Of a stretch of 64,000 nucleotides of DNA, positions 1 through 64,000 are shown one piece after another (the first letter of the stretch is position 1; each line of letters begins with the position of its first letter). The notes beneath the pieces were generated by a model that was not told the origin of the DNA, did no database searches, and saw only the letters and a list, made by a program, of their open reading frames with translations. Location: UHGV virus genome UHGV-0178594; one strand, given 5' to 3'. The translations under genes were made by a program, and so were the position numbers. This stretch comes from a virus.

Positions 1-600
1 GATATTGGCGCTGCCATCAAATGACACTCCGCCGATTGTGCGTGCCGTCTGAAGTTTCGTTGCGGTTGCAGCATTACCTGTTGTGTTCTGGTTACCGGCA
101 ATGTTCACACCCGGCAGGTTGATATTGGCGCTGCCATCAAATGACACTCCGCCGATTGTGCGTGCCGTCTGAAGTTTCGTTGCGGTTGCAGCATTGCCGG
201 TAGTGCTCTGATTACCTGTTTTATTCACGCCTGGCAGGTCGATATTGGCGCTGCCATCAAATGACACTCCGCCGATTGTGCGTGCCGTCTGAAGTTTCGT
301 TGCGGTTGCAGCATTACCTGTTGTGTTCTGGTTACCGGCAATGTTCACACCCGGCAGGTTGATATTGGCGCTGCCATCAAATGACACTCCGCCGATTGTG
401 CGTGCCGTCTGAAGTTTCGTTGCGGTTGCAGCATTGCCGGTAGTGCTCTGATTACCTGTTTTATTCACGCCTGGCAGGTCGATATTGGCGCTGCCATCAA
501 ATGACACCCCGCCGATTGTGCGTGCCGTCTTGAGCTTTGTCGCAGTATCTGCGTTTCCCGTCAAATTACCTGTAATGCCACCACTAACTGTTACCCCATT
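1..600. repeat. Tandem coding repeats inside tail-fibre gene: 1-240 identical to 241-480, each made of two diverged 120-bp units; diverged copies continue to ~960
   Basis: Direct comparison of sequence lines 1-240 and 241-480 shows identity; unit starts GATATTGGCGCTGCCATCAAATGACAC. Confidence 0.9.
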
Positions 601-2262
601 ACCGATCGACACCAACCCAGTTCTTAAATTTATAGCAAAAGGTCTTAATGGGCCGATGTCACCATTTTCTCCCTCACCTTCATTTGTCGGGATAAGATGC
701 AGAGATTCCTCGGATCTCCTGAAGATAAGGCCAAAGTCCTGGTTAAATATTCGAAGGGCATTTATTGTGCCAATTTTTAGCTGCCCCCCCATTGTGTCGC
801 CAGAACGCTGAACTGCGTTACCAGCTTGAGAAGCAATATCCGTTAAGCCAAGATCTTCAGGGGTCAGAGTAATATCTGCCGACCCATCAAATGCCACACC
901 GTTAATCTTTCTGGCTGTTTTTAATTTCGTCGCAGTATCGGCGTTCCCGGTCAGCGTACCAGTGATCCCCGCGCTGAAAGTCTGGCGTGCACTCCAGGTA
1001 TTAGCTGTGCTCAACAGGGGGAGCTTTTCTCCGCTGGTTCCGAGTTCTCTTAAACCAAGGTATTGGATAACAGCCAGTGTGCTTGTTTTAGCAAGAATAT
1101 CGCGACCGACTGACGTTAAATCAGTCTGGGCTACAGTGTCTGTTCCGGTAAAGTACGGTAATTTATTTGCCCCCGTCGCCAGGCCAGCGAGCGCGGTTAA
1201 GGTTGCGTCGAGAGGCTGCTTACCTGCCAGGGCATTTGTCATTGTAGTCGCAAAGTTCGGGTCATTGCCCAGCGCCGCAGCAAGCTCATTAAGAGTATCA
1301 AGAGCTTCTGGTGATGAGCCGACCAATGCAGAAATAGCGGCACGAACATAAGCGGTTGTTGCAATCTGAGTGTTGTTCGTACCTTGTGACGCCGTAGGAG
1401 CTGTTGGAACCCCCGTAAATGCCGGGCTTAATAACGGCGCTTTAAGAGCTAAAGCATCATTAATCGTCTGGCTAAACTGGGGATCATTGTTTATTGCATC
1501 TGCAATTTTTTTCAGCGTATCCAACGCTGAAGGAGAACCATCAATAAGGGCGGTTATAGCGGCCTGAACAAAGGCAGCGTTTGCGATTTGTGTACTGTTT
1601 GTACCTTGTTCCGGAGTTGGAGATGTAGGGATACCTATAAATTCCGGGCTATCAACCGGAGCTTTAAGTTTATTTAACGTGCTGATAGCAAGGGGGGTTG
1701 CAGCTTTATATTCTTCGTCACTATCCAAAGCACTGGAGAACTCAACACCTACAGCACGATTAGCGCGATATTTAGTGCTAATCATATCTGCGGTAACGGC
1801 TTGAGCATTGTCAGGCACGATCACTCGGCATAGCTCAATCTGGTTAGATGCTATGCCCTCATCAACGAGAGCTATAATTCTCGCAGCACTAATATCCGAT
1901 GAACTATCTACCTGGCTGGTTTTCACTCCATGTTCGTAATTAGCTTCAAGAACGATGATTGTCGTTACACCTGCTTCTACAGGAACAACAACATCACTGA
2001 CTTGCTGCACGGATATCTGACATTTACCCACGTCAACTGAAGCCGCCCCTCTTCCCTCTGTTTTCTCGGATGTAATCCGCACAAACAGGCCATCCCCTGG
2101 CACCGGTTCAAACCCACAGTACACACCGGGCAGAACGATATTTTTCATCTTCCTGTTTAGAGCTTCGGTGCTATACAGCTCAAAGTATTGCATGTCTGCA
2201 ATTAGTGGAGCGGAAATGTCCGAAGATAAGGTGACAATGTTCTTTACTTTATCTGCGCACAT
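1..2262 (-). CDS. Tail fibre protein, partial (C-terminal end runs off the window); ~40-aa phage tail-fibre repeats
   Basis: Minus-strand ATG at 2262-2260; no complete minus ORF is listed here although the reverse translation reads through repeats of the type ..TGNADTATKLKTARTIGGVSFDGSANI..; plus-strand ORFs at 485-1567 are antisense artefacts. Confidence 0.6.
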   Translation of the reverse strand, partial: MCADKVKNIVTLSSDISAPLIADMQYFELYSTEALNRKMKNIVLPGVYCGFEPVPGDGLFVRITSEKTEGRGAASVDVGKCQISVQQVSDVVVPVEAGVTTIIVLEANYEHGVKTSQVDSSSDISAARIIALVDEGIASNQIELCRVIVPDNAQAVTADMISTKYRANRAVGVEFSSALDSDEEYKAATPLAISTLNKLKAPVDSPEFIGIPTSPTPEQGTNSTQIANAAFVQAAITALIDGSPSALDTLKKIADAINNDPQFSQTINDALALKAPLLSPAFTGVPTAPTASQGTNNTQIATTAYVRAAISALVGSSPEALDTLNELAAALGNDPNFATTMTNALAGKQPLDATLTALAGLATGANKLPYFTGTDTVAQTDLTSVGRDILAKTSTLAVIQYLGLRELGTSGEKLPLLSTANTWSARQTFSAGITGTLTGNADTATKLKTARKINGVAFDGSADITLTPEDLGLTDIASQAGNAVQRSGDTMGGQLKIGTINALRIFNQDFGLIFRRSEESLHLIPTNEGEGENGDIGPLRPFAINLRTGLVSIGNGVTVSGGITGNLTGNADTATKLKTARTIGGVSFDGSANIDLPGVNKTGNQSTTGNAATATKLQTARTIGGVSFDGSANINLPGVNIAGNQNTTGNAATATKLQTARTIGGVSFDGSANIDLPGVNKTGNQSTTGNAATATKLQTARTIGGVSFDGSANINLPGVNIAGNQNTTGNAATATKLQTARTIGGVSFDGSANI

Positions 2263-2264
2263 AA

Positions 2265-2711
2265 TTATCCCTCGACCTGTTCAATGGTCATGAGCAAGCT
2301 GTATCGCTTACCTTTGAATAAGGTGTCCTGTTGAGTACAAACAACCCCAAAAGCCTGATCCTCTGCATCTACGAGAACCAGCGTATTGAAATCGTAAGGT
2401 GTATCGTCCGGCATCGTTTCTTGTGGAAAAGCGGCATTAATCGTAATGACACCATCGAGGCTGGAAAGAATGAGATTGGATTCAGCAAAATGCTGTGCAT
2501 CACTTAACTTGAAGTCGAGCGGAATATCAGAAATAGTCCAGCCACCAGCACTATTTACCGTCACAAGATCGGACTTGCACCAATAAGCCTTTGTCATAAC
2601 AAAACGCTCACCTCTGCCGATTGCAGACTCTGCACGGCGAGAGTAGTAGTAAGAAAGGAGTTGCGCCTTGTAAATACTGGAATCGCTTTGGGATTTTAAA
2701 GTTTCAGCCAT
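2265..2711 (-). CDS. Tail-associated protein immediately upstream of tail-fibre gene
   Basis: 148-aa ORF in the baseplate/tail-fibre operon; no recognised motif. Confidence 0.3.
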   Translation of the reverse strand: MAETLKSQSDSSIYKAQLLSYYYSRRAESAIGRGERFVMTKAYWCKSDLVTVNSAGGWTISDIPLDFKLSDAQHFAESNLILSSLDGVITINAAFPQETMPDDTPYDFNTLVLVDAEDQAFGVVCTQQDTLFKGKRYSLLMTIEQVEG

Positions 2712-2827
2712 ACGAACATAGCCCCTTTAACAAGCAATAAATCGAAGGGCAGTATGTTCAGTTTGTGATTTCCAGTGGTTTTTTGTTTTGAGAAATGGCC
2801 CCACCCAGGTTGGCGGGGCCTGGTTTG

Positions 2828-3670
2828 CTAAGGTGCAAAATTATAATCCAGCGCCCAGGCGTCGAGCGGGAGTTCATCGAGATGAAGCACTCTTTCCGTC
2901 GTCCGGTCTGGCCTTCCTGCGAACTGGATGCCGCCTATTTGAATGATCGTATCGCTAATAGATAGCTCATCGACCATCTCTTGCGTCGTGTACACCCCCT
3001 CAATAAAGGACACTTCCGCAGATAAGCAATTCAGGATCTCCGCCATTTCCGGCAATGTTGCGCTTAACTGGAAAGAAACACCATCAAACACGATATGCAA
3101 TGGCAATAGCGGCGCTATAACCGTATCAAAATCAGCAAGTAGCTTCTGTACAGCAACGTCTCGGTCATCGCTATCATAAGCTCGATACAGCTTATTTTGG
3201 TTGACGACAACCAGCCCTCTGGATGTCAGGAAAAACTCACCATATTGTGCCTGAGCGGTCGGTATTTCATTTGCGGTCGCGAAGAATGAACCATAGGGAT
3301 GTTTTTCTGTATCGACAGGCGCATACAAAGGTTCCCATGAGACGGGGATTGTGCCAAATTCACGCCAGAACGTTTGCTCTATCGGCCTTACTGTTCCTTT
3401 GAAGTGCACCTCATCCAGTCGTTGAGCTAATAGCATTGGCCTGCGTGTTTTGTCCGTTTCTGTGATAACAAAGAAACGACCATATTCAGCAATGCGAGTG
3501 TCCATATCCTCCCTTGCCATTGTGAAAAACGATTTACGGTTGCTTATTCGCGTGAGAATAGGTTCAACCGATTCATTCCACACGTCCTGAATCGTATCAA
3601 CAAAGGCGGCCCACAATTTAGAATCCTGTTTAAATTGCGTCAGACGCTCTTTTAGCCAGTTATTCTGCAT
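2828..3670 (-). CDS. Baseplate/tail protein (gpI-like position)
   Basis: 280-aa ORF; gene order W-like, J-like, this ORF, tail fibre resembles P2-type baseplate wedge modules. Confidence 0.3.
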   Translation of the reverse strand: MQNNWLKERLTQFKQDSKLWAAFVDTIQDVWNESVEPILTRISNRKSFFTMAREDMDTRIAEYGRFFVITETDKTRRPMLLAQRLDEVHFKGTVRPIEQTFWREFGTIPVSWEPLYAPVDTEKHPYGSFFATANEIPTAQAQYGEFFLTSRGLVVVNQNKLYRAYDSDDRDVAVQKLLADFDTVIAPLLPLHIVFDGVSFQLSATLPEMAEILNCLSAEVSFIEGVYTTQEMVDELSISDTIIQIGGIQFAGRPDRTTERVLHLDELPLDAWALDYNFAP

Positions 3671-3679
3671 TGTGACCTC

Positions 3680-5110
3680 TTACGGATAGGTTATGCTGAA
3701 CGTTGATGATTCCACGTCCAGATAAACAAAATCATTAAAGTACACAGCTTCTTTCATGTTCTGCGTAGCCACGTCATAAGACAGGAACATATCCAGCGAT
3801 TCGATTACTCGCCAGATATCTTTTACTTTGACCTGTGCATAACATTGCTGTGAATCGTCATCACTCTGCAATAGCTGGCTAAATGACATGGAGTCTTTAC
3901 CGAAGTTCTCCTCCAGTGCCGCTTTAATTGCAGTTAGCGCGTCATCCACCAGCACACTCTTTTTTACGATACCGGTAAATTTGATGTTGAACGGCTGTTC
4001 ATTGGTGGCGACGTATTCGAACTTCTTATTCAGCTCATTAGGGATACTCTCAAGGGCTGATAATATCTCTGTTTTCAGAGCTTCCTGTGTTACGCCGGGC
4101 TTGTGCCCACAAAAGAAAATTTTGTTGATATTACGCACATCAAAGCCCGTGATTTTCTCCTGTAGCGCCTCCCCCCACACGTTAAGCCATGACGTGCCAC
4201 TGACCACGTTCTGAATGAACTGTCGGTAATCACCGCCCCAAACAACCTGCTCATCGTAGGCCACATAATACTGCGCCCTGTTTCGGGTTTCCTCGGTAGT
4301 TTCCATGCCACCACCGCCAGAAATGATCGAATCGGTTTTTACTTCCAGTGATTCGACATACCCGGAGATGTTCCCTGCTGGTTCAAGTTTCTGGCCTTCA
4401 GCCAGCGTGTAATCACCGAGGCTTGCCATAATATCAATGCGTACCTGACTCCCTGCCGCTGGCATCATCCCCATTGATCCATCACCGAAGCGCACGCCGA
4501 TCTGTTCTGTCGGCTTATAAACCAACACATAATGTTTACTGTTATCCCTGGACATGCGGAACAGGGGGTTATGTGTCCATTTTTCCTCGACACCATTAGT
4601 TATCACGACAACTTCCAGGCTGGCGACTTCTGCTGTTAACTCACGGGAAAGTAACAGCGTCAAGAATGGTGTTTCTTGCACCACGTCGAACGTTACGCTG
4701 ACTGCTTCATGCTGTTTTACTTCTATGCCGGGTACTGTTTCACCAGCAGGGATAACAACACTACTGCTGGTTGCAATTGGTGTCTGGTCACTTGTCAGTA
4801 ATTCAGCCCCTCCGGGTAGCGTAATATCCCTGTCGGTTTTGTTGGTGATGGAAACAGTGCCGTATGACGCATCGACCAAACGACCGACATAGCCACGGTC
4901 TTCCGCTGCCGCGAGAATACTTGCTCTACGCGTCGCGGTGGAAATGAATCCTTCTGTAAGTGCACGGCTTGCAAATGTACGCGCAATATAAACAATCTGC
5001 GCGCCCAAAACGGACTGCATTTGAATAAACTGGCTGTTTACAAATCGCGCCCACCAGGGGTTTTCGTTCAGCTTGGCATTAAACTTGTCCAGTAATTCGG
5101 TAATACTCAC
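3680..5110 (-). CDS. Baseplate protein (gpJ-like position)
   Basis: 476-aa ORF between a W-sized ORF and the tail-fibre block; call is by position and size only. Confidence 0.35.
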   Translation of the reverse strand: MSITELLDKFNAKLNENPWWARFVNSQFIQMQSVLGAQIVYIARTFASRALTEGFISTATRRASILAAAEDRGYVGRLVDASYGTVSITNKTDRDITLPGGAELLTSDQTPIATSSSVVIPAGETVPGIEVKQHEAVSVTFDVVQETPFLTLLLSRELTAEVASLEVVVITNGVEEKWTHNPLFRMSRDNSKHYVLVYKPTEQIGVRFGDGSMGMMPAAGSQVRIDIMASLGDYTLAEGQKLEPAGNISGYVESLEVKTDSIISGGGGMETTEETRNRAQYYVAYDEQVVWGGDYRQFIQNVVSGTSWLNVWGEALQEKITGFDVRNINKIFFCGHKPGVTQEALKTEILSALESIPNELNKKFEYVATNEQPFNIKFTGIVKKSVLVDDALTAIKAALEENFGKDSMSFSQLLQSDDDSQQCYAQVKVKDIWRVIESLDMFLSYDVATQNMKEAVYFNDFVYLDVESSTFSITYP

Positions 5111-5481
5111 GCTGTATCTCCGCTATCTTTCTGCATAACAACATTCACGGTGCCTCCTTTTGCCTGGAAGCTAATTAGTAACTGGTCTTCAGAGACAGTC
5201 GCGCAGCGGATCGCCTGGAGTCCAAGCCCTGGTAAGTCCTGCTGTAGCTTCGTCATCATTCGCGCTTCAATCGCCACTTCAACAATGTGTGACGTATCAG
5301 AACCGAAGGGTTCGTGTTTGAACTCCTCCATCGGATTCCCCCATGACGGCAATCCGTAAACGCTGCCATTTGGTGTCCGTAGCCATTCATCGAGTCGGGC
5401 TATCCAGGCGTTTGTGTCGCCTTCAGCGATCACCACCCCGCTCTCGTTTGTCTGAAGGCGGGCATCAATCTCATAAAGCAT
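5107..5481 (-). CDS. Baseplate wedge protein (gpW-like size/position)
   Basis: 124-aa ORF, 4-bp overlap with the downstream gene. Confidence 0.3.
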   Translation of the reverse strand: MLYEIDARLQTNESGVVIAEGDTNAWIARLDEWLRTPNGSVYGLPSWGNPMEEFKHEPFGSDTSHIVEVAIEARMMTKLQQDLPGLGLQAIRCATVSEDQLLISFQAKGGTVNVVMQKDSGDTA

Positions 5482-5486
5482 CAGTC

Positions 5487-8400
5487 TTAATCCTCCAGTA
5501 ATTTGTCAAGAGATGGGTCATTGATAGTCGTGCTGGCACGCTGACGAGGTTGTGGTTGTGATGTGTTCACAACTTTGTCCTGATCGCCTTTGCGGTTGTC
5601 TTTGCTTACGCCAAGAATCTCTTTGAGAACGGAATAAACGTTCTCCAGTGCTTTCAACATAGCCGGATCGTTATTTGCGGTATCTGTTGTTAGCATCTGC
5701 CTTATTCCGCTTCGTGCGAGGTCCGTGACGGTTGGTAGCTGAGGAGGCATTGCAAGGAACGGTTCTTTAGCAGCCACGCCCGAAGCAAACAGGCTTTGAT
5801 TGATTGCGCCAGTCGTGTCCCTGATCGTATCCGCCGTTTTCTGTATGCCACCATTCAGCCAACCGCCAACACTCCTTGTTAACGGACTAATAGCGCGAGC
5901 AACATCGGTATTCTGTCCAGAGGACTGCAATACAAAGTCATTTAACATTCCGGTGCTATCAATACCGCCCACAAGTCGCGAGAGGTTATCTCCAACGGCG
6001 GGGAGGACGGCGGAGCCTACCTGGTTAAGCCCTGACACAGTTGAATCAAATAGCGAGCCAAAGAAGCCCCTGTCCTCACCTTCAACCACCTTGTAGCCGT
6101 TGTCGTAAATCTGCACACCCGCCGGTGTCGATGTGGCACGCTTCTCGCTGATGGTTGCCGGACTCTCCGGAAGCAGGTCAATGGTTTCTGTATCGCGGTT
6201 AACGTTGCGCTTTTGCTGTATAGCCGTAGTGATATCGGCGATCGGTTCCGCCTTCTGGAAACTAAAGTTTTTGCCCGTTGCTCTGGATATTTTTTCAACA
6301 AGAAACTTATCCAATTGCTTGGCTTTTGCTGCTAACGAGGACATCTCTTCCGGAGAACTGGCAGGGCCGAGATTTAGCCCCATATTGGGATCTCCCCCAA
6401 CTATCCCGGCGATGACGCCCCCAACACCGTCTGCACTCATTAACCGCTCCGTCAATCCGGCTGCGGCGGAAGAATTGCCACTAGCTTTCGCGTGGCTGAT
6501 CGCTTGGGCATTTTCCTGTTGAGCTGCCTTCGGTTTTTTAGCTGCCTGTGCGTGTTGAACCACGTCAGTAGGGCTAGGCATTACAGCCTGGGCTACGCTT
6601 GACGCAGGAATAGCAGAAGATGAGCCGTTGGCGTATTTGACTTTGCTACCGACACTATATTGGGAGTTGCGAGCGATTAGAGGACCGCCCTTTTCCTTCT
6701 GGATTTTATTAATGTGTTCCAGCGTTTCATCATTGAATTGCCCTTCCCAACGCCCAGTTTTAGCGTTGAATGAACCAAGAGCTGTTTTGATGAAATTGTT
6801 GTTAACCGCCGGGTTACCCCCCTCCTTCGTCGCAATAGCGCGAACAAGGTGCGTCATAACTTCAGGGTTGCTAACGTCTATTTTATCGTTGGGGGATACC
6901 CCTAGATATTTGCTGACGTTTTCAATGTACTGATTGGTGTTGTTCTCTGTTGGTGGTGCCCATTTTGAAATGATGCTGGATACTGTTTGCAGCTTCTGAT
7001 ACCCAGCGGCAGCACTTGTACCGTTGTAATAACTCGATACCTGGTTTGCCAATGCCCGAATCCCTTCTTCGGGCGTATTAAACCGCGCAAAACGCTGTTC
7101 GCCTTTCGCGTTCGGCGCTTCCAGTACCGCCCCCTCCTGATTTGCAAAAACCAGGTTCCCCAGGTTGTTATTCCGGTAATTCCTGTTCTTGGCGTTGCTT
7201 CCGCCTATATTCAGATCAGTCGTTATTGTATTTTTTTCAGGCGCTTTAAATTCGTCTGGCGATTTGTAGCCGTGTTCACCCACGCCATCCTCACCTCTGC
7301 GCCCGCCCTGTAGCTGTCGGGACAGATCATTAATTGCGGCTACCGTTTGCTTGGTGCCATCTTCAACGGCTTTCTTAACCTGCGCAGTGCCTTCGCTGCT
7401 TGATGAGAACGATTCTTTTAGGCTGCTGAATGCGTTCTTCGACGCGTCGATAGAACTATTTATGCCGCGAGCAATATTGCTGGTATCAAGACTCTGAAGT
7501 TTTTGTCCGACACCTTCAAAGCCTAGCGCGGACATCCCCTCGCCAATGAGGTTAGCCGCTCCCGTCACCAGACCGCCCATATCCAGGACGTTAGCAGCGG
7601 CGTAGGCGCTCTTTTGCTGTGTTGTAACGTCCTGCCCTTCCTTCAGGTTATAAGTCGCCCTCTGCGCTTCTGTGTCGCTGTAGCCGTCTACGGCATCATA
7701 ACCAACCATAGCCACCTGGCCGATGACTGGAATCGCCCTGAATCCGGCCCTTGCGGCAACACCTCCGGCAGCTTTGAGAGCCACTTTTCCAGCTTCTTTT
7801 TTCGCGATGTTTTCACCAGTGGCAACGGCAACCTTACCCGCCTCTTTCCTGGTAAGGCTTTCCCCAGCGGAAGTTGCCGCTTTACCAGCGTCTTTCCCTG
7901 CCGCTCCACCAGCCGCCGTTTTGGCTACGCTTTCTTCAGTGACCTTACCTGCTCTGGTTTTAACTGAAGATTTATCACCCGATGATTTTGGTGAGGTACT
8001 ACCCTCGTTCCCACCAGCATTTTTTGTCCGATTTTTTTCCTCGCCCGCACTGTTGTTTTTGCCTGGCTGATTTTTTTTCCCCTCTTTGCCTTCCTGACTC
8101 CTGCCCGTCTCAGTAGGTTTGCTGGTGTTTTTTCCCTTCTTGCCCTTGTTTTCTTTACTGTCTCCAGTGCGGCCCGTGTTGCCACCACGTGCACTGCTAC
8201 GACCGCGTGTAGGGGATATTTTGGTACGTAATCTGCCACCGCCGAGGAGGTCGCTCAGTTTTAGCCCACTCTCCTGGGACTTTCGTAGCTTCCGGATCTC
8301 TTCGGATACAGTTTCCAGCTCATCAATTATCTGGCTGTCGTTGCGTTGAAGAACTTTCGTTTGTTCTTCGATCGCACGCACAGATTTTTCTTTAACGGCT

Positions 8401-9350
8401 TCAGTAAATGCCTTTGCTGAACCGGGCGCGTTATCTGGAGTCTTCCTTTCATTGTCAGGTGCCGGGTAAGTAATGGCGGGGGCTTTTGCGACCACCGGTG
8501 CGCCAGCCGCCTTGTCGTTGCCATTATCTATCCATTCTTTCAATGATTTAGCCTTACCAGTAATCTCGCGGCTGATATCAAATACGCCCCGTGCTGCCAT
8601 CCATAGTGGACCACCAGCCCCTACCCCGGCAGCATCGGTTACAGCTCCATCGTCGGCTTTCCCTGAACCATCAACCCCCATAATGGAACCGAGTTTTCGC
8701 AGGAACCCAACCTGTAGTTTTGCCTGTGCGCGTAGCTCATTCTGGCGTGCGAGATCCTCGTTTTTTTTCTGAGAGGCAAATCGTCCGTTGCTATCCCGTA
8801 ACGGTGCACCAGAGGTGCTCTGGCTTTCTCTAACTGGTTGTTCTTGCCTTGCAGGCTGAATGTCAGGAGTGAGCAACTGAATGCGCTCAGGCGATGACTT
8901 CGTGGCTTTGCCTTCAGCCAGCGGTGCTGTTTTTGATTCCGAATGAGCGGTGCGGTGATCTGCTGCTGCTTTTTGCGGATTATCTATCTCGCTAGTGTTG
9001 TTTATACGTAATCTCTGTTTCCTGGTAGGGAGCCGGTCTTTATACGGCCCCTGTGTGAAACTGTTGCGTTGCGCCCCTGCTTTCCCTGTTCGGGCCAGGC
9101 GACGACTTACGCGTCCTTGTGGTGCGTCGCTGGTATCAGGATTGCGTCCGTAAGACTCAAGTGCTTTTTTTATTTCTGAAAGCGCAGCTAGCTCTTTCGC
9201 GTTTGCCGTTTGTATTGCGTCGATTATCGCTATTCGGTCTTTTTTATCGTTCAAAATAACCTCACTTACATCGGCGGTGATCACCCTGTTTTTTTGGCGT
9301 GGGCTTTGTATTTCTCTTCCAGTGCTTTTTCCATATGGAGTGCCCGCCAC
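5487..9350 (-). CDS. Large tail protein, tape-measure / Sit-like (injection protein) candidate
   Basis: 1287-aa ORF with long K/G/A/E-rich low-complexity centre and a C-terminal globular part (..NYRNNNLGNLVF..WAPPTENNTNQY..); sits just upstream of the baseplate genes. Confidence 0.45.
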   Translation of the reverse strand: MAGTPYGKSTGREIQSPRQKNRVITADVSEVILNDKKDRIAIIDAIQTANAKELAALSEIKKALESYGRNPDTSDAPQGRVSRRLARTGKAGAQRNSFTQGPYKDRLPTRKQRLRINNTSEIDNPQKAAADHRTAHSESKTAPLAEGKATKSSPERIQLLTPDIQPARQEQPVRESQSTSGAPLRDSNGRFASQKKNEDLARQNELRAQAKLQVGFLRKLGSIMGVDGSGKADDGAVTDAAGVGAGGPLWMAARGVFDISREITGKAKSLKEWIDNGNDKAAGAPVVAKAPAITYPAPDNERKTPDNAPGSAKAFTEAVKEKSVRAIEEQTKVLQRNDSQIIDELETVSEEIRKLRKSQESGLKLSDLLGGGRLRTKISPTRGRSSARGGNTGRTGDSKENKGKKGKNTSKPTETGRSQEGKEGKKNQPGKNNSAGEEKNRTKNAGGNEGSTSPKSSGDKSSVKTRAGKVTEESVAKTAAGGAAGKDAGKAATSAGESLTRKEAGKVAVATGENIAKKEAGKVALKAAGGVAARAGFRAIPVIGQVAMVGYDAVDGYSDTEAQRATYNLKEGQDVTTQQKSAYAAANVLDMGGLVTGAANLIGEGMSALGFEGVGQKLQSLDTSNIARGINSSIDASKNAFSSLKESFSSSSEGTAQVKKAVEDGTKQTVAAINDLSRQLQGGRRGEDGVGEHGYKSPDEFKAPEKNTITTDLNIGGSNAKNRNYRNNNLGNLVFANQEGAVLEAPNAKGEQRFARFNTPEEGIRALANQVSSYYNGTSAAAGYQKLQTVSSIISKWAPPTENNTNQYIENVSKYLGVSPNDKIDVSNPEVMTHLVRAIATKEGGNPAVNNNFIKTALGSFNAKTGRWEGQFNDETLEHINKIQKEKGGPLIARNSQYSVGSKVKYANGSSSAIPASSVAQAVMPSPTDVVQHAQAAKKPKAAQQENAQAISHAKASGNSSAAAGLTERLMSADGVGGVIAGIVGGDPNMGLNLGPASSPEEMSSLAAKAKQLDKFLVEKISRATGKNFSFQKAEPIADITTAIQQKRNVNRDTETIDLLPESPATISEKRATSTPAGVQIYDNGYKVVEGEDRGFFGSLFDSTVSGLNQVGSAVLPAVGDNLSRLVGGIDSTGMLNDFVLQSSGQNTDVARAISPLTRSVGGWLNGGIQKTADTIRDTTGAINQSLFASGVAAKEPFLAMPPQLPTVTDLARSGIRQMLTTDTANNDPAMLKALENVYSVLKEILGVSKDNRKGDQDKVVNTSQPQPRQRASTTINDPSLDKLLED

Positions 9351-9401
9351 TGCGGTAATTGTTCAACGTCACTAACTGGCTGGTAGCCGTATAACGTCAG
9401 G

Positions 9402-10226
9402 TTATTGATAATGGTTAGCCATCCATTCAGATCTAATTGATGGGATAAACTCTCTATTGAGAAATGGGGCGTACAGCGTGGTAGTCACGTCTGCACCCTC
9501 CTTAGCGTTTTTGCAGCGTTGTGGCGGTAGGATCAGGCGGCTTGTGCCTCGTTCAATAGCCATTTTTAAGCCGTGGCGAAGGTCTTTCTGCATGAGCTGA
9601 ATGCGAGCTACCAGAGGGGTAAACTCGGTTTCCAGAGCCATGTTTTCAATGATATCGAATCGTCTGTTTGCAGCTTGTGTGAAGTCTTCTGGATCGTCGT
9701 TCAGAGATGTACACAAGGCCAACTCAGCTATGCGGAGACGAGCAACCTCAGCACTGTACTCTGGAGTTTTCATATCAGGCAAAGTGGCGCGCATACGCTC
9801 AAGCAATTCAGCTCCTTTCCCTGTTAGTGGTTTAAGCGTCCACTCGGTTGGTACTCCGTTTATAGGGACCATAGTTTTAATAAACGGCGGGACAGTCAGG
9901 ATTTCTACCGTTTCGGCAAGGTCTGAAAGGTTAATATCTGCGTGATGAACGTTTCCACAGTGACCACACTCGTATGAGTAAGTCATGACGGCATCAGGCC
10001 TGGAATTAACAAAGATCCACCAAAGCGCGGTTCTGCGATCCTGAACTGTCCAGTTTGAGCTGTCGTTAATTTCGCCGTCTTGCATAGCATTGAGGTATTC
10101 TGTTGTGGTTGCCTCGTCTTCTGCCGGATTGATGTCTGAATATTTCAGGGCATCTTTCACAGTAGGTGCATGAAACTGAATTTCTATTTCAGGCTGTGAA
10201 GGCAATGGGAATTTGGGAATGTTCAA
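9402..10226 (-). CDS. Hypothetical protein with CxxC..H motif (YECGHCGNVHH)
   Basis: 274-aa ORF; no family recognised. Confidence 0.3.
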   Translation of the reverse strand: MNIPKFPLPSQPEIEIQFHAPTVKDALKYSDINPAEDEATTTEYLNAMQDGEINDSSNWTVQDRRTALWWIFVNSRPDAVMTYSYECGHCGNVHHADINLSDLAETVEILTVPPFIKTMVPINGVPTEWTLKPLTGKGAELLERMRATLPDMKTPEYSAEVARLRIAELALCTSLNDDPEDFTQAANRRFDIIENMALETEFTPLVARIQLMQKDLRHGLKMAIERGTSRLILPPQRCKNAKEGADVTTTLYAPFLNREFIPSIRSEWMANHYQ

Positions 10227-10330
10227 GGATTCCTCCGAAAGCTAGGTTCAGTTAGTTTTTCAGAGGATAGGGAGTGTGTGATTTGTGGGAGTATTGAATA
10301 AGGATCTTTGTCGATCGAACAGCAACTATT

Positions 10331-10590
10331 GAGGGTGATTTTTACACCTTAAGTGACGCAATTCACATATCCACAGAGTATTTTTATAAACCTTTTTCTC
10401 TTTTTAATCCTTTTTAGATCCTTTTTAGGCATCGCGGAGGCCAGGGGTGGCGGGGCTTGTAGAGGACCAAGGTGTAAGATTTGCCCTCAATTAAGCTATT
10501 GAGGTGTAAGATTTGCCCTCAGCAGGTGTAAGATTTGCCCTCAAAAGGTGTAGTAATTGCCCTCAAAGTGATGTAAAAATTGCCCTCACC
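10331..10590. promoter_or_regulatory. Plasmid origin region: DnaA-box-like ATATCCACA (10367-10375), AT-rich tract, five ~22-bp-spaced iterons GGTGTAAGATTTGCCCTCA (10471, 10503, 10525, 10547, 10568)
   Basis: Repeats read directly; the last iteron overlaps the repA start region. Confidence 0.6.
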
Positions 10591-11368
10591 ATTTGAAGGA
10601 TCACACAGGGTTATGAACAGAGCGGAATTAACGGCAAAAGCCGTCAGTCTGATTGAATCAGCGACACCAATTAGCCGTAGCTTGGCGCAGGCCAATGAGA
10701 TCACAGAGGCGGCTTATCACCTGACACGCGACCAAAAGCGACTGTTGTTTATTGTGGTGGGAAGACTTCGCTATGCTTCTAAGGATGGCGTTCTTGGTTC
10801 AGGTGCCTGTGAGTTGACGGTCAACGAATATGCAGAGATGTATAATTTGCCCTCTGCTGAAGCCAGCAAGGATATTCGTAAAGCTATCTCCGGACTTAGT
10901 GAGAAGAAAGTCACGATATATAACCCTGATGAATCAACCGAATCAGAAGACAGTTATGAGTCTTATCCCTGGATGATTAAGGAGGCTTACTCACCACGCC
11001 GGGGGACTTACATTATTCATCTGAATCCATATCTCATGCCGTTTTTTACTCTGCTTGATAAGAGGTTCACGAGGCTGAATTTTACTGAAGTGTCTCGCCT
11101 GACAAACCCTTATTCTATGCGGCTTTATGAGTCCTTATGCCAGTATAGAAAGGATGATGGGAGCGGCTTCGCTATACTTGGCGTTGAATGGATGCGGGAG
11201 CGTTATGGTCTTCCCAAAAGCTATCAACGGTACGCCGAATTTAAGAGAAGCTTTCTGGCAAAAGCTGTAGCTGAAATCGAAAAAAACACAAAAATGAAAA
11301 TAGTTTTCTCAGAGGTTACAGAAGGTGGCAGAGTTACAAAAATAAAATTCACCTATCAGCAGTCTTAA
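10580..11368 (+). CDS. repA: Iteron-binding plasmid replication initiator
   Basis: 262-aa ORF flanked upstream and downstream by iterons of the same family; true start may be the internal ATG at 10613. Confidence 0.65.
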   Translation: MPSPFEGSHRVMNRAELTAKAVSLIESATPISRSLAQANEITEAAYHLTRDQKRLLFIVVGRLRYASKDGVLGSGACELTVNEYAEMYNLPSAEASKDIRKAISGLSEKKVTIYNPDESTESEDSYESYPWMIKEAYSPRRGTYIIHLNPYLMPFFTLLDKRFTRLNFTEVSRLTNPYSMRLYESLCQYRKDDGSGFAILGVEWMRERYGLPKSYQRYAEFKRSFLAKAVAEIEKNTKMKIVFSEVTEGGRVTKIKFTYQQS

Positions 11369-11660
11369 GGGCAATTTCTACACCTCTCTGTAGGTGTAGG
11401 ATTTGCCCTTAAAGATGGGAGATTGAGGGCAATTCTTACATCATTAGTTAGTTGGTTGGATCTTTAACGGCTAACATTATTTGTAATTTATTGATTAATA
11501 AGGAATGTGTAAAAATCACCCTCAGATGGCATCGTATGCTATAGCTATTTTTATCGCACTACTGTTGAATGTTTTATGGTTGTAACGCGTTGATTTTGTT
11601 GTGATGTGTAAAAAATGCCATCATTGACGTAAACAGCAGGTGTAGATATTGCCCTCAAGT
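11368..11660. repeat. Downstream iteron cluster (copy-control/incompatibility-like), both orientations
   Basis: AGGGCAATTTCTACACCT (11368), AGGTGTAGGATTTGCCCTT (11392), GAGGGCAATTCTTACATCA (11425), AGGTGTAGATATTGCCCTCA (11639). Confidence 0.5.
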
Positions 11661-11699
11661 TTGCCCCTTCCCCACCTTCTCGCACTTTAATACTGCATT

Positions 11700-12437
11700 T
11701 CAAAACTTGATCACGTTGCTGGCGGCGCTTTTAAGTGCGCTTGTTGCTAAACCAGCAGCTCCATTGACTAATGCGGACAGGCCGGAACCGGCAGATGTGT
11801 ATCGCTGGAACGTGATCGGATAGGACAAGAATTCGGACACCTGATCACGTGAGCGGCTGATCTCTCCTATCTGAGTCGGAAATACACGCATTTCCTCTTC
11901 CAGCTCTTTCCCGCCTTCCTGTGTAACGCGGTATAGCCTGATATTCATGAGATAATCTGGCGGCAGGTTTAGCGTACCATCGCTATTGGTTACACGAGCG
12001 CGGCGCTCTTTGAACCAATTCATTATTTTGCCGTCTTCTGTGTCTCTGACCGTCATTGTTACCGGCCCGGCGGTTACGTGCGTTGGCTTATTGAACTCGA
12101 CGCTACCAATGATTTTGCTTTCTGTTTCAATATTCCCGCTACTGTAAGTGATGTCCTTAACGAACATATCAAAGCCGCTTAATCCGTCTACGTCTACCGT
12201 CCACTGCCAGCCCTGGGCATAGCGGATACGCATAGCCGTAGCAACTACGTTCTTTCCGTAAGCGATGTCATTGCCGTAGCTCCCACTAACGCCACTGCCA
12301 GACACCGCTCTATCCAGAATGTCGCTGATAAGGTTGCTGGTGAACGATTTCGCGCTAAACGATACCGCACTGGATAGCGTTTGCGTTGCAGCACTAAAAA
12401 TACTCACGTAGCCCTCCGTGTTAAAAAATGGTGGCAC
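11700..12437 (-). CDS. Virion morphogenesis protein (unassigned)
   Basis: 245-aa ORF in a tightly packed minus-strand structural operon. Confidence 0.3.
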   Translation of the reverse strand: MPPFFNTEGYVSIFSAATQTLSSAVSFSAKSFTSNLISDILDRAVSGSGVSGSYGNDIAYGKNVVATAMRIRYAQGWQWTVDVDGLSGFDMFVKDITYSSGNIETESKIIGSVEFNKPTHVTAGPVTMTVRDTEDGKIMNWFKERRARVTNSDGTLNLPPDYLMNIRLYRVTQEGGKELEEEMRVFPTQIGEISRSRDQVSEFLSYPITFQRYTSAGSGLSALVNGAAGLATSALKSAASNVIKF

Positions 12438-12972
12438 CAGGGATAATGGCCCGGTTGGCTGCCATTTTTTCTTCTATCTCCTGAACACGCGCGTAGAGCG
12501 TCGCCTCATCAGGAAGATCGGAGTAATCAAACTTGCCATCAATTGACGCCCTTCGCTGGCGGGCAACGTTGCGGACATTGATTAGTGCTTCAAGATATTC
12601 CTCAAGCATTCCGATAATCGCAGGTGGAACTTGCCACTCATCCAGGTTGCGATCGCGGAGATTTACAAGGTATTGCATCTTGAAAGGCCAGCGTTCAGAA
12701 CCGGTAAGCTCAAGTTCGACAAAACCGGCAATCTCGTCGGCGTAAACCAGAAGTCCGTTGTGGTCAGTGACGTGGACCAGAGACAGATAATCATCCGGAA
12801 CAGGGATCGCCGTACCGTCTGCTTTCTCCAGCTTTAATGCCTTCACTACTCCCGCTCTGTCCTGGTAAGTAGTCAATGCTTTGATCAGGAATGCTTTCAG
12901 TGTCTCCTCTTCCCGTACAAGAAGAGGATTGAATCGCGCTTTAACGCTTTCTAATAGTTCAGAAGGTGTCAT
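12421..12972 (-). CDS. Virion morphogenesis protein (unassigned)
   Basis: 183-aa ORF overlapping its downstream neighbour. Confidence 0.3.
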   Translation of the reverse strand: MTPSELLESVKARFNPLLVREEETLKAFLIKALTTYQDRAGVVKALKLEKADGTAIPVPDDYLSLVHVTDHNGLLVYADEIAGFVELELTGSERWPFKMQYLVNLRDRNLDEWQVPPAIIGMLEEYLEALINVRNVARQRRASIDGKFDYSDLPDEATLYARVQEIEEKMAANRAIIPGATIF

Positions 12973-13023
12973 AAATACTCCGGACGGAGGGGGATAATCC
13001 CGCTCTTTTGAGCGGGATCGGTA

Positions 13024-13515
13024 TTACTCAACCCAGTTGTACACAATACGCAGGGTCGGTCTGACAACCGCCGTTACATCTTCTGATGAGAAATCAACGG
13101 CATCGGAATACACTTTGCAGTGTGAGTAAGTACGTGACAGACCTTTGCTGTCACCGCTGTTAGATTCAGCGGCAGCCTGGAAAGAGATATCCAGATATTT
13201 CTTCTGATAAACCATCTCTTTGACGGCAGCGAGTACAACACCTTCAATCGTCTCCGCACAGGTAACCTGAAATTCACCTGAGTTACGCAGCGGGCCGTGT
13301 TGGTTGAACTTCATACCGCCTGGAGCGTAATCTTCTACGTCTTCACGCGTCATTTCCGGTAACTGCGCGGTGCGGATCAGCACTGACAGATTTTCGTATC
13401 CCTTAATGGTCATCCAATATTCAGTGCCAATTAATTTTTCGCCTGCTGCCAGGTTCTTGTTGAATCTGGCTTTCAGGAAGGCGAGATCGGCTTTTGTGTT
13501 TGAAAAACCGGCCAT
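13024..13515 (-). CDS. Tail tube protein candidate
   Basis: 163-aa ORF downstream of the sheath-like gene; size only. Confidence 0.3.
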   Translation of the reverse strand: MAGFSNTKADLAFLKARFNKNLAAGEKLIGTEYWMTIKGYENLSVLIRTAQLPEMTREDVEDYAPGGMKFNQHGPLRNSGEFQVTCAETIEGVVLAAVKEMVYQKKYLDISFQAAAESNSGDSKGLSRTYSHCKVYSDAVDFSSEDVTAVVRPTLRIVYNWVE

Positions 13516-13523
13516 AATTACTC

Positions 13524-14141
13524 CTAAACAAAAACAGATGAGATATTGCTGCGGTTAATAGATGTGTTACCACTGCATTGCAGAGTGACCGTGTTGTGGG
13601 TGAAATAGCCTTCCGATGTGCGCGGGGCGTCAAGCTGATAGCTGACGCTTTTGATCACAACGTTCGTTAACATCACGTTCCTGCCGATATTTATAGTTAC
13701 GGCTTCCGGGATTCGACCAAAAAGAGCAACGTCGTTTAGTTCTGGCGATGCCATTTTCAGCAACGTCGTTATGGCGTCGTTTACCTCAGTTTTTGCGTTG
13801 GACATCGCTAAAAAATCCAGCACCAGGGTAAACTCCGGCGGCTGCTGCCCTTCCCACACAAGGGTGGAGTTGAGGCGGCTTTTGGTTGTGCGCCCGCTTA
13901 TCACCTGTGCCACGCCAGTAAGAGCTGACGTCGCCTCGCTGATAGCGCCTAACACACTGCCCATTGCCTTATCTTCGAACGGCGACTGCCACAGAGACGT
14001 TAATTCGGCAGAGGAACCTTCGCCGATATATCCGATGACCATATCCTCGCTTGATATGATGTATGCTTTCATTAGCGGACTGATTCCGTCCGCAACGTTA
14101 GCGCCGCAAATCACTGCTATTTCTCCCAAACAGGCCACCAT
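13524..14141 (-). CDS. Virion morphogenesis protein (unassigned)
   Basis: 205-aa ORF. Confidence 0.3.
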   Translation of the reverse strand: MVACLGEIAVICGANVADGISPLMKAYIISSEDMVIGYIGEGSSAELTSLWQSPFEDKAMGSVLGAISEATSALTGVAQVISGRTTKSRLNSTLVWEGQQPPEFTLVLDFLAMSNAKTEVNDAITTLLKMASPELNDVALFGRIPEAVTINIGRNVMLTNVVIKSVSYQLDAPRTSEGYFTHNTVTLQCSGNTSINRSNISSVFV

Positions 14142-14159
14142 TACAGGTGGCTTACATCA

Positions 14160-14906
14160 TTACAGACCGCGTTTTTTGCGAATGCGGATAGACTTGCGGC
14201 GGCGAGTGTTAGCTATCGACGTATGCGCCTTAAGGCGAGCTTTTTTCAGCGCCTGCTTTTGTAAGGACGTCATGCGACGCGGGCGCGGGCGTTTGCGGAT
14301 GATAGTAACCTTGCCATCACGAACGACTTTTTTGCTGACAGCTTCGAGCATTGCGGCATTGCCACCAGCAACGGTGTAAATCGCAATGGCTTCTTCCATC
14401 ATTTCGCTATCGCTTTCTGACAGTGCGTCAAATACGCGTTCTGCTGCCGCGTCATCTTCGTCATCGATCATCTCGGTGACGTCGTCCTGATCAGCGCCCA
14501 GGGCCACAGCCGCGTTAGCCAACGCCGCGAGTGCGTCGTTATATGCGTCAACCTGTTCGTCGGTCAGTTCTGTGTCGTCGTCAATGTCGGCCAGGCCAGC
14601 CATTGTGATTGCCAGCGCATCAAATGAATCCGCTTCAGGGTCGCCATCTTCTACCCAGCTCGCCAGCATTGAAGCTGCCAGACTGCGGATGTCACTTTGT
14701 GCACGGGATTCCACCGCTTCCATCATTGCGGCTTCGATATCCGCGCCATCGGTTCCATTCTTGGCACTTTCCAGGATGGCGTTATCGCCACTTTCAAAAC
14801 AACCAGAATCTTTGGCGCTTTCCAGTATGGCTGTATCTGCGTTATCGGCTGTTTTGCCTGCAAATAGCGCGCGCATGAATGGATCAACAACAGAATAGTT
14901 TTTCAT
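14160..14906 (-). CDS. Acidic protein with strongly basic C-terminal tail (scaffold or internal protein candidate)
   Basis: 248 aa; D/E-rich body, C-terminus ..RKRPRPRRMTSLQKQALKKARLKAHTSIANTRRRKSIRIRKKRGL. Confidence 0.3.
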   Translation of the reverse strand: MKNYSVVDPFMRALFAGKTADNADTAILESAKDSGCFESGDNAILESAKNGTDGADIEAAMMEAVESRAQSDIRSLAASMLASWVEDGDPEADSFDALAITMAGLADIDDDTELTDEQVDAYNDALAALANAAVALGADQDDVTEMIDDEDDAAAERVFDALSESDSEMMEEAIAIYTVAGGNAAMLEAVSKKVVRDGKVTIIRKRPRPRRMTSLQKQALKKARLKAHTSIANTRRRKSIRIRKKRGL

Positions 14907-14949
14907 TAGGAAACCTCATTCATCCCCGCGTTTCAGCGGGGAAGATAAA

Positions 14950-16605
14950 TCAACGCATCAGGATTGGTTTGCCGAGGATTCGACGGGCAGTGCCTGTTGG
15001 GCACACGGACCATTCCACTTCCCACAAGTCGATGTCTTTTTGAGTTACCTTGACCACATAAGGGTCAGAACCTTGAGATTCATCGCGTGGTGTAACCAGC
15101 GCACCAGCCGCATAAAAACGGTCCAGAAGATCTGTCAGTGCGTTAGTCAGACTTTCCTGCGTAACGCCATCAGGTTCATGCTTGATTGCCTGAGCAACTT
15201 CATAGAAATTGCGGGCAATTGCATTCATCAGTGATGAAACGTGCTGGAATCGCAGATAGTTATTTTTGCTGTATGTCGTCAGGGAGTCGTCGATGTAGAC
15301 AGAACCATCCGCTGCAACGCTTACAGGGTTAATACGAGCGGTCACATACGCTTCACGATCGATTGTGCCAATTCCGGAGAGTCTGGTGATGTTCTGGCGA
15401 TCAATGATTGCGCGAGACAGACCAGCCGGGGCGTAATGCCAGCCGCCTACATCAGACACAAGCGCAACGCCTTTCGCTTTTGCCACGAACGCATCACAAC
15501 TGATTCCGTAAACCACATTCATACCGCTGAAAGTGTCACGGCATGAGTACGGGAAGTGATAACGTGCAGCCTGGTGGGATTTGCCGAAACCATGTGATTT
15601 AGCTTCCGCGATAGCGTTATCACCAGTCTGAGCACATTTCAGGTCGTAGAACATATCCACGCGAACGTCTTCTGCCAGCGAATTAATTTTTGCCAGCACG
15701 GATGCGTCGTAGCAGCCCATAGAAAGCAGTGCGGTATAATTAACTTCTGACGCTTCGAGAACCTCTAACGCTTTCAGATAATCATCAGCGTCAATTGAGG
15801 ACAGATCGCCATCTGTACCGCCTTCAAACGCTACATCTTCGAAAGTCAGCAAGTGAGCGGAGTCTTCGGCACCATCAGCCAGTACAGCTCCAAGCCTGGA
15901 GGACTGACTTTCTAACAGCGCAGGAATCCATGCTGGCTGGCCCATATCGTTCGTTGCATCCGGATCGAAAGAAACCTGGTAGCTTTCCAGAGTTTCTACA
16001 GAACCATCGGTCTGTGTCTCTTTCAGTTCCAGAGTGAACAGGTCATTTTCTTCATCCTCACGGATCAGTGATAACGTGCGGTTGGTCGAAGCATCACCGT
16101 CCTTAATGTAGAAAATAGCCAGTTCACTGCCGGAAATTTCAGGTGTTTCGCTTGCAGCGAAAGTTACCGGAGAAGTGGCTCCGGAAATGGCGCGAATGGT
16201 CAGTGTATCGCCGATATTTACCGTTGCTTCGGTCGGAGCAATTTGCAGAGTTTTTGCAGACTTGGTGCTTTTAGACCTGGCCTGAACAGAAACGGCAATG
16301 CCCGGTACTTTCATGTCTTTTGCGCATACGCGAACTACATAACCGGTGCCGCCTTTTACTGCGCGTTCAACGTGGCGATATGGTTCAAATGCGGCCCCGG
16401 TGCGCGGGTGAAGAGGTGAACCTAACACGCTCTGATAGTTGGCTGCTGTAACCTGCAAAACCTTACCTGGCGCCCCTCTGCGGGAAATGACCAGCCCGGC
16501 AAAGACGGAAGCACCGCCAGATGTATTAGTCAGAGTAGCATCGGCATTAACGTCCGCTACCGCAACGCCCGCAGCCTGACCAACAGAAAAACCAATTTTA
16601 TTCAT
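14950..16605 (-). CDS. Contractile tail sheath protein candidate
   Basis: 551 aa; N-terminal segment ..SVFAGLVISRRGAPGKV..YVVRV and C-terminal ..GGWHYAPAGLS.. resemble conserved sheath regions (remembered pattern, not aligned). Confidence 0.45.
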   Translation of the reverse strand: MNKIGFSVGQAAGVAVADVNADATLTNTSGGASVFAGLVISRRGAPGKVLQVTAANYQSVLGSPLHPRTGAAFEPYRHVERAVKGGTGYVVRVCAKDMKVPGIAVSVQARSKSTKSAKTLQIAPTEATVNIGDTLTIRAISGATSPVTFAASETPEISGSELAIFYIKDGDASTNRTLSLIREDEENDLFTLELKETQTDGSVETLESYQVSFDPDATNDMGQPAWIPALLESQSSRLGAVLADGAEDSAHLLTFEDVAFEGGTDGDLSSIDADDYLKALEVLEASEVNYTALLSMGCYDASVLAKINSLAEDVRVDMFYDLKCAQTGDNAIAEAKSHGFGKSHQAARYHFPYSCRDTFSGMNVVYGISCDAFVAKAKGVALVSDVGGWHYAPAGLSRAIIDRQNITRLSGIGTIDREAYVTARINPVSVAADGSVYIDDSLTTYSKNNYLRFQHVSSLMNAIARNFYEVAQAIKHEPDGVTQESLTNALTDLLDRFYAAGALVTPRDESQGSDPYVVKVTQKDIDLWEVEWSVCPTGTARRILGKPILMR

Positions 16606-16670
16606 GCTGCTCTTTTCCTCTTTATCGAGCGGATGAGAGAAGCCTCCCCATTTGCATGGGGAGGCTTTTA

Positions 16671-16961
16671 TCAGGCTTCGCCGACCGTGAAGCTGTCACC
16701 TACCGTCACTTCTTTGGTTGACGGATCAACGCTGACAGAGTTGACACTTACTGCGGCTTCATTAACCGTTACAGTGCATGTTGCGGTTTTATTTCCATCT
16801 GTAGTTTTGATGGTTAGTACCGCAGTACCAGCAGATACTGCGGTGCATGTGGTTCCATCAACACTCACAATTTCCGGATGATCGGATTCGACAGTGAAAG
16901 TTTTATCTGTCGCATTTGATGGGGTAATAGTTACTTGGATATCAGCCATTTTTTCCTCCAT
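16671..16961 (-). CDS. Bacterial Ig-like (Big_2-type) domain protein
   Basis: 96 aa, T/V/S-rich beta-strand pattern ..TFTVESDHPEIVSVDGTTCTAVSAGTAVLTIKTTDGNKTATCTVTV.. Confidence 0.5.
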   Translation of the reverse strand: MEEKMADIQVTITPSNATDKTFTVESDHPEIVSVDGTTCTAVSAGTAVLTIKTTDGNKTATCTVTVNEAAVSVNSVSVDPSTKEVTVGDSFTVGEA

Positions 16962-17090
16962 ATAGCCCCTTATTCAGGGGCTGGTCTTACTTCTTTTTGG
17001 GTGTTTTTCGTGTCTTTGAAGTGCTCGCGGCGATAGTTTCACCTTCGTTTACTTCAATTGCCGTTGGTGAAACTGACACGTTCGCCACTG

Positions 17091-18788
17091 CTACTTTTTT
17101 TCGTTGATTTGCCCGCTCAACATGTCAATCGCACCTTCTTTCGAACGTGTCAGGCGAAGGCGAGTGAAATAGTTCTCACCGTTGCGCGGATGCACATCGT
17201 TGATTGCTGTACCCCAAAGAGTGGTGCGGTTTACCAGGGCTGGATTTGTTTCGTGGACATACGGAATAGCAGGCACGGCATCACCAGCGACCAGGCCAGC
17301 TTTACCAATGCCTTCGCCACGACCATAGAAGTAGATGTCGTCCAGGCCAAAGTCGTAGCCATGTTCCTGGAATTGTTTGCAGATAGGCTTCGGCACTTCG
17401 TAGATACGAATGGAACCAAACAGGGTGCCGATGTATTGAATGTACGGCGACTGTACATAGCCCGGTGCCAACTGGAAGTGCTGCGGCGGTAAGGAACGCA
17501 GGAAGTTAGCAGCATCGCCACCAGCAAAGCCACCACGGATACCGGTAGTCAGGGTGCGGTCAGCCATGTCCTGTGACAGCGCGTTCACTACATGGCGAAT
17601 TAAACCAACCCACGATTCGTAGTTCTGCGCTTCTGGCAGTGCCACATCAAATTCACGACCGTAAACTGTGTGGAATACCAGAGTGCGCAGGCGCATCATA
17701 TCGATTTCGTGGGAAATCCAGTTGCGCATTGCGGAGAATTGCAATGCTGCCAGTTCGAGTCCGTGTTCACGGCTCAGGTCAGATGCTGTCATAACCGTAT
17801 GTTCGGATGCGATCACGTACTGCGACGGGCGCAGGGCGTAATTGCGCATGGACTGGTTAATGACTGGTATCAGGCTCGGATTGCGTTCAATGTTGATTTC
17901 AACCTGAACAGCGATTTCTGTGCCTTCTGCTGGTGCTTCATTAAAGGTGATATCGATAACGCCGGTATCGTATCGAACCTTTGCCGTCACAGAGAAAGAG
18001 TTGCCGTTGACGTCTTTGTCGTTGAAATACAGGTTGCCGTCACCATCATCTACTTTGGACGGTTTGCGGTTAATCAGCAGTTTGTTGTAGCCCTGGCGCA
18101 GCGGGCAGGCCTGGCCTTCGAAGTTCTGGATATCAAACTGGAAGGTGGTTTTGCTGCCATCGCCTTTTTCGGTCAGGATGTACAGGCGTTTCATCTGCGA
18201 ATACACGCCAGCAGACTGCATGTTCAGTTCATCGCCCTGCTCGAATGTACCGAATTTTGTACCAGCAACGTTGGTCAGCTCGTAAATATTGGTTTCATCA
18301 CGATCACAAGGGATAAACGTACATGCGTCGCTGGTGGCTGCGCCGAGAGAAGCAGGCAGGATCAGTGCGGCATATTGTGCAACCTTCATTACACCATCGG
18401 AGGTGCGCATGTCCTTGGCTACTGATTCAAACATGGCTTTGCCAGCGCCTTCATGCGTCTCTTTAGCGGACTCCATCATCAGGCGCTCAAGTGCTACATG
18501 GGCGTTGGCTAATACATCGCTTGCCGGATAATGCCCATGCTGGCGTTTGTATTCATGAATAGACATGGCCCAGCTACCAATGATCTGGCGAGCTGCTTCT
18601 GGTCCAACGCCTTCAAACATTGGCTCTTTCTGGATAGCTTTTTCCAGGTTAGCCATCATCACTTCGTTGTCGGTAATCATGTTACCGGCAGCATCAGTGG
18701 TTGGATCGACGGTCATAGCCATGACGCTTGCCGCCCGATTCATAATCTCGCGCTCGCGCTTACGAGCTGGCTCAATGTTCTTGTTCAC
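17091..18788 (-). CDS. Major virion structural protein (major head protein candidate)
   Basis: 565 aa with helical N-terminal ~150 aa followed by a large globular domain; position upstream of the Ig-like and sheath-like genes. Confidence 0.3.
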   Translation of the reverse strand: MNKNIEPARKREREIMNRAASVMAMTVDPTTDAAGNMITDNEVMMANLEKAIQKEPMFEGVGPEAARQIIGSWAMSIHEYKRQHGHYPASDVLANAHVALERLMMESAKETHEGAGKAMFESVAKDMRTSDGVMKVAQYAALILPASLGAATSDACTFIPCDRDETNIYELTNVAGTKFGTFEQGDELNMQSAGVYSQMKRLYILTEKGDGSKTTFQFDIQNFEGQACPLRQGYNKLLINRKPSKVDDGDGNLYFNDKDVNGNSFSVTAKVRYDTGVIDITFNEAPAEGTEIAVQVEINIERNPSLIPVINQSMRNYALRPSQYVIASEHTVMTASDLSREHGLELAALQFSAMRNWISHEIDMMRLRTLVFHTVYGREFDVALPEAQNYESWVGLIRHVVNALSQDMADRTLTTGIRGGFAGGDAANFLRSLPPQHFQLAPGYVQSPYIQYIGTLFGSIRIYEVPKPICKQFQEHGYDFGLDDIYFYGRGEGIGKAGLVAGDAVPAIPYVHETNPALVNRTTLWGTAINDVHPRNGENYFTRLRLTRSKEGAIDMLSGQINEKK

Positions 18789-18869
18789 GGTTAAACCCTA
18801 AATTCGGGCGCGGCGTGAAGATTCTTTTGACGAGGTGACAATACTCACTTTGTTATTTAGTCAATAGCA

Positions 18870-18945
18870 TTAGAAAAATAATTTTCTTTAACAAAATCGT
18901 CATGGTGTGTTTTAATCTTAATTTTCTAACACATAACATTAGAAC
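18870..18945. promoter_or_regulatory. Two operator-like palindromes (TTAGAAAAATAATTTTCTTTA at 18870; TTCTAACACATAACATTAGAAC at 18924) upstream of the 18948 gene
   Basis: Members of the recurring GTGTTAGAAAAT-type motif family. Confidence 0.4.
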
Positions 18946-18947
18946 AA

Positions 18948-19340
18948 ATGGCGTACAAGATCTTCGTTTCATACAAAAATGGTGCTAAAAGCCATTCTCT
19001 GAACACAAGCAGCAGATGCCTTGTAGAAGCTCAACTGTCATCAATTCTTACCGAAAGAGATATTCTTTCCCTGGCTGAACGAGTCGTGATTCTGCATTCA
19101 GGAAAGGCTATTCTTGATGTTCCCGCGCTTACCCCGCCTTCTGACGTTTTGGCATCTGTTAAGTGGCCTCAAATGGGCACACCTGTAAGAGTGGAAGATC
19201 CTGTAACCACCACTCTTTATATGCCGAAGTCAGTAAGGGATTGGCTTGCTGCGGTTGGTAATGGGAAGGTCAGCGCGGGGCTTCGGAAGTTAGTGGAAAT
19301 GGCTGATATTCCGGAGCTGAAAAATGCATGGAGACAGTGA
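18948..19340 (+). CDS. Hypothetical protein (early, operator-controlled)
   Basis: 130-aa ORF with ATG at 18948 directly after the operator-like sites. Confidence 0.35.
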   Translation: MAYKIFVSYKNGAKSHSLNTSSRCLVEAQLSSILTERDILSLAERVVILHSGKAILDVPALTPPSDVLASVKWPQMGTPVRVEDPVTTTLYMPKSVRDWLAAVGNGKVSAGLRKLVEMADIPELKNAWRQ

Positions 19341-19810
19341 GTAGAGGAAACATGAGTCACGCGAACCCATCGAAAACACAATATCGTTTAATGCTGGCTA
19401 TCGCGTCAGCTATACCAACCAGCCTGAATCCACCCGCTGGCTATCCCGCTATTGTTGATGATTGTTTTCAGTATTACGGTGAAGACATCCTGAGTCAGTC
19501 TAAGGCACTCAAACAGTTATGCAAGGCAGGCATTCTTCACTGCATAGGCGATCCAGATGATTTTGTAGTCATGCTGGCAGATCGTGACTCTTTTCTGCTG
19601 TCCTGGAAAGCTGGGGCGCGCGAAGCGCGTTTGGGTAATGGTATTGGCTACATCGACTATAGCGATTGTCCGCTGGCATTTGCTGGTGGATATATGCATT
19701 GGCATGAGCGAAATAGAGGCCGTCAGCGCCAGTATCGCTTGAGTGACTTTAACGTCTGTCACGGTTTCGAAGAAGCTGACAGCCAGGACATCTGGCTTCA
19801 GGAGCCTTGA
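19328..19810 (+). CDS. Hypothetical protein
   Basis: 160-aa ORF overlapping the upstream gene end. Confidence 0.35.
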   Translation: METVSRGNMSHANPSKTQYRLMLAIASAIPTSLNPPAGYPAIVDDCFQYYGEDILSQSKALKQLCKAGILHCIGDPDDFVVMLADRDSFLLSWKAGAREARLGNGIGYIDYSDCPLAFAGGYMHWHERNRGRQRQYRLSDFNVCHGFEEADSQDIWLQEP

Positions 19811-20130
19811 TCCCCCTTCCCTTCCCAAATCTCCCTGTTTCTTTGGTTATTCAGTGCGTTTCTTTGGTTGCATTCATCGATAGTGCTGAATAACTGTTCA
19901 GTGTATGCCGGATACTTGTTTAACAGCACAGGCGTGTCCTCTGGCACTATGCAAGGGGTATAATCAATCAGATTTGCCTGCGGTTTGCTGGTGGCTTCTA
20001 CGGTAATTTTCACTGGCACGCTGATTGATTTCTTTTGCCCGTTCCCGCTGCATCCTGATAACGTCATCAGGCACACGCACATCATTAACCCCAGCATTGC
20101 GTAAAGCAGTTTCAAGACGAGTAATTTCAT
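19798..20130 (-). CDS. Outer-membrane lipoprotein, o-spanin candidate (overlapped architecture)
   Basis: Signal sequence ending in lipobox LSGC; reading frame overlaps the 3' half of the i-spanin candidate in another frame. Confidence 0.35.
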   Translation of the reverse strand: MKLLVLKLLYAMLGLMMCVCLMTLSGCSGNGQKKSISVPVKITVEATSKPQANLIDYTPCIVPEDTPVLLNKYPAYTEQLFSTIDECNQRNALNNQRNREIWEGKGDQGS

Positions 20131-20422
20131 TCTGGCTTTCCTCCCGTTGTTTGATCAGGCTGGTATTCAGTTCTGCTGTTTTGCGCTGGTACTCCTTCTC
20201 CAGTGTTTTAATTCTTTCGTTTTCAGCCATCATGGCAGATCGCGATTTTTCACTTAACTGCAATGCGGTAGAAAGCGTGTTGTTCTCGCTTTCAAGTTGT
20301 GATTTTGAGTCTTCCAGGGAACGGATATACCTGATGTGATCGATAACTGCCGCCGTAGTACGGTAAATTCCATAAATGGCTAAAAGCGCAACTACTATCA
20401 AAATTATCTTTTTCAAAACCAT
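19964..20422 (-). CDS. i-spanin (Rz-like) candidate: N-terminal TM anchor plus periplasmic coiled coil
   Basis: From internal ATG at 20422: MVLKKIILIVVALLAIYGIY then heptad-rich helix; ORF track gives a longer 19964..20527 version. Confidence 0.4.
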   Translation of the reverse strand: MVLKKIILIVVALLAIYGIYRTTAAVIDHIRYIRSLEDSKSQLESENNTLSTALQLSEKSRSAMMAENERIKTLEKEYQRKTAELNTSLIKQREESQNEITRLETALRNAGVNDVRVPDDVIRMQRERAKEINQRASENYRRSHQQTAGKSD

Positions 20423-20492
20423 CCTCTTCAGATTTTTTGTTGGTGTGATATGTGTACCAATTTGTAACCATTTATGGGCTAAAATGGTGTGG

Positions 20493-21287
20493 TTATGGTT
20501 CCTTTTTAGTGTTGCTTTGGAGCGCATCGATCACACCTTGTGGCATGATCAAACTGATTGCCGGACTCATTACTTCATCGCCCAGTAGAGAACCGGTTAA
20601 CGTAATAGCTACAGCATTCTCCAGTCCCTGTTTGGCTTTTCCGGTAGAGTCCTTAACTTGCTGTACAAGTGTTGAGAGACTACTGCTCGTGTTGTTTATT
20701 GCATTTATTTGTTCTGTTGCTGCTTCCACTGCGTCTTTTAGTGCTTTGATCTCTTCTTCTGTTAGTGCTGGTTGCTGTGTTGTTCCGGTGGAACTTCCGT
20801 TGCCTGAAGCCTCCCCGCTTGACGCCTGAACTTTTGCATTTATAGCGGTCATGGCTGAAGTGATTGGCACCAGTTCAAATGCTGCCAACGCGTCAATAAG
20901 CGATTGCGGATGCAGGGTATCTCCCATAACTGTTACGAGAGCAAATTCTGGCGCAGGAGATAACTCATTACCTTTGACGTAACATTCCCAGCCAATTTTC
21001 ATCTGAAGTAATTCAGTTGGCGAAGTATACGGAGACAGCGAGTCGGCTAAATTGGTTGCTTCTGCACTGACAGTTTTCAGTTGTTCTGAAAAGACAGAAA
21101 GCTGATTGACCCATGAAACCACCGACGCCGGGTATGCTTTATCCTTCAGGATAAGAGCCTGGATATTCTCTTCCAGAGAACTGGCATTGGATGACGCTGT
21201 TTTACTTAGCGTGATAGATGCAGGCGTAGTTGTGCCTGATGCATTTAGAATTTTGAATGCATTAACTTCAGCGATTGAATCAAGCAT
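20493..21287 (-). CDS. Hypothetical protein
   Basis: 264-aa ORF, S/T/A-rich. Confidence 0.3.
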   Translation of the reverse strand: MLDSIAEVNAFKILNASGTTTPASITLSKTASSNASSLEENIQALILKDKAYPASVVSWVNQLSVFSEQLKTVSAEATNLADSLSPYTSPTELLQMKIGWECYVKGNELSPAPEFALVTVMGDTLHPQSLIDALAAFELVPITSAMTAINAKVQASSGEASGNGSSTGTTQQPALTEEEIKALKDAVEAATEQINAINNTSSSLSTLVQQVKDSTGKAKQGLENAVAITLTGSLLGDEVMSPAISLIMPQGVIDALQSNTKKEP

Positions 21288-21571
21288 TATGACACCTGAA
21301 AAATTGCCTCACCATTGGCGATGACTGAGCCACAAGAAAGGGGATCTCCCACACAAACAACTCCTTTCCCGCCTATTGCAAACCATGAGCGCGTCGATAC
21401 GGCTGATCCGGGGTGCGCGCTATTTCCGTCTGTATGGCTGGGGAACGCTCCCCCATCTACAACTACTGGCTTTCCATTTACGGTAAACCAGGAAACTGTT
21501 TCTGCTACAGGTCGCGGAGGGAATCCTCCATGACCAGAACAAACTGTGTCACTGGTCGCTATTGCACTCAT
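21287..21571 (-). CDS. PAAR-like small Cys/His/Gly-rich protein (spike-tip candidate)
   Basis: 94 aa with repeated G-x-V / CxG / H motifs (..VCSGHGG..SHTDGNSAHPGS..VCVGDPLSCGSV..). Confidence 0.35.
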   Translation of the reverse strand: MSAIATSDTVCSGHGGFPPRPVAETVSWFTVNGKPVVVDGGAFPSHTDGNSAHPGSAVSTRSWFAIGGKGVVCVGDPLSCGSVIANGEAIFQVS

Positions 21572-21574
21572 CTA

Positions 21575-21815
21575 ACACCTCCTTTTTCTTAAATCTTCTC
21601 CACTTTGTGATTTTCACTCTTCAGATTTCTTACTTCTCATATTTGTCTCTGATTTGTCTCAAAAGGGTATCATGGGTACATCATGTATCATCTAAGTCTC
21701 TTCTTTGTCTCTCTTACGTCTCTAGTTTGATGCTTTTTACGCTATCTAACTTCTGGTCTTATTTTGTTTTCTCATATAAAATTCAATTCTTTCTCAAATG
21801 TGTCTCAGAAGTGGA
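21575..21815. promoter_or_regulatory. parC-like centromere/promoter: about six TGTCTC-type short repeats upstream of parM
   Basis: TTTGTCTCTGA, TTTGTCTCAAA, TAAGTCTCTTC, TTTGTCTCTCT, TACGTCTCTAG, TGTGTCTCAGA read directly. Confidence 0.45.
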
Positions 21816-21820
21816 GCAAT

Positions 21821-22780
21821 ATGATGCGCATTTTTATCGACGATGGTTCTACCAATATCAAAATGCTGTGGGAACAGGACGGGGAAACTCGAACCCATAT
21901 CTGTCCGAACAGTTTTAAACGTGGATGGTCCGCCACATTTGGCGCAGGAAAGCCGTTTAACTACATCATTGATGACGAAAAATATTCATATGACTTGATC
22001 TCGCCGGATGTGCTGCCGACGAATAACGTTGAATGGCAATACAGCCCGCTTAATGTGCTTGCTGTTCATCATGCCCTGCTTACAAGTGGCATTGAGCCTC
22101 AAGAAGTGGAAATAGTTGTCACGTTGCCACTGGCAGAGTTTTATGACGACGACGCACAATACAACATGAAAAATATTGAGCGGAAAAAGGCCAGCCTGAT
22201 GCGACCAGTCACCCTTAACAAAGGTCAGGTTTTTACTATCAAAAAAGTGACTGTGCGCCCGGAGTCAATACCCGCAGGGATCGGTCTGTGCGACAGCCTT
22301 GTGCCAGCGCATTCTGTGCTTATTGTTGATCTTGGTGGGACTACTCTGGATGTGTCGATGGTCGCCGGGCAAATGACCGCCGTTTCTCGCGTATTTGGCG
22401 ATTCTAATCTCGGCGTTTCGCTGGTAACTAAAGAGGTCAGACAGGCACTTGCAAAAGCGAATACCGAAACCTCTAATTATAATGTCGATCAATTAATCAT
22501 TAATCGTGATGATGAGGATTATTTGACCGACAATATTAACGATCCGTCTGCTATTGATGATGTTAAGAAAGCCATTTCGTCAAGCATAGAACGACTCCGT
22601 ACACGCGTACTGGATGTGATCAGTGATTTCAAAGGATACACGCATGTTATGGTCATTGGTGGCGGCGCGCCGCTTGTTGCTGATGCTATCCGTGAGCAGG
22701 TAAACATTCGTGACGATAGGTTTTTCGTTGCTGATGATCCACAACTTGCTCTTGTCTATGGTCTAAAATCTATCGGTTGA
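21821..22780 (+). CDS. parM: Actin-like plasmid segregation ATPase
   Basis: MMRIFIDDGSTNIKMLW.. with ..LAVHHALLTSG.., ..IVDLGGTTLD.., ..GYTHVMVIGGGA.. closely matching remembered R1 ParM/StbA; start taken at ATG 21821 after GGAG. Confidence 0.85.
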   Translation: MMRIFIDDGSTNIKMLWEQDGETRTHICPNSFKRGWSATFGAGKPFNYIIDDEKYSYDLISPDVLPTNNVEWQYSPLNVLAVHHALLTSGIEPQEVEIVVTLPLAEFYDDDAQYNMKNIERKKASLMRPVTLNKGQVFTIKKVTVRPESIPAGIGLCDSLVPAHSVLIVDLGGTTLDVSMVAGQMTAVSRVFGDSNLGVSLVTKEVRQALAKANTETSNYNVDQLIINRDDEDYLTDNINDPSAIDDVKKAISSSIERLRTRVLDVISDFKGYTHVMVIGGGAPLVADAIREQVNIRDDRFFVADDPQLALVYGLKSIG

Positions 22781-22790
22781 TGAGGTTGCC

Positions 22791-23156
22791 ATGTCTCAGG
22801 AACGTCGAAAAGTATTGTTTTATCTTCGTCCTGGTCTTAACGCCAGTGAGCAATATGCTGATGCAAAACTTGAGGGCCATCCATTAAGAGATCGCAATGA
22901 TATGGCGCGCACAGCGATGCTTGCAGGTATCGCTCTTGGCGAGGTTGATAGCAGATTACCTCCCATGTTGGCATCGCTTTTATCCGGTGATAATAGCCCT
23001 GAAGTGATCAGAAAAATGCTGGTTTCATTTCTTGAAATTTCGCCTGAAGTTCGGGAAAACCCTGAAGGAAACCCCTCAGCCTCAGCGGATGTTAAAAAAC
23101 CTGGCGTTTCGAAAAGCCGCTCTGCACAGAATTTGGCAAACTCACTCCCTGATTAA
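22791..23156 (+). CDS. parR: Centromere-binding adaptor
   Basis: 121-aa ORF directly after parM; N-terminal ..RKVLFYLRPGLN.. pattern like ParR. Confidence 0.6.
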   Translation: MSQERRKVLFYLRPGLNASEQYADAKLEGHPLRDRNDMARTAMLAGIALGEVDSRLPPMLASLLSGDNSPEVIRKMLVSFLEISPEVRENPEGNPSASADVKKPGVSKSRSAQNLANSLPD

Positions 23157-23171
23157 CAAATCTACATCTTC

Positions 23172-23197
23172 AAAGGCTGCAATTTGCAGCCTTTTTT
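23172..23197 (+). terminator. Rho-independent terminator after parR
   Basis: AAGGCTGCAATTTGCAGCCTT hairpin followed by TTTTTT. Confidence 0.55.
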
Positions 23198-23225
23198 ATA
23201 CTGTTATGGTTCTAATTTGGTGTTC

Positions 23226-23290
23226 TTTTAGTACCAAAACGGTGTTGTTATGGTGCTGTTTTGTGTCTGGTTCCACTTTGAGGCTGGTTT
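23226..23290. repeat. Centromere-like GGTGTT/TAGTACCA repeats upstream of the Walker ParA gene
   Basis: TTTTAGTACCAAAACGGTGTTGTTA; a near-identical copy lies downstream at 24420. Confidence 0.35.
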
Positions 23291-23441
23291 CGTGTTAAAC
23301 AGGATGCAACAGAGGGTAAATTTAGAGTGTTTAGTGTTATACTTTTGCAAAGCATAGTGACTCCACTATAGAGCCAAAACCGCATCAATAAGGCTTCTGT
23401 TTGGAACCAGTTTGATACCAAAATAACACCGAGGAACGGAT

Positions 23442-24083
23442 ATGATTATATTGGTAGTCAGCCAAAAAGGTGGCTGTGGAAAATCAACCACAAGCGTAAA
23501 CATCTGTGCGGAGCTTGCCCGCGAAAATAAGGATGTAGTGTTACTAGATGCAGACAAGCAAGGAACAGCTGCCCGCTGGGCAGCTGACCGTAACACGGCA
23601 GAGGTTTCTCCTGTAATTCATTGTGTCCAGAAGTTTGGTAATATTCGAGAAACACTTCTCGATCTGGATAAGCGTTATGAATTTGTAGTTGTTGATACAG
23701 CCGGGCGCGATAGCAAAGAGATGCGTACAGGCATAACCGCTGCAGATATTGTGTTGGTCCCATTTAGACCATCTCAACCAGATTTAGACACGCTGGCACA
23801 CTTTGTTGAAGTGTTTGAAGAGGCTTTGGACCTGATGCCTAATCCTAGCATTAAGGCGTTCGCAGTCTTAACAATGGCCCCATCCAATCCGGTTGTGAAT
23901 GAAACCAATGAGGCCAAAGAGTACCTGGCTGAATATCCGCAACTGAAGTTGCTGAAAACCATCATTCGTGATCGTAAGGTTTACCGCGATTGCATGGCTG
24001 AAGGGAAGGGCGTTGTTGAGATGGACAACGGGAAAGCTAAAGGTGAAATCCAGATGTTGGTTAAGGAGTTATTAAGTGATTAA
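23442..24083 (+). CDS. Small Walker-type (ParA/ParF/MinD-family) partition ATPase
   Basis: N-terminal deviant Walker A VSQKGGCGKSTTS, ..VVLLDADKQG.., ..VVVDTAG.. Confidence 0.8.
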   Translation: MIILVVSQKGGCGKSTTSVNICAELARENKDVVLLDADKQGTAARWAADRNTAEVSPVIHCVQKFGNIRETLLDLDKRYEFVVVDTAGRDSKEMRTGITAADIVLVPFRPSQPDLDTLAHFVEVFEEALDLMPNPSIKAFAVLTMAPSNPVVNETNEAKEYLAEYPQLKLLKTIIRDRKVYRDCMAEGKGVVEMDNGKAKGEIQMLVKELLSD

Positions 24084-24363
24084 GCCTCGTAAATCGGTAA
24101 AAGCCCCCGAAGTAAAAGACCCCGATCTTGAACGCCGAATTGAGGATTTTGCCAGTAAGGCTGATTTGGTGCCGGGTGAGCAACCAGAAGACAACAAAGT
24201 GCTCGATAAGGACGCCCCACGTGATTTTAAATCCATTCGTGTTGGCTTCAATGAATACGAGTACCAGGTACTTGATGCGTTAAGCAAAAAGCATAATCGC
24301 AGCAAATTGAATATGATCCGCCATGCTATCCTCATGCTTGCAGAGTCTGAGGATACAAAATGA
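24076..24363 (+). CDS. ParG-like small RHH partner protein
   Basis: 95-aa ORF overlapping the ParA stop; C-terminal ..SKLNMIRHAILMLAES.. ribbon-helix-helix-like. Confidence 0.45.
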   Translation: MIKPRKSVKAPEVKDPDLERRIEDFASKADLVPGEQPEDNKVLDKDAPRDFKSIRVGFNEYEYQVLDALSKKHNRSKLNMIRHAILMLAESEDTK

Positions 24364-24372
24364 CGCCGGAAT

Positions 24373-24444
24373 AACACCGTTTTGGTTCCATGTGGTGTTT
24401 TGATACTACCTTGATGCCTTTTTAGTACCAGAATGGTGTTATTA
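24373..24444. repeat. Centromere-like repeats downstream of the ParA/RHH pair
   Basis: AACACCGTTTTGGTTCC (inverted) and TTTTAGTACCAGAATGGTGTTATTA (direct) relative to the upstream set. Confidence 0.35.
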
Positions 24445-24497
24445 GTGTACCGTAATGGCGTTTATTTGATGTTATAAAGCCCCATATGGGGCTTTTC

Positions 24498-26912
24498 TTA
24501 ATTGAGCGTGGCTATAATGTCGTTAGCTATCATTCGGGTTGATGCTTTACAGGATACAGAGCGACGGGATGGCATAGGATACACCTTGAAGCCATTGCCA
24601 ACGTAAAGTTCGCGAATGTTAGGCGCACCACTGTTTGTTATCACAATTTTCGCTCCGCGTCTGTGGGCATCCACCAGCAGTGACACCAGCCGTTGTTGAT
24701 CTTCAAACCTAAAGCTATGCCCTGAGTAATTTGTAAATCCGGTAGTGTCGGGCAATGGTTCATAGGGGGGATCGCAGAAAATCACATCATCATTCCCTGC
24801 AGCCTCAATTACACCAGCAAAATCGCCGGACACAAATTCCGAATACTTTGAAATATCGTCAGCCAGGAACGCCTCCATTTCCGCGAGAGGGAAGTGGGGG
24901 GATTTCTGCTTTCCATATCCGACGTTGAACTCTCCTTTACGGTTATAGCGAGTGACGCCATTAAAACAATGACGATTGAGATACAGGAACGCCGCTGCAT
25001 GGTGAAGGGAATCATAAGCACCATTGTTGAATGCATTGCGAACATTCAAAAATGCATCAGCAGAGTTGTAATCCTGAAAAAAACGATATGCCAGTGTGAT
25101 AAGAGAATGCCCTTCACGCTGCAATGTCTGATAGAAGTTAATCAGGTCACCGTTAATATCATTAAGCAGGTTGTGGCGAAAACCTGCATTCGTAAATACG
25201 GAACCGCCACCAACGAATGGTTCTATTAACCGCTTGCCGTGTGGCAGATGCTCAAGCACTGTAGGCAACCCTGAGAATTTACCGCCTACCCATTTGAATA
25301 TTGGGCGCTCATATTCATCCGGAGTCCGGAGTTTTCTTGTGTAGGTAATGGTATTTATTGTTTTTTGCTGTTTATCCGCCACGGTCGCAAGAATGCGACA
25401 CCCAATCCATTGCATAACAGGAACTGCCATGCTGTTGCCGATCGCTTTGTAACGCGGTCCGTCAGCAGCGAGCATCGCGGCCTCTTCTTCGCTTAAATCT
25501 GGATAGTGATTGCGAAGATATGCCAGTTCATCTGAATTAACTTTTTTACGCTTTTCCGTCGGGATCAACGTATGCCCATCAGGAAAACCTTGCAGCCTTT
25601 CACATTCGACAGGGGTAAGACGGCGGACAGCTACTTCTGCGTTTCTTACTTCATAGCAAACAGCTGTTGGATTTTTAGCCATTAGAGATGGTGAAGTATT
25701 CTTAGTTGCAGCATGTTGTGTACCGCTCATACGCTCAGGAAAAGCCAATGTAACAAGATGCTCATGGCTTTCTTGCTCACGTGCCCGCAATGTACCATGC
25801 CCTTCTGACCAAAAACCTGCTCCTGTGCTGCTAAAAACGGCAAGGTCAGTGGCATCTTTAAAATCTCTTGCCTTTACTGTCGATGCGGTTTCATCGTCAA
25901 TATATTCCCCAAATGCTGCCATCCTGAAAGCGTTTACGGCTTTCGTCGATTTCATACCGGGTGGCATGTCAGCGTGTAGGCATGGATTTAGGCTTTCGCC
26001 ACTGATTGCAGCGCCATTTGCAATAATGGCGGAAGCGATTTCCTTCTTTTTTCGGCTCGGCGCAATATTCCGGCGCACGCCTTCGAACTCAAAAAGTACC
26101 GTTGCGGGATCGAGGTCTGTTCGAGCACTTGCGACAACAAACACGCGTCGGCGTCGTTGCGCCACTCCGAAGTATTGGGCATCAAGGATTCTCCAGGCCA
26201 CTTTTCGCTGCGGTCCATAAATACAACCACACTGCGGCCACTTTGGAGCATGGCAACCGGTTTTGACATCCCACCGCCAGAACGAGTTACTTTTTCCTGA
26301 TTCAGGTCGATCACCTGGTTCGAATGGCGCATCTTCTCCAGCCAATCCGGCAAGGAAACATCCGAAGGCGTTATCTGCCGATGACAGGACTCCTGGGACA
26401 TTTTCCCAGACGATAACTGTCGGTTTGAGGAAGGACTCAGACCGTTTGTCGTCAATTGCATTTGCAAGCTCCACATACTTCAAAGTTAGCGCGCCGCGTT
26501 CATCATCAAGCCCACCACGTAAGCCCGCGATACTGAATGCCTGACAAGGGGTTCCTCCGACGAGGACATCCGGGGCTTCAATTTTTCCAGCCCGGACCTT
26601 CTTAGCAAGTTTTGTCATGTCGCCAAGGTTGGTAACATGAGGCCAGTGGTGCGCAAGAACGGCAGACGGAAAAGGCTCAATTTCAGCAAACCAAGCCGGA
26701 CGCATACCCAACGGTTCCCAGGCAATGCTTGCGGCTTCAATTCCACTGCAAACCGAACCATATCGAAGATTAATGCTTTGCTTCACCGCCAATGGCCTCC
26801 ACCAGCGAGCTAAACATCGCGGATAATTCGCTTGTGAACAGAATGAAGTCAGCATCAAATCGCTGGGCAACATCTTCACGGTCGATGTCATCGTTCTGGT
26901 CATAGAGATCAT
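24498..26912 (-). CDS. dmt: Bifunctional DNA methyltransferase: N-terminal C5-cytosine MTase fused to C-terminal Dam-like N6-adenine MTase
   Basis: C5 motifs ..YGSVCSGIEAA.., ..GGTPCQAFSIAG.., ..VIVWENVPG..; Dam motifs ..FKWVGGKF.., ..FLYLNRHCFNG.., ..FCDPPY..; 5' end uncertain (143-bp overlap with rdgC as listed). Confidence 0.8.
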   Translation of the reverse strand: MISMTRTMTSTVKMLPSDLMLTSFCSQANYPRCLARWWRPLAVKQSINLRYGSVCSGIEAASIAWEPLGMRPAWFAEIEPFPSAVLAHHWPHVTNLGDMTKLAKKVRAGKIEAPDVLVGGTPCQAFSIAGLRGGLDDERGALTLKYVELANAIDDKRSESFLKPTVIVWENVPGVLSSADNAFGCFLAGLAGEDAPFEPGDRPESGKSNSFWRWDVKTGCHAPKWPQCGCIYGPQRKVAWRILDAQYFGVAQRRRRVFVVASARTDLDPATVLFEFEGVRRNIAPSRKKKEIASAIIANGAAISGESLNPCLHADMPPGMKSTKAVNAFRMAAFGEYIDDETASTVKARDFKDATDLAVFSSTGAGFWSEGHGTLRAREQESHEHLVTLAFPERMSGTQHAATKNTSPSLMAKNPTAVCYEVRNAEVAVRRLTPVECERLQGFPDGHTLIPTEKRKKVNSDELAYLRNHYPDLSEEEAAMLAADGPRYKAIGNSMAVPVMQWIGCRILATVADKQQKTINTITYTRKLRTPDEYERPIFKWVGGKFSGLPTVLEHLPHGKRLIEPFVGGGSVFTNAGFRHNLLNDINGDLINFYQTLQREGHSLITLAYRFFQDYNSADAFLNVRNAFNNGAYDSLHHAAAFLYLNRHCFNGVTRYNRKGEFNVGYGKQKSPHFPLAEMEAFLADDISKYSEFVSGDFAGVIEAAGNDDVIFCDPPYEPLPDTTGFTNYSGHSFRFEDQQRLVSLLVDAHRRGAKIVITNSGAPNIRELYVGNGFKVYPMPSRRSVSCKASTRMIANDIIATLN

Positions 26913-27675
26913 CGCAAAACGTCAGTGCTTTGATGCTCATGTCATCGTTTAACCTGAAGGTCGCGCGGTCCTGCCAGTTGATTGCAACTGTTGTTGCAAC
27001 TTTTCCGGCTTCAATATGAGTCATTATTTCCTCTGACTGTAGGTCTACTTTCTTGCAACGAACTGCGCCGCCGTCATCGAACAGAGATTTCAATATGGCT
27101 TCTTCGCCTGCTTTAAAGCCTTGAGGAAATGTTGACTTGAACCATTCGGTCATAGTCATTTCGAGCGGTTCTATCGGCGTGAATGGAATCACTGGCAGGC
27201 TGCCAAGTGATTTACGTAAGAGCGCCAGCATTTCTTCAGCTTTTCTGGCGCTGGAAGCTTCTACGAAGACCAGATAGTTGTCGCGATCAATAAGGATTCG
27301 CGACAATGATTTGCGAGTGAATGCGCGAGGCAACAAAGAGTGGAGAACTTCATCCTTCAGGGTGTTTTTTTCCGACTTCTTCAGCTTACGAGATTGCTCA
27401 TTTTCGAGCTTTTCCACTTTTTTCTGCACTTCCTCCTTAATGACATGAGAGGGCAGGAGCTTAATTTCTCGCTGTTGCTGGAGAAGTAGAAAACCGTGGT
27501 ATTCATGGATCAGGTTGTCAGCCAGAACCGGCACCCATCCGACTTTTGCCATTTCTTGTGATGCGCATGGAGTGAATGTGAATTGGCTTAAGGCATCACT
27601 AACGGTGGTTGAGTCCAGTTTAATTTCGCGGGCAAGGCGATAGACGTATATGTTTTTAAAGGCGACTAATCTCAT
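26770..27675 (-). CDS. rdgC: Recombination-associated protein RdgC homologue
   Basis: Near-collinear similarity to remembered E. coli RdgC (..FKNIYVYRL.., ..LLPRAFTR.., ..LRKSLGSLPV.., ..DREDVAQRFDADFIL..); start set at internal ATG 27675. Confidence 0.85.
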   Translation of the reverse strand: MRLVAFKNIYVYRLAREIKLDSTTVSDALSQFTFTPCASQEMAKVGWVPVLADNLIHEYHGFLLLQQQREIKLLPSHVIKEEVQKKVEKLENEQSRKLKKSEKNTLKDEVLHSLLPRAFTRKSLSRILIDRDNYLVFVEASSARKAEEMLALLRKSLGSLPVIPFTPIEPLEMTMTEWFKSTFPQGFKAGEEAILKSLFDDGGAVRCKKVDLQSEEIMTHIEAGKVATTVAINWQDRATFRLNDDMSIKALTFCDDLYDQNDDIDREDVAQRFDADFILFTSELSAMFSSLVEAIGGEAKH

Positions 27676-27688
27676 GTTTCGCAAAACT

Positions 27689-27720
27689 GTGTTAGAAAAT
27701 AAAACTCAATTATCTAACAC
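27689..27720. promoter_or_regulatory. Operator-like palindrome GTGTTAGAAAAT..TATCTAACAC immediately upstream of rdgC-dmt
   Basis: Member of the recurring motif family; 14 bp from the rdgC start. Confidence 0.45.
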
Positions 27721-27734
27721 AGTTATGTATTTTG

Positions 27735-28412
27735 CTATCCCTTCACAAAGGAGAAATTGCTCGCTGTTGCTTTTAGCGCGCCACCAGCTTTCAGGGCTAT
27801 ATCACCATCAGCGGCGACGGTTACATTGCTGCCTTTTACATTAACGTCTCCATCTGAGGATACATTGGTTTTGCTGCTTGATTTGACGTTAACTTCACCT
27901 CCAGCATTAAGCACTATATTCGCTGGGCCAATTATGTAAATCTGGCCGGATTCGTTCATCCCTATCCTTGATCCTGCGGCGGTGTTTGCTATTTCATAGC
28001 CACCGCCAGCCGTTCTGACCTCAAGGATATTGTTTCGGTGAATAACAAAATCTTCAGTCGCCGAAAACTGGGGGCGGGCAGGGGCACCATCAACTTCTTC
28101 TGGCGACCATCCACTTCCTTGTCCGGAGGCTTCCGGAGGCACATTTGGTACGCCTCCTGGGGCATCCTGCGCCGCACCAACGATTAAAGGTCGGCGCGTG
28201 TCTATCCTGCCTTTAGCATCCAGATAAGGAAATTCGACCCAGACTAAATCGCCGCTGACTGTAGGTGTAAAGGCGTTACCGATAGGCATTTGATACTCTG
28301 CCCATGGGAGGTCTTCATCCGGTACACCGTTCCAGTCAGGCAGTATGCGGACCTGCGCTCGCATAAGTCCGGCAGGGTGTTTGGTCCCTACGATTTGCGC
28401 TCTGCGTTTCAC
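27735..28412 (-). CDS. Baseplate spike/hub protein (gpV / gp5-like) candidate
   Basis: 225 aa; N-terminal OB-fold-like ..PTVSGDLVWVEFPYLD.. then G/N/V-rich beta-helix-like C-terminus. Confidence 0.4.
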   Translation of the reverse strand: MKRRAQIVGTKHPAGLMRAQVRILPDWNGVPDEDLPWAEYQMPIGNAFTPTVSGDLVWVEFPYLDAKGRIDTRRPLIVGAAQDAPGGVPNVPPEASGQGSGWSPEEVDGAPARPQFSATEDFVIHRNNILEVRTAGGGYEIANTAAGSRIGMNESGQIYIIGPANIVLNAGGEVNVKSSSKTNVSSDGDVNVKGSNVTVAADGDIALKAGGALKATASNFSFVKG

Positions 28413-29389
28413 TGGTTGGGTACTCCTAATATCATTCGTGTTGTATAGCCGATCCGGTCCTCAAAATGGGCTACGTTTTTCACCAACAGCTTACGAGGCA
28501 ACGATTCGTCCAGCTTATTTTCCTGGTCGTAACGATACACGAGGATCTCAATAACCATTCCCGGCGTGATGTCGGGATTACCCGCGACCTCAATATCCAT
28601 TTTGGGTACGAGCGACAATTGCATATTGCGCAGAGTTTCCATATCCGGATCGGATATATAGCGTATTGGAAGTGAGCTATCGCCATATTCGACATAGCCT
28701 TCAGTCATTGAATAGCCGGTAAATCGATACTGAGTATTTGCCGTAACGGCATACTCTTGCTGTATAAGCCTCATTTTTGAAATCGTGTATTCCGCCCTGG
28801 GGTTGTTCCCTTCATAGGTGAATGATGGTTTGGCTTTCATAAGGTCAGCTAATGTATAAAAGTTAAACTGACCACGGCAGGCCCAGCATAAAGCGCCTTT
28901 ATCGCGGGCCATTTCAGATAGCATTTTGGAGGGTTTTTCCCCGGCGGAAAGATGGTACGTACAGCTTCGTTTCAATGCGCTGGAGGCGATTTTCAGTGTA
29001 CCGGTATACGTCTTGAAAATGGTATCAGGCGTTTTATTTGTATGCAGGTTAGCCCGTATGGCGGGGATCTTAAATATCCGAACGTCTTCACTGACTGCAA
29101 TGACCGTGATGACATCACCAGCCAGCACCGCAGATGTTACGAAAAAAGTTGTTTTAAACGTGCCTGAATTGCCTTGTGGATCTCCCATCTCTGCAACCAG
29201 TGCTGCGCCGTATTTTGTTTTCCAGTCATCAATTATGGTGCCGGTAATGTCGTGAATTTCCAGTTTCAGCAATGGTGCACGCAGGTTTGCCTTTTCCACA
29301 TATACGGAAGTGAATATCCACTCCCTGGGTACTTTGTTTCCGTTGATGGTAACGGACTGTAGAAAGTATTGCTGTAGCTCCTGGGACAT
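28409..29389 (-). CDS. Baseplate/tail protein (unassigned)
   Basis: 326-aa ORF in the same operon. Confidence 0.3.
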   Translation of the reverse strand: MSQELQQYFLQSVTINGNKVPREWIFTSVYVEKANLRAPLLKLEIHDITGTIIDDWKTKYGAALVAEMGDPQGNSGTFKTTFFVTSAVLAGDVITVIAVSEDVRIFKIPAIRANLHTNKTPDTIFKTYTGTLKIASSALKRSCTYHLSAGEKPSKMLSEMARDKGALCWACRGQFNFYTLADLMKAKPSFTYEGNNPRAEYTISKMRLIQQEYAVTANTQYRFTGYSMTEGYVEYGDSSLPIRYISDPDMETLRNMQLSLVPKMDIEVAGNPDITPGMVIEILVYRYDQENKLDESLPRKLLVKNVAHFEDRIGYTTRMILGVPNQ

Positions 29390-29392
29390 GGC

Positions 29393-30160
29393 TTACCCCA
29401 TTCTCAGAGAGGTTTCAGTAATAATTCGTTTCGCGTCCAGCTCCCAGGCGGTGATCACGTCTGCTATAACACTAATTGCCGTTTGTGCAGCATAAATACG
29501 CTCTTCCCCAATTGGGGCTGAAACATCAGTAAAACTGATGTCTTTAGCATCCTGAATCGCGCAAATTAGCGGGACGGGTACTCGTACCAGCGGGGTTGTT
29601 GCTTCAAACTGCGTTCCTGCCATCAAGCGAAGACGTGCTCCTAGCGAGTTACACATCAGACTCATGGTCGCCTTATCCGTCGCCATTAATGTAACGTCAT
29701 ACGTCAGATTTGCCTGGGTGTATTCCAGGGCTACTAAAGGCATACCGCTGCCAGGTTCGCAGAAGTGATCACATCTTTTGCGGTCTATCTGCTGGTCATT
29801 GTTGATATAGCTGATATCCATTGAGCGCGAGATATTAATCAGAGGGAGTGCATCGCGATTAATGTTCGGATTCTCTGGCTTTCTCCCTTGCCCGGCATTA
29901 GCACGGCGAACCGCTTTAAGGAACTCGACCGCGTTATCAAAACGGGCAACATAAACACGCTCCGCTGGTGGGCGACTCAGGAATGATGCAAAGCGCCTTT
30001 CTTCTTTTGCTGGTTCCACCAGCGTTACGTCAGAAAAAATGTCACTGATTAGCGTAGCAAAAGCGTTATCCACTCTTTCCAGACCAGTTGTCTGGAATTT
30101 TCCAGTACGCGTTGTCTGCCACTCGCCAATGCGGGACAGGAGAGTTTTGTTGGGTGTCAT
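29393..30160 (-). CDS. Baseplate/tail protein (unassigned)
   Basis: 255-aa ORF. Confidence 0.3.
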   Translation of the reverse strand: MTPNKTLLSRIGEWQTTRTGKFQTTGLERVDNAFATLISDIFSDVTLVEPAKEERRFASFLSRPPAERVYVARFDNAVEFLKAVRRANAGQGRKPENPNINRDALPLINISRSMDISYINNDQQIDRKRCDHFCEPGSGMPLVALEYTQANLTYDVTLMATDKATMSLMCNSLGARLRLMAGTQFEATTPLVRVPVPLICAIQDAKDISFTDVSAPIGEERIYAAQTAISVIADVITAWELDAKRIITETSLRMG

Positions 30161-30960
30161 TCGATCACTCCGTTTTGAGTGGTATCAAAGTTCCTGGCCG
30201 GGATGCAGTAATAAAGGGAGCCGACGTGTTGTGTTCCGTAGCTGAAGATTCGATGCACGTACCACCAGCGGCGGGCGAGGCCATTCGCCATTTCTTCGTT
30301 CCATTCCAGGATTGAACCAACAGGTACGTTGTTTGCAGCAATACGCAGGATTAGCACTTCATCAGCAAGACCATCCTGTTCTCCATCGGCATCAATGGCA
30401 TGAAACGAATCCCTTCCGTCCGGGTTATCCAGGACGTATACGATTTCCGGTTCCAGATAGGTAAGCTCACGCTGGTTGTTGTCCAGTTGCGTGAAAGACT
30501 CTTCACCTGTTTCATCGTTTACGACGCCATAGGTGCCATCAGCCGGGCGGTATAAAAGCGCCTCGAACGCGTCAGGGCTTGATTCAATAATGAGCATCCA
30601 ATCGGCGCGGATCTGGTCGTTGAACGCTTTATGTCCGTTATATCGGGTTTTAAGCTGCTGGTTTGGTTCTCTGTTAGCGAGCGATGCCGGTAGGGGAGCG
30701 ATGTCAGGTTCAATCACTTCCGTAACAGAGTCACCAGCATTATCAGGCCAATTATCATGGCTATTAGATTGGGTGGCGGCGTGCTCTTCCAGAATACTGA
30801 ATGGCCCTGCACTGACATTCCCATTTTCCGTTGTGCTTCCTTCATTCGCTTCAACCGTCGTTGTCTCTTCTCTCTGCGTGCTGTCATGTTCTGTTCCCTT
30901 TCTCATCAGGCTTGCATCATCAGCAAGCCATTCATCAAAACGGCCCATAAGCGTCCTCAA
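30157..30960 (-). CDS. Tail/baseplate-operon protein (unassigned)
   Basis: 267-aa ORF, first gene of this minus-strand block. Confidence 0.3.
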   Translation of the reverse strand: MRTLMGRFDEWLADDASLMRKGTEHDSTQREETTTVEANEGSTTENGNVSAGPFSILEEHAATQSNSHDNWPDNAGDSVTEVIEPDIAPLPASLANREPNQQLKTRYNGHKAFNDQIRADWMLIIESSPDAFEALLYRPADGTYGVVNDETGEESFTQLDNNQRELTYLEPEIVYVLDNPDGRDSFHAIDADGEQDGLADEVLILRIAANNVPVGSILEWNEEMANGLARRWWYVHRIFSYGTQHVGSLYYCIPARNFDTTQNGVIE

Positions 30961-31111
30961 AGGTCGATTTATCAGGTATCGAAAGGAAGATTTTCGGGAG
31001 ATTGTGATTTTGGATGGAGGAGGGGAATTGTTATAATATGCACTTGCGCACGGTGCAACGGTGCGCTATCATTATGACATTCATTAATAATCATGGAGGA
31101 TAAAATGATCG

Positions 31112-31414
31112 ATGAACAAAAAGATTAACATAAAGAATTTCAGGGATGAGTGGCTTGATGATTTTTTTGAATTTTCAATACCACACAAAAAGATACCTTC
31201 TGATATTCAGATTACATTGTTGCGGAAGCTGGATATTATCAATGCTGCAACTACTTGGAAGGACTTGAGATCACCACCAGGTAATCGGTATGAGGAATTG
31301 TCAGGGAAGCTAAACGGCTATTCATCAATAAGGGTGAATAAGCAATACAGGTTAATTTTTAAGTGGGTTAACGGAAAGGCCGAGGACTTGTATCTCGACC
31401 CTCACAAATACTAA
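31112..31414 (+). CDS. higB: HigB-family (RelE/ParE superfamily) toxin, 'plasmid maintenance system killer'
   Basis: ..NFRDEWLDDFF..KKIP..LLRKL..LRSPPGNRYEELSGKLNGYSSIRVNKQYRLIF.. matches the remembered HigB pattern; TTGTTATAAT -10-like element upstream. Confidence 0.7.
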   Translation: MNKKINIKNFRDEWLDDFFEFSIPHKKIPSDIQITLLRKLDIINAATTWKDLRSPPGNRYEELSGKLNGYSSIRVNKQYRLIFKWVNGKAEDLYLDPHKY

Positions 31415-31485
31415 AACAAATACCCGGCGGATGGGCCGGGTACTGACCAGAGTCCACTTAATACGCACGCTAGTAAGGGCAAAAA

Positions 31486-31824
31486 ATGAAACAGGCAACC
31501 AGAAAACCGACGACTGTAGGTGATATCCTGCTGTACGAATACCTGGAGCCGTTAGAGCTTAAGATCAACGAGTTAGCAGAAATACTTCATGTTCATCGTA
31601 ACACCGTAAGTGCTCTTGTTAATAACAATCGTAAGCTAACGATGGATATGGCATATCGCCTGGCAAAAGCATTCGATACTTCTGTAGATTTTTGGATTAA
31701 TCTTCAGACCGCAGTAGACCTGTGGGAAGTCGAAAATGATATGCGCGTTCAGGAAGAGTTAAGTCGTATCAATACTGCTGAAAAATTTATTTCTCAGCGG
31801 AACCTGAATAAAAAAGCAGCCTGA
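31486..31824 (+). CDS. higA: HigA-family HTH antitoxin
   Basis: ..TVGDILLYEYLEPLELKINELAEILHVHRNTVSALVNNNRKLTMDMAYRLAKAFDTSVDFWINLQ.. typical HigA HTH. Confidence 0.7.
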   Translation: MKQATRKPTTVGDILLYEYLEPLELKINELAEILHVHRNTVSALVNNNRKLTMDMAYRLAKAFDTSVDFWINLQTAVDLWEVENDMRVQEELSRINTAEKFISQRNLNKKAA

Positions 31825-31843
31825 TATAGTTAAACACATACAA

Positions 31844-31868
31844 AAAGCCCACTTAACAAGTGGGCTTT
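31844..31868 (+). terminator. Hairpin AAAGCCCACTTAACAAGTGGGCTTT after higA (weak U-tract)
   Basis: Perfect 9-bp stem read directly; followed by CCTTTGG. Confidence 0.3.
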
Positions 31869-31880
31869 CCTTTGGAATTA

Positions 31881-32240
31881 ATGAACATTAAACCTATCCG
31901 TACAGAACAAGATTATGAGGCCGCACTGCGTGAAGTCGAACCGATGTTCGATAACGAACCGGAAATGAATACTCCGGAAGGTGATTTCTTTGAGGTTATG
32001 AGTCTTCTCATTGAGGAGTACGAGAAGAAACATTACCCAATTCAGCCACCATCACCTATTGAGGCCATTAAGTTCCGCATGGAACAGCAAGGGCTGACCG
32101 TGAAGGATCTGGAACCGGCTATTGGTAAATCAAATCGTGTTTACGAGGTGCTAAATGGGACACGAAATTTGACGTTACCTATGATTCGTCGTTTACATTC
32201 CCAGTTTGGCATTCCTCTTGAAAGCCTGGTTGGTGTTTGA
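31881..32240 (+). CDS. Orphan YgjM/HigA-type antitoxin-like protein with C-terminal HTH
   Basis: ..IGKSNRVYEVLNGTRNLTLPMIRRLHSQFGIPLESL.. resembles the C-terminal HTH of E. coli HigA (YgjM); no cognate small toxin ORF directly upstream; start set at ATG 31881. Confidence 0.5.
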   Translation: MNIKPIRTEQDYEAALREVEPMFDNEPEMNTPEGDFFEVMSLLIEEYEKKHYPIQPPSPIEAIKFRMEQQGLTVKDLEPAIGKSNRVYEVLNGTRNLTLPMIRRLHSQFGIPLESLVGV

Positions 32241-32289
32241 GTTTGGCGGTCTGGAAGACCGCCTTCACCAAAAATAAAGATAAGAAGGT

Positions 32290-33039
32290 TTGAATTTTTA
32301 TATGAGCAAAGATTCATCATTAGAAAATAAAGATGAAAATGTCACAGTCAGGAACACAATAGAAGAAGCCATAAGAGACAAGTTATTTAATAAGTTGTTT
32401 GCATATGTTGTGGTTTCTTTTTTAGTCGTTAACTGGCAGGATATTATTATATTATTTAAATCAAAGTACGATATATATACAACATTGTCTATAGTATGGG
32501 TTGGTGAGAAATATCACTTTCCTTATGTTGGCCCCATCATTGTATCTCCGTTTGTGGCTCATTTTGTTATGCCATTTATATATGGAACCACTGCGTCAGT
32601 GGTAATGCCTTATATAACAATGTATATATCAAAAGCAACAGGCAGGAACTATGCAAGAATTAGATACATTGACTATGAGTTTGATTTAGAAGAGAGGGCA
32701 AGAATAAAAGAGTTGCAGATCAACTTGAAGCAAAAAGAGAGCAAGCTTTTAAGTCTAGAAAAGCAAACAGAAGATCAATATAAATTATTGTCTGCAATTG
32801 AAGAGAAGAAGAGAGAGACTGAGAGTGCCAGAGTGGCTCTGTATCACGGCATAAAAGTAATTGTCGATGTATATAAAGCAAAAAAGAAAAGAATTTCCAC
32901 CCAAGAAGATTTTGCCGATTTATTAAAAGCAATTGAAGAAAGCGATTTTTATAAAGACACTGGATTGTGGGGTATTAATAAACTAATAGATGACGTAGAG
33001 AAAATATATGAGTCTCAATCGACAACAAAGGACAAGTAA
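32290..33039 (+). CDS. AT-rich membrane protein with N-terminal TM helices and C-terminal coiled coil
   Basis: 249 aa; hydrophobic stretches (FAYVVVSFLVVNW, IVSPFVAHFVMPFIYGTTASVVMPYI) then K/E-rich heptads; local GC visibly lower than its flanks. Confidence 0.4.
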   Translation: MNFYMSKDSSLENKDENVTVRNTIEEAIRDKLFNKLFAYVVVSFLVVNWQDIIILFKSKYDIYTTLSIVWVGEKYHFPYVGPIIVSPFVAHFVMPFIYGTTASVVMPYITMYISKATGRNYARIRYIDYEFDLEERARIKELQINLKQKESKLLSLEKQTEDQYKLLSAIEEKKRETESARVALYHGIKVIVDVYKAKKKRISTQEDFADLLKAIEESDFYKDTGLWGINKLIDDVEKIYESQSTTKDK

Positions 33040-33072
33040 TATAAAAGGCGGGATAACCGCCTTTGTTGTAAA

Positions 33073-34269
33073 TTAAGAACCTTTCTTCACATACTCCATA
33101 AACATTTTTTCAGCTTGCTCAGGTGACGTTCCTGTCATGACCAGCGCATCAATGAACGCTTGCTTCTTCAGTGCGAATTGATCGGCAAGGCGTTGCTGAA
33201 GCTCCTTGTTTTTCTGTTTCTCACGTTGCAAGGCTGCTTCTTTTGCTGCTGCCCGTTTTTTCTGTGCATCGGACAACTTTCTGGCCCTGGTCAGCTGGTC
33301 ACGTAGCTTGTCAATCTTGCCGTTGTCCTTTGCCAGTTTTGTGCTTAAAGCGGCCTGGCGTTTCTGATAGAGCTTCCATTCACGTTTAGCTGCCTCAACA
33401 TTCGTTTTGCTGCTACGGTTTCGATTGAACGCCTTCTCGTCTTCTTTTGTGAAGTGTTTTGTCGTGCGGCGGCGATCGTCACCAAAGGCAACTTGCGTTG
33501 CAGCTTTTTGCAGGGCGCGAGCAATACTCATCTGCCAACTGGCAGACTGTAGTCGTGTCATTGAGTGGATCACATGTTTACAGGCGACGCCTTGCAGCTT
33601 AGGGTTGCGAACTTTTGGATAGGCGTATTCTTTTGGCGGGGCCAGGGCAAAGTTACCTGCAGTGGCGATGTAGCGATACCAGTATTGATGGCGACCGCAG
33701 TCACAATCGAAAGACACTCGCCCGGCACACAGTGATTTTGTGACTTTCAGGGCTGATTTATCGTCTTCTGCGATGTCATCGACCATCTGATCCCATTCTT
33801 CAAAACGTACCCGGACAATGTGGTGCTGGTGAACGGATATATCGGACGCTTCCACGCGGATATTAATCACATTGTGACGAAGAGATACGGGCGTAGCTCT
33901 TTTGATACCAGAACCGTCGTCTACGGCGTTATTTGCTCGCTTAATATCGATAGCCTGGCTGGACGCTACCAGTTGTGCGTATGTAATGCCAGCCGTCTTG
34001 CTGTCGTATTTTTCGCGAGCTTTGCTTCGCAGCTTTTCGAAGCCTTTCAGATCGTCACGCGTAAAGAACGTGCCGCCTTTCTTTTTCCCCAGCTTAAGAA
34101 TGTCTTCGGCTGATTTATTCCTAAGCCTGCCCGGCGTGAGTGTCCTGTTCGCCTGGCGGCGTTTGCGGTTTTGCTCTTTCCTGATGAGTTCAAATACGCG
34201 TGTGAAATCCTTAGAGGACAGGCCGTCAGTGATATATCGCCCGTCCTGATTTTTCAGGAAGTCAGGCAT
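33073..34269 (-). CDS. SWIM zinc-finger protein with basic coiled-coil C-terminus
   Basis: CxC..CxH signature ..FDCDCGRHQYW..GVACKHVIH..; K/R/Q-rich C-terminal third. Confidence 0.45.
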   Translation of the reverse strand: MPDFLKNQDGRYITDGLSSKDFTRVFELIRKEQNRKRRQANRTLTPGRLRNKSAEDILKLGKKKGGTFFTRDDLKGFEKLRSKAREKYDSKTAGITYAQLVASSQAIDIKRANNAVDDGSGIKRATPVSLRHNVINIRVEASDISVHQHHIVRVRFEEWDQMVDDIAEDDKSALKVTKSLCAGRVSFDCDCGRHQYWYRYIATAGNFALAPPKEYAYPKVRNPKLQGVACKHVIHSMTRLQSASWQMSIARALQKAATQVAFGDDRRRTTKHFTKEDEKAFNRNRSSKTNVEAAKREWKLYQKRQAALSTKLAKDNGKIDKLRDQLTRARKLSDAQKKRAAAKEAALQREKQKNKELQQRLADQFALKKQAFIDALVMTGTSPEQAEKMFMEYVKKGS

Positions 34270-34591
34270 TTTCTATCTCCGGTGCCGAGCCAGCGTAATC
34301 GCGAATCTTGTTTCTTAGCCATGCTGCGTCAGGAAGAGTTAACGTTGTCCCTACCGGCATTTCTTCCATTTCTGACTCATGGCCCACCAGCACGCGAAAT
34401 ACCCAGCGCAAATCAGCGTTGCCATAGGCGCGATAGGCCGCCAGGTCTGAGCGATAAACCTCATCAATTTTTATCGTGTACTGGAAATTATCGGAGTGAT
34501 ACTCCGATACCCGCTTGATCATCTCCTGATGGAATAGTGCGCGCAGCACATCGTCTTCAATGCATCGATCGTCGAGCCTGCTGTAACTCAT
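34262..34591 (-). CDS. Hypothetical protein
   Basis: 109-aa ORF overlapping the SWIM gene start. Confidence 0.3.
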   Translation of the reverse strand: MSYSRLDDRCIEDDVLRALFHQEMIKRVSEYHSDNFQYTIKIDEVYRSDLAAYRAYGNADLRWVFRVLVGHESEMEEMPVGTTLTLPDAAWLRNKIRDYAGSAPEIENA

Positions 34592-34787
34592 AACAGTTCC
34601 TCACAGTCATAACCTGGGGGGAACTGTATGCAGGGTGTGAAATGCGAGAAACAGACAGGCCACCAGTTCAGGGGGATGTGGTTCATAAATCCCCTCACTG
34701 GTGACAAGTGACTTTCATTAATCTTTATGCGGGGGCCAGCTTCATTGTTTGCTGGCTGTAGATTAAAAATTAAATAGTGTGAATGAC

Positions 34788-34922
34788 ATGGACGTTATTC
34801 TCGAATTGTTAAAGCTAATTGTTCTGTTTATGAACGCCTCGTTGACCACGCAAATACTGGCGTTAGTATTTTTGTTACTCTTCTACCTGGTATTAAGGGA
34901 GTTAACAAAGCTACTGAGTTGA
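34788..34922 (+). CDS. Small hydrophobic peptide (44 aa) MDVILELLKLIVLFMNASLTTQILALVFLLLFYLVLRELTKLLS
   Basis: ATG at 34788 to TGA 34920-34922, hand-translated; below the ORF-track size cutoff; weak RBS. Confidence 0.2.
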   Translation: MDVILELLKLIVLFMNASLTTQILALVFLLLFYLVLRELTKLLS

Positions 34923-35576
34923 TTAAAGTATCACCGTATCTTCATCAATTACTTGCCCGGCCAGCGATTTTGGTTGGGTATTTCCTGCTTTAGCTTTTTG
35001 ATCGCTGATAATGGACAGGAACGAGGCCATTATCCCTGCTTTGTTTTCTTTCTCTACCGCTCCTGTCATTTGTTTCAGGTAATCCGCGCTGGCAACATTA
35101 TGGTATACCGTTGCATAGCAGCACAGAATCATCAGGATGTGCTCTGGTCGGATATCTTGCCAGTTAACTCGATAAACCTCTTCACCGTTGCCGTTGTATT
35201 CGGTATCGACGATAGAGTCGGGGATCTCAAATGCCCCTTTGTTCTTGTCAGGCAGGGATAGCAGCCTTTGTAGTTTCAGCTCCCGGTATCTCTCCATGCC
35301 GACAATGATCGCTGCTCTGCCGTCGGCGTGCCGTGTTTTTAATGTTACCTGGCTGGCACCTGTACCGGCTGAAATGGTTGGCGTGATTTCGTCAACCAGC
35401 ACCTTAAATTCACTTTTACGCAGCTCGGCAATTGCTGGTGGAATTTTTCGTTTTTGTTCAATAGCAGATGCAGGGAGCGGCTTTACTTTGTCAATTACAA
35501 GCGCGCCGTCTTTCAGGACTGCCGTAGCCATCAGCGGCTTGTTAGTAGAAAGACTGAATATTGCGATCTTTTGCAT
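34923..35576 (-). CDS. Hypothetical protein
   Basis: 217-aa ORF. Confidence 0.35.
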   Translation of the reverse strand: MQKIAIFSLSTNKPLMATAVLKDGALVIDKVKPLPASAIEQKRKIPPAIAELRKSEFKVLVDEITPTISAGTGASQVTLKTRHADGRAAIIVGMERYRELKLQRLLSLPDKNKGAFEIPDSIVDTEYNGNGEEVYRVNWQDIRPEHILMILCCYATVYHNVASADYLKQMTGAVEKENKAGIMASFLSIISDQKAKAGNTQPKSLAGQVIDEDTVIL

Positions 35577-35847
35577 GGCTTTTACTCCACGATAGCAGGC
35601 ACAAAAAAAGGCCGCACATGGCGGCCTGCTTTGGCGTTATGACTCCCTACCGCGCATCGGCTGAAAGTTAGTCGTCAAAAGAACCTTCAACGGGAGCCGT
35701 TTGCGCAATGGATTTTGTCCAGATTGTGATTTCCAGAATAGTGTCAACAATTTTTTTGAATTTTTTATTCGCGCTGAATTTGGCCTAGGTCATTTTGGCG
35801 TAGATGTTTGCTTTTGTAACATAAAACTTCAGTTTTTTTACATGAAG

Positions 35848-36465
35848 GATGGTTTTGTGAAGTTAAGGGTTTTGGGAGCAGTGCTCGCGGTTATATTGGG
35901 GGGAGTTTCTCTTAATGCTGCCTATGCAGGCGCATTACCTGCAAAGTATGAGGCTGGGCTGAAGGTGTTGCGAAACGCCAAAACAAACTATACGCCTGAT
36001 GAAGTTTCAAACTATTGCCAAAAAGAAAATATCCCACTGAAACCTGTAGAGCCATTCTTTAAAAGCAACATTGAGTTCTGTGTATTTGCGTATGCAGCAG
36101 ATGAAACAGGAAAGGCCATACAAAAGACAGGGTATTCCACCAAAGACACAATGTCGGTGTTAAGTAACGGCGTGTTGCAGTTTGAGCTTTATCGTCAGCA
36201 AGGAATGGGAGATCTATTGCAGCCTTTGTATGGTCTAGCATTGGTGCCGGAAGGTCAGCAGTTTCTGATCAAAAAAGGCCTCATGAGGCAGGAAGATGTA
36301 GCTGGTTTCGATGCCATCGTTGCCTATGAAAAACAACTCAAGGAACAGCGCAATAAAAAACCATCTGCCTCATGCGTGCAAAGCAAAACAGCAGAATACA
36401 GCGCAGTGGCTGGGCCTTTAGCCCCACAAATGGCAGAGCAATGGTGTAAACAATACGGGCAATAA
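35848..36465 (+). CDS. Secreted/periplasmic protein with signal peptide
   Basis: From ATG 35848: MKDGFVKLRVLGAVLAVILGGVSLNAAYAG; the ORF track gives a longer 35701 start. Confidence 0.4.
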   Translation, partial: DGFVKLRVLGAVLAVILGGVSLNAAYAGALPAKYEAGLKVLRNAKTNYTPDEVSNYCQKENIPLKPVEPFFKSNIEFCVFAYAADETGKAIQKTGYSTKDTMSVLSNGVLQFELYRQQGMGDLLQPLYGLALVPEGQQFLIKKGLMRQEDVAGFDAIVAYEKQLKEQRNKKPSASCVQSKTAEYSAVAGPLAPQMAEQWCKQYGQ

Positions 36466-36485
36466 GTTACGCAGCGGAGGCAGAA

Positions 36486-36878
36486 TTGAAAAGATTAGCT
36501 ATTGCTTTATTGGCAGCTTTCCCTTTGATCGCTCACGCCGGGAATTTACAAGTGAAGTGCGGTAGGTTTGATATAAAAATCTATCCGAACGCCATATTTC
36601 TGAATGGGAATAAGGTCGATAACGCGCACCGGAAAACTGAATCTGACGTAATGAGCTATGTGTTCCAGGAGTATGCCGAGATGGGGGGAACTTACACGTT
36701 GTACTCGCTGGATGTTCCTTCTCGCGGTGATATGACGTTATCTCATCAATGGCAGAACGCCGATGGCGAAGCTCTGCGCGAGGTTAAAACAGAAAAATGT
36801 GGCACTTTCCATTCTTTTAAAGGGAAAGCGCCCAATGTTAAATCTACGCTTGAAAAACAGCGTGCTGGTGAGCTTTAA
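36486..36878 (+). CDS. Secreted/periplasmic protein with signal peptide
   Basis: MKRLAIALLAAFPLIAHAGN.. classic Sec signal with AHA cleavage site. Confidence 0.45.
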   Translation: MKRLAIALLAAFPLIAHAGNLQVKCGRFDIKIYPNAIFLNGNKVDNAHRKTESDVMSYVFQEYAEMGGTYTLYSLDVPSRGDMTLSHQWQNADGEALREVKTEKCGTFHSFKGKAPNVKSTLEKQRAGEL

Positions 36879-37213
36879 GCCCCTTTAATCACGGAGATTT
36901 CGTTTCCCGCACGATAGCGGCGGGGAACGGAACTCTCCATCAGGTCACGAATTACTCCCGCTTCACGCAGTTCCTCTGTCTCCCAGTATCTGTTTGTCAC
37001 CAGGTCAAGGCTGGCAATGACTTTATGCCGGTCATTCGGCATTGCTTCTTTTTCAGCCATTATCATCAGTGAGAACTCTTCATCCAGTAGAATTTGATAC
37101 CAGACTTTTGACAGTTCCAACTCTCTAATGAGGGTGAAGCGCCGCTCAATTGTGGCGGAAGAATAAGTGAAATCAATTTTTTTCGTGACATACATTTTGC
37201 TGTGTCCGGTCAC
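36875..37213 (-). CDS. Hypothetical protein
   Basis: 112-aa ORF. Confidence 0.3.
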   Translation of the reverse strand: MTGHSKMYVTKKIDFTYSSATIERRFTLIRELELSKVWYQILLDEEFSLMIMAEKEAMPNDRHKVIASLDLVTNRYWETEELREAGVIRDLMESSVPRRYRAGNEISVIKGA

Positions 37214-37251
37214 TTAGTAGTTAAAGCCCCGGCATGACCGGGGCAAATCTA

Positions 37252-38178
37252 TTAACTAACAATCCAGTCGGTCGCTGCTACATCTTCTGGCTGTAAATCA
37301 ATCGCACAGATCTTGCCGTCGCGAAAGGTGCGCCAGTTTTTCCGTGAGCCTCTTTCGGGCCATACCCAGACACTTTCAGGCCAGGATGCTCGACGGCATA
37401 CGGTTGCATACCCTGTTTTAATCTTCTCTCTGGCGGTATGCAACGACAGGTTTGCCTTTGGACTTTCAGGCACAGGATGGTGAATGGCCTGAAATAGCCC
37501 CATCCTGGGATGATACCAGCGTTTGTTGCGTGGTTCAGCCTCCGACATAACCTGCTTAAAGGCTTTCCGGAAGGGGGCCAGGGCCACAATGGAGCGTCTC
37601 GCAAGCAAACCATCGGGAGTTAAAAACTCATGCGTATCTGTGGGGATCCGGTAAGCGTTGACCAGGTTGCGGCATTTGGCTTCAGTCAGGCCGCATTTCG
37701 CCGCTAACTGGCGATAGCCAATGTAGCCTTCCGGAATATTGCCTTTCTTTATTTGCTCGACGGTTTCAGCGACTTTGGTCACTTGTGCCGATACTTCGGC
37801 TACCTGGGCATTAACGGCGTTGATCCGGCGTTCATGCTCAAGATGCATTTGCGCCATTTCGGCCAGAATTTCGGCTTTTGATTTTAACGGTCCTCTGGCA
37901 TTCTCCAGTTCGCGCCAGCGGTCCACCAGCCGGGCGGTGAATTCGGGAGAGAGCTGCGCGACGACGATAATGCTATCGCGCTTGCCTTGTTCGCCTTCGA
38001 AGACGTAATAGCTCGCCGGGCGGCCTGCAGTGGGCTTTTCCTCAATTTGAGGAAAAGTTATTACGCCCCGTTCCGCCAGGTGTTCAATGGTGCGTTTAAC
38101 GTTGTCAGGACGCTTACCCACCAGCTCCGCGATCTCAATACTGGTCATTGTCGCTTTTTGAGAGATGGACAGATTCAT
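37252..38178 (-). CDS. Rha-family regulatory protein / antirepressor candidate
   Basis: N-terminal ..MTSIEIAELVGKRPDNVKRTIEHL.. resembles the Rha/antirepressor N-terminal domain; coiled-coil middle. Confidence 0.5.
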   Translation of the reverse strand: MNLSISQKATMTSIEIAELVGKRPDNVKRTIEHLAERGVITFPQIEEKPTAGRPASYYVFEGEQGKRDSIIVVAQLSPEFTARLVDRWRELENARGPLKSKAEILAEMAQMHLEHERRINAVNAQVAEVSAQVTKVAETVEQIKKGNIPEGYIGYRQLAAKCGLTEAKCRNLVNAYRIPTDTHEFLTPDGLLARRSIVALAPFRKAFKQVMSEAEPRNKRWYHPRMGLFQAIHHPVPESPKANLSLHTAREKIKTGYATVCRRASWPESVWVWPERGSRKNWRTFRDGKICAIDLQPEDVAATDWIVS

Positions 38179-38393
38179 CAGTGCACCTCCACGCAGTTCA
38201 TTGGCAGATTCCAGTAATTGAGGATCTCCATCGCATCAAGAGTGAAGCGAGCAGCAAAAATGCAGGGTTCTTCGGGAAGGTATGAGCGCGCTTCTGCTTC
38301 GGTTGCAGCCATGACGCAGATATACAGGTGTTTTTGGCAGGAATAGAAACGCCAGATAAATTCAGAATGAGTTGGGGTAGGGATAGTAGCCAT
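38178..38393 (-). CDS. Small protein upstream of and overlapping the antirepressor gene (icd-like position)
   Basis: 71-aa ORF with strong RBS AAGGAGG; 1-bp overlap with the antirepressor start. Confidence 0.3.
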   Translation of the reverse strand: MATIPTPTHSEFIWRFYSCQKHLYICVMAATEAEARSYLPEEPCIFAARFTLDAMEILNYWNLPMNCVEVH

Positions 38394-38399
38394 ATTGGC

Positions 38400-38640
38400 A
38401 GCCTCCTTTGACTAAGTTAAGGAGCTACCGCGTGAGGTTCCAATCTCAATGGCGGTAGCACTGACTGGGTTGGAACTACCGGCGTCAAAGGGAACCGGCC
38501 TGCCTTTCGGCAGCCCAGCCAGCACTACCATTGATCTCTGAGCTAAACGCTAAGTATGGCTGTGCGATGGCATGACACAAAAAAAGACGCGTTCGGCGTC
38601 TGTGTCGCCTTTGACATTATCCGGGGTTCCAATCCCGGCA
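38400..38640 (-). ncRNA. Structured leader / candidate c4-like antisense regulatory RNA region
   Basis: Hairpins GCTACCGC..GCGGTAGC and CTGCCtttcGGCAG; GGTTCCAATC occurs twice (38427, 38619) with its complement TTGGAAC at 38466. Confidence 0.25.
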
Positions 38641-38706
38641 CCCGTTTTTCTAAGGTGCCGTAGAAATATACCCCACGATAATGCCAGGGCGCAACTGTGT
38701 GTTTTC

Positions 38707-38874
38707 TTATGCTTTTCTTTTCTTCTTTTGGGCTTGCTTGCAGGCGTAGGCCATTGCTTTAGCTTTCACTTCATCCAGCTTTCCGGTGATCACTTCTTTT
38801 CCGAGAGTGACAAACCAGTCATAGCAACCGCCAGTGATGTTCTGGATTTGAAAGTTGAGGTAGCGAACGGTCAT
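38707..38874 (-). CDS. Small basic protein (55 aa) MTVRYLNFQIQNITGGCYDWFVTLGKEVITGKLDEVKAKAMAYACKQAQKKKRKA
   Basis: Hand-translated; below the ORF-track cutoff. Confidence 0.25.
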   Translation of the reverse strand: MTVRYLNFQIQNITGGCYDWFVTLGKEVITGKLDEVKAKAMAYACKQAQKKKRKA

Positions 38875-39195
38875 TTTGACACCCCCAGCGCGAGTAAAGA
38901 ATGCAGATTATCGCGTGAGTGGCGGACAACGAGTGATGGGAAAAGACAGTAGCTGTTCATAGTGTAGTGACTCCTTGCTTTCGGAGCCGCCATCGACTGT
39001 TCCACGGTCTGGTGGCGGCGCAATAAAGGTTGGAACACCGTGAGTCAACGGGGGCTTTTCAGCCACCTATATTGCACCGCCATTGGTATGGCGGCGGCAA
39101 TCATACGAAAAACCAAACGGTTTGTCTCAAAAAGTTGACCGGTGTACCAATCGGTTGTGAATGTACAACGGCGAATCTCACAATTCAACTTAAAA

Positions 39196-39218
39196 TGTTA
39201 GAAAATTAATTTATCAAT
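39196..39218. promoter_or_regulatory. Operator-like element TGTTAGAAAATTAATTTATCAAT overlapping the ref stop codon
   Basis: Nearly identical to the element overlapping the dre stop codon at 58095. Confidence 0.4.
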
Positions 39219-39823
39219 TCAGTCACCATCTGATACAACGTCATTTCATCAGCATTGTGCCGCCTGAAATCTGCTTTGCCGCCTATTTTTCCATCAGCAT
39301 GAACAGGAACCAACCAGGGGTATTGCTCGCGGATCTCTGCTGGCGCTGCGTGTTGATGGTGCCATTTACACAAAGGGAGGACGTATTTATGCGCGTTCTC
39401 TGCTGTTCTCCCGAAGATGTGGTGCAGGGATACCACAGGGCTATGCTGTCCGTGCATATGGCAGGCAATGCAGGGGAGAGCACCGATGGCAGTTTGTATC
39501 CGGCGCTCATCTGCTGTGAGTGTTCTGCCTTTCAGGCCGCGTGACGCGCGAGTTTTTTTGACAGGAGCAGAAGCGGCCTTCTCTTTTCTTCGCTGTTCAT
39601 ATTGCTTCGCTTTTTCAATTTTCTTTTGCCGATATTCAGGCGATGCGGCTTTTTCTCGCGCACGCTGCTGCTGGCGTTGAGCTTGCTGAAGACGCTTTGC
39701 CCTTTGTTCCTCCCGCCATTTCGGATCAGCCAGTTTTTGCAGGGCTTTTTGTGTCTGTTTCTCCCAATAGCTTTGCTTCATAGAAATACCCGGTTTGTCT
39801 ACATCGCCGCTATGGTTGATCAA
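39206..39823 (-). CDS. ref: Ref-like HNH endonuclease (recombination enhancement function)
   Basis: K/R/Q-rich disordered N-terminal ~80 aa followed by HNH-type core ..CIACHMHG..HHIFGR..CKWHH..; matches the described architecture of P1 Ref. Confidence 0.6.
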   Translation of the reverse strand: MINHSGDVDKPGISMKQSYWEKQTQKALQKLADPKWREEQRAKRLQQAQRQQQRAREKAASPEYRQKKIEKAKQYEQRRKEKAASAPVKKTRASRGLKGRTLTADERRIQTAIGALPCIACHMHGQHSPVVSLHHIFGRTAENAHKYVLPLCKWHHQHAAPAEIREQYPWLVPVHADGKIGGKADFRRHNADEMTLYQMVTELIN

Positions 39824-39825
39824 AT

Positions 39826-39857
39826 GTGTTAGAAAATCAAAATTGATTTTCTAACAC
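39826..39857. promoter_or_regulatory. Near-perfect 32-bp palindrome GTGTTAGAAAATCAAAATTGATTTTCTAACAC directly upstream of ref
   Basis: 15-bp arms are exact reverse complements; 3 bp from the ref start. Confidence 0.55.
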
Positions 39858-39898
39858 AAAATGAAGATACTTTTTTTCAGACGCTATATCAGGAGGTC

Positions 39899-40054
39899 AT
39901 GATGCTTGTCGCAATAAGTGCAATCCACCAGCAATCCGGTACAGAAATTGGGTTGCTATATGCCCTGTTTTTCACTGTCCTGGCGTTGTTTGAGCTGGGC
40001 ATTGAACTCTTTGCTCTCATCAACTTTTGCGTAACGTTCCTGGGGAAACTTTGA
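39899..40054 (+). CDS. Small hydrophobic peptide (51 aa), translationally coupled to the next gene
   Basis: AGGAGG RBS at 39891, ATGATG start, TGATG stop/start overlap at 40052-40056; hand-translated MMLVAISAIHQQSGTEIGLLYALFFTVLALFELGIELFALINFCVTFLGKL. Confidence 0.3.
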   Translation: MMLVAISAIHQQSGTEIGLLYALFFTVLALFELGIELFALINFCVTFLGKL

Positions 40055-40665
40055 TGTCAAAACGCATTATGAAAATTTACATCGCGGGTCCGATGACTGG
40101 TTATCCCGACTACAACCGCACAGCGTTTTTTTCGAAAGCAAAAGAGCTGATGGAGGTAGGGCATATTGTTCTGAATCCGGCGCTGTTACCTGCTGGCCTC
40201 TGCGAGAGCGAATACATGGATATTTGCCTTGCAATGGTGCGTTCGGCTAATGCGGTCTATTTGCTCAAGGGGTGGGAGGAATCAGTTGGCGCTCGTGCAG
40301 AGCACGAGCTGGCTCAAAAGCTGGGGCTGAATGTAATTTATGAGTCACCAACCAACATTGAATGCCAGGTTGCTCCGCATATTTACCGGGAACTGGTCAA
40401 TGCACTGCGTGATATCGCTGCTGTATATCACGGCACAGAACAGCTTCGTGAGCGTTTAGCCCATACCATTTCCTATTACCTGTCTGCATCTCATGAGCAC
40501 AAGCTCCGTCAGAAGGTAATGATCAAATTTATCATGAGGTTATCGAAATCCCTGGCAAACGCCGATCCAAAGAATCCATTACCGAAAGTGGCAATGAATT
40601 ACCTGAAGTCCTGCAACATTGTTTCTGAAGATGGCGTTCTTTTGGTTAGAAGGAGTTCTGCGTGA
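40054..40665 (+). CDS. DUF4406-like (nucleoside 2-deoxyribosyltransferase-like fold) protein
   Basis: N-terminal ..KIYIAGPMTGYPDYNRTAFF..GHIVLNPA.. motif; C-terminal half unassigned. Confidence 0.45.
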   Translation: MSKRIMKIYIAGPMTGYPDYNRTAFFSKAKELMEVGHIVLNPALLPAGLCESEYMDICLAMVRSANAVYLLKGWEESVGARAEHELAQKLGLNVIYESPTNIECQVAPHIYRELVNALRDIAAVYHGTEQLRERLAHTISYYLSASHEHKLRQKVMIKFIMRLSKSLANADPKNPLPKVAMNYLKSCNIVSEDGVLLVRRSSA

Positions 40666-41012
40666 GCTGGCGGGGATGGGGAAGGGCAGAAATCATGATA
40701 CTCCGCCAGTGCGCCGGGACTATGACAGTCGAGGGTATTGGGAGACTGATCGGGCGTACCGGTGGTGCTGTCAGGACTAAAGCGCGGCAATTGCGGATCA
40801 GCATGATTCTGAAAGGTGACTTTCACCAGTCAGCCAAATACCGGCAGAGCGATATAGAGCTGGCGCGGCAGCTTCATCAGTGTGGCGTTCCCCGCCGTGA
40901 GATCGCAGAAAAACTCGAAATGCCCCTGGGCATGATTAATCAGTACGTTTATTTCGAAAGGAGAGTGCATGAAGTCAGAAGGTTTAACGCCCGCACAACT
41001 GGCAGAGCGTAA
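40662..41012 (+). CDS. Hypothetical protein with HTH-like segments
   Basis: 116-aa ORF. Confidence 0.3.
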   Translation: MSWRGWGRAEIMILRQCAGTMTVEGIGRLIGRTGGAVRTKARQLRISMILKGDFHQSAKYRQSDIELARQLHQCGVPRREIAEKLEMPLGMINQYVYFERRVHEVRRFNARTTGRA

Positions 41013-41478
41013 CGCTGAGTATGTAACGGAAATTTCCCGACTTGAGAAAGAGCGCGCGGCGCTGGCGGCAGAGAATGCGACACTGAAGGCGATATGTGAG
41101 GACCGCCGCACGTTCATCATGAATGGCGTGCTGCTTGGTTTTATCCAGATGCCAACAGCGGAAATAGATCCAGCTCTTGAAACAATTCGTGTCGCCCTAT
41201 CACCACAAAATCCTACCCCTGCGACCGACGCTTTCTTGGATGAAATGAAGACTGAAGCACGCAAGGAAGGGGCTTACTTTGTGGCGAACAGAATGTTGGC
41301 TGCCTGGAAAGCTGGTTTTATTGATGATACTGCGAAGAACGCCGCGGATATTGCCCGGATGATTCTTACCTCTACTGATTTTATGGCTAATGCGCCGGAA
41401 GGAGATTTTGACCGCTCATTCTCTGATGGCGTTCTCGAAGATATCGCTGAACAGCTTCGTAAAGGAGTCATCCAGTGA
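40969..41478 (+). CDS. Modular coiled-coil protein, family member 1 (Ea22-like?)
   Basis: Coiled coil ..LEKERAALAAENATLKA..; C-terminus ..[10 protein letters not shown] shared with paralogs. Confidence 0.4.
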   Translation: MKSEGLTPAQLAERNAEYVTEISRLEKERAALAAENATLKAICEDRRTFIMNGVLLGFIQMPTAEIDPALETIRVALSPQNPTPATDAFLDEMKTEARKEGAYFVANRMLAAWKAGFIDDTAKNAADIARMILTSTDFMANAPEGDFDRSFSDGVLEDIAEQLRKGVIQ

Positions 41479-42197
41479 GCGAAATTAATTACCAGGCACT
41501 GCGTGAGGCGGCGGAACGTGCAATTCCAGCAATGGAACGCCTGTTAATGTTGCCAGCTGATGATGATTTGTTAAGTGAACAGGAACTTAAAGATTACGGT
41601 GTGGATATTGATGCGCTCAACGCCTTCAAATTTCTGGCCGGACCAGAAACCGTGCTGGCACTACTGGATGAACGGGAAAGAAACCAGCAATACATCAAAT
41701 CTCGCGACCAGGAGAACGAGGATATTGCGCTAACGGTAGGGAAGCTGTTAATCGAAAACGGTCAGCTTGTTGCCGATACGCTACGCCACTTAGCTGATAA
41801 CGAAATCGACTCTGATTATTTTGCTATCACCTCAACTAATGAGAACGGTACTGAAATTGATCATGAGATGTCTATTACCGATTACGCACTGCAAGCTGCC
41901 GGAACTGTAGACGAATTGGTTGCGGCGCTGGAAGCCGCAAAATCAAAACTCAACGAGCAGCGTGAATATTACGAGGGAGTAATCGCGGATGGAAGTAAGC
42001 GCATAGCAGAGTTAGAAAGTGGTTCTCAGGCACAAAAGTTAGTTGAAGCAATCATTGTTGCGATAGAAAACGAACAGGAACGTCTTTTTGATGAAGATTA
42101 CCTAATGGATTCGAAAGAATGCATTGACGTAATTCGTGAAGAAGTAAAGCGATGGAATGATTCCCGCGCCGCTGGCATTCGCATCAAAGGAGAGTGA
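41475..42197 (+). CDS. Modular coiled-coil protein, family member 2
   Basis: GTG start inside the GTGA junction; N-terminus [13 protein letters not shown] shared with 47610. Confidence 0.4.
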
Positions 42198-42198
42198 G

Positions 42199-42522
42199 AT
42201 GACCACATCGCATTCTGCAATCACCCAGGAAAAAGTATTTCGCTTGCTCGAACGTCTGGAGGCGCTCGCCACGGAGGAGGATATATCCCCGGAGATGCTG
42301 GTCGAGTGCAGCCGTGTGATATTGCGTCGCAAGAACGACATCGCGCGGCTGACATCTGGCGCACAATCCGTATCAGCCAGTCCAACGCTTTATTGCAGCT
42401 TCTGCAACAAATCCCAGCACACCGTTAAAAAGTTAATTGCCGGGGACAACGTTTTCATCTGCAACGAGTGCGTGAAAGATTGCAACAACATTATCCAGGA
42501 AGAGCAAAGGGAATCAGCATGA
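42199..42522 (+). CDS. Small protein with C-terminal ClpX-type C4 zinc-binding domain
   Basis: ..[39 protein letters not shown].. closely matches the remembered N-terminal zinc-binding domain of E. coli ClpX; no AAA+ module follows. Confidence 0.55.
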
Positions 42523-43229
42523 AATTTTCCAAATTCTCGGAGTTGGTGAATCGTATTTTGTCCAACAACCACAGCCATCGTCGCGATATGGATGTAACGA
42601 TCGTTGTTCATTCGCCTGGTCGCATCGGTTCAACACCATCAGTTGAGGTTCAGTCAATTCAGGTGGGTTTTGATTGGGATGCCGGGAAAGTGCTGATTTT
42701 CCCAGCACAGCCACTGACCACGCTAACACCAGAACAGATTACTGATATTACGGATAGTGTGCGCAAAGGTCAGTCTTGGCACGCATATCAGGAATACAAG
42801 AAGCATAAAGAGCAGTTGGAAAAATTGTCGATTGAACTGGATGCTGCAAGACGGCGCATTACAGAACTGGAGAGCGAACGCGCGGTGCTGGCGGCGGAGA
42901 ATGCGGAGCTGAAGTCTGTGCACCCTCAACCATTCGGAGCTGAGATGATGAAGGCTCTTGATGCGTATGAGAAGCATCAGGATGAAGTGCCAGAGACTGG
43001 AATGCTCAATGCATTTTTCATCTTGCGCGACAGTATCCGTGTTGACACCCCAGCCACCGATGCTTTCCTGGCTGAAGTACGTGCGCAGGGCGTGGATATG
43101 GCTCGTAACGCGATGATTGATTTTGTCGATGGTGAAGTTGGGCCAAACAAGAACGTTCCGGGGCTGATTAGAGGCGCAGAGATATGCGTAAGTATTGCTG
43201 AACAGCTTCGCAAAGGAGGCAGCCAGTGA
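42519..43229 (+). CDS. Modular coiled-coil protein, family member 3
   Basis: ..[18 protein letters not shown]..; C-terminus ..[10 protein letters not shown]; ATGA overlap with the previous gene. Confidence 0.4.
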
Positions 43230-43501
43230 ATATCGACACGACAATAACGATCGATACGCTCCTAAATACCGGTCTGGCACTTCTCGGTTGGCTTTACATC
43301 ATGTCCCGTACATGGCGATGGCTGGGTTCCATTTTCCTAAAACAGTGGAAAAAACGGCGCAAACAGGAACTACGTCAGAAGGCATTAGAAGCGTTCTATG
43401 ACGCATTTGAGCTTAGCCGCATTGAACCAGGTACAACAGCCAGGATAGCGACAAAAGGCGACCTGATGATAGTGATGTTCAGACAGGAGAAAACAAAATG
43501 A
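43226..43501 (+). CDS. Small membrane protein
   Basis: 91 aa with one TM segment (LALLGWLYIM); GTGA junction start. Confidence 0.3.
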   Translation: MNIDTTITIDTLLNTGLALLGWLYIMSRTWRWLGSIFLKQWKKRRKQELRQKALEAFYDAFELSRIEPGTTARIATKGDLMIVMFRQEKTK

Positions 43502-43722
43502 CAGAACAGACGATGACAAATCGCGAACTTGTTGATGCCGCGATTGAACTTGCTGGCGATTTTTATTCCATGTTGGGTTACGAGCATCGACCTGGTTTTA
43601 AGTATTGGGAGTCACCGCATCCGCAAGAACAACAGGTGTTTGAAATGGCCTGCCGTGCTTTTGAGGTTATTCGCGGTTCTGATGTGATGGAGGCCGTTGC
43701 CGACTTGGAGGATGAAGAGTGA
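43498..43722 (+). CDS. Hypothetical protein
   Basis: 74-aa ORF, 4-bp overlaps on both sides. Confidence 0.3.
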   Translation: MTEQTMTNRELVDAAIELAGDFYSMLGYEHRPGFKYWESPHPQEQQVFEMACRAFEVIRGSDVMEAVADLEDEE

Positions 43723-44030
43723 GCATCATTAAAGAAATGCCGGTAGAACGTGATGAATATGGCTGCTGGACACATCCGGAGTATGAAAAGTTTTGCGCAG
43801 GTCGTGAATATATATCCACTGAGGAATTTGACGCCTGGATGAAGGAAAATAATCTTCAGTGGACTATTCGCAGTATGGATGAAGATCATTTTAATCTGGA
43901 CGCAGATGGTCCCGATATTGCCGCCTGGGAACCAGAGCGACCAGAGGGCGAAGGATGGTTTGTTGGCTCTATTCATGACACTGAAGATGGCCCGGTTTGT
44001 ATCTGGCTGCGGGAGAAGGTTGCCGCATGA
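43719..44030 (+). CDS. Hypothetical protein
   Basis: 103-aa ORF. Confidence 0.3.
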
Positions 44031-44713
44031 CCCAGGCGCTGCATGAAGTGAATTTATATAGCCGTATTGATGGTTCAGGCTACAGAAACATATGGGTTGT
44101 TGGTGATCTGCATGGTTGCTACACCAGATTGATGTCTGAACTTCATCGTGTGGACTTTGACCCGACACAGGATTTACTGATATCGGTTGGCGACCTTATC
44201 GATCGCGGCACCGAAAATGTTGAATGCCTGGAGCTATTGCAGATGCCCTGGTTTCGGTCGGTTATGGGAAACCACGAGCGATTAATGATCGATGCGTTAA
44301 GCCCCGCAGGCAACGTGAATAACTGGCTAATGAATGGCGGCCAATGGTTCTTCATGCTGGACGCTGATCGGGAAATATTAGCCAGGGCGCTGGTGGAGCT
44401 GGTAAAGCGTCTGCCCTATATCATTGAGTTGAACACCGGGCATGAAACTATCGTTATAGCCCATGCCGACTATCCTGATAACGAATACCAGTTTGGTAAA
44501 CCTGTTAGCGATCTCAATGTTACCTGGCGGCGTGAGCGATTTTATGACGCGGTTGATGGTGTTGGTGGAATGATCACTGGTGCAGATAGCTTTATTTTCG
44601 GGCATACGCCAGTAAACAGCCCGAAATCTTTCTGGAACCAGCACTACATAGACACTGGCGCGGTTTTTTGCGGAAATCTGACGCTAAAGCAGGTGAAGGG
44701 AGGCCAGCCGTAA
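44027..44713 (+). CDS. Ser/Thr protein phosphatase (calcineurin-like metallophosphatase, lambda PPase-like)
   Basis: Motifs ..VVGDLHGC.., ..GDLIDRG.., ..GNHE..; start at ATG 44027 inside the listed 43997 ORF. Confidence 0.75.
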
Positions 44714-44744
44714 TCCTGAACACATCGTTTATGCACTCAAAACC

Positions 44745-44775
44745 GTGTTAGAATATTGATTTTAATTTTCTAACA
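44745..44775. promoter_or_regulatory. Operator-like palindrome GTGTTAGAATATTGATTTTAATTTTCTAACA upstream of the 44818 gene
   Basis: Member of the recurring motif family. Confidence 0.45.
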
Positions 44776-44817
44776 TATTATTTTACCGCTCGGAACAAAA
44801 CAGAGTCGGTATACATT

Positions 44818-45813
44818 ATGAGTGCAATAATCACACCTCATTTCGTAAACGGAGCTGGTGTGGCTGTCTTTCCGGTAGACAAGCCCACCAGCAACTACAT
44901 TGGCGCAGGTCGCCGTTTCATTATCTCTCCACTTCCGCGCGAACAGGCTGAAAACACGCCAGATGGCGTAGTGGATCTGAACTATTCGCTGGTTGCCAAC
45001 CAGTCTCTGAAAGCATTTTTTCAAAGCGAGCGCGTATTTAACGCATTAGGCGGTGAAGATTCGCTTGTTCATTGGGTAAGTTCCAATATCCACGATTGCC
45101 AGGCGCACGATAAGCGCGATTGCAGCCACCAGCTAACCACTCATTTCTATAACGGCTCTGCCGTTCGCCTGTGCTGGAAGCATGATGCGGAATACATGAT
45201 GAAGGGGTACGGCAAGCTGGATGACCAGTTATCCCTAAATCGTGCCAACTGGGTTATGAACTGGGCTGCGAGCGAGTTAAAACTACCGCCAGAACGCGAT
45301 CTGAGCATGGTTGAACTCACTTTTTGGGCCATTCGCCGGAATCTGAAAGACGAGCTGCCAGATGAAGCCGGTCGCATTGCATTTTGTCAGCCAAAACAGG
45401 AAATCCCTACCGGCACACTGAAAGAATCGGATATCACCTGGGAGCACAGCACCCGTGAGCTGGTGGACATAACCGCAGAGCAGATCGTCAACCTGTCTGT
45501 AGATGAGGATTCCGGCCTGCTGTATATGCGCCGACCAAAAGCGGTTCTCGGTAAAAGCCCGGCTTATCTCCGGTTTGTGATTTCTCGTCCGTGCATCGGA
45601 TGCGGAGGCAAAGTTAATCACCCGTTCATGTACCGCGCCCGCTCGTTAAACGAACACGATCGCTGGGCCGTTCCTCTTTGCGATGAATGCGCCAGAAGCG
45701 CAGAAAACGATGTCCGGGCATGGGAAAAAGCACATGGCATACGCCTTTACGTAGCCGCCAACCAGCTTTTCGACTTCGCCATCGAGCGCGGAGTGATCAC
45801 GTTCAATAACTGA
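44818..45813 (+). CDS. Hypothetical protein with C-terminal Cys cluster
   Basis: 331 aa; ..RPCIGCGGKVNH..VPLCDEC.. Confidence 0.35.
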   Translation: MSAIITPHFVNGAGVAVFPVDKPTSNYIGAGRRFIISPLPREQAENTPDGVVDLNYSLVANQSLKAFFQSERVFNALGGEDSLVHWVSSNIHDCQAHDKRDCSHQLTTHFYNGSAVRLCWKHDAEYMMKGYGKLDDQLSLNRANWVMNWAASELKLPPERDLSMVELTFWAIRRNLKDELPDEAGRIAFCQPKQEIPTGTLKESDITWEHSTRELVDITAEQIVNLSVDEDSGLLYMRRPKAVLGKSPAYLRFVISRPCIGCGGKVNHPFMYRARSLNEHDRWAVPLCDECARSAENDVRAWEKAHGIRLYVAANQLFDFAIERGVITFNN

Positions 45814-45817
45814 TGGA

Positions 45818-46396
45818 GTGGATCAAAAAATGAAAGAACGCGGGATGATTTTTAACGATGAGATGGTCCGGGCAATTCTTGGCGGGAATAAAACACAGAC
45901 TCGCAGGATTGTTGAAGAAAAATTCTATGGACGAGCAGTTGCCGCAGAGTTGCTTGCCAAGCATTGTCCATATGGTCAACCGGGCGATCGTATTTGGGTT
46001 CGCGAAACCTACCGGGTACATGGCAAAGCGACGGACGTCGCAACGCTGGTTTATCGCGCAAGCGTGCGTAACTCCTGGACAGAACAAACGCACCGGGTTC
46101 CGGTCGATGTTTGTAATAAACCAGTATCAGAAAAGTGGACGCCATCAATTCACATGCCGCGCTGGGCATCGCGCATTCTTCTGGAAATTACCGACGTGCG
46201 TGTGGAACGGCTGCATGACATGAGCGAGGCAGATGCTAAAGCAGAAGGCGCAACTCCGGCGACGTACAAGATTACGCCACCTGAAGCTGTTTATCGCGTT
46301 GGTTTTGGTGATATCTGGCGCAGTATTTACGGGCAGGATAACTGGCTATCTAACCCGTGGGTATGGGTAATCGAGTTTAAGCGCATTCAGGAATAA
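45818..46396 (+). CDS. ASCH-like prophage protein
   Basis: N-terminal ..MIFNDEMVRAILGGNKTQTRR.. signature common in enterobacterial prophage proteins. Confidence 0.4.
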   Translation: MDQKMKERGMIFNDEMVRAILGGNKTQTRRIVEEKFYGRAVAAELLAKHCPYGQPGDRIWVRETYRVHGKATDVATLVYRASVRNSWTEQTHRVPVDVCNKPVSEKWTPSIHMPRWASRILLEITDVRVERLHDMSEADAKAEGATPATYKITPPEAVYRVGFGDIWRSIYGQDNWLSNPWVWVIEFKRIQE

Positions 46397-46479
46397 ACCG
46401 TGAGTATGCATCAAATCGTCAGTTTTTCAGGTGGACGAGCATCGGCCTGTCTCGTTCATCTGTTCGAAGAGGTAGTGGA

Positions 46480-46683
46480 ATGACAATCGTAAAAACCCAT
46501 ACCGGTACCGTGATCACCAAAGATGGCCCGCAGGTAAAAAAACTGCACCAAACAGAGCGGATGTGGGTCGTTGGCAAAAACGAGTTTTACCACAAAGAAA
46601 CTGGACGCCGCCATTTTGCAGAAAATACGCGCCGCCGACTGCTGTTAGACACCATCAAGCCTATCGAGGTGAAGCATGTTTAA
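46480..46683 (+). CDS. Hypothetical small protein
   Basis: 67-aa ORF. Confidence 0.3.
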   Translation: MTIVKTHTGTVITKDGPQVKKLHQTERMWVVGKNEFYHKETGRRHFAENTRRRLLLDTIKPIEVKHV

Positions 46684-46915
46684 ACAGAACGAAAAAGCTA
46701 TCGCTCAAATTGCTGATTATATCCCGCGTGCGTGCCGAGGTATGCAGTTGCAGGAAGCCAAAGCGCGCCTGGAGAAAAAAATTGCGCTCTATATTGATGA
46801 CGGCTGTGATGCCGCCGTTCTTAACGCGGCGTTCGCACCAGCTCTTAACCGTCATACTCGGGAGTCTTTTTTTTCGTGCATCGCAGCGCAACTCCGCAAA
46901 GGAGGCAACCAGTGA
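46676..46915 (+). CDS. Small protein sharing the family C-terminus ..AAQLRKGGNQ
   Basis: 79 aa; ends in the GTGA junction. Confidence 0.35.
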   Translation: MFKQNEKAIAQIADYIPRACRGMQLQEAKARLEKKIALYIDDGCDAAVLNAAFAPALNRHTRESFFSCIAAQLRKGGNQ

Positions 46916-47178
46916 GTGAGTCAAAATGCCAAATTAATGGCAACAAGATAGAACCGTGCGCGGCGTTGACGCAATCCCTGGAACATGACGCTGAATACAC
47001 GACGCGAAAAGGTCTGCTGAAATACAAAATCTATAACCATGCATTAATTCATTCACAAGACCTGATCATGCTGCGGTCAGGCGAGTTTTCTAAATCGCCG
47101 ATTCGAATTTCATTTTGCCCGTTCTGTGGTGAAAGTCTGAAAACGTGGGAAGCGGAGGCAACCAGTGATCAAAATTAA
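46912..47178 (+). CDS. Small protein with CPFCG zinc-ribbon-like motif
   Basis: GTG start in the GTGA junction. Confidence 0.3.
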   Translation: MSESKCQINGNKIEPCAALTQSLEHDAEYTTRKGLLKYKIYNHALIHSQDLIMLRSGEFSKSPIRISFCPFCGESLKTWEAEATSDQN

Positions 47179-47623
47179 CTATCAAGAACTGCGCGAGGCG
47201 GCGGAACAGGCAACGCAAGATGAATGGGTAGCATATATTTTGCCGGGTCATAACGGCATTTATCCTGCGCGCACGTCTGAGGGTAGGCATTGCGGATACT
47301 TTATTGACTGGCCTGGTATTGATGGGCTGAGAAACGCTGGTGCCAATGCCCGTTATATCGCGGCTATCCCACCAAAAGTTGCTCTGGCGCTACTGGGCGA
47401 AATTAAGCGCCTGGAAGACGCAAATATTGATGCCATGTGCCGAATTGCAGAACTGGAGAGCAATCGCGCGACGCTGGCGGCGGAGCAGCGTATTCAGATT
47501 GCAATAAATGAACTGGTTGCTCTGGCCCCGCGCCTGGATAAACGAGCGATGGATGCACTCTCTGTGACTGTGGTGCACCTGTATAAACTGATTAATAAGG
47601 AGGCAACCAGTGAGCGAAATTAA
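47165..47623 (+). CDS. Modular coiled-coil protein, family member 4
   Basis: N-terminus IKINYQELREAAEQ; ..ELESNRATLAAEQ.. Confidence 0.4.
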   Translation: MIKINYQELREAAEQATQDEWVAYILPGHNGIYPARTSEGRHCGYFIDWPGIDGLRNAGANARYIAAIPPKVALALLGEIKRLEDANIDAMCRIAELESNRATLAAEQRIQIAINELVALAPRLDKRAMDALSVTVVHLYKLINKEATSERN

Positions 47624-48308
47624 TTACCAGGCACTGCGTGAGGCGGCAGTGAAAGCAACGTGGGGAGACTGGGACTCATATAAACCACACCGTGGCGCAC
47701 GTGGTTATGAGGTCCGACTAAGTAGTCAGGCCATTGCGCAACACGTTCTGAAAAACAACGCTGAATTTATTGCTGCCTTTAATCCCAAGGTTGCTTTGGC
47801 ACTACTGGATGAGATCAACGCATTAGAGGAAACGCGTATCAACGATGTTTGCCGTATTGTGGAACTAACAAAACAACTGGAGTCGGCAAAATCAAAACTC
47901 AACGAGCAGCGCGAGCATTACGAGGGAGTAATCGCGGATGGAGGTAAGCGCATAGCAGAACTGGAAAAACAATGCGCTGAATCGGAGCGAAAAGCATTAA
48001 GCAACTTTGAAGAGTGTGCTGCGATGGCTGAACGTATCGAAGAGTTGGAGCAGGCCAACACAAGACAGGACGCCAATATAAACCACCAGCAGGAGGGCGT
48101 GACTCAATCAGTCACCCGATACATATATCACTACAACGCAGTGAATGGTTCTGACTCTATGTCTGGAATTGCGCGGTTAACTTTCATGATCAAATCACAA
48201 TCTGACCTTGACGCACTTAAAAGCGCACTTAGCAAGGTTGGTGGTTTCCGTGCAAAAGCAATTACATCTCTTTCATATCTTGGGTGTGAGGAAGATAGCA
48301 AACGATGA
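47610..48308 (+). CDS. Modular coiled-coil protein, family member 5
   Basis: N-terminus [12 protein letters not shown]; ..[27 protein letters not shown].. nearly identical to a segment in 41475-42197. Confidence 0.4.
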   Translation: MSEINYQALREAAVKATWGDWDSYKPHRGARGYEVRLSSQAIAQHVLKNNAEFIAAFNPKVALALLDEINALEETRINDVCRIVELTKQLESAKSKLNEQREHYEGVIADGGKRIAELEKQCAESERKALSNFEECAAMAERIEELEQANTRQDANINHQQEGVTQSVTRYIYHYNAVNGSDSMSGIARLTFMIKSQSDLDALKSALSKVGGFRAKAITSLSYLGCEEDSKR

Positions 48309-48838
48309 AAGAAGGATTTAAAGATAATTCAGGTGCAGCGCAAAACACTGGAGAAATCATTGAGGCATTTAATGGGGAGGAAATGCCCACTTTATTCAGA
48401 AAAGAATATCCGCGAAAGAGTAGAGCACTAGAATTGCTGTTTATCATTCTGTTTTTCGTGTTGCTGATACCAATAGCCTCAATATTAGTGACTGTTCTAA
48501 TGGGGAAAGTATTTGAACCGTTAGTTGAACTGTATATCGATATAGTGTGGACCCCATTCAGGAAGCTACACAATAAAATTAACCCACATAAGGAAACAGA
48601 TATGGCAACTTTGAAAAAAGAAGATCGTTTTACCAAAAAACAAATCGCCGAGGCAAAAATCCTCGATAACAACGGAACCTACTTCATCAACGGTTCCATT
48701 CTTCCTGTTTATATCAATGAAGATGGAGACACTTACCTTATTGAAGAGTACGAAAAAGGCGAGCCGAGCGAACACCTCATTAAAGATTTGTTCGCGGATG
48801 GCGTTATTGTTGCTGTTAATCCGATTGGCTACAACTAA
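48305..48838 (+). CDS. AT-rich membrane protein
   Basis: 177 aa; TM stretch ALELLFIILFFVLLIPIASILVTVLMG. Confidence 0.3.
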   Translation: MKEGFKDNSGAAQNTGEIIEAFNGEEMPTLFRKEYPRKSRALELLFIILFFVLLIPIASILVTVLMGKVFEPLVELYIDIVWTPFRKLHNKINPHKETDMATLKKEDRFTKKQIAEAKILDNNGTYFINGSILPVYINEDGDTYLIEEYEKGEPSEHLIKDLFADGVIVAVNPIGYN

Positions 48839-48848
48839 AGCATAAATT

Positions 48849-49361
48849 ATGACCAGTATTACCAGAGAACAGGCCAAGAAAATTATTGAAGCTGCCGATG
48901 AGGTTATTAGTGCGCTTGCCGGAACTAACGAGGATGTTCACCCTGGTAGCGATAACATGCTACGTCTGTGGGATGACCTGAATGACCGTTACGCGCCGCC
49001 GGAAGTTGTGCGTGAGCTGGCGCGTATCGTGCTGGCATCGCTGGAAGCGGAGCCTGTAGCGTGGCGATATCGCTACGTGAAAAAAGGCGTTACGGACTCT
49101 CAGGGGGAGCCGTGGGTTGGTGACTGGAAATATGTACCGACAAAAGAGGATTGCAACGACAGGCCGAGCTATGAGATTCAGGCCTTATTCACTGCCCCGC
49201 CAGTCCCGGTGACATCAGAAGGACTGGTTAAAGCCGTGCGTTTCTATGAACAAGTTAAGCGTGAAAATCCGCCAGTCGAAACCGGAGCATGGAAAGACGC
49301 GATTGACTGGGTGCTCAAAGAGGCCTGCCAGGTTGTAAACACTGGCATCAAAGGAGACTGA
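48849..49361 (+). CDS. Hypothetical protein (shares ASLEAEPVA / APPVPVT segments with 49569)
   Basis: 170-aa ORF. Confidence 0.35.
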   Translation: MTSITREQAKKIIEAADEVISALAGTNEDVHPGSDNMLRLWDDLNDRYAPPEVVRELARIVLASLEAEPVAWRYRYVKKGVTDSQGEPWVGDWKYVPTKEDCNDRPSYEIQALFTAPPVPVTSEGLVKAVRFYEQVKRENPPVETGAWKDAIDWVLKEACQVVNTGIKGD

Positions 49362-49362
49362 T

Positions 49363-49572
49363 ATGGCTATTGCCGCAAGTTACACCATGCATCTCTATTG
49401 TGATTGCCTCCAGTGTACAGATGGCAAATATAAGTCGCCAGACTTCGGTGAGTATATCGGTACGTCATGGGCTGGCTGTGCAAAAGAGGCGCGCAAAGAT
49501 GGCTGGCGAATAAGCAAAGACAAAACGCGTGCTTTTGCGCCCGGGCATAAAGTTTTGAGGATTAACAAATGA
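49363..49572 (+). CDS. Small Cys-rich protein
   Basis: 69 aa; ..YCDCLQCTDGKYKSPDFG.. Confidence 0.3.
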   Translation: MAIAASYTMHLYCDCLQCTDGKYKSPDFGEYIGTSWAGCAKEARKDGWRISKDKTRAFAPGHKVLRINK

Positions 49573-50633
49573 CCACTTTAACCGACAAAGAACTGATTAA
49601 AGAAATCAAAGAGCGAATCGGCAGCCTGGACGTGCGAGACAATATTGAGCGCCGTGCTTATGAAATTGCTCTGGCATCGCTGGAGGCAGAGCCAGTGGCA
49701 AAAATTATAGCTCACTACCCATTAGGAATTGACGTAGGCAAACAAAAGTTCGTACAGGCCATTGGAGAGCTTCCTGACTTTGGAGGATATCTATTCGCCG
49801 CTCCACCTGTGCCGGTAACACAGGCTAATGTCGCGCAAGCAATTGAAAATCTTAAGCAGAAGTTAGTGGAATGCAATCGCTATAACTACTGCGCAGATGC
49901 AGTTAAAGATGTTGAGGATGCCAGCCGCGTCTTGGCACTCCAAAATCAAAATATGTCAGCACCGATAACGCAGGAGGCCATTGAAAACGCAATTGAATAT
50001 ATCCGCAGTATTGCTTTTCACATCGATGAAGACGATTACCACGGCAAGCATATTGCGTATTTCATGCGACAAGCACTGGTCTGGCTGGAAGGGCATTCAT
50101 GCAGCGACGACAGACAGGATAAAGCCGAGAATCAACCAGTACGCGGTAACCAGGCTGCCGAATCCAATCGCGGTAATGAGTGGACCGGCAATCCTGATAT
50201 TGATAACGCCATCATCATGCTTGACCGCATAGATACGGCGGAAAGTTACGATGATGACCGTATTGAGGCTGTTAAGGCTGTTTTGCGTAGACTGGCAGGC
50301 AACTCTCCGGTAATTCCGGATGGTTTATCCACGGTATGCGCTGAGGCTTATCAGGTTGTAGGAGTTATGGCAGATGCGCTTGGTGTATTCGGTGATGCAG
50401 CAGTACAGAAAGTTCTGGATAACCTGTCACAGCAAAAACTTGTTCACAGAGATGTGCTGCCGTTCTCGCTTCCGGTAACTCCGGATGGTTGGGTTATGGT
50501 TCCTAAACAGGTAACGCCGGAAATCAGCAACGCGATAAACGTTGTGGGTCAACGCTGTACATGCGGAAATTGCTCTCAGCGGTTGTGGGATTTATTACTC
50601 GACGCCACACAGCAAGGAGTTAACCGTGGCTAA
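49569..50633 (+). CDS. Hypothetical protein
   Basis: 354-aa ORF. Confidence 0.35.
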   Translation: MTTLTDKELIKEIKERIGSLDVRDNIERRAYEIALASLEAEPVAKIIAHYPLGIDVGKQKFVQAIGELPDFGGYLFAAPPVPVTQANVAQAIENLKQKLVECNRYNYCADAVKDVEDASRVLALQNQNMSAPITQEAIENAIEYIRSIAFHIDEDDYHGKHIAYFMRQALVWLEGHSCSDDRQDKAENQPVRGNQAAESNRGNEWTGNPDIDNAIIMLDRIDTAESYDDDRIEAVKAVLRRLAGNSPVIPDGLSTVCAEAYQVVGVMADALGVFGDAAVQKVLDNLSQQKLVHRDVLPFSLPVTPDGWVMVPKQVTPEISNAINVVGQRCTCGNCSQRLWDLLLDATQQGVNRG

Positions 50634-50809
50634 CCTGCAACTTATCCTCAAAGGTGAAAAGATTTGAGGATTCGCATCATTAATAACACCGACAAGCATC
50701 CGGATGATTATTTGGATTGCTCGTTAGCAGAGCGCGTGGAATTGATATAAGAGAATCTCCGCGCATCGGCAACACACAGCTAAATATGTTCGCAATAAAG
50801 GGTAAATCA

Positions 50810-51211
50810 ATGGCTAAATTTCGGAGAACTATTATTTTTCTGGCAATGTTATCTGCCTGCCATTTATCACATGCATCGGTTATTGTTGCAACCGCCGCAA
50901 CAACGGCAGCAATTAGCGCCTCAGCCGCAAGCGAGCAGGAGCAACGCACTGCAATCAATGCATCCGCAAATACTACCACTGTAGCAGTCACGCAAGATAA
51001 GCCAAATATAGGCTTTGTTACTTGCGGAAAACGGTATGGAGAGACGGTCGGTTCTCTTGGTTGCGCAGTGTGGCATGACGAACGAGCAGAAATTCCGTGG
51101 AAATCATGGCCTGGTTACATTCTTGGCGAAAAGATACCCACCAGCTATGAAGTAAATGCTATTTCGTTCGACCAATATAACAGAGTCGCAACGGTCTACT
51201 TTTCTTATTAA
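50810..51211 (+). CDS. Lipoprotein candidate
   Basis: From ATG 50810: MAKFRRTIIFLAMLSAC.. (lipobox-like LSAC). Confidence 0.35.
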   Translation: MAKFRRTIIFLAMLSACHLSHASVIVATAATTAAISASAASEQEQRTAINASANTTTVAVTQDKPNIGFVTCGKRYGETVGSLGCAVWHDERAEIPWKSWPGYILGEKIPTSYEVNAISFDQYNRVATVYFSY

Positions 51212-51217
51212 CACGGA

Positions 51218-51517
51218 GTGATTATGTGGCGCGGTAATAATCATGGCAGAAGCCATATGATACTTACCGAATATAAGCTAGACCACAAAACCAATAAATC
51301 ACGCTCAGTATATTTGCTCCGGCACAATAGCCGCGTAAGGAATACCGTGCTGGAGCAATATCTGACCGTTGAAATGGATAATTTCGGGAATTTCAAGCCA
51401 ACAATATCGCTTGATGATTTCCCTCGTGGTTTAAGCGAAAGAGAAGCAATGCTGAAATTAGCAGAATGGCTACAAAGATTGAGCATTGTTATTGAAGATA
51501 ACTGGAGTCAACCATAA
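51218..51517 (+). CDS. Hypothetical protein
   Basis: 99-aa ORF. Confidence 0.3.
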   Translation: MIMWRGNNHGRSHMILTEYKLDHKTNKSRSVYLLRHNSRVRNTVLEQYLTVEMDNFGNFKPTISLDDFPRGLSEREAMLKLAEWLQRLSIVIEDNWSQP

Positions 51518-51693
51518 TGAAAAACAGAAAGAAATTTTGGATTACTTTTTTGTTTGTATGCCTTTGCGGTTCATTTGTTTTGTTGGCTGGTGGTGTTGAA
51601 TGGGGAACGATGGGATGTGGAGTTGGGAGTGGCTTTACGCTTCTTGCAGCCTGGGTTATCGCTGGCGTTCAGTCTGGAGGAGGGTATTACTAA
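51517..51693 (+). CDS. Small membrane protein (58 aa)
   Basis: TAATG overlap with the previous gene; MKNRKKFWITFLFVCLCGSFVLLAGG.. hand-translated. Confidence 0.25.
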   Translation: MKNRKKFWITFLFVCLCGSFVLLAGGVEWGTMGCGVGSGFTLLAAWVIAGVQSGGGYY

Positions 51694-51713
51694 GTAATTT
51701 TATTACCCCCTTC

Positions 51714-51765
51714 ATAACGGATATCACTCTCGTGATAACGGATATTCCAATTTTGATAACGGATA
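51714..51765. promoter_or_regulatory. Three direct repeats ATAACGGATA spaced 21 bp upstream of the 51773 gene
   Basis: Copies at 51714, 51735, 51756. Confidence 0.45.
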
Positions 51766-51772
51766 AAGCCAA

Positions 51773-51982
51773 ATGAGGCATTTTTTAAGGCTGGCATTTG
51801 TTCTGGCGCTATTTGCTCCTCCGGCTGCGATGGCTGGAGAACAGCAGCACTGTGTAACTGAATCAGAGAATCTTGTAATAGTCACTCAATGCGATGACGG
51901 AACGGTGACCGTGGTTAATGTACGAGATAACCGTGTAGCCGTGTGTCGTAAAGGCGAATCATGCAAGGAGATAAAGCTATGA
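51773..51982 (+). CDS. Small secreted Cys-containing protein
   Basis: Signal-peptide-like MRHFLRLAFVLALFAPPAAMA. Confidence 0.3.
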   Translation: MRHFLRLAFVLALFAPPAAMAGEQQHCVTESENLVIVTQCDDGTVTVVNVRDNRVAVCRKGESCKEIKL

Positions 51983-52743
51983 CCAAAATCACTAAAGAGC
52001 GTATATCAGAGATTATTTCCCGTATCGAAATGTATGGTCACGGTGCTGGATATACGGCAGATGAAGTATTGGCGCTTGCCAAAATAGCGTTAGCGCCTTG
52101 CAAGGATGGTAACGGAATGACACTGATTGACTTTTTAGTGAAGGAATTATCTAAGGGAGCTGGATGGCCTGATGGAAAAGATTTTTGCTATCTACCCATT
52201 CCGCTGGCAGGTTGTAGTTGGGCTACGGTTCGTTTTGATACGCGCCATAAAAATTACCAATCATCAAAGAATTATTCCTTTGATGGCATTATTTGCGATA
52301 TCAGTGACCTTGATCGCAGTGCGTTTACATCGGTTGTCACTCGTGAACAATATGAAGCAGCTCGCATAGCGTCTCAGAAAGTCGAGTTCAATGGTGATGA
52401 ACTTGAAAGTAAGGCTTACAAGTTAGATTTTGAGCAATGGCTGGAACAGCAACGCGGGAAAATCGATGTGGACTGCGGTTGTGTGTCTGCGGAAACATTC
52501 ATGCACTGGTTGCGGGTAGCTTATGAGGCTGGCAACCATCCGGATTTTCCGGATAGTTCCCAACAATCGCCCAAGAAAAGCGTAAAAACCTCTCTGGAAA
52601 GAGGCTATCTTGAGGCCGCATTAAAGATTAAGCCGGGCCATACGCTAGGCGTCATTGATGCCATGTTGGTTCATGAAATGGCTAAGGCTTTATTGCCACT
52701 GGTAGCAGATCAACATGAGGCGAGTCATGCCAACGAAAGCTGA
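51961..52743 (+). CDS. Hypothetical protein
   Basis: 260-aa ORF. Confidence 0.3.
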   Translation: MQGDKAMTKITKERISEIISRIEMYGHGAGYTADEVLALAKIALAPCKDGNGMTLIDFLVKELSKGAGWPDGKDFCYLPIPLAGCSWATVRFDTRHKNYQSSKNYSFDGIICDISDLDRSAFTSVVTREQYEAARIASQKVEFNGDELESKAYKLDFEQWLEQQRGKIDVDCGCVSAETFMHWLRVAYEAGNHPDFPDSSQQSPKKSVKTSLERGYLEAALKIKPGHTLGVIDAMLVHEMAKALLPLVADQHEASHANES

Positions 52744-53011
52744 ACTACAGACGCGTGTAGAGGAACTTGAAAAAGAGAACACTGGCCTCAAAAAAATGCT
52801 GGCACGGGCAGAAAGGGAGTTATCTGGCAAACTTCTGCCAGAAGAACTGCCACCAGCAGATATACCAAAGCGAGTGTCTCGGTGGATGAAGTCTTTTTGT
52901 TTGCCGTGGGAGGCGTTTTGGTGCTACGACCATCGCAGATGGTGTGATGAACTTGATAGCAGTTTTCCCTACTTTGCGGAAGGTAACACCTGCCCTCAAT
53001 GCAGGGGATAG
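52715..53011 (+). CDS. Hypothetical protein with coiled coil and Cys-rich C-terminus
   Basis: 98-aa ORF. Confidence 0.3.
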   Translation: MRRVMPTKAELQTRVEELEKENTGLKKMLARAERELSGKLLPEELPPADIPKRVSRWMKSFCLPWEAFWCYDHRRWCDELDSSFPYFAEGNTCPQCRG

Positions 53012-53346
53012 CATTTAACGAAATCGATCACCCTATCCTGAACTTCGGAAAGAAGGTATTTTTCACGAGCCAGGACGTCAGGATATTGACGTTCTGGCCT
53101 TACCAGATGCCGGAGCTTCCCATTAAGCAGAATGGCCTCAGAAAACACTTTTACGCTGTGCTTTATCCCCTCTGTTTCACTTTTCAGCGTCAAAATAAAG
53201 CGCAATTGCTTGTTAGCCTGATTCAGATTCAATACCCGAATTTGCAGTTCGTCTATGCTATTTCGCAATGGGATTGATGCCACCACACTGGTGCAGTCTC
53301 TGATTGTCTGAATTGAACGGCTAACATTGAGAACGTTATTGTGCAT
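52996..53346 (-). CDS. Paralog of the lxr-position protein, encoded on the opposite strand
   Basis: 116 aa; shares ..RS.QTIR..T.VV.S.P.. pattern and length with 53654-54004. Confidence 0.3.
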   Translation of the reverse strand: MHNNVLNVSRSIQTIRDCTSVVASIPLRNSIDELQIRVLNLNQANKQLRFILTLKSETEGIKHSVKVFSEAILLNGKLRHLVRPERQYPDVLAREKYLLSEVQDRVIDFVKCYPLH

Positions 53347-53378
53347 GTGCCTGATCCACTAACTCCGGGAGGTTTCTT

Positions 53379-53651
53379 GTGTCAGATCGAAATATAGCAG
53401 CTAAAAGCAAGGAAGAGCGAGACAAGGTGAACGTAGACCTTGCCGCCAGCGGCGTTGCTTACAAAGAACGGCTGAATATACCTGTGATTGCAGAGCAGGT
53501 GGCCCGTGAGCAACCGGAAAACCTGCGCGCCTATTTCATGGAACGGCTACGGCACTACCGGCTGTTAAGCCTCCAGTTGCCAAAAGGGAGCGATCCGGTG
53601 TATCAGAACGAGGATGCGAAAAAAAATAACGGCAAGATGGGGGAGACTTAA
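53379..53651 (+). CDS. hot: DNA polymerase III theta-subunit homologue
   Basis: ..[43 protein letters not shown].. closely matches remembered E. coli HolE. Confidence 0.8.
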
Positions 53652-53653
53652 AC

Positions 53654-54004
53654 ATGCTTAACTATCACGACAACACGCGTTCTATGCAGACAATCCGCAC
53701 CAATACAGCGGTGGTCGATAGCTTTCCTGTACATACTCAAGGCCGTGAAGATACCGTGGAAGTGCGACGCATGTTGTGTCGCCGGTCACCGGGCCACCAG
53801 CACTTCATCGTAACGTTTAAAAGCGATGTAGAGCGCGCCGAGAAAATCTCTAACTCCACATCTCTGGTTAAGCCGTTAGCGGAGGTTATTGTGCGCAACA
53901 ATAAGGCGCGCTTTGTCCTTGAGGAGCATCATTCTGATTTTAATGAAAAAATCGAGTCAAGCATTTTGCAATATATGAATGGCACGTTCACGCCACCAAT
54001 GTGA
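53654..54004 (+). CDS. Hypothetical protein at the position of P1 lxr (between hot and humD)
   Basis: 116-aa ORF; assignment by position only. Confidence 0.35.
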   Translation: MLNYHDNTRSMQTIRTNTAVVDSFPVHTQGREDTVEVRRMLCRRSPGHQHFIVTFKSDVERAEKISNSTSLVKPLAEVIVRNNKARFVLEEHHSDFNEKIESSILQYMNGTFTPPM

Positions 54005-54067
54005 TTAGCCCCCAGCGTGGCGCGCGTACAAACCCCGCTTTCACAAACTATGCCTTTTCAATGTATA

Positions 54068-54083
54068 CTGTATGAATAAACAG
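54068..54083. promoter_or_regulatory. LexA box CTGTATGAATAAACAG upstream of humD
   Basis: Exact CTGT-N8-ACAG SOS-box architecture 21 bp upstream of the humD ATG. Confidence 0.6.
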
Positions 54084-54103
54084 TATTATTGAGGTAAAAC
54101 GCT

Positions 54104-54493
54104 ATGGGCTTCCCTTCTCCTGCGGCGGATTATGCAGAGAGCCGTATTTCTCTTGATCAGCAACTAATCAGACATCCTTCTGCGACCTACTTCATGCGGG
54201 CGGCAGACAGCCATCACCGTGAGGGAATATTGCAAGGTGCTTTGCTGGTGGTTGATTCCTCACTTACTCCGGTTGATGGTTCACTGCTTATATGCGCTAT
54301 GGAGGGTGAATATCGCATAAAGAGATACAGGAAGTATCCGCGCCAGCACCTGGAGGATTTAAGCACCGGGAAGAAAGAGGCGTTACCAGTGGATGACGAT
54401 GGATACACGGGCAGTAATGCTGTTTTTGGTGTGATCACTCATGTCATCAATGATGCCCGAAGTGGGGAATTTGATGATTGTCCGGTTATTTAA
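54104..54493 (+). CDS. humD: UmuD'-like protein
   Basis: MGFPSPAADY..LIRHPSATYF.. and ..VFGVITHV.. collinear with the C-terminal part of UmuD, lacking the cleavable N-terminus. Confidence 0.85.
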   Translation: MGFPSPAADYAESRISLDQQLIRHPSATYFMRAADSHHREGILQGALLVVDSSLTPVDGSLLICAMEGEYRIKRYRKYPRQHLEDLSTGKKEALPVDDDGYTGSNAVFGVITHVINDARSGEFDDCPVI

Positions 54494-54565
54494 GCTGCAA
54501 AGTGCTGGTGCTTTATGCCTGTGAAGTTTATAATTGTGTACACATAACGAGTACACGAGGTGTTT

Positions 54566-54787
54566 ATGCAATCCATTAACTTCCGTACCGCGCGCGGCAA
54601 CCTTTCTGAAGTGCTCAACAATGTTGAAGCCGGGGAAGAGGTTGAAATCACCCGCAGAGGCCGTGAGCCAGCAGTAATTGTCAGCAAGGCTACTTTCGAA
54701 GCCTACAAAAAAGCGGCGCTGGATGCTGAATTTGCATCCCTGTTTGACACCCTGGACTCCACCAACAAGGAACTGGTTAACCGATAA
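54566..54787 (+). CDS. phd: Phd antitoxin
   Basis: [39 protein letters not shown].. matches remembered P1 Phd; TAATG overlap with doc. Confidence 0.9.
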
Positions 54788-55167
54788 TGAGGCATATATC
54801 ACCGGAAGAACTTATTGCGCTTCATGATGCGAATATAAACCGCTACGGCGGCCTGCCGGGAATGTCAGATCCGGGTAGGGCAGAGGCCATTATCGGGAGA
54901 GTTCAGGCAAGAGTTGCCTACGAAGAGATCACCGACCTTTTCGAAGTCTCCGCAACCTACCTGGTGGCTACAGCGAGAGGGCATATATTCAATGATGCCA
55001 ATAAGCGTACCGCGCTAAACAGTGCGCTGCTATTTCTACGCCGTAACGGTATACAGGTATATGATTCTCCCGTGCTGGTGGAACTTGCGGTGGGGGCTGC
55101 AACTGGTGAAATCCCCGTATCTTCAGTAGCGGAAAAACTACGTGAACTATATGGTTCCAATATTTGA
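54787..55167 (+). CDS. doc: Doc toxin (Fic-fold kinase)
   Basis: [38 protein letters not shown].. matches remembered P1 Doc. Confidence 0.9.
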
Positions 55168-55247
55168 AAAGAAGCCCGCTCAACCAAGCGGGCTTCCTAC
55201 TATCACTCAATGATTTTTTCTGCTGTCAGCCAGCTAATTTCTTGCTT

Positions 55248-56045
55248 TTAGGCGTCAGCATCAGCATCCTCTGCTTCCACATCTGCCGCGACTTCATCGG
55301 ACTGTTCTTCTTTGGCCTGTTCTGCAATCGCCGCACGGCATTTCGCCCTGGCTGTAGCGATGGCCTCAACTTTCACGTCATTAGGAATACTTGAGGTGAC
55401 ATACATATCCAGTTCTTCAGCACGGAATACTGTTTTGTCCAGGAATTCATCAAGCATCCAGGTTAAGGAAAAGTCGCAGGAAATCAGCTCTACTTCGCCT
55501 TCCGCGCCGTTTGGGAAATGGATAAACATCTGCTTGCCCAAGCCAAGCACGCGACAAGCAGCCATCATTACTGCAAGTTCCAGGTCTTTGTTTTCACCTG
55601 CTACTGGTTGATCCACACCAGTAATAGTGCCGTTCAAATGGATATTATATGGCTGATATTTAGAGATGCGTTCTACACGCCATGTGCCGGTTAAGGTTCC
55701 CTGGCGGAAGATTATTGGCGTGACCGAAAGCGACAGCTCTCGAATGAGTTGTTGTGCTATGGCTGGGTCATACAGGGGATCTAACGCGATGCATCCATAA
55801 GACTGCGCCAGTTCAAACAATTCTTCCTGTGTGCACTGAATGTCTCTTGCCGTAATAAAACGTCTGACTCCCGTTTTTCCGTCACGCCAGATAGCAATGC
55901 CATTCTCACTATCTAACTCTTCGTCTAAACCCAGGTATGTAAGGATGGTTCGCTCAATGGTGGCAAAGGGCAGGGACATATCATCGTTTACATCCACCAG
56001 CAGGCCGTTACGCAGGCGATATTGAATGTTTTTGGTATTTTCCAC
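55248..56045 (-). CDS. Hypothetical protein with poly-acidic C-terminal tail
   Basis: 265 aa ending ..EEQSDEVAADVEAEDADADA. Confidence 0.3.
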   Translation of the reverse strand: MENTKNIQYRLRNGLLVDVNDDMSLPFATIERTILTYLGLDEELDSENGIAIWRDGKTGVRRFITARDIQCTQEELFELAQSYGCIALDPLYDPAIAQQLIRELSLSVTPIIFRQGTLTGTWRVERISKYQPYNIHLNGTITGVDQPVAGENKDLELAVMMAACRVLGLGKQMFIHFPNGAEGEVELISCDFSLTWMLDEFLDKTVFRAEELDMYVTSSIPNDVKVEAIATARAKCRAAIAEQAKEEQSDEVAADVEAEDADADA

Positions 56046-56051
56046 GTTAAA

Positions 56052-56702
56052 TCACTCCACAACAAACCAGTCACAGGCCAGTAAATCATCCACAGACGGC
56101 AACCAAACGCTGTCCATATTTTGTGCATCTTTCAATACAAAATGGTCACCATAAGGAACGTGAATGCCGTGTAAATTGACGCTTCCAGCGAGAACTAACC
56201 AGCAGAATTGCTTTTCGCCTTTCCACTCGCGTCGGGCAACTTTCTTGCCTTCCTTCAACCACATTAGCGCATCAGAGAAGTCGGCTGCTTCAAGGTCGAT
56301 TTCTTCTTGCTGGGTGGTGATGCCACCAGCAGAAATAGTTACGCTCCCAGTAAGATTAATCATTACGCCGTTGTCATCCGTAATGATGACCGTGGTTCCA
56401 TTTTTGGAGGCGTCGTTAACCAGGCCATAGCATTCCTCAAATGGTTTCTCCGGGGCATAGAACAGATAACCGTTTTCATAAACGATCAGATACCCGCCAG
56501 TTTTTGGTCGGTGTTTTTGTAAAAACATTGCGTCAACACAAACTGTTGCCCCTTTTGGTTCAACGAGTTCGATGCAGCCCCAAAGTGGGGCATCAGTTAC
56601 TCCGAAAATAACAACATTTTTGATTTTCGATGCACTAACGTTTTTGTGAGCTTTGTATTTGGGAAGGAACTTAAAAAGCTCTTTCGTTGGCATGTTATTC
56701 AT
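56052..56702 (-). CDS. Protein with C-terminal DUF2829-like domain
   Basis: ..FSDALMWLKEGKKVARREWKG..WLP..DLLACDWFV.. resembles the DUF2829 phage domain (from memory). Confidence 0.4.
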   Translation of the reverse strand: MNNMPTKELFKFLPKYKAHKNVSASKIKNVVIFGVTDAPLWGCIELVEPKGATVCVDAMFLQKHRPKTGGYLIVYENGYLFYAPEKPFEECYGLVNDASKNGTTVIITDDNGVMINLTGSVTISAGGITTQQEEIDLEAADFSDALMWLKEGKKVARREWKGEKQFCWLVLAGSVNLHGIHVPYGDHFVLKDAQNMDSVWLPSVDDLLACDWFVVE

Positions 56703-56716
56703 AGCCTTTCCTCTAC

Positions 56717-57211
56717 TTAAAACTTTGCGTACTGAAGCGGTGTACGCTTGATTTCAATGCGGTCTTCCGATGTGCTACCAAAGCCACCAGCACCTCGCTC
56801 TGTTTCATCGAGTTCATCAACTTCTACCAGCGATACCGGTTCAACACGCTCAAAAATGCCTTGCATGACCGCCATTCCTGGCTTGAGGCAAACGCCTTCA
56901 CCACCGGGATCTGTAATCAGTTTTGCTTTGATTTCACCGCGATAATCGGAGTCGATAATTCCTACGCAGTTAGCCAGGCGCGTATGCTTTTTGCAGCCCA
57001 ATCCGGAACGAGGATAAAGTTTCAGACACCAGCCAGGAGGGATCGCCATAGCGAGGCCGGTATGCACCCACCAGCTTGAGGAAATAGCGCCGTTGCTATT
57101 GATACCTGGCGTTATTTCAACAGCAATAAAATCCATCGCCGCCGATCCGGCGGTGGCGTAAACGGGGAGTCTTGCCGCCGGATGAAGGCGTTTCACTTTC
57201 ACGTTAATCAT
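56717..57211 (-). CDS. dut: dUTP pyrophosphatase
   Basis: dUTPase motifs ..ATAGSAAMDF.., ..PRSGLG.., ..GIIDSDYRGE.., ..GGFGSTS.. Confidence 0.85.
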   Translation of the reverse strand: MINVKVKRLHPAARLPVYATAGSAAMDFIAVEITPGINSNGAISSSWWVHTGLAMAIPPGWCLKLYPRSGLGCKKHTRLANCVGIIDSDYRGEIKAKLITDPGGEGVCLKPGMAVMQGIFERVEPVSLVEVDELDETERGAGGFGSTSEDRIEIKRTPLQYAKF

Positions 57212-57696
57212 TGCTTTTTAGCTCTCCGGGTAAATGTATAAATCCGGCGTTTGATATGCGGAGCGGTCGGAACGGAGACGCAGGTATTCTCGATAACACC
57301 TTGTTCCTCCAGCGATCGCACAGCACGCAAGAACTGTGATGCATCACCACCGCCAGACAGCCAGAATTTGCGGGCATAGACGCTGCCATTACGGATAATT
57401 TCTGCGATCACCCGCGCTTGCGTCTGGCTTTCTCGATAGCCAAAGAGTTCTCTTGCCTCTCCTTGTGGGATAGCCAACTGATAGCCTTTCCCGCTACGGT
57501 GACGGACAAAACCGTGAGCAATGAGGTTCTTCAGCTCATTTCGGGTGCGGATACACCCGTACTCAGGGAACTGTGTGTTGATATCACCAGGCTTATGCCA
57601 TTCATCAGGACTATCAGCCAGGAGGGACAGAAGTTTCCCTGACAGCTCAGGATTAGTGGTTGGATAGCAGTTCAGGGATGGGTAGTAAGTTTTCAT
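57208..57696 (-). CDS. Hypothetical protein
   Basis: 162-aa ORF with 4-bp overlaps on both sides. Confidence 0.3.
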   Translation of the reverse strand: MKTYYPSLNCYPTTNPELSGKLLSLLADSPDEWHKPGDINTQFPEYGCIRTRNELKNLIAHGFVRHRSGKGYQLAIPQGEARELFGYRESQTQARVIAEIIRNGSVYARKFWLSGGGDASQFLRAVRSLEEQGVIENTCVSVPTAPHIKRRIYTFTRRAKKQ

Positions 57697-58037
57697 TTGC
57701 GCCCCCTTGCCGGATAGCGCCCGGCATTTGCATCAGGAGCAATGAAGCCGCTGGTGGGGCGAGTGAAAACATGGTTAATTTTCTCGGTCATAGCGCGATA
57801 ATTTTCCTGATAGTGGGCCAGGAGTTTTTCAGCAGCAATGACGGTTACTTTCCGGACGTAGCGTTCAGCTTCCTCCAGATTTCGCCAGTTTTTTTCGAGG
57901 GTAAACACGGGAACGGCATCAAGTCCGGTCATAACACCGAACACCACGACCGCCTGGTCGCGCTTAACGCCCGCAGTGAAGGTTATGGTGTAACCGTCAA
58001 CAGTGAAGCGTTTTGATTCCGTAATACGATTGTGCAA
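57693..58037 (-). CDS. Hypothetical protein downstream of the recombinase gene (cra-like position)
   Basis: 114-aa ORF. Confidence 0.3.
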   Translation of the reverse strand: MHNRITESKRFTVDGYTITFTAGVKRDQAVVVFGVMTGLDAVPVFTLEKNWRNLEEAERYVRKVTVIAAEKLLAHYQENYRAMTEKINHVFTRPTSGFIAPDANAGRYPARGRK

Positions 58038-58094
58038 AGTACCCTCCGCAATAGGCGAGGGTACTTTACATTAAAATGCACTGTCTAAAAAGAT

Positions 58095-58117
58095 TGTTAG
58101 AAAATTAATTTATGAAT
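58095..58117. promoter_or_regulatory. Operator-like element TGTTAGAAAATTAATTTATGAAT overlapping the dre stop codon
   Basis: 19 of 23 positions identical, in one run, to the element at 39196. Confidence 0.4.
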
Positions 58118-59138
58118 CCATCAGGCGACTATTTGCACCAACGGATGCCCCGCTACGGCGCAAATATCGCATAAGTGTTTCGGGCTTTTTCCATGTGCCT
58201 TCCTGCATGATCTCGACCATTGACACCTGTTTCTCAGCCATATCAATTGCCGCACCAACACGCGCACTATGGCCTGTCCACGTCCGGTATCTTCCTTTGT
58301 TCGGCGTGGCATCTCGTTTGTTCAGCAACCCCCAGGCATCGCTGAATATTTTCTCCATTGCAGGTGCAGTAAGGGGAGTTGTCGTGATTCTGGCCTTATT
58401 ACTGCGGTGTATTGGCGGGAATAGCACCGCGTCCGGATGTTGACGAAGTCCGGACACCTCCAGCCAGTCGTTCAGTACGGCGGTAGTGCAACGAGAAAGC
58501 ACCTTATCAAGTCCGGCGGCGGTCGTGATGGTCTTCGTGTGCGAAATATGCAGCGTTACAGTGTCACCTGTTTGGTCCAGATCTCCGACGCGGATGCGCG
58601 AGATTTCTGACATACGCATCAGGGTATTGTATGCCACGAAGAGAAACGCCCGATTGCGCAGGTCCACCAGCCGCTCGGAACGGGACAGCAATACGTCGAG
58701 CAATTTCAGATCATCCCACCGCAACGGTATAGCCTGGCCTGTTCGCTCGCCTTTTTCCGTTGCCGCTTCGCGCCGGATGCGCCGCATGGCCAGAGACACA
58801 CTTTTATCGTCCGACAGCGGCGGGAGGCCACATTGCGAAAGCAGCATGTTAAGCATGGCATAGTGCTTATCAATGGTGGTCGAAGCCAGATCGGCCTCAT
58901 GCAACTGGAGAAGATACTCGCGGGCCATTTCCGACGTAATCGGGAACCAGGGGCGCTGGCGCGAGTTACACCACCGCGCCCAGGAATGAAACACCAGACG
59001 GAGATCACGAAGTGTATTTGGGGCATAAGCTCCCTGGTCGTTCATGAACTGCATAAAGTTTTTTGCAGCTTCCTGGTATTCGGTGCCAATATCGCGCAGA
59101 AAACCACCAGAACCGCCGGAGATAACTAGTTCACCCAT
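58110..59138 (-). CDS. dre: Cre-family tyrosine recombinase (Dre-type)
   Basis: Collinear with remembered Cre (..WFP..DVR.YLL.LQ..GLA..TI..H...LNML.., ..RNLAF..AYNTL.R..EI.RIRV.D.., ..WSGHSARVGAA.DMA..GVS..EIMQ.G.W..); adjacent exact rox site. Confidence 0.85.
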   Translation of the reverse strand: MGELVISGGSGGFLRDIGTEYQEAAKNFMQFMNDQGAYAPNTLRDLRLVFHSWARWCNSRQRPWFPITSEMAREYLLQLHEADLASTTIDKHYAMLNMLLSQCGLPPLSDDKSVSLAMRRIRREAATEKGERTGQAIPLRWDDLKLLDVLLSRSERLVDLRNRAFLFVAYNTLMRMSEISRIRVGDLDQTGDTVTLHISHTKTITTAAGLDKVLSRCTTAVLNDWLEVSGLRQHPDAVLFPPIHRSNKARITTTPLTAPAMEKIFSDAWGLLNKRDATPNKGRYRTWTGHSARVGAAIDMAEKQVSMVEIMQEGTWKKPETLMRYLRRSGASVGANSRLMDS

Positions 59139-59290
59139 GAAACTATTAAACCTCTATATACAGATAACGCTACGTGAAAAATAGAAAACTGACAGGGTAG
59201 TTATAAGTTAATTTTCAAAATTCAAGCCTTTGATTCGAGGCATGATTTTTCATCCTTGTCAATACTGCCAGTTTACTGGAGATTATAGCC

Positions 59291-59322
59291 TAACTTTAAA
59301 TAATGCCAATTATTTAAAGTTA
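59291..59322. other. rox: rox recombination site TAACTTTAAATAATGCCAATTATTTAAAGTTA (14-bp inverted arms, 4-bp spacer)
   Basis: Perfect inverted arms read directly; sequence matches the rox site as I remember it from the Dre/rox system. Confidence 0.85.
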
Positions 59323-59403
59323 GAAATCGGAACTTTTTTCCCAAAAAAACACCGACCAGATCACTTCGCAAATCCGTCAGCCATGCGGTAGCCGCTCCTG
59401 GTT

Positions 59404-59506
59404 ACATTTTCTAATAGGAACAATCAAAAAAAAGCGGTTTTATCCTTTACTCACCTTGTTATTCAGCATAAATTTGTCACAGGACTTTTATGTTAGAAAA
59501 CTAAAT
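59404..59506. promoter_or_regulatory. Two operator-like sites (ACATTTTCTAATAGG at 59404; ATGTTAGAAAACTAAAT at 59490) upstream of the c1-position gene
   Basis: Half-site variants of the recurring motif. Confidence 0.4.
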
Positions 59507-59518
59507 CGAGTAGGAATA

Positions 59519-60556
59519 ATGAGTAAGAAGTCGATCGAGAATGAGTACAAACGGTTCCTGCAAACCGCTGAACGGTGGAAAGAGCTGGTGGTCGCAAACT
59601 CTGTTTTCCATGATACCAGTTATGTTGGCGAGGAATTTCGCCATGTTGCATTAACACATGATCCGGCTGTATTAGAAGAAGCTGAAAAATGCATAGCCGA
59701 ATGGAAAGCCTTTGTTGATCTGTGTCGCAAGGATGATGACAAAGCCTCAAACATTGTTGAGTCGGTTTATTTACCGATCCCATTCATTGTTGAGGATACT
59801 AATCAGAGTACGCACATCGTTATGCAAAGCGCAACCACAACGAGAACATTTACGCGCGAAGACCTGCTGAAAAAATACGATAAAACTATAAAGAAAAGCA
59901 TGAAAAACAGGATATTTTCACAGGTTGTCGGTGCGCTTGAAGAAGAACGCAGATTCTTCGCCGCTGAACGTGAGGGCGAGGTATACCGCGCAAGAAAAGA
60001 AGGTTATACCGATGTGGTGATTACCACCAATATTGAGGGCAACAATGGACTTTCACGCTTCAGAGTGGGTACGCACGGTGCGCTGATCTTTGCAAAAAAA
60101 GCAAACACAGAGATTCCCGTTGTTAACAACGTTGGTGAGCGCCGCACCCTTACCATTTACACTGGCATTAAACCGCTTCCGTGCGGACTTCTCGGCGAAT
60201 TTGACCTTTATCGGGTTCGTGATCTGGAAAAGCAGCAGCCAAGCTACGTCGTGAAGTCATATATCCTGAGAAACATTGATATCCGCAATCAGAGTTTAAA
60301 AAACAAATCAGATAAAATGCTGGCCGAAGCCGATCCAGCCATACACCAGATCGTAAGCCGGAAAATTCAAGAGGCTAAAGATGCAATGGCAAGGCTGGAT
60401 AAAATGGACCTGGAACTACTGGAAGTTATGATTGCCTCCGGCGATGACCTGACAGGCATCCGCCTTACTGAAGCCAGGAAAAAATACGGTAAAAGCGTTG
60501 AAGAACGCTATGGGTACACATTCACACAAACGATGTACGCGGCAAAACTCTGGTAA
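59519..60556 (+). CDS. Immunity repressor candidate by position (c1 locus between rox and pacB); family not recognised
   Basis: 345 aa from ATG 59519 (track lists a TTG-initiated 59456 start); convergent with pacB as c1 is in P1; longer than P1 C1, so identity unproven. Confidence 0.35.
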   Translation: MSKKSIENEYKRFLQTAERWKELVVANSVFHDTSYVGEEFRHVALTHDPAVLEEAEKCIAEWKAFVDLCRKDDDKASNIVESVYLPIPFIVEDTNQSTHIVMQSATTTRTFTREDLLKKYDKTIKKSMKNRIFSQVVGALEEERRFFAAEREGEVYRARKEGYTDVVITTNIEGNNGLSRFRVGTHGALIFAKKANTEIPVVNNVGERRTLTIYTGIKPLPCGLLGEFDLYRVRDLEKQQPSYVVKSYILRNIDIRNQSLKNKSDKMLAEADPAIHQIVSRKIQEAKDAMARLDKMDLELLEVMIASGDDLTGIRLTEARKKYGKSVEERYGYTFTQTMYAAKLW

Positions 60557-60593
60557 TCGCAAGCCACCCACAAGCCCCGAATCGCCGGGGCTT

Positions 60594-62102
60594 TTAAATG
60601 TCAATATCAGGAATATCCACTTCTGCCAACACCTGATCGCGGAATGTTGCGAGTTCTGCGCCAATGTCTTCATTAGCAGGCACGTAATCCACCAGCATAG
60701 TGAAGCAGTAGGTATCCCATCTGTCCGGTGACTTGATGTTTAACTTCTGCCGCATGTGCTCCTTGCGCATCATCGCTACCTTCCCTTCTTCGTTAAGCAT
60801 ATACGGGATTTTTGATGCCTGATCTGCGGTTTTGGGGTCACTATCGATACGCATACGCCCGGATTTAATGGCATCCCCTGCCATAATATTGGCGTAAGCA
60901 CGCTGATTGACAAAGCGTTCTCTGTCTCTTAGCGCAAACATAGGCTTACCCCAACGGATGCGAACGGGATTAGCACCACGGCGGACAAGCTGCGCACACG
61001 TATCTGAACCAAAGCCATCAGCATCCACAGCAATGGTGATGTTCGGGTATTTATCAGGAGTGCATTCGTTATAGATAAAGTCGGCAAAAGCCAACGGGTC
61101 CATAGTGCCTGGCATCTCCAGTATCTTAAAGTTCACAACGCGTCGTTTCTCACGATAACCGGATACTTTGCATATATTGAGCACCGATTTATCGCGACCA
61201 TTACCGACGTCAGCGGTCGCTACCCAGCCCCAATCTTTCTCCAGCAACACTTTACGCCGTGCGGCGCGGTCGCACTCATCACGACCAAGCAAATACCCGT
61301 TAATTGCACGCGGGAACTGGCCCAGCACCTTAACCATGTACTCCAGCGAATCCCTGCCGCCGTACTCCAGCAATTTCTCACGAATAAAGCTCGGTTCAAC
61401 GAATGGTGATTCTTCAGAGTTAAGGACTATTGCCGTCCAGACACCTTCCGGATTGCCTTCTGCCTTTGCCCTTGAATGGTGAGATTCATAAAAGTAACCG
61501 CTTGGACGCGTAGGCTGGGAAAGCATGAGCATACGGTTATCTTTCTGCGTTAACGCCCCCGTCATGACGTTAATCGCCTTATCGGATATGCCCGATGCTT
61601 CATCAAGAATTAGCAGTAAATGCTCCGCGTGCTCCCCCGCCAGTGCCTCTTCGTTACCGAGTCGATAACCTTTACAGAGCACTTCCCATATCCCTTTACG
61701 GGAACGCTCATAAAACATGGTGTCAGACAGGACAAAATAGGTCTGTAACCAGCCGTGGCGCTTAACAGCATTCGCCCAAAACTGTTTCACGTATTTGAAT
61801 ACGCCTGTTTTTACCTGGCCTATTTTGTTCGCAACAATAATGACGCGGGCGTCGGGGAACAGGATCATAAAAATTAGTAGCAACATCGCGGTAAGGGACG
61901 ACTTACCCGTTCCGTGTCCGGACGTAACGGTCGTCCTGCTTCCCGTCTCCTGCACTGACTGAATGATCTGCTGCTGCTGGTGGGAGGGGAACATCCCAAA
62001 AATATCGACAACCGCCTGGGTAAAGTTGTATCGATACCTGATAACCATATCGCGCCAACGTGGATCACTGGTGACGCACTTAATCTTACGACCACCAGCC
62101 AT
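60594..62102 (-). CDS. Terminase large subunit (PacB-like)
   Basis: P-loop ..TSGHGTGKSS.. near the N-terminus, 502 aa, immediately downstream of the small-subunit gene. Confidence 0.6.
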   Translation of the reverse strand: MAGGRKIKCVTSDPRWRDMVIRYRYNFTQAVVDIFGMFPSHQQQQIIQSVQETGSRTTVTSGHGTGKSSLTAMLLLIFMILFPDARVIIVANKIGQVKTGVFKYVKQFWANAVKRHGWLQTYFVLSDTMFYERSRKGIWEVLCKGYRLGNEEALAGEHAEHLLLILDEASGISDKAINVMTGALTQKDNRMLMLSQPTRPSGYFYESHHSRAKAEGNPEGVWTAIVLNSEESPFVEPSFIREKLLEYGGRDSLEYMVKVLGQFPRAINGYLLGRDECDRAARRKVLLEKDWGWVATADVGNGRDKSVLNICKVSGYREKRRVVNFKILEMPGTMDPLAFADFIYNECTPDKYPNITIAVDADGFGSDTCAQLVRRGANPVRIRWGKPMFALRDRERFVNQRAYANIMAGDAIKSGRMRIDSDPKTADQASKIPYMLNEEGKVAMMRKEHMRQKLNIKSPDRWDTYCFTMLVDYVPANEDIGAELATFRDQVLAEVDIPDIDI

Positions 62103-63466
62103 TAGTCATCCTCCGGCTGGTCTATCGCAATCTCGTCATCTACAGCATCAAAACCGGTATCCCCCGCGTCATAATCACCGTAGATATCAGCCGTGGCGTA
62201 AGGGTCTATATTCAGGTCTTCATCATTGGCCTCAAATTCACCGGCTTTACGTTCTCCGTTCCGGTCGTAATCCCCCATCCCAAGCCTATCAACGATTTTC
62301 GCTACTTCAGCCCGGCGTTGTGCAAGCCATTGTGGGAGTCCAGCTTGTTGCTCGGCAAACTGCTTCGCCTCTTTATCCAGTTGCTCATCATCAACATCGT
62401 TAACGTCAGAAACCGGAGGCTCCAGAAGTGAGATCGCTTTTGCCGCTCGTGCCGCCAGGATAGCCGGGACACTGACGCCCTGCCGCTCGATATATTCAGC
62501 AACACCTATATCATCCAGCTCCTCGCGCTCACGCATACGTATAGCGGCGGCGATAACCCTGGCGGCGCGTGCGTCAGCGCCAATGCGATACTCAATCTCC
62601 TTGCCACGCTGCTCGGCTTGTAGGCGGGCAATCGCCAGTTTTTCTCTGGCCTCAGCCTCCCTGAATGCCTGCTGACGCGCGCCCTGCGCAAGTTTTTCAT
62701 CCCCCTGGCGTAGCTTCTGCTCGTTCTGATAGATGGCTGCCAGCCTGGTGATAAAGTCATTCATGTAGTAGGCCGCATCGCTGATCAGTCCGAGAAGACG
62801 CTGCCCTGGGTGCATCCCCTCTGGCTGTGTATCACCGAGGGCGTCAATCTCTTCCTGTAGTCGCTCCGCTTCCTGGTCAACGATAGCCTGATACTGAATT
62901 GCTCGTTCCTGCGCCATCTGAATCGCAAGTCGTAAATGTTCAGTCGCGCCGTTCTTCATCATCTCACGGGCGACGTTGGTGGCAGGCAAAGTGGTGCTTT
63001 GAGCTGATGAATCAGGGATCATTTGCAATGATCCCTTGTTTCGTTGGGCTTTATCGCTGCTTTTAGGGATCATTTCTCCCATTTCATCACAAAATGATCC
63101 CTTCACATCCTTGTGTATCTTGTTGTTATTACTTGGCTTTTCTTTGTGATCCGCATTTTGTTTTTGCGGCATGGCGCGGAACCGTCCACCAGCCAAAGAT
63201 TTGTCAGTTTTTGTAAATTCTGTGCTTTTATTAGCCTTTTTTTGCTCTTTTTTTGAGCCGGTGGCGCTGCTTTTTGCGCGCTGTTTTGTACTTTTCCCGG
63301 TAGCCTTAGCTTTCGCCTTAACCTCATTTTTTTTCATATTGAGATGCTTTCTGGCGGTGTTAAAGCTGAGGTCATGCTGCTCGCAATATTCTTTTATGGT
63401 GATCCCGGTTTCTTCTCTTAACTCCAGGAACTTAGCTCGATGCGCTTCCCAGTTAATTAACGTCAT
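62102..63466 (-). CDS. Terminase small subunit / pac-recognition protein (PacA-like)
   Basis: N-terminal HTH-like ..ITIKEYCEQHDLSFNTARKHL.., basic linker, GATC-rich pac-like cluster inside the 5' part of the gene. Confidence 0.5.
   Translation of the reverse strand: MTLINWEAHRAKFLELREETGITIKEYCEQHDLSFNTARKHLNMKKNEVKAKAKATGKSTKQRAKSSATGSKKEQKKANKSTEFTKTDKSLAGGRFRAMPQKQNADHKEKPSNNNKIHKDVKGSFCDEMGEMIPKSSDKAQRNKGSLQMIPDSSAQSTTLPATNVAREMMKNGATEHLRLAIQMAQERAIQYQAIVDQEAERLQEEIDALGDTQPEGMHPGQRLLGLISDAAYYMNDFITRLAAIYQNEQKLRQGDEKLAQGARQQAFREAEAREKLAIARLQAEQRGKEIEYRIGADARAARVIAAAIRMREREELDDIGVAEYIERQGVSVPAILAARAAKAISLLEPPVSDVNDVDDEQLDKEAKQFAEQQAGLPQWLAQRRAEVAKIVDRLGMGDYDRNGERKAGEFEANDEDLNIDPYATADIYGDYDAGDTGFDAVDDEIAIDQPEDD
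63014..63102. other. pac-like cluster: four GGGATCATT / AATGATCCC elements with GATC sites at 63017, 63030, 63068, 63096
   Basis: Read directly; resembles the Dam-sensitive hexamer organisation of the P1 pac site. Confidence 0.4.
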
Positions 63467-63855
63467 AGGGAAGCCTCACGTTTTTTCACAGCGGCGTTCC
63501 ATAGCTGGTTAGTCATCGCCACCAACTGACGCTGCTCCTTTCGTAATTGAGCTTCTATCTTTCGGTTGGTGTTTTTCACCAACAGCCGACCGAATTCAGG
63601 AGTGCGCCCGCGCACCTTGAACTGGTATCCATTCAGGCCATGTAACCAATATTTCCGGGGGTATACGCGGTCGTCTATTTCGCAAATGGCACGACTGGAA
63701 CGAACAAAAAAACGTATGATGTTATTTACGTTTACGCGCGACACATGAAGGTGAGGATATTGTGCTTTTGCACGGCTGGTGATTTCGGTGACCGTCAGAT
63801 AGCAGTTAGCCCTGATCATGATATCCGCTATTTCGGCGCTACTGATTTGCTCCAT
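63463..63855 (-). CDS. Hypothetical protein upstream of pacA (position of P1 lpa)
   Basis: 130-aa ORF; positional inference only. Confidence 0.25.
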   Translation of the reverse strand: MEQISSAEIADIMIRANCYLTVTEITSRAKAQYPHLHVSRVNVNNIIRFFVRSSRAICEIDDRVYPRKYWLHGLNGYQFKVRGRTPEFGRLLVKNTNRKIEAQLRKEQRQLVAMTNQLWNAAVKKREASL

Positions 63856-63934
63856 TTATCCCCCGGATAGAAAAAGACCGAGGGGATGATAATCAGCTTG
63901 TTAATACTGAGAAGACTGTCAAAAACACGATCTA

Positions 63935-63963
63935 TTAGAAAATTAATATCAATTTGCTAACAC
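63935..63963. promoter_or_regulatory. Operator-like site TTAGAAAATTAATATCAATTTGCTAACAC upstream of the pac operon
   Basis: Member of the recurring motif family. Confidence 0.4.
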
Positions 63964-64000
63964 TACCAGCGGGATAAACGAACAACATGCTTAACTTTTG

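What the first reader, a model, noticed from the sequence alone, without database searches (positions are those of the whole stretch)
1..960. Perfect 240-bp tandem duplication inside the tail-fibre gene
Positions 1-240 and 241-480 are identical at the nucleotide level and are followed by progressively diverged copies. Identical in-frame repeats of a fibre domain imply recent duplication or ongoing repeat-number variation, which would change fibre length or receptor reach. The array is cut by the window edge, so the copy number is unknown.
Basis: seen in the sequence. Interest (0 to 1): 0.45.

Follow-up and report, generated by a model that had tools for sequence, protein, structure and literature searches.

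The report
Variable 40-residue repeats in tail fibre
The perfect 240-bp duplication is real: it is two extra copies of a common 40-amino-acid shaft repeat in the tail-fibre gene of a P1/D6-like E. coli phage-plasmid, an ordinary kind of repeat-number variation whose exact count here cannot be trusted without long reads.

Summary
Window 1-240 and 241-480 are identical. Perfect 240-bp periodicity runs from 1 to 507 and into the window edge. The true unit is 120 bp (40 aa), in two alternating subtypes, D and N, that are 107/120 identical.

The gene is on the minus strand. Its ATG is at 2262 and it is cut at position 1. It is the gpS-type tail fibre of a roughly 92-kb D6/P1-like E. coli phage-plasmid.

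Only 1-558 is an array. 559-870 is a non-repeat knob domain, and 871-948 is one solitary diverged unit, so "progressively diverged copies" is wrong.

Three complete plasmids carry the arrangement D-N-D-N-terminal. The two whose gene was read (CP104667, CP114225) match the window exactly over 62-2262. The window continues D-N-D-N-D, so it has at least one more unit.

Relatives with matching flanks form a ladder of 2-6 units (1049 to 1209 aa). 103 protein pairs differ essentially only by a 40, 80 or 120-aa indel. Part of this ladder may be short-read collapse, but alleles whose units are told apart by SNPs (x4, x5, x6) and complete P1-type plasmids (x2, x3, x4) show real variation.

The most likely mechanism is unequal homologous recombination or slippage between identical 75-nt unit cores, which changes shaft length and also shuffles the knob domains. 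The unit is widespread in phage tail fibres (6723 protein clusters). Ordinary; low interest.

The parts
1..2262 (-). First 754 codons of the gpS-type tail-fibre gene. The ATG is at 2260-2262 and the gene runs off the left window edge. The full gene is 3510 bp / 1169 aa in the closest complete plasmids.
   Evidence: Translation is open over all 754 codons. PHROG tail-fibre families match, E=0. 82-83% nt identity to the constant part of P1 gene S and 75% to D6 S. Full-length gene read in CP104667 and CP114225.
1..558 (-). Tandem array 1 of 40-aa (120-bp) units. U1 is 439-558 (D type, diverged 5' part), U2 319-438 (N type), U3 199-318 (D), U4 79-198 (N), and U5 1-78 (identical to the first 78 nt of U3, cut by the edge).
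   Evidence: The 75-nt core occurs at 1, 121, 241 and 361 with 0 mismatches, at 481 with 11, and nowhere else in the window.
1..507 (.). Stretch of perfect 240-bp periodicity, the 'perfect duplication' of the finding.
   Evidence: 1-240 == 241-480. The perfect lag-240 run is 267 nt and ends at the window edge.
559..870 (-). Non-repeat 'knob A' domain (aa 464-567) between the solitary unit and the array. It contains an SGDTMGG motif.
   Evidence: No repeat identity in register. Weak alignment to phage Mu tail fibre S, PDB 5yvq. PHROG 6859 tail fibre matches aa 468-568. The domain is constant at 90 aa in the architecture table.
871..948 (-). Solitary, diverged copy of the unit core (GNADTATKLKTARKINGVAFDGSADI, aa 438-463).
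   Evidence: 49-53/78 nt identical to the array units.
1048..1067 (+). cixR-type Cin recombination site inside the fibre gene. It marks the start of the variable distal half that holds the repeats.
   Evidence: Identical to the annotated cixR of phage D6. Present as a single copy in the 17-kb relative locus L003.
1213..1650 (-). Older 73-aa tandem duplication in the constant part of the same gene (aa 204-276 and 277-349).
   Evidence: 58% identity, E 8e-30. Lies in the region where the P1 record annotates repeated elements b1/b2.
2265..2711 (-). P1 gpR homologue (148 aa) immediately upstream of the fibre gene.
   Evidence: PHROG 2032, E 1.4e-69. PF26881 Phage_P1_tail_fiber_R is recorded on the gene at the same position in L011-L013. 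D6 orf36 is annotated 'similar to P1 gene R'.

Best explanation
What it is. The window starts inside the distal, variable half of the gpS-type tail-fibre gene of a D6/P1-like E. coli phage-plasmid. That half is built from 40-aa units (consensus GNAATATKLQTARTIGGVSFDGSANIxLPGVNxxGNQxTT), arranged in tandem arrays separated by small knob domains.

The event. The perfect 240-bp duplication is a recent in-register duplication of a D-N unit pair. The likely series is D-N-T, then D-N-D-N-T, then D-N-D-N-D..., where T is the terminal unit.

Mechanism (inferred). It most likely arose by unequal homologous recombination or replication slippage between the 75-nt unit cores, which are nucleotide-identical. 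The same cores serve as homology patches through which knob and receptor-binding domains are deleted, inserted and permuted among related fibres.

Structure (inferred). Each unit most likely adds one segment to a trimeric beta-stranded shaft, probably a triple beta-helix, so unit number sets the spacing between knobs and the total fibre length. My own estimate from triple-beta-helix geometry is about 2-3 nm per unit. This was not measured.

Shown: the repeat anatomy, the gene identity, the allele ladder and the domain permutations. Inferred: the recombination mechanism, the fold, and any effect on host range.
For: - Anatomy.
- Element identity: 99.6% identical to plasmid NZ_CP104667.1 over most of the window, with P1/D6 gene order sit-pmgA-bplA-16-R-S-U.
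- Step series on matching N-terminal flanks. L014 (100% identical to window 302-5883) is D-N-T. L011 and L012 also encode 1089-aa fibres and align to the window only down to 254. CP104667 and CP114225 share an identical 3510-bp gene that is D-N-D-N-T and matches window 62-2262 exactly. JBYRJZ010000003 aligns to window 14-700 exactly as CP114225 does. The window itself is D-N-D-N-D...
- Ladder: with constant flanks, array 1 has 2, 3, 4, 5 or 6 units (1049, 1089, 1129, 1169, 1209 aa). A series without knob B runs 835, 875, 915, 995 aa.
- 103 protein pairs differ by at most 2 substitutions apart from a 40, 80 or 120-aa in-register indel.
- Alleles whose units are distinguishable by SNPs: L006 x5, L018 x4 and L019 x3 have 0 mismatches over the other 2910 nt of the gene. 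L017 is x6 and differs from them at 24 positions in that flank.
- Complete P1-type plasmids carry x2, x3 or x4 before the same knob.
- Domain order is permuted, always bounded by units.
- Concerted evolution: the core is 100% identical while the D and N linkers differ at 11 codons (13 nt), 7 of them synonymous.
[quoted passage not shown] T4 gp34 itself is a triple beta-helix punctuated by wider domains (PMC5537660).
- The unit is common in tail fibres.
Against: - The unit count beyond the window edge is unseen.
- Many x3 and x4 alleles come from short-read, Logan or metagenome assemblies, in which identical units collapse.
- All ten complete-level plasmids with the window's architecture have exactly five units, so length may be more constrained than the ladder suggests.
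- Several records or contigs begin or end inside the array, and a 172-member cluster of 'partial' proteins stops in it. Assemblers clearly struggle here.
- No complete E. coli genome holds the window's arrangement.
- The fold is not established: the AF2 monomer model failed with pLDDT 49.8, and the Dec spike is itself a homology model.
- There are no functional data on fibre length or host range.
Confidence: 0.75

Rival explanations
1. The extra unit or units in the window (and possibly the window's copy number as a whole) are an assembly artefact. The assembler went round the D-N loop of the graph too many or too few times, or the contig simply ends in the repeat.
For: - 507 nt of perfect 240-bp periodicity cannot be counted by 150-nt reads.
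- Record or contig ends fall in this array in CP104667 (record start = window 508), L013 (contig end = window 509), JBWKMP010000003 (record end = window 277) and CP098907 (record start = window 950).
- A cluster of 172 'partial' proteins ends in the array.
- The window itself begins inside the array.
- No complete genome has the window's arrangement.
Against: - The D-N-D-N core of the duplication is identical in the 3510-bp gene of two complete plasmids from different sources, and a third complete plasmid aligns to window 14-700 in the same way. At least one 240-bp duplication is therefore reproducible.
- x6 arrays exist in which every unit carries distinguishing SNPs (L017).
- Nothing in the sequence itself marks a misjoin.
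Confidence: 0.2
2. There is no extra unit. The window has five units like CP104667, but the start of its terminal unit was gene-converted to the interior type.
For: The window differs from CP104667 only in its last 61 nt, and only 78 nt of the fifth unit are visible.
Against: - In every full-length allele of this architecture read here, the unit before knob B has the terminal type 'TINGV(K/N)FDGSANIS'.
- The visible 78 nt are identical to unit 3, as expected for a whole-unit duplication.
- Whole-unit steps are what relatives show.
Confidence: 0.05
3. The array is a dedicated, programmed hypervariation device (site-specific or enzyme-driven) rather than a passive recombination hotspot.
For: An orphan cixR site lies about 500 bp upstream in the same gene. 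The family normally switches fibre ends by Cin inversion.
Against: - The units contain no cix-like sequence.
- No invertase or partner site lies next to the gene in close relatives.
- Indels are always whole units in register, as expected from homology-driven events.
- No DGR-type features were seen, but no dedicated search for them was made.
Confidence: 0.02

Closest known systems
Tail fibre gpS of phages P1, P7 and D6 (R-S-U operon with Cin-invertible C segment)
   Same: Same gene position after gp16 and R. 82-83% nt identity to the constant part of P1 S and 75% to D6 S. cixR site identical to D6. A Caudo_TAP assembly protein follows in relatives. The P7 and RCS47 variable parts also contain the 40-aa unit.
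   Different: Close relatives of the window have no cin, no cixL and no alternative S'/U' set. The distal half here is a longer mosaic of unit arrays and knobs ending in a Gp53-like_C domain.
T4 proximal long tail fibre gp34 C-terminal region (triple beta-helix punctuated by P3-P5 beta-prism domains; PMC5537660)
   Same: Same design principle: a thin trimeric beta shaft interrupted by wider globular domains. The Dec spike that matches the unit was modelled on gp34.
   Different: No detectable sequence match between the unit profile and gp34 in the PDB search. According to that paper the gp34 beta-helix has no clear sequence repeat, whereas this array is near-perfectly repetitive.
Recombination between conserved motifs in T-even distal fibre genes (Tetart et al. 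1998, cited in PMC10879196) and motif mosaicism of P1/p15B/P2 fibre genes (Sandmeier 1994; from my own knowledge)
   Same: Short conserved sequence blocks inside fibre genes act as crossover points that swap or rearrange modules.
   Different: Here the conserved block is itself a tandem structural unit, so the same homology also changes the copy number and hence the length.
Adenovirus fibre shaft pseudo-repeats and collagen-like repeats in Streptococcus thermophilus phage host-specificity proteins (from my own knowledge)
   Same: The number of shaft repeats differs between strains and sets fibre length.
   Different: Unrelated sequences and folds. In those systems an effect on receptor usage has been tested; here it has not.

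Membership tests
P1/D6-type tail fibre protein S | Encoded directly downstream of P1 gene 16 and gene R homologues in the baseplate/tail-fibre operon | tested here: met
   PF26903 and PF26881 are recorded on the genes at the same positions in L011-L013. PHROG 2015 and 2032 match the window proteins. The D6 annotation agrees.
P1/D6-type tail fibre protein S | Sequence homology to the constant part (Sc) of P1/D6 S | tested here: met
   Window 866-1608 is 82-83% identical to P1 S, and 896-2669 is 75% identical to D6 S plus R.
P1/D6-type tail fibre protein S | cix crossover site inside S, with a partner site, alternative Sv'/U' genes and the cin invertase | tested here: inconclusive
   cixR is present and identical to D6. 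The partner region lies outside the window. In the close relative L003 there is only one site and no cin, cixL or S'/U'.
P1/D6-type tail fibre protein S | Followed by a tail-fibre assembly protein (gpU / Caudo_TAP) | tested here: met
   Met in relatives only. PF02413, E 2.8e-34, in L003, and also in L011, L012, L016-L019. The gene lies outside the window.
Coding tandem-repeat (VNTR-like) copy-number polymorphism | Head-to-tail, in-frame, near-identical units | tested here: met
Coding tandem-repeat (VNTR-like) copy-number polymorphism | Alleles that differ only in the number of whole units | tested here: met
   103 such protein pairs. L006, L018 and L019 have 0 flank mismatches. Complete P1-type plasmids carry x2, x3 or x4. 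Caveat: part of the ladder may be short-read collapse.
Coding tandem-repeat (VNTR-like) copy-number polymorphism | Copy number verified by reads spanning the array in the source isolate | not testable with these tools
   No reads are available and the source record was not found.
Pfam PF03406 Phage_fiber_2 'phage tail fibre repeat' | The units match the PF03406 profile above its gathering score | tested here: not met
   The only match is sub-threshold, at aa 174-198 (18.1 bits against a cut-off of 22), outside the array. Nothing matches the 40-aa units even at E<=1.
Trimeric triple beta-helix fibre shaft (T4 gp34/gp12, phage L Dec spike) | Sequence similarity of the unit to a chain with that assigned fold | tested here: met
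   The unit profile matches Dec 6e3c residues 98-133 at E 6.7e-6 and PhiM1 gp47 8vbx at E 9.7e-4. The Dec spike is a homology model, not an experimental atomic structure.
Trimeric triple beta-helix fibre shaft (T4 gp34/gp12, phage L Dec spike) | Three intertwined chains forming parallel beta rungs along the axis | tested here: inconclusive
   The AF2 monomer model of aa 431-754 gave mean pLDDT 49.8 and is unusable.

The most novel reading that the evidence does not exclude
The D-N unit pair is expanding stepwise (x3, x5, then at least x6) in phage-plasmids that are otherwise 99.6-100% identical around the gene. On this reading, fibre length is being tuned on an epidemiological time scale, for example to the thickness of the host O-antigen or capsule layer, and the 75-nt unit core doubles as a universal recombination joint for knob and receptor-binding cassettes across P1-like elements.
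Probability: 0.2. Interest if true: 0.5.

Novelty: new member of a known kind. Interest (0 to 1): 0.22.

Why it matters
If the ladder is real, unit number is a fast and cheap way for P1/D6-like phage-plasmids to change tail-fibre geometry and reshuffle receptor-binding modules. These elements are common in clinical E. coli and often carry resistance genes, so this matters for predicting their host range and for engineering P1-type delivery vectors. In practice the array is mainly a warning. It breaks or collapses short-read assemblies, so fibre gene lengths in databases should not be taken at face value. The 40-aa unit is very common (6723 representative clusters) yet matched no Pfam-A model in the copy searched here, so it would be worth adding as a family.

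Tried and rejected
- AF2 monomer prediction of aa 431-754 with a 36-row alignment gave mean pLDDT 49.8 and pTM 0.22. It was unusable, so no fold search was run.
- A second prediction, for knob A alone, was dropped because all available homologues are more than 92% identical, which makes the alignment too shallow.
- Search for the window's source record, to see the rest of the array. An exact 40-nt pattern next to the array found 0 viral contigs, 0 genome contigs and 1 metagenome contig. That contig (L014) is a x3 relative, not the source.
- An exact look-up of the window's 1265-aa transglycosylase found three other contigs, none identical to the window.
- PLSDB, INPHARED and 5426 complete E. 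coli genomes hold no 100% match to window 1-700.
- My initial guess that the units are Pfam Phage_fiber_2 was tested and rejected.
- NCBIfam gave no family for the fibre, the assembly protein or gpR.
- The ΦM1 paper gave no structural detail for the matching gp47 stretch.
- The D6 genome paper (PMC5800970) is not held.
- A programmed-variation reading (Cin, DGR) was considered and rejected for lack of any supporting feature.
Full report
**1. The observation**

Window 1-240 and 241-480 are identical base for base. Tandem Repeats Finder reports one array at 1-530, described either as period 240 (2.2 copies, 99% matches, score 1053) or as period 120 (4.4 copies, 90% matches). The perfect lag-240 run is 267 nt. 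Window 1-507 is therefore perfectly 240-periodic, and the periodicity runs into the window edge.

The real unit is 120 bp. The four complete copies are of two alternating kinds that share 107/120 bases. Their first 75 nt on the + strand are identical in all four, and all 13 differences lie in + strand unit positions 76-120. The 75-nt core occurs nowhere else in the 64-kb window.

- 481-558 belongs to the 5'-most unit of the array (81/120 identical in register).
- 559-870 shows only random identity in register (25-33%) and encodes a non-repeat domain.
- 871-948 is one solitary, much more diverged copy of the unit core (49-53 of 78 nt).

**2. The gene**

The coding strand is the minus strand. 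An ATG at 2260-2262 opens a frame that stays open for 754 codons to position 1. The protein matches PHROG tail-fibre families (phrog_454, E = 0). The two genes upstream match the PHROGs for the P1 R and gene-16 proteins.

Window 866-1608 is 82-83% identical at the nucleotide level to the constant part of gene S of phage P1. Window 896-2669 is 75% identical to S and R of phage D6.

The window as a whole is 99.6% identical over most of its length to the 91.75-kb E. coli plasmid NZ_CP104667.1. That plasmid's annotation is of a P1/D6-like phage-plasmid: RepB, ParM, baseplate, sheath and tube genes, pacase, DarA, Doc/Phd and others. Gene order around the fibre is transglycosylase (sit), pmgA, bplA, 16, R, S, U, as in D6.

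In CP104667 and in the independent plasmid CP114225 the complete gene is 3510 bp (1169 aa) and identical in both. It ends in a Gp53-like_C domain and is followed by a Caudo_TAP assembly protein.

**3. Anatomy of the distal half**

In the full-length relative the protein reads as follows:
- 438 aa of N-terminal and constant part;
- one solitary unit;
- knob A (about 90-100 aa);
- array 1 (five units);
- knob B (94 aa);
- array 2 (three units);
- a 187-aa receptor-binding end.

The unit consensus is GNAATATKLQTARTIGGVSFDGSANIxLPGVNxxGNQxTT. The two subtypes differ in the linker: D type is NIDLPGVNKTGNQSTT and N type is NINLPGVNIAGNQNTT. They differ at eleven codons (13 nt), four of them amino-acid changes and seven synonymous. 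An identical core next to a linker with many silent differences is the signature of concerted evolution or very recent duplication of two older unit types.

In the window the units are U1 (439-558, D), U2 (319-438, N), U3 (199-318, D), U4 (79-198, N) and U5 (1-78). U5 is identical to the first 78 nt of U3 and is cut by the edge.

**4. Comparison with the closest relatives**

The window is identical to CP104667 and CP114225 from 62 to 2262. It differs only in its last 61 nt. There the plasmids enter the terminal unit (TINGVNFDGSANIS, which leads into knob B) while the window continues as an interior unit. The complete plasmids are D-N-D-N-T and the window is D-N-D-N-D..., so it has at least six units, and seven if the dimer was duplicated once more.

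A metagenome contig (L014) that is 100% identical to window 302-5883 is D-N-T. Two NCBI contigs that encode exactly the same 1265-aa transglycosylase as the window (L011, L012) also have 1089-aa fibres and align to the window only down to position 254. On matching N-terminal flanks there is thus a series x3, x5 and at least x6, in steps of the 240-bp dimer. JBYRJZ010000003 aligns to window 14-700 with the same coverage, identity and score as CP114225, so I take it to be a third complete record with D-N-D-N-T. None of 5426 complete E. coli genomes holds the window's arrangement at 100%.

**5. The wider ladder**

Among the 120 best homologues, proteins with the same flanks have 2, 3, 4 or 6 units in array 1 (1049, 1089, 1129, 1209 aa). 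The complete plasmids supply x5. A parallel series lacking knob B has 835, 875, 915 and 995 aa.

Unit patterns differ (D-D-D-D-N-T, D-N-N-T, D-N-D-N-T and others), so several independent events are needed. 103 protein pairs differ by at most two substitutions apart from an in-register indel of 40, 80 or 120 aa, many with zero other differences.

Other domains are also gained, lost or permuted, always at unit boundaries. Examples are knob A deleted, a 216-aa domain inserted, the 94-aa and 216-aa domains in either order, and different C-terminal ends. The unit core therefore behaves as a general crossover point.

**6. How much of the ladder is real**

Identical units cannot be counted by short reads.

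Points suggesting collapse or breakage:
- L011 and L013 are third-party (TPA-type DB...) NCBI records, L019 is a Logan contig and L014 is a metagenome contig. I take most of these to be short-read assemblies.
- All ten complete-level plasmids with the window's architecture have exactly five units, in three different patterns.
- Records or contigs begin or end inside the array: CP104667 starts at window 508, L013 ends at window 509, JBWKMP010000003 ends at window 277 and CP098907 starts at window 950.
- A 172-member cluster of 'partial' proteins stops after the third unit.

Points showing real variation:
- L017 (x6) has units that all carry distinguishing SNPs. Its longest perfect lag-120 run is 73 nt.
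- L006 (x5), L018 (x4) and L019 (x3) have zero mismatches over the other 2910 nt of the gene, and their units differ by 4-32 nt.
- Complete P1-type plasmids carry x2, x3 or x4 units before the same knob B.

I conclude that copy-number polymorphism is real in this family, that part of the database ladder is probably collapse, and that the number in the window is unknown.

**7. What the unit is**

Pfam-A has no model that hits it, even at E <= 1. The only Phage_fiber_2 signal is sub-threshold and lies elsewhere, at aa 174-198. NCBIfam gave nothing.

A profile of twelve units matches two PDB chains:
- the C-terminal spike of the phage L decoration protein (6e3c, E 6.7e-6);
- the tail fibre gp47 of phage ΦM1 (8vbx, E 9.7e-4).

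[quoted passage not shown] An AlphaFold2 monomer model of aa 431-754 was unusable (pLDDT 49.8), as expected for an obligate trimer, so the fold remains an inference.

The unit is very common. 6723 representative clusters match at E <= 1e-3, with up to 12 matched stretches per protein. It occurs in tail fibres of phages as different as Goslar, SSU5, 9g, P1/P7, and Aeromonas, Acinetobacter, Shewanella and cyanobacterial phages.

**8. Mechanism**

- Shown: tandem, in-frame, near-identical units; alleles differing by whole units; domain permutations bounded by units.
- Inferred: unequal homologous recombination or replication slippage between the 75-nt identical cores duplicates or deletes units. 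Here the event involved a D-N pair, hence 240 bp.
- Inferred: each unit adds a fixed length to the trimeric shaft. My rough estimate from triple-beta-helix geometry is 2-3 nm. This changes the spacing of knobs and the reach of the receptor-binding tip.
- No evidence was seen for a programmed mechanism.

**9. Verdict**

The gene assignment and the 'recent duplication / repeat-number variation' reading are broadly right. The details (unit size, strand, 'diverged copies') need correction, and the copy number needs long reads.

Repeat-number variation and motif-mediated mosaicism in tail-fibre genes are well-known phenomena. This is a new, well-documented instance in D6/P1-like phage-plasmids and not a new kind of system. 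Interest is low.

Noticed in passing
window 1048-1067 (context 1040-1075): A Cin recombination site identical to the cixR of phage D6 sits inside the fibre gene. Close relatives (L003, 17 kb around the gene) have only this one copy and no cin invertase, cixL or alternative S'/U' genes. The invertible segment seems to have been lost, leaving one fibre end fixed.
   Followed up: partly
window 24498-26912 (-): An intact 804-aa ORF fuses a C5-cytosine and a D12-class N6-adenine DNA methyltransferase domain. In the 99.6%-identical plasmid CP104667 about 1.45 kb is missing here, and the gene is annotated as a truncated pseudogene.
   Followed up: partly
window about 1213-1650 (-), aa 204-276 and 277-349: There is a second, older tandem duplication in the constant part of the same fibre gene: two 73-aa segments that are 58% identical (SPxFxGxPTxPT...NDPxF). 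It lies in the region where the P1 record annotates 'repeated element b1/b2'. Part of it matches the tail collar fibre gp4 of PDB 9d93.
   Followed up: partly
window 1-558 and relatives L001, L013; records NZ_JBWKMP010000003.1, NZ_CP098907.1: Several public assemblies start or stop exactly at or inside this array (window 508/509, 277 and 950), including a plasmid labelled complete. A 172-member cluster of 'partial' fibre proteins ends after the third unit. The array is a systematic breakpoint for assemblers.
   Followed up: partly
window 79-558 (unit sequence); proteins P0121-P0269: The 40-aa unit matched no Pfam-A or NCBIfam model in the copies searched, although 6723 representative protein clusters (50% identity level) match it at E<=1e-3. 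It occurs in tail fibres from enterobacterial, Acinetobacter, Aeromonas, Shewanella and cyanobacterial phages.
   Followed up: partly
relatives P0057, P0068, P0053, P0076, P0100 (architectures): The globular domains between unit arrays (90, 94 and about 216 aa) are present, absent or in swapped order in otherwise similar fibres, always bounded by units. This suggests cassette shuffling through the unit core.
   Followed up: partly
L010 (NZ_CP159120.1 6174-17123): In this relative the fibre gene region has internal stops or a frameshift. It is flanked by an inverted second fibre end plus a second assembly gene, so an invertible-segment arrangement is still present in part of the family.
   Followed up: no

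What the first reader, a model, noticed from the sequence alone, without database searches (positions are those of the whole stretch)
10331..11660. Iteron replicon embedded between tail/baseplate and sheath/head gene blocks
repA is bracketed by five upstream iterons with a DnaA-box-like element and by a downstream cluster of iterons in both orientations, a P1-style ori plus copy-control layout but with a different iteron sequence. The replicon sits between two virion gene blocks, not next to the partition genes 10 kb away.
Basis: seen in the sequence. Interest (0 to 1): 0.4.

Follow-up and report, generated by a model that had tools for sequence, protein, structure and literature searches.

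The report
F-type iteron replicon of D6-like phage-plasmid
This 1.4-kb stretch is the plasmid-maintenance replication module of a phage D6-type prophage that lives as a plasmid; it is a relative of the F-plasmid RepE/ori2 replicon, so it is real but an ordinary member of a well-understood kind.

Summary
Thirteen copies of a 17-19 nt iteron (GGTGTAAGATTTGCCCTCA) lie in 10330-11657, against one comparable match in the other 62 kb. Five are direct repeats in front of repA (10613-11368). One is inverted, left of a DnaA-box-like site. One is inside repA. Six are downstream in both orientations.

The window is a phage D6-type, P1-related phage-plasmid. It is 100% identical to several E. coli plasmids, and its RepA is 98% identical to D6 gp42. 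The replicon fills the tub-pmgB junction, which is only 14 bp in P1. The ParM partition genes lie about 10 kb away.

The "P1-style" reading holds only for layout. RepA has no significant similarity to P1 RepA and is 50% identical to F RepE. The iteron shares F's TTGCCCTCA half. The DnaA-box, T-rich unwinding element and GC-rich spacer align with F ori2.

It differs from F in four ways:
- It has no dimer-operator inverted repeat.
- Its downstream iterons are in mixed orientation.
- It has an extra inverted iteron upstream.
- It has an intragenic iteron that is kept at synonymous sites in distant relatives.

The most likely mechanism is RepA/DnaA-dependent theta replication with copy control by iteron titration and handcuffing. 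It is a new member of a known kind, of low to moderate interest.

The parts
10330..10346 (-). Upstream inverted iteron (TGTAAAAATCACCCTCA) on the far side of the DnaA box and DUE. It has the same sequence variant as the downstream copy at 11508-11524.
   Evidence: (I4, 95% complementary over 21 nt). It is at the identical relative position (-283) in D6 and four other plasmids.
10359..10375 (+). DnaA-box region. ATATCCACA (10367-10375) matches 8/9 positions. It is preceded by a degenerate box, CAATTCACA (6/9 by my reading), at the position of F's tandem boxes TTATCCAC-TTATCCACG.
   Evidence: Homologous boxes are present in L009, L011, L013 and L015. Alone it is not above chance.
10376..10428 (+). 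AT-rich DNA unwinding element, 75-80% A+T, with five T5 runs on the top strand (10381, 10393, 10401, 10411, 10422). It shares TATTTTTATAA and TTTTTAGATC with F ori2.
   Evidence: RepE binds a thymidine pentamer of the T-rich DUE strand (PMC10602881).
10429..10468 (.). GC-rich spacer (25-35% A+T) between the DUE and the iterons. A similar spacer is seen in F and all relatives.
10471..10588 (+). Origin array of five direct 19-nt iterons (10471, 10503, 10525, 10547, 10570). The last one, GATGTAAAAATTGCCCTCA, holds the only plausible -10 element (TGTAAAAAT) for repA.
   Evidence: The array is identical in D6. The promoter assignment is inference; the scan found no consensus sigma-70 promoter on the + strand.
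10613..11368 (+). repA, encoding a 251-aa Rep_3 initiator with WH1 and WH2 domains, of the RepE lineage.
   Evidence: Pfam. 50% identity to F RepE. PDB 1REP/2Z9O/7UXY at E about 1e-73. 247/251 identical to D6 gp42. NCBIfam RepE equivalog scores 281 bits, below the 342-bit cut-off.
10839..10855 (+). Intragenic iteron (TGTATAATTTGCCCTCT) over codons 76-81 (M-Y-N-L-P-S), just upstream of the codons for the WH1 recognition helix.
   Evidence: 1 mismatch. It is kept at synonymous sites in relatives with 57-73% RepA identity: 11 of 12 core codons are identical, against a background of 0.40. It is absent in F and in L009.
11366..11657 (.). Downstream control array (analogue of incC/incA) of six iterons: 11366-11382(-, overlaps the stop codon), 11395-11411(+), 11424-11440(-), 11508-11524(+), 11607-11623(+, degenerate) and 11641-11657(+).
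   Evidence: Between the window and D6, iteron cores are 92% identical and spacers 52% (Fisher p = 1e-13).
9402..10226 (-). Left flank: pmgB-like virion morphogenesis gene, divergent from repA.
   Evidence: D6 annotation. Weak T4_baseplate Pfam hit.
11700..12437 (-). Right flank: tail-tube (tub-like) gene, convergent with repA.
   Evidence: D6 annotation. tblastn to P1 Tub at 48% identity.

Best explanation
This is the lysogenic (plasmid-mode) replicon of a phage D6-type, P1-related phage-plasmid. It is a theta-type, iteron-controlled replicon of the F RepE (RepFIA) lineage.

Proposed mechanism:
1. RepA monomers bind the five direct iterons at 10471-10588.
2. Host DnaA binds the box at 10367-10375.
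3. Together they open the adjacent T-rich DUE (10376-10428), whose top strand RepA also contacts.
4. DnaB is loaded and replication starts.
5. The six downstream iterons, probably with the upstream inverted and intragenic copies, titrate RepA and pair with origin iterons (handcuffing or looping). This holds copy number low and determines incompatibility.
6. repA is probably autorepressed because its promoter must lie inside the iteron array. Only 24 nt separate iteron 5 from the ATG, and there is no F-type dimer operator.

Shown here: the homology, the anatomy, and the purifying selection on the iterons.
Inferred from F and P1 biology: binding, melting, handcuffing and autorepression.
For: Initiator:
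- RepA has Rep3_N and Rep3_C domains.
- It is 50% identical to F RepE (E 2e-86) and matches solved RepE structures at E about 1e-73.
- The RepE residues shown to be essential for DUE ssDNA binding (N22, F146, Y172) are conserved as N28, F152 and Y178 (PMC10602881).

Iteron recognition:
- The WH1 recognition helix SAEASKDIR is identical to F's, and the TTGCCCTCA half of the iteron is also conserved.
- The WH2 helix differs (RRR205-207 becomes KRS), and so does the iteron half that WH2 contacts (TGTGAC becomes TGTAAG) (PMC4980987).

Origin: the origin core aligns with F ori2 across DnaA box, TATTTTTATAA, TTTTTAGATC and the GC-rich spacer.

Iterons are far above chance. They sit at identical positions in D6 and four other plasmids. 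They are 92% conserved against 52% for the spacers (p = 1e-13).

Relatives: four more distant relatives (57-78% RepA identity) keep the plan of DnaA box, T-rich DUE and 5-6 iterons at about 22-bp spacing.

Distribution:
- The module is the only replicon PLSDB types in these plasmids (rep_cluster_1704).
- It occurs in 94 of 5426 complete E. coli genomes, always on 80-129-kb plasmids, never on a chromosome, and on one record per genome.
Against: - No experiment on this replicon was found. D6's own annotation says "putative" and "similar to P1 gene repA?".
- No consensus sigma-70 promoter was found for repA.
- The single DnaA box is imperfect and not significant by itself.
- The F-type operator is missing, so the autoregulatory step is inferred from geometry only.
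- The 27 kb of the plasmid outside the window was not inspected gene by gene for a second replicon.
Confidence: 0.85

Rival explanations
1. It is a P1-type (IncY) oriR-repA-incA replicon with diverged iterons.
For: - The order is the same: origin iterons, then rep, then control iterons.
- The control iterons are in both orientations, as in P1 incA.
- The first control iteron overlaps the rep stop codon, as in P1.
- The promoter is necessarily inside the iteron array, as annotated for P1 PrepA.
- The host element is P1-related.
Against: - There is no significant similarity between the two RepA proteins (E 0.056).
- The window has zero P1-type iterons.
- The DUE has one GATC, against five Dam sites in P1.
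- The replicon is not adjacent to par and sits at a different genome position.
- Strong homology points to F RepE/ori2 instead.
Confidence: 0.03
2. It is a true IncFIA (F RepE) replicon: functionally interchangeable and incompatible with F.
For: 50% identity to RepE, a shared iteron 3' half, and an alignable origin core.
Against: - The NCBIfam RepE equivalog score is 281 bits, below the 342-bit cut-off.
- The WH2-contacted iteron half and the WH2 helix both differ.
- The operator inverted repeat is absent.
- MOB-suite types the replicon rep_cluster_1704, not IncFIA.
- The identical plasmid NZ_CP104667 co-resides with an IncFIA/FIB/FIC plasmid in one strain, and a D6-type one does so in strain AR_0119. 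These F plasmids are multi-replicon, which can mask incompatibility.
Confidence: 0.05
3. The iteron/rep module is a decaying relic or serves lytic replication, and plasmid maintenance is driven by another replicon.
For: - The position inside a virion-gene block is odd.
- No recognisable promoter was found.
- Part of the plasmid lies outside the window.
Against: - The ORF is intact and 98% identical across about 100 plasmids.
- Iterons are under strong selective conservation relative to spacers.
- It is the only replicon type PLSDB assigns to these plasmids.
- The layout is typical of low-copy control rather than lytic replication.
- The annotation of the window shows no other plasmid-type rep gene.
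Confidence: 0.05

Closest known systems
F plasmid ori2(oriS)-repE-incC (RepFIA mini-F replicon)
   Same: - Homologous initiator, 50% identical, with WH1 and WH2 domains.
- Homologous origin core: DnaA box(es), T-rich DUE with TATTTTTATAA and TTTTTAGATC, GC-rich spacer, then direct 19-bp iterons at about 22-bp spacing.
- Shared iteron half TTGCCCTCA and an identical WH1 recognition helix.
- A control iteron array starting at the rep stop codon.
- Conserved ssDNA-binding residues.
   Different: - Five origin iterons rather than four.
- The iteron 5' half is TGTAAG, not TGTGAC, and the WH2 helix is changed.
- No inverted-repeat operator for dimer autorepression; only 24 nt lie between the last iteron and the ATG.
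- Downstream iterons are in mixed orientation, not all reversed.
- An extra inverted iteron lies left of the DnaA box, and there is a conserved intragenic iteron.
- One good DnaA box rather than two.
- It is not next to a sopABC-type partition locus.
- It scores below NCBI's RepE equivalog cut-off.
Phage P1 plasmid replicon oriR-repA-incA (IncY)
   Same: - The same functional layout, in a related phage-plasmid.
- DnaA box, DUE and five origin iterons that contain the rep promoter, then repA, then a control array in both orientations starting at the stop codon.
   Different: - No detectable sequence similarity between the initiators.
- An unrelated iteron sequence.
- P1's DUE has five GATC repeats.
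- P1's replicon is next to parAB-parS after gene 23. Here the replicon fills the tub-pmgB junction, which is 14 bp in P1.
Phage D6 gp42 region (NC_050154 45.5-47.0 kb; MOB-suite rep_cluster_1704)
   Same: - The same module at the same place, between the pmgB-like and tub genes.
- RepA is 247/251 identical.
- All iterons are at the same relative positions.
   Different: - The sequence beyond 11446 is diverged: spacers are about 50% identical.
- D6 has an extra segment of about 48 bp carrying a pair of P1-type iteron-like motifs, which the window lacks.
- D6 lacks a recognisable copy of the degenerate iteron at 11607 at the 2-mismatch threshold.

Membership tests
Rep_3 (PF01051/PF21205) iteron initiators | WH1 and WH2 winged-helix domains | tested here: met
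   Rep3_N E 2.2e-29 and Rep3_C E 2.7e-15, both above the gathering scores.
Rep_3 (PF01051/PF21205) iteron initiators | Tandem direct repeats (iterons) at about two helical turns, next to the rep gene, with an AT-rich DUE and DnaA box | tested here: met
   Five 19-mers at 22-23 nt spacing (one gap of 32). The DUE is 75-80% A+T. The DnaA box matches 8/9.
F RepE / IncFIA replicon | Initiator is a RepE equivalog | tested here: not met
   NCBIfam NF010305 scores 281.4 bits, below the 342-bit cut-off. Identity is 50%. It is homologous but a separate subfamily.
F RepE / IncFIA replicon | Iteron TGTGACAAATTGCCCTCAG recognised by RepE | tested here: inconclusive
   The 3' half TTGCCCTCA is conserved. 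The 5' half, which WH2 contacts, differs (TGTAAG against TGTGAC), along with the WH2 helix. Cross-binding cannot be tested with these tools.
F RepE / IncFIA replicon | Inverted-repeat operator between the iterons and repE, for autorepression by dimers | tested here: not met
   F has AGTGTGACAA/TTGTCACACT. The window, D6 and four relatives have no inverted repeat in the equivalent region.
F RepE / IncFIA replicon | Origin core of DnaA boxes, AT-rich DUE and iterons, with an incC iteron array after repE | tested here: met
   Alignment A1. Six downstream iterons, although in mixed orientation.
F RepE / IncFIA replicon | Incompatibility with F (IncFIA) | not testable with these tools
   Indirect only. 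The identical plasmid coexists with an IncFIA/FIB/FIC plasmid in strain 2021CK-00607, and a D6-type one does so in AR_0119. Multi-replicon F plasmids can mask incompatibility.
P1 oriR-repA-incA (IncY) | P1-type RepA protein | tested here: not met
   BLASTP E 0.056 over 44 residues.
P1 oriR-repA-incA (IncY) | Iteron GATGTGTGCTGGAGGGAAA | tested here: not met
   No match with up to 3 mismatches in 64 kb.
P1 oriR-repA-incA (IncY) | Layout: origin iterons holding the rep promoter, then rep, then control iterons in both orientations | tested here: met
   This is layout only; the promoter position is inferred.
D6-type phage-plasmid replicon (rep_cluster_1704) | RepA about 98% identical to D6 gp42, located between pmgB-like and tub genes of a P1-related virion module | tested here: met

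The most novel reading that the evidence does not exclude
D6-type and related replicons form a RepE-lineage subclade that has dropped F's dimer/operator autoregulation. Control is moved onto iterons alone. That includes a conserved iteron inside repA (codons 76-81), which could act as a roadblock or handcuffing partner, and an inverted iteron beyond the DUE.

In D6-type phages the module sits inside what is a single late operon in P1, convergent with tub. Late lytic transcription could then run antisense through the control array, repA and the origin, and switch off plasmid-mode replication on induction.
Probability: 0.2. Interest if true: 0.45.

Novelty: new member of a known kind. Interest (0 to 1): 0.22.

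Why it matters
It identifies the maintenance replicon of the D6 (P1g2) group of phage-plasmids, which occur in about 1.7% of complete E. coli genomes. It shows that this replicon is an F-RepE relative rather than a P1-type one. That matters for three reasons:
- Replicon typing and incompatibility prediction for these elements.
- Building D6-based vectors.
- Understanding how phage-plasmids swap plasmid modules: the same RepE-like module sits at different places in other large P1-like contigs.

The missing operator and the conserved intragenic iteron offer a natural comparison for how RepE-type initiators are regulated. None of this overturns current understanding.

Tried and rejected
- **sigma-70 promoter for repA:** the consensus scan found none on the + strand. 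Hand inspection gives only an extended -10-like TGTAAAAAT in iteron 5, so the promoter is left unassigned.
- **P1 late-promoter consensus:** AARTKACT-N5-TANNAT, derived from four annotated P1 late promoters, was searched to find a new late promoter for pmgB-sit. It gave only one weak hit, at 34706, and none near the replicon.
- **Intrinsic terminators between tub and repA:** none on the - strand in 11369-11699, and the overall count is not above shuffles.
- **F-type operator:** absent. A candidate half-site, GGATCACA (10598-10605), was considered. It was rejected because it matches only 4 of 8 positions of the inverted iteron half and the spacing is wrong.
- **RNA hairpin or terminator role for the head-to-head iteron pair at 11365-11412:** rejected. 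There is no T-run, and the arm differences between the window, D6 and L005 are not compensatory.
- **p0111-type replicon of P1-like phages:** rejected. tblastn against phages finds only D6, and no P1-like phage is among the hits.
- **D6 genome paper (Gilcrease & Casjens 2018, PMC5800970):** it could not be read. Whether it already describes the iterons is therefore unknown to me.
- **My own error:** a first motif scan of relatives returned nothing because I wrote the wrong spacer length. It was corrected.
- **Rfam:** nothing in the replicon region.

Full report
**1. What is in the sequence**

Reading 9800-12300 and the repeat search show a 19-nt unit, GGTGTAAGATTTGCCCTCA.
- With up to 3 mismatches it occurs 7 times in the 64-kb window, all between 10471 and 11442. 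Shuffles give 0.02.
- A degenerate 17-mer (TGTANNWWTTGCCCTCA, up to 2 mismatches) finds 13 sites between 10330 and 11657 and a single one elsewhere.

The arrangement, left to right:
- One inverted copy at 10330-10346.
- A DnaA-box-like ATATCCACA at 10367-10375.
- A 75-80% A+T stretch with five T5 runs on the top strand, at 10376-10428.
- A GC-rich spacer at 10429-10468.
- Five direct iterons at 10471-10588, with spacing of 32, 22, 22 and 23.
- After 24 nt, repA at 10613-11368.
- One iteron inside repA at 10839-10855.
- Six iterons downstream at 11366(-), 11395(+), 11424(-), 11508(+), 11607(+) and 11641(+). The first overlaps the stop codon.

The DnaA box alone is no more frequent than chance. 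Its meaning comes from position and conservation (section 3).

**2. What element this is**

- The 1.45-kb region is 100% identical to several E. coli plasmids of about 90 kb. It is 90.7% identical to phage D6 over 10256-11446.
- D6's annotation places the same gene (gp42, [quoted passage not shown]) between a pmgB-like gene and the tail-tube gene tub. The identical plasmid NZ_CP104667 shows the same order, with parM about 10 kb away.
- In P1 the genes pmgC-tub-pmgB-sit follow one late promoter, and tub and pmgB are 14 bp apart. P1's own oriR-repA-incA lies beside parAB after gene 23. In the D6 lineage, the 1.47-kb replicon module therefore occupies the tub-pmgB junction. repA is convergent with tub and divergent from pmgB.
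- The module is found in 94 of 5426 complete E. coli genomes. It is always on plasmids, never on chromosomes, and on one record per genome. It is the only replicon PLSDB types on these plasmids (rep_cluster_1704).
- Among 50,697 phage records only D6 carries it.

**3. What it is related to**

RepA has Rep3_N and Rep3_C domains.
- It is 50% identical to F RepE (E 2e-86) and hits the solved RepE structures at E about 1e-73.
- Against P1 RepA there is no significant similarity (E 0.056), and no P1-type iteron exists in the window.

I fetched an IncFIA ori2-repE-incC region and aligned the origins.
- The DnaA-box position, TATTTTTATAA, TTTTTAGATC and the GC-rich spacer line up.
- The F iteron TGTGACAAATTGCCCTCAG shares its TTGCCCTCA half with the window's iteron.

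Mapping RepE residues gives a consistent picture.
- The WH1 recognition helix SAEASKDIR is identical.
- The WH2 helix is changed: RRR205-207, needed for dsDNA binding (PMC10602881), becomes KRS.
- WH2 contacts GTG/GtCA of TGTGAC (PMC4980987), which is exactly the half that has changed to TGTAAG. This fits a diverged binding specificity.
- The residues shown essential for binding the T-rich DUE strand (N22, F146, Y172) are conserved, and the DUE keeps T5 runs on the same strand.
- NCBI's RepE equivalog model scores below its cut-off (281 against 342 bits). This is a sister subfamily, not RepE itself.

**4. Evidence that the repeats are functional**

- D6 and four further plasmids have every iteron at the same relative position.
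- Downstream of 11446 the window and D6 lineages have diverged. Across the downstream region, iteron cores are 92% identical against 52% for spacers (Fisher p = 1e-13).
- More distant relatives were found by protein search and fetched. Their RepA identities are 78%, 72%, 64% and 57%. They come from large P1-like or other contigs and a Nissabacter plasmid.
- All of them keep the plan of DnaA box(es), T-rich DUE, GC-rich spacer and 5-6 iterons at 22-bp spacing, with iterons of the form TGTA-N4-TTGCCCTCA.
- None of them lies between pmgB and tub, so the module moves between elements.

**5. Differences from F**

- F has a perfect 10-nt inverted-repeat operator between its iterons and repE. The window, D6 and the four relatives have no inverted repeat there, and iteron 5 ends 24 nt before the ATG. 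The promoter must therefore lie within the iteron array, as annotated for P1 PrepA. No consensus promoter was detected. The best candidate is an extended -10-like TGTAAAAAT in iteron 5, which is inference.
- The downstream iterons are in mixed orientation, as in P1 incA. In F incC they are all reversed.
- There is an inverted iteron on the far side of the DnaA box, conserved in D6.
- The intragenic iteron covers codons M-Y-N-L-P-S.
  - In relatives at 57-73% identity, 11 of 12 core codons (TAT-AAT-TTG-CCC) are identical. Elsewhere only about 40% of codons for conserved residues are identical. The one change, to CTG, matches an iteron variant of that replicon.
  - Treating the lineages as independent, I estimate the chance of this at about 3e-4. 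They are not fully independent.
  - F and the 78% relative lack the site.
  - This suggests selection at the DNA level, so the site is probably a working RepA-binding site. What it does there is unknown.

**6. Mechanism**

By homology with F (PMC13028717; PMC10602881), the proposed steps are as follows.
- RepA monomers on the five iterons, together with DnaA at its box, open the T-rich DUE.
- RepA holds the T-rich strand, and DnaB is loaded.
- The downstream array, and probably the two extra copies, titrate RepA and pair with origin iterons to cap copy number and set incompatibility.
- Occupancy of the origin iterons represses repA.

The homology, anatomy and selection are shown here. The biochemical steps are inferred.

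One strain carries the identical plasmid together with an IncFIA/FIB/FIC plasmid, and AR_0119 carries a D6-type one with a multi-replicon F plasmid. This is mild evidence that the replicon is not IncFIA. Extra F replicons could mask incompatibility.

**7. Verdict**

The finding is real and correctly located.
- It is the plasmid replicon of a D6-type phage-plasmid. The gene is already annotated in D6.
- It belongs to the well-known RepE/Rep_3 iteron class.
- "P1-style" describes the layout only; the ancestry is F-like.
- The modest points of novelty are the missing operator, the conserved intragenic iteron, and the position inside a late virion operon.

I could not read the D6 genome paper, so some of this may already be described there.

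Noticed in passing
L002 (phage D6) 7444-7483; also L004, L005, L006. Absent from the window (about 11660-11700) and from L007.: D6 and its closest relatives carry a segment of about 48 bp between the last RepE-type iteron and the tub stop. It holds an inverted pair of P1-RepA-type iteron-like 17-mers (GTGGGTGCTGACGGGAA / ATGTGTGCTGGAGGGTT). The window lineage lacks it. It could be a relic of, or a decoy for, an IncY replicon.
   Followed up: partly
L009/L010 3660-5270 (87-kb P1-like metagenome contig; RepA 78% identical): At least 8 P1-type iteron-like motifs are interleaved with RepE-type iterons in 179-bp repeats downstream of rep, giving a mixed two-specificity iteron array. The rep sits among ddrB/HNH/HigB genes, not between pmgB and tub.
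   Followed up: partly
L015 4745-5830 (JGI contig; RepA 64% identical): At least 25 reverse-orientation iterons spread over about 1.1 kb downstream of rep. This is an unusually large control array for a RepE-like replicon.
   Followed up: no
window 21824-23156 and 23442-24363: Two partition cassettes lie side by side. One is ParM (StbA_N/ParM) with a Plasmid_stab_B (ParR-like) protein. It is followed by a small ParA/MinD-type ATPase (213 aa) with an overlapping 95-aa ORF that has no Pfam hit.
   Followed up: partly
window 24498-26912 (-): An 804-aa protein fuses a C5-cytosine methylase domain with a D12-class N6-adenine (Dam-like) methyltransferase domain.
   Followed up: no
window 38448-38535 (-) and 38580-38658 (-): Rfam matches above gathering score to the C4 antisense RNA (77 bits) and to isrK (61 bits). 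They lie next to Icd-like and ash-family genes, in a P1 immI-type immunity region.
   Followed up: no
window 10227-11699 compared with P1 (L008 19495-19510): repA is convergent with tub, and no - strand terminator-like site was found in 11369-11699. Late transcription from tub would therefore run antisense through the control iterons, repA and the origin towards pmgB-sit, unless an unrecognised terminator or a new late promoter exists. No match to the P1 late-promoter consensus was found here.
   Followed up: partly
NZ_CP104666 (with NZ_CP104667) and NZ_CP021536 (with NZ_CP021537): Strains carrying this replicon also carry large conjugative plasmids typed IncFIA/FIB/FIC(/FII). The RepE-like D6-type replicon and F-type RepFIA therefore coexist in at least two sequenced strains.
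   Followed up: partly
L006 (Salmonella Blockley plasmid NZ_CP100711) 88-1296: In this 78-kb D6-type plasmid an IS91-family transposase replaces the pmgB-like gene immediately upstream of the origin. The element is probably a defective phage that is still maintained by the replicon.
   Followed up: no

Follow-up and report, generated by a model that had tools for sequence, protein, structure and literature searches.

Which protein, if any, reads the short palindromic motif that recurs at the starts of gene blocks in this viral DNA, and does the family amount to the dispersed operator set of an immunity repressor? The window (the whole 64,000-nt stretch of DNA analyzed here) is part of a P1-family plasmid prophage of E. 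coli that is D6-like and shares its gene order with phage D6 (MF356679, AY753669) at 82 to 89% DNA identity. The initial annotation listed ten positions with a common core and proposed an immunity regulon laid out like that of P1 C1. We found a copy of the motif at all ten positions, with coordinates slightly shifted, and the family very likely represents the operators of a C1-type master repressor encoded within the window at 59519–60556, as judged from sequence.

On extension, the repeated GTGTTAGAAAAT motif resolved into an asymmetric half-site of ∼18 to 19 bp, nTGTTAGAAAATtAAnnT, in which the G/C-containing core TGTTAG is invariant among copies. The window holds 14 half-sites across eight intergenic regions: four inverted pairs (12-bp arms and an 8-bp spacer, 32 bp in total) and six singles, one of them weak. 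The frequency of the motif was far above expectation: with at most one mismatch, the 12-mer core matched 11 times in the window versus 0.50 expected, a count that none of 100 shuffles reached, and the 11-mer TGTTAGAAAAT matched 15 times versus 1.67 expected. A 19-nt position weight matrix (PWM) with a score threshold of at least 13 returned 14 window matches versus 0.66 in mononucleotide shuffles, a count that is circular because the matrix was trained on the window itself. The weightier checks are therefore those outside the training data, namely, 14 matches in D6, 7 more in the complete, 99%-identical plasmid NZ_LR890273 beyond the window, and a single, chance-level match in P1. Most window sites scored between 20 and 28. 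All eight regions fall within the 19% of the window that is free of ATG-initiated open reading frames (ORFs) of at least 90 amino acids, apart from two small overlaps: the ref stop codon is overlapped by 1 base, and an antisense ORF at the c1 start, which we regard as spurious, by 9 bases.

The names first given to the genes beside these sites (Ref nuclease, RdgC, Dcm plus Dam methyltransferase, Lpa, a C1 homologue, and PacA/B) all agreed with our assignments. Two predicted operators bracket the promoter of c1, the 345-amino-acid candidate repressor gene (59519–60556, plus strand). The distal one, CTATTAGAAAAT (59399–59417, minus strand, PWM score 15.1; previously placed at 59404), carries two mismatches and lies ∼30 bp upstream of the −35 element of the conserved c1 promoter. 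The proximal one, ATGTTAGAAAAC (59490–59508, plus strand, PWM score 20.5), sits between the TTTACT-17-TAAATT promoter (59446/59469) and the c1 ATG, adjoining the ribosome-binding site, and is predicted to be the autoregulation site of c1.

Each of the four pairs has half-sites on both strands. The pair at 63932–63963 (previously 63935; D6 counterpart at 4631) lies 77 bp upstream of lpa (63463–63855, minus strand, PF25716), the head of lpa-pacA-pacB. Its position corresponds to that of P1 Olpa, which the P1 annotation places 71 bp from the lpa ATG. The bivalent site GTGTTAGAAAATaaaactcaATTATCTAACAC at 27689–27720 (D6 counterpart at 64115–64146) lies 13 bp upstream of rdgC (26770–27675, minus strand; RdgC confirmed), which is followed by dmt, a dcm-dam fusion (24498–26912, minus strand; methylase domains confirmed); on the same positional grounds, it corresponds to P1 Odmt. 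Between ref (39206–39781, minus strand) and the plus-strand operon running from 39899 to ppp (43997–44713) lies the pair at 39826–39857, which was described as a near-perfect 32-bp palindrome and indeed has perfect 12-bp arms and symmetry at 30 of 32 positions. Its center holds a −35-like TTGATT, with GATACT 17 nt on, and at the equivalent position in D6 the right half alone is intact; we take this pair, by position, as the counterpart of both Oref and Oppp of P1. The fourth pair, at 44745–44776 (D6 counterpart at 80708–80739), comes with a TTGATT-17-TATTTT match and lies 41 bp upstream of a DUF968 (pdcB-like) gene (44818–45813) and the operon behind it.

The remaining four half-sites are singles. 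One of these, at 39195–39213 (plus strand, PWM score 27.4; D6 counterpart at 75979), overlies the stop codon of ref and precedes the minus-strand immI operon, the second immunity module, which comprises an isrK-like RNA (38580–38658, minus strand), a C4 antisense RNA (38448–38535, minus strand; Rfam RF01695, 77 bits versus a gathering score of 45), icd, and ant. A TTGAAT-17-TACATT match lies 6 nt downstream of the site on the minus strand, and in position the site corresponds to P1 Oc4. A second, at 58094–58112 (plus strand, PWM score 26.0), adjoins the dre stop codon upstream of a minus-strand block running from 58037 to 55248 (dut, isaA-like), with a GC-rich hairpin between the site and the next ORF; it has a D6 counterpart at 89947 and occurs at the same place in the elements L014, L015, L050, and L051. 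Contrary to the placement first described, neither of these two sites marks an obvious operon start; each lies on or just past the stop codon of the gene before it. The last two singles share one region. The stronger (18914–18932, core 18921–18932, previously 18924; minus strand, PWM score 28.0; D6 ortholog at 54200–54218) lies between the major capsid gene (17091–18788, minus strand) and the ORF at 18948–19340 (plus strand), spanning the −10 element of a promoter recognized by eye (TTAACA-17-TTTAAT) together with its predicted start site. The weaker, GCATTAGAAAAATAATTTT (18867–18885, plus strand, PWM score 16.0), lies directly upstream of the −35-like hexamer TTAACA. The copy listed at 18870 is thus present but marginal: its core, GCATTAGAAAAA, has three mismatches to the 12-mer, and it is found in NZ_LR890273 but falls below threshold in D6. 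It may be an auxiliary half-site.

Consensus promoters overlapping the motif sites are weak. A sigma-70 scan at 9/12 found no promoter overlapping the operators in 39000–45000, and its sole match near lpa begins 18 nt past the operator; the promoter-operator overlaps given above are 8/12 matches or readings by eye.

The product of 59519–60556, nominated in the initial annotation as the candidate repressor, is by sequence comparison a remote, full-length homologue of P1 C1. The two proteins share ∼20% identity over 291 columns (pairwise blastp E value, 2e-5), and hhalign aligned residues 8 to 240 with residues 9 to 245 of P1 C1 over 227 columns (probability 96.4%, E value 1e-9). We call this homology remote because tblastn of the window protein against the whole P1 genome returned nothing at an E value of ≤1e-3. 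The window C1 belongs to phrog_1678, and its homologues bear the precomputed Pfam family PF27008 (Phage_P7_repressor_C1). Searches of the protein itself against a local copy of Pfam, PDB sequences, and BFVD structures yielded no match, and a related-locus search found no relatives among representative genomes. The D6 C1 is 80% identical to that of the window.

The motif is conserved in D6 and in more distant elements. The 14 D6 sites share the window consensus and occupy orthologous positions, at c1, lpa, hrdC, the pdcB-like gene, the ref stop, ref|orf88, and gene 23|orf52 and downstream of dre. Several D6 pairs are less symmetric than those of the window, with degenerate distal halves at ref|orf88 and lpa, and dmt is split in D6, unlike in the window; the rox site is identical in the two. 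In the GenBank records of D6, rox and cix sites are marked, and no operators are. NZ_LR890273 carries 21 sites in total, among them sites at pmgS, at repL, and at a second copy of icd-ant; those at repL and pmgS, which lie beyond the window, are present in D6 as well. Downstream of rox, the cre-c1 spacer is otherwise unalignable among relatives, and the islands of conservation there coincide with the two operator cores and with the −35 and −10 elements of c1; L015 lacks the −35/−10 islands. Within the same spacer, rox and a block beside cre are likewise conserved. The island TTTTCTAA at 59399 is kept in elements whose C1 proteins are 43 to 100% identical to that of the window, whereas TTTATGTTAGAAAA at 59490 is conserved in the window, D6, L013, and L014 and is shifted in L015. 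In the divergent elements, cores of the form TGTTAGAAAA also precede lpa and follow cre. The c1-flanking cores thus persist where C1 is 43 to 50% identical; because the core is almost unchanged in these divergent relatives, covariation between protein and site that would tie the site to C1 is scant. Conservation reaches deepest at the two sites around the c1 promoter, and single half-sites are no less conserved than pairs.

These comparisons also bear on immunity type. A distinct immunity specificity had been proposed for the element; it is distinct from that of P1 but common to D6. Since the same consensus stands at the same places and the C1 proteins are 80% identical, we assign the window, from sequence, to the D6 immunity type and not to a new one. 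Full-text searches of a literature that did not include the D6 genome and D6 immC papers turned up no relevant account of the motif or of D6 operators.

Could another regulator encoded by the element read the motif in place of C1? We consider this unlikely. The element does encode further DNA-binding proteins, including a Rha-type antirepressor and helix-turn-helix proteins, and a protein such as Lpa (PF25716), acting at late promoters, or the Rha-family winged-helix protein, an Rha/Ant-type candidate, is available within the window. The window also has only one exact match to the P1-type late-promoter box, so the late-promoter signal of this lineage may be a different one. However, the motif adjoins early and lysogeny genes that are under C1 control in P1 (c1, lpa, c4-ant, ref, and dmt), and the sites kept most deeply are those around the c1 promoter itself. 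The structural first 18 kb of the window has no site, other structural-gene promoters lack one, and the 18914 site beside the capsid gene faces the divergent ORF at 18948. Late promoters of P1 use a different box, AAGTGACTT. Motif sites as late promoters were rejected: at no site in the window does the P1 −22 box AAGTGACTT plus −10 element coincide with the motif.

It is less probable still that the motif is a host-factor site or a structural feature of DNA at phage promoters, such as an AT-rich bend, a nucleoid-protein site, or a terminator-like palindrome. The motif is AT rich, the pairs are palindromic, and a −35-like TTGAT(T/A) is central in three of the four pairs. Nevertheless, the exact 30-nt paired pattern was found in seven viral contigs only, four of which encode a C1 homologue (on the contig itself or on a sister contig from that genome), and in none of 185,579 representative bacterial and archaeal genomes, a distribution that disfavors a host factor. 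An invariant TGTTAG core is unlike conservation driven by composition, singles and pairs are retained alike, and the arms have too few G-C pairs for a stable terminator stem. It is equally improbable that the motif is inherited repeat DNA, left by the duplication of promoter cassettes and read by no protein of its own. This would fit the two singles at 39195 and 58094, which agree at 18 of the 19 bases of the PWM span and have a similar downstream layout, but across the family the likeness between copies ends at the borders of the ∼19-bp unit, the flanks and 8-bp pair centers differ, and the cores persist where the surrounding spacer has diverged past alignment.

We return to the C1-type repressor. 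From the existence, enrichment, placement, and conservation of the motif and the C1 homology of the encoded protein, all directly established, we infer that C1 binds these sites and that binding represses. The operator unit would be the asymmetric ∼18- to 19-bp half-site, occupied by one repressor molecule, and C1 probably binds it as a monomer, by analogy with P1 C1. Two facing half-sites whose AT-rich tails overlap by 6 bp would form the 32-bp bivalent operator. In the lysogen, C1 on its sites would silence or throttle lpa, which encodes the late-gene activator, together with the packaging genes. It would act likewise on ref, rdgC-dmt, the c4-icd-ant operon of the antirepressor, the early operons of ppp and DUF968, and the dut block; beyond the window, repL and pmgS would come under C1 as well. 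Through the two sites flanking its promoter, C1 would limit its own synthesis.

The motif provides a testable operator map for D6-like plasmid prophages, which are common in plasmid collections of E. coli, Salmonella, and Shigella and have been reported alongside resistance plasmids (PMC6799933). The consensus could be used to predict mutual immunity among such elements and to help design inducible or immunity-defective derivatives. The D6 C1/operator pair could serve as a repressor system orthogonal to that of P1, as Dre/rox does relative to Cre/lox. Two operator sets with repressors 20% identical, under one gene layout, also present a case of specificity drift under a fixed regulon.

The closest comparison is with the ImmC system of P1 and P7; the C1 protein of P1 binds 22 dispersed asymmetric 17-bp operators (PMC8546580). 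In both P1/P7 and D6-type elements, ∼20 asymmetric operators are dispersed over a plasmid prophage of ∼90 kb, and the single master repressors of P1/P7 and the window are homologous over ∼230 residues. The genes under C1 control in P1 match those predicted to be controlled here (c1, lpa, c4-ant, ref, the ppp operon, hrdC-dmt, repL, and pmgR/S). Annotated P1 operators with matching positions in the window or its relatives are Oc1, Olpa, Oc4, Oref, Oppp, Odmt, OrepL, and OpmgR; within the window, the sites flank c1, lpa-pacAB, c4-icd-ant, ref, the ppp operon, and rdgC-dmt just as the annotated P1 operators do. Two operators bracket the c1 promoter in each, and the C4 antisense RNA module is present in each, with icd and ant downstream of C4 and, in the window, the 39195 site upstream. 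Both use single operators together with inverted paired ones in which the two units overlap by 6 bp, as in the divalent Obanab of the P1 annotation. The layout proposed at the outset is supported: the half-sites are asymmetric and intergenic, lie beside genes that carry operators in P1, flank a C1 homologue, and are kept in relatives.

The two systems also differ. Paired operators measure 32 bp in the window versus 28 bp in P1 and account for four of the eight regions, whereas the listed P1 operators include a single one annotated as divalent; the window repressor has an extra C-terminal helical region of ∼100 residues relative to P1 C1. The operator sequences differ, as had been claimed: the P1 consensus ATTGCTCTAATAAATTT is absent from the window at up to three mismatches, with one match at four mismatches that lies off the motif sites, and the window core is absent from the P1 genome. 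The similarity between the P1 and window PWMs (11.5) shows no excess over a shuffled-column null (11.2 ± 1.3), and we accordingly do not claim homology of the operator sequences. By eye, a TTAGA/TCTAA core is common to P1, the D6 type, and the elements L056 and L057; aligning P1 with D6-type sites by the core or by the dyad gives opposite orientations of the paired sites. Searches by tblastn for the P1 co-repressor Lxc and antirepressor Coi in the window, NZ_LR890273, and D6 found no homologue (best E value, 1.2), and the rox-c1 spacer is too short for coi.

Among PDB structures, the sole fold match to the predicted structure of the window C1 (pLDDT 81) was the Tus replication terminator, with low TM-scores of 0.34 to 0.41 for this predicted model. 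The C1 profile gave no signal against E. coli Tus in hhalign (probability 0.2%) and retrieved nothing from PDB sequences. Tus binds its asymmetric site as a monomer, and we counted the Tus-like predicted fold toward the assignment of the operators to C1; Tus-Ter arrests replication forks, whereas the window C1 is predicted to repress transcription. As a tentative proposal that we think somewhat doubtful, the C1-type repressors of P1, P7, D6, and the window might be Tus-fold monomers that clamp asymmetric ∼19-bp sites. In this scheme, the D6 branch would have retained a TTAGA(A) core contact while its flanks took on a new specificity, and its added C-terminal helical domain may pair two monomers on 32-bp operators and stand in for the missing Lxc. 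If true, this would join a phage immunity repressor family to a bacterial replication-terminator protein, a link for which we found no precedent in the searchable literature.

A further parallel comes from the mycobacteriophage L5/L1 repressor. To our knowledge, it has no sequence or fold kinship with the window C1, and its sites have another length and sequence. What it has in common with the window is one repressor at many asymmetric sites genome-wide, in keeping with the binding of mycobacteriophage repressors to multiple asymmetric operators described in one report (PMC1934351).

Allowing at most one mismatch, we detected 11 matches to GTGTTAGAAAAT in the window versus 0.50 expected, a number reached in 0 of 100 shuffles, and the 11-mer TGTTAGAAAAT matched 15 times versus 1.67 expected. 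The repeated motif family proposed in the initial annotation therefore exists, its frequency being far above that of shuffles rather than no higher than expected. When the copies were aligned, conservation extended beyond the core on one side only, defining a unit of ∼18 to 19 bp, nTGTTAGAAAATtAAnnT, in which T2, T4, T5, A6, G7, A11, and A15 did not vary among 13 copies. At four loci (27689-27720, 39826-39857, 44745-44776, and 63932-63963), two copies form an inverted pair, with arms of 12 bp around an 8-bp center and a 6-bp overlap between the 19-nt units. These pairs and five clear single units (18914-18932, 39195-39213, 58094-58112, 59399-59417, and 59490-59508) stand from the sites first listed; the copy at 18867-18885 is weak. 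Every copy lies within the 19% of the window lacking ATG-initiated ORFs of at least 90 amino acids, a placement with a chance of ∼2 × 10−6 for eight independent regions.

The candidate-repressor region and the 39- to 45-kb block share 82 to 89% DNA identity with Escherichia phage D6, a P1-related plasmid prophage whose annotation takes its gene names from P1 counterparts, and 97 to 99% with several E. coli plasmids (best, NZ_LR890273, 92.8 kb). Pfam and Rfam searches confirmed the identity of the genes adjoining the motif. On the minus strand, Pfam identified a Ref nuclease (39206-39781), RdgC (26770-27675), an 804-amino-acid Dcm+Dam methyltransferase (24498-26912), Lpa (63463-63855), a Rha-type antirepressor (37252-38178), and a Cre/Dre-type recombinase (58110-59138); on the plus strand, it identified a phosphatase (43997-44713) and a DUF968 protein (44818-45813). 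The methyltransferase is a single fusion like P1 Dmt, whereas two separate genes (orf64 and orf63) are annotated in D6. The C4 antisense RNA (RF01695; 38448-38535, minus strand) is preceded by an isrK-like RNA (RF01394), the two spanning 38448-38658 upstream of icd and the antirepressor gene.

Wherever a promoter was readable, a unit sits over or beside it. The 18914 unit covers the −10 element and start site of TTAACA-17-TTTAAT; at 27689-27720, a GATAAT −10 element falls within the distal unit, with the rdgC start 13 bp past the pair; and TTGATT −35 elements lie at the center of the 39826 and 44745 pairs. The 39195 unit is 6 nt upstream of TTGAAT-17-TACATT, directed into the C4-icd-ant operon; the position of P1 Oc4, immediately before its −35 element, is similar. 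These putative promoter assignments are weak: a sigma-70 scan at 9 of 12 matches did not recover any, and its sole match at lpa begins 18 nt beyond the operator. Between the 58094 unit and the TTG start codon of the ORF at 58037 lies a GC-rich hairpin (58036-58067, minus strand; GTACCCTCGC...GCGGAGGGTAC), which might be the dre terminator or part of the leader of the downstream block. Because the promoter calls are weak and the target at 58094 is ambiguous, we infer repression at these sites from position and P1 precedent.

The strongest evidence that the motif is functional and tied to c1, the candidate repressor gene, came from aligning the spacer between the recombinase gene and c1 in the window, in D6, and in three related elements whose C1 proteins are 43 to 50% identical (L013 to L015). 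The block adjoining the recombinase gene and the rox site were conserved; downstream of rox, conservation was limited to a few islands, the remaining spacer being unalignable. One island, TTTTCTAA, is the distal unit (59406-59417), and another, TTTATGTTAGAAAA, is the proximal unit, which directly precedes the ribosome-binding site; the units are oriented toward one another, ∼83 bp apart. Also conserved were TTTACT and TAAATT, 17 bp apart at 59446 and 59469, a plausible c1 promoter. Two units around this promoter parallel the P1 operators bracketing c1. The 32-bp sequence TAACTTTAAATAATGCCAATTATTTAAAGTTA (59291-59322) is identical in D6, where the records annotate the Dre rox site; in the related element L056, rox has one change in the central spacer (GCC to GCT). 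An 11/12 sigma-70 match (TTGGCA-16-TATAAT, minus strand, 59309 to 59282) overlaps rox and points into the recombinase gene.

A 19-nt position weight matrix (PWM) trained on the window copies detected 14 sites in D6, 21 in complete NZ_LR890273 (including 7 outside the window-covered part), 1 in P1, and 0.66 on average in shuffles. Every window locus has an orthologous counterpart in D6, where sites lie before c1, lpa, hrdC, and a pdcB-like gene, on the ref stop codon, after dre, between ref and orf88, and between gene 23 and orf52. Outside the window, sites in relatives precede repL and a second icd-antirepressor copy and also lie around pmgS. Seven viral contigs contained an exact match to the 30-nt paired pattern, and four of these also have a C1 homologue, either on the contig itself or on a sister contig from that genome; representative genomes of 185,579 species contained no match. 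Both D6 records already annotate c1 as a C1 homologue and include rox and cix sites, with no operators; no description of the motif was found in the searchable literature.

The candidate repressor C1 (59519-60556, plus strand, 345 amino acids) is 80% identical to D6 C1, and its database homologues (43 to 97% identity) belong to Pfam PF27008, Phage_P7_repressor_C1. A tblastn search of the P1 genome with C1 gave no match at an E value of ≤1e-3. Pairwise comparison with P1 C1 gave 20% identity (E, 2e-5) over nearly the full length of the latter, and in a ten-member family profile residues 8-240 aligned to P1 C1 residues 9-245 (probability, 96.4%). Relative to P1 C1, the protein has ∼100 additional C-terminal residues, predicted to be helical. 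An AlphaFold2 model from a ten-sequence alignment (mean pLDDT, 81) may resemble the fold of E. coli Tus, at low TM-scores; no C1-Tus sequence similarity was found, a BFVD search with C1 gave no match, and a literature search found no paper linking the two. Monomeric Tus binds an asymmetric site, and such binding would fit asymmetric operators; we consider the predicted likeness a lead with moderate confidence. Each asymmetric unit would probably be bound by one C1 molecule, and a pair by two side by side.

P1 C1 is reported to bind 22 dispersed operators with an asymmetric 17-bp consensus, ATTGCTCTAATAAATTT, with Lxc acting as a helper and Coi and Ant as antagonists (PMC8546580). We found no homologues of Lxc or Coi in the window, NZ_LR890273, or D6 (tblastn, E > 1), and the 196 bp separating rox from c1 are too few to hold a coi gene. 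Both modulators seem to be missing from the D6-type circuit, while its C1 has an extra C-terminal domain. The P1 consensus had no match in the window and the new core none in P1, and the similarity of the two PWMs was not above shuffled-column controls. A TTAGA/TCTAA pentamer is common to the P1 motif, the window motif, and variant repeats of distant relatives, a likeness taken as a lead only. These repeats, CGTTAGAAAA in L056 (4894-4903 and 9922-9931; C1 40% identical) and TTATTTAGAA three times in L057 (341-350, 2379-2388, and 3306-3315; C1 28% identical), may represent additional operator types of the C1 family. In P1 itself, GTGTTAGATAAA (89892-89903; 41892-41903 in the P1 sequence L005) closely matches the D6-type core, directly abuts Olpa (89904-89920), and could be a relic, an unrecognized second half-site, or chance. 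The only exact P1 late-promoter −22 box in the window, AAGTGACTT (34706-34714), lies within a small palindrome flanked by gene 26-like and mat-like genes; in P1, LP26/LPpmgL is found beside gene 26.

In the P1 record, annotated C1 operators lie at ref, mat, ssb, c4, repL, rlf, dmt, ban, gene 26, ppp, pmgR (two), pmgT, and lpa, and we found extra consensus copies near P1 c1. The window has sites at c1, lpa, c4, ref, the ppp operon, and hrdC-dmt, supporting the C1-like dispersed layout proposed initially; relatives add repL and pmgR/S, and together this site set is the same regulon as that of P1 C1. Obanab, the sole annotated divalent operator of P1, spans 28 bp and is built from two inverted 17-bp units with a 6-bp overlap; the two inverted 19-bp units of each window pair overlap to the same extent (32 bp). 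The distinct specificity first suggested holds relative to P1, whose consensus is absent, but the motif set, judged by sequence, appears to be the set of operators belonging to the D6 immunity type. This kind of system is well known: the operator set is real and useful, yet no surprise to a P1 specialist.
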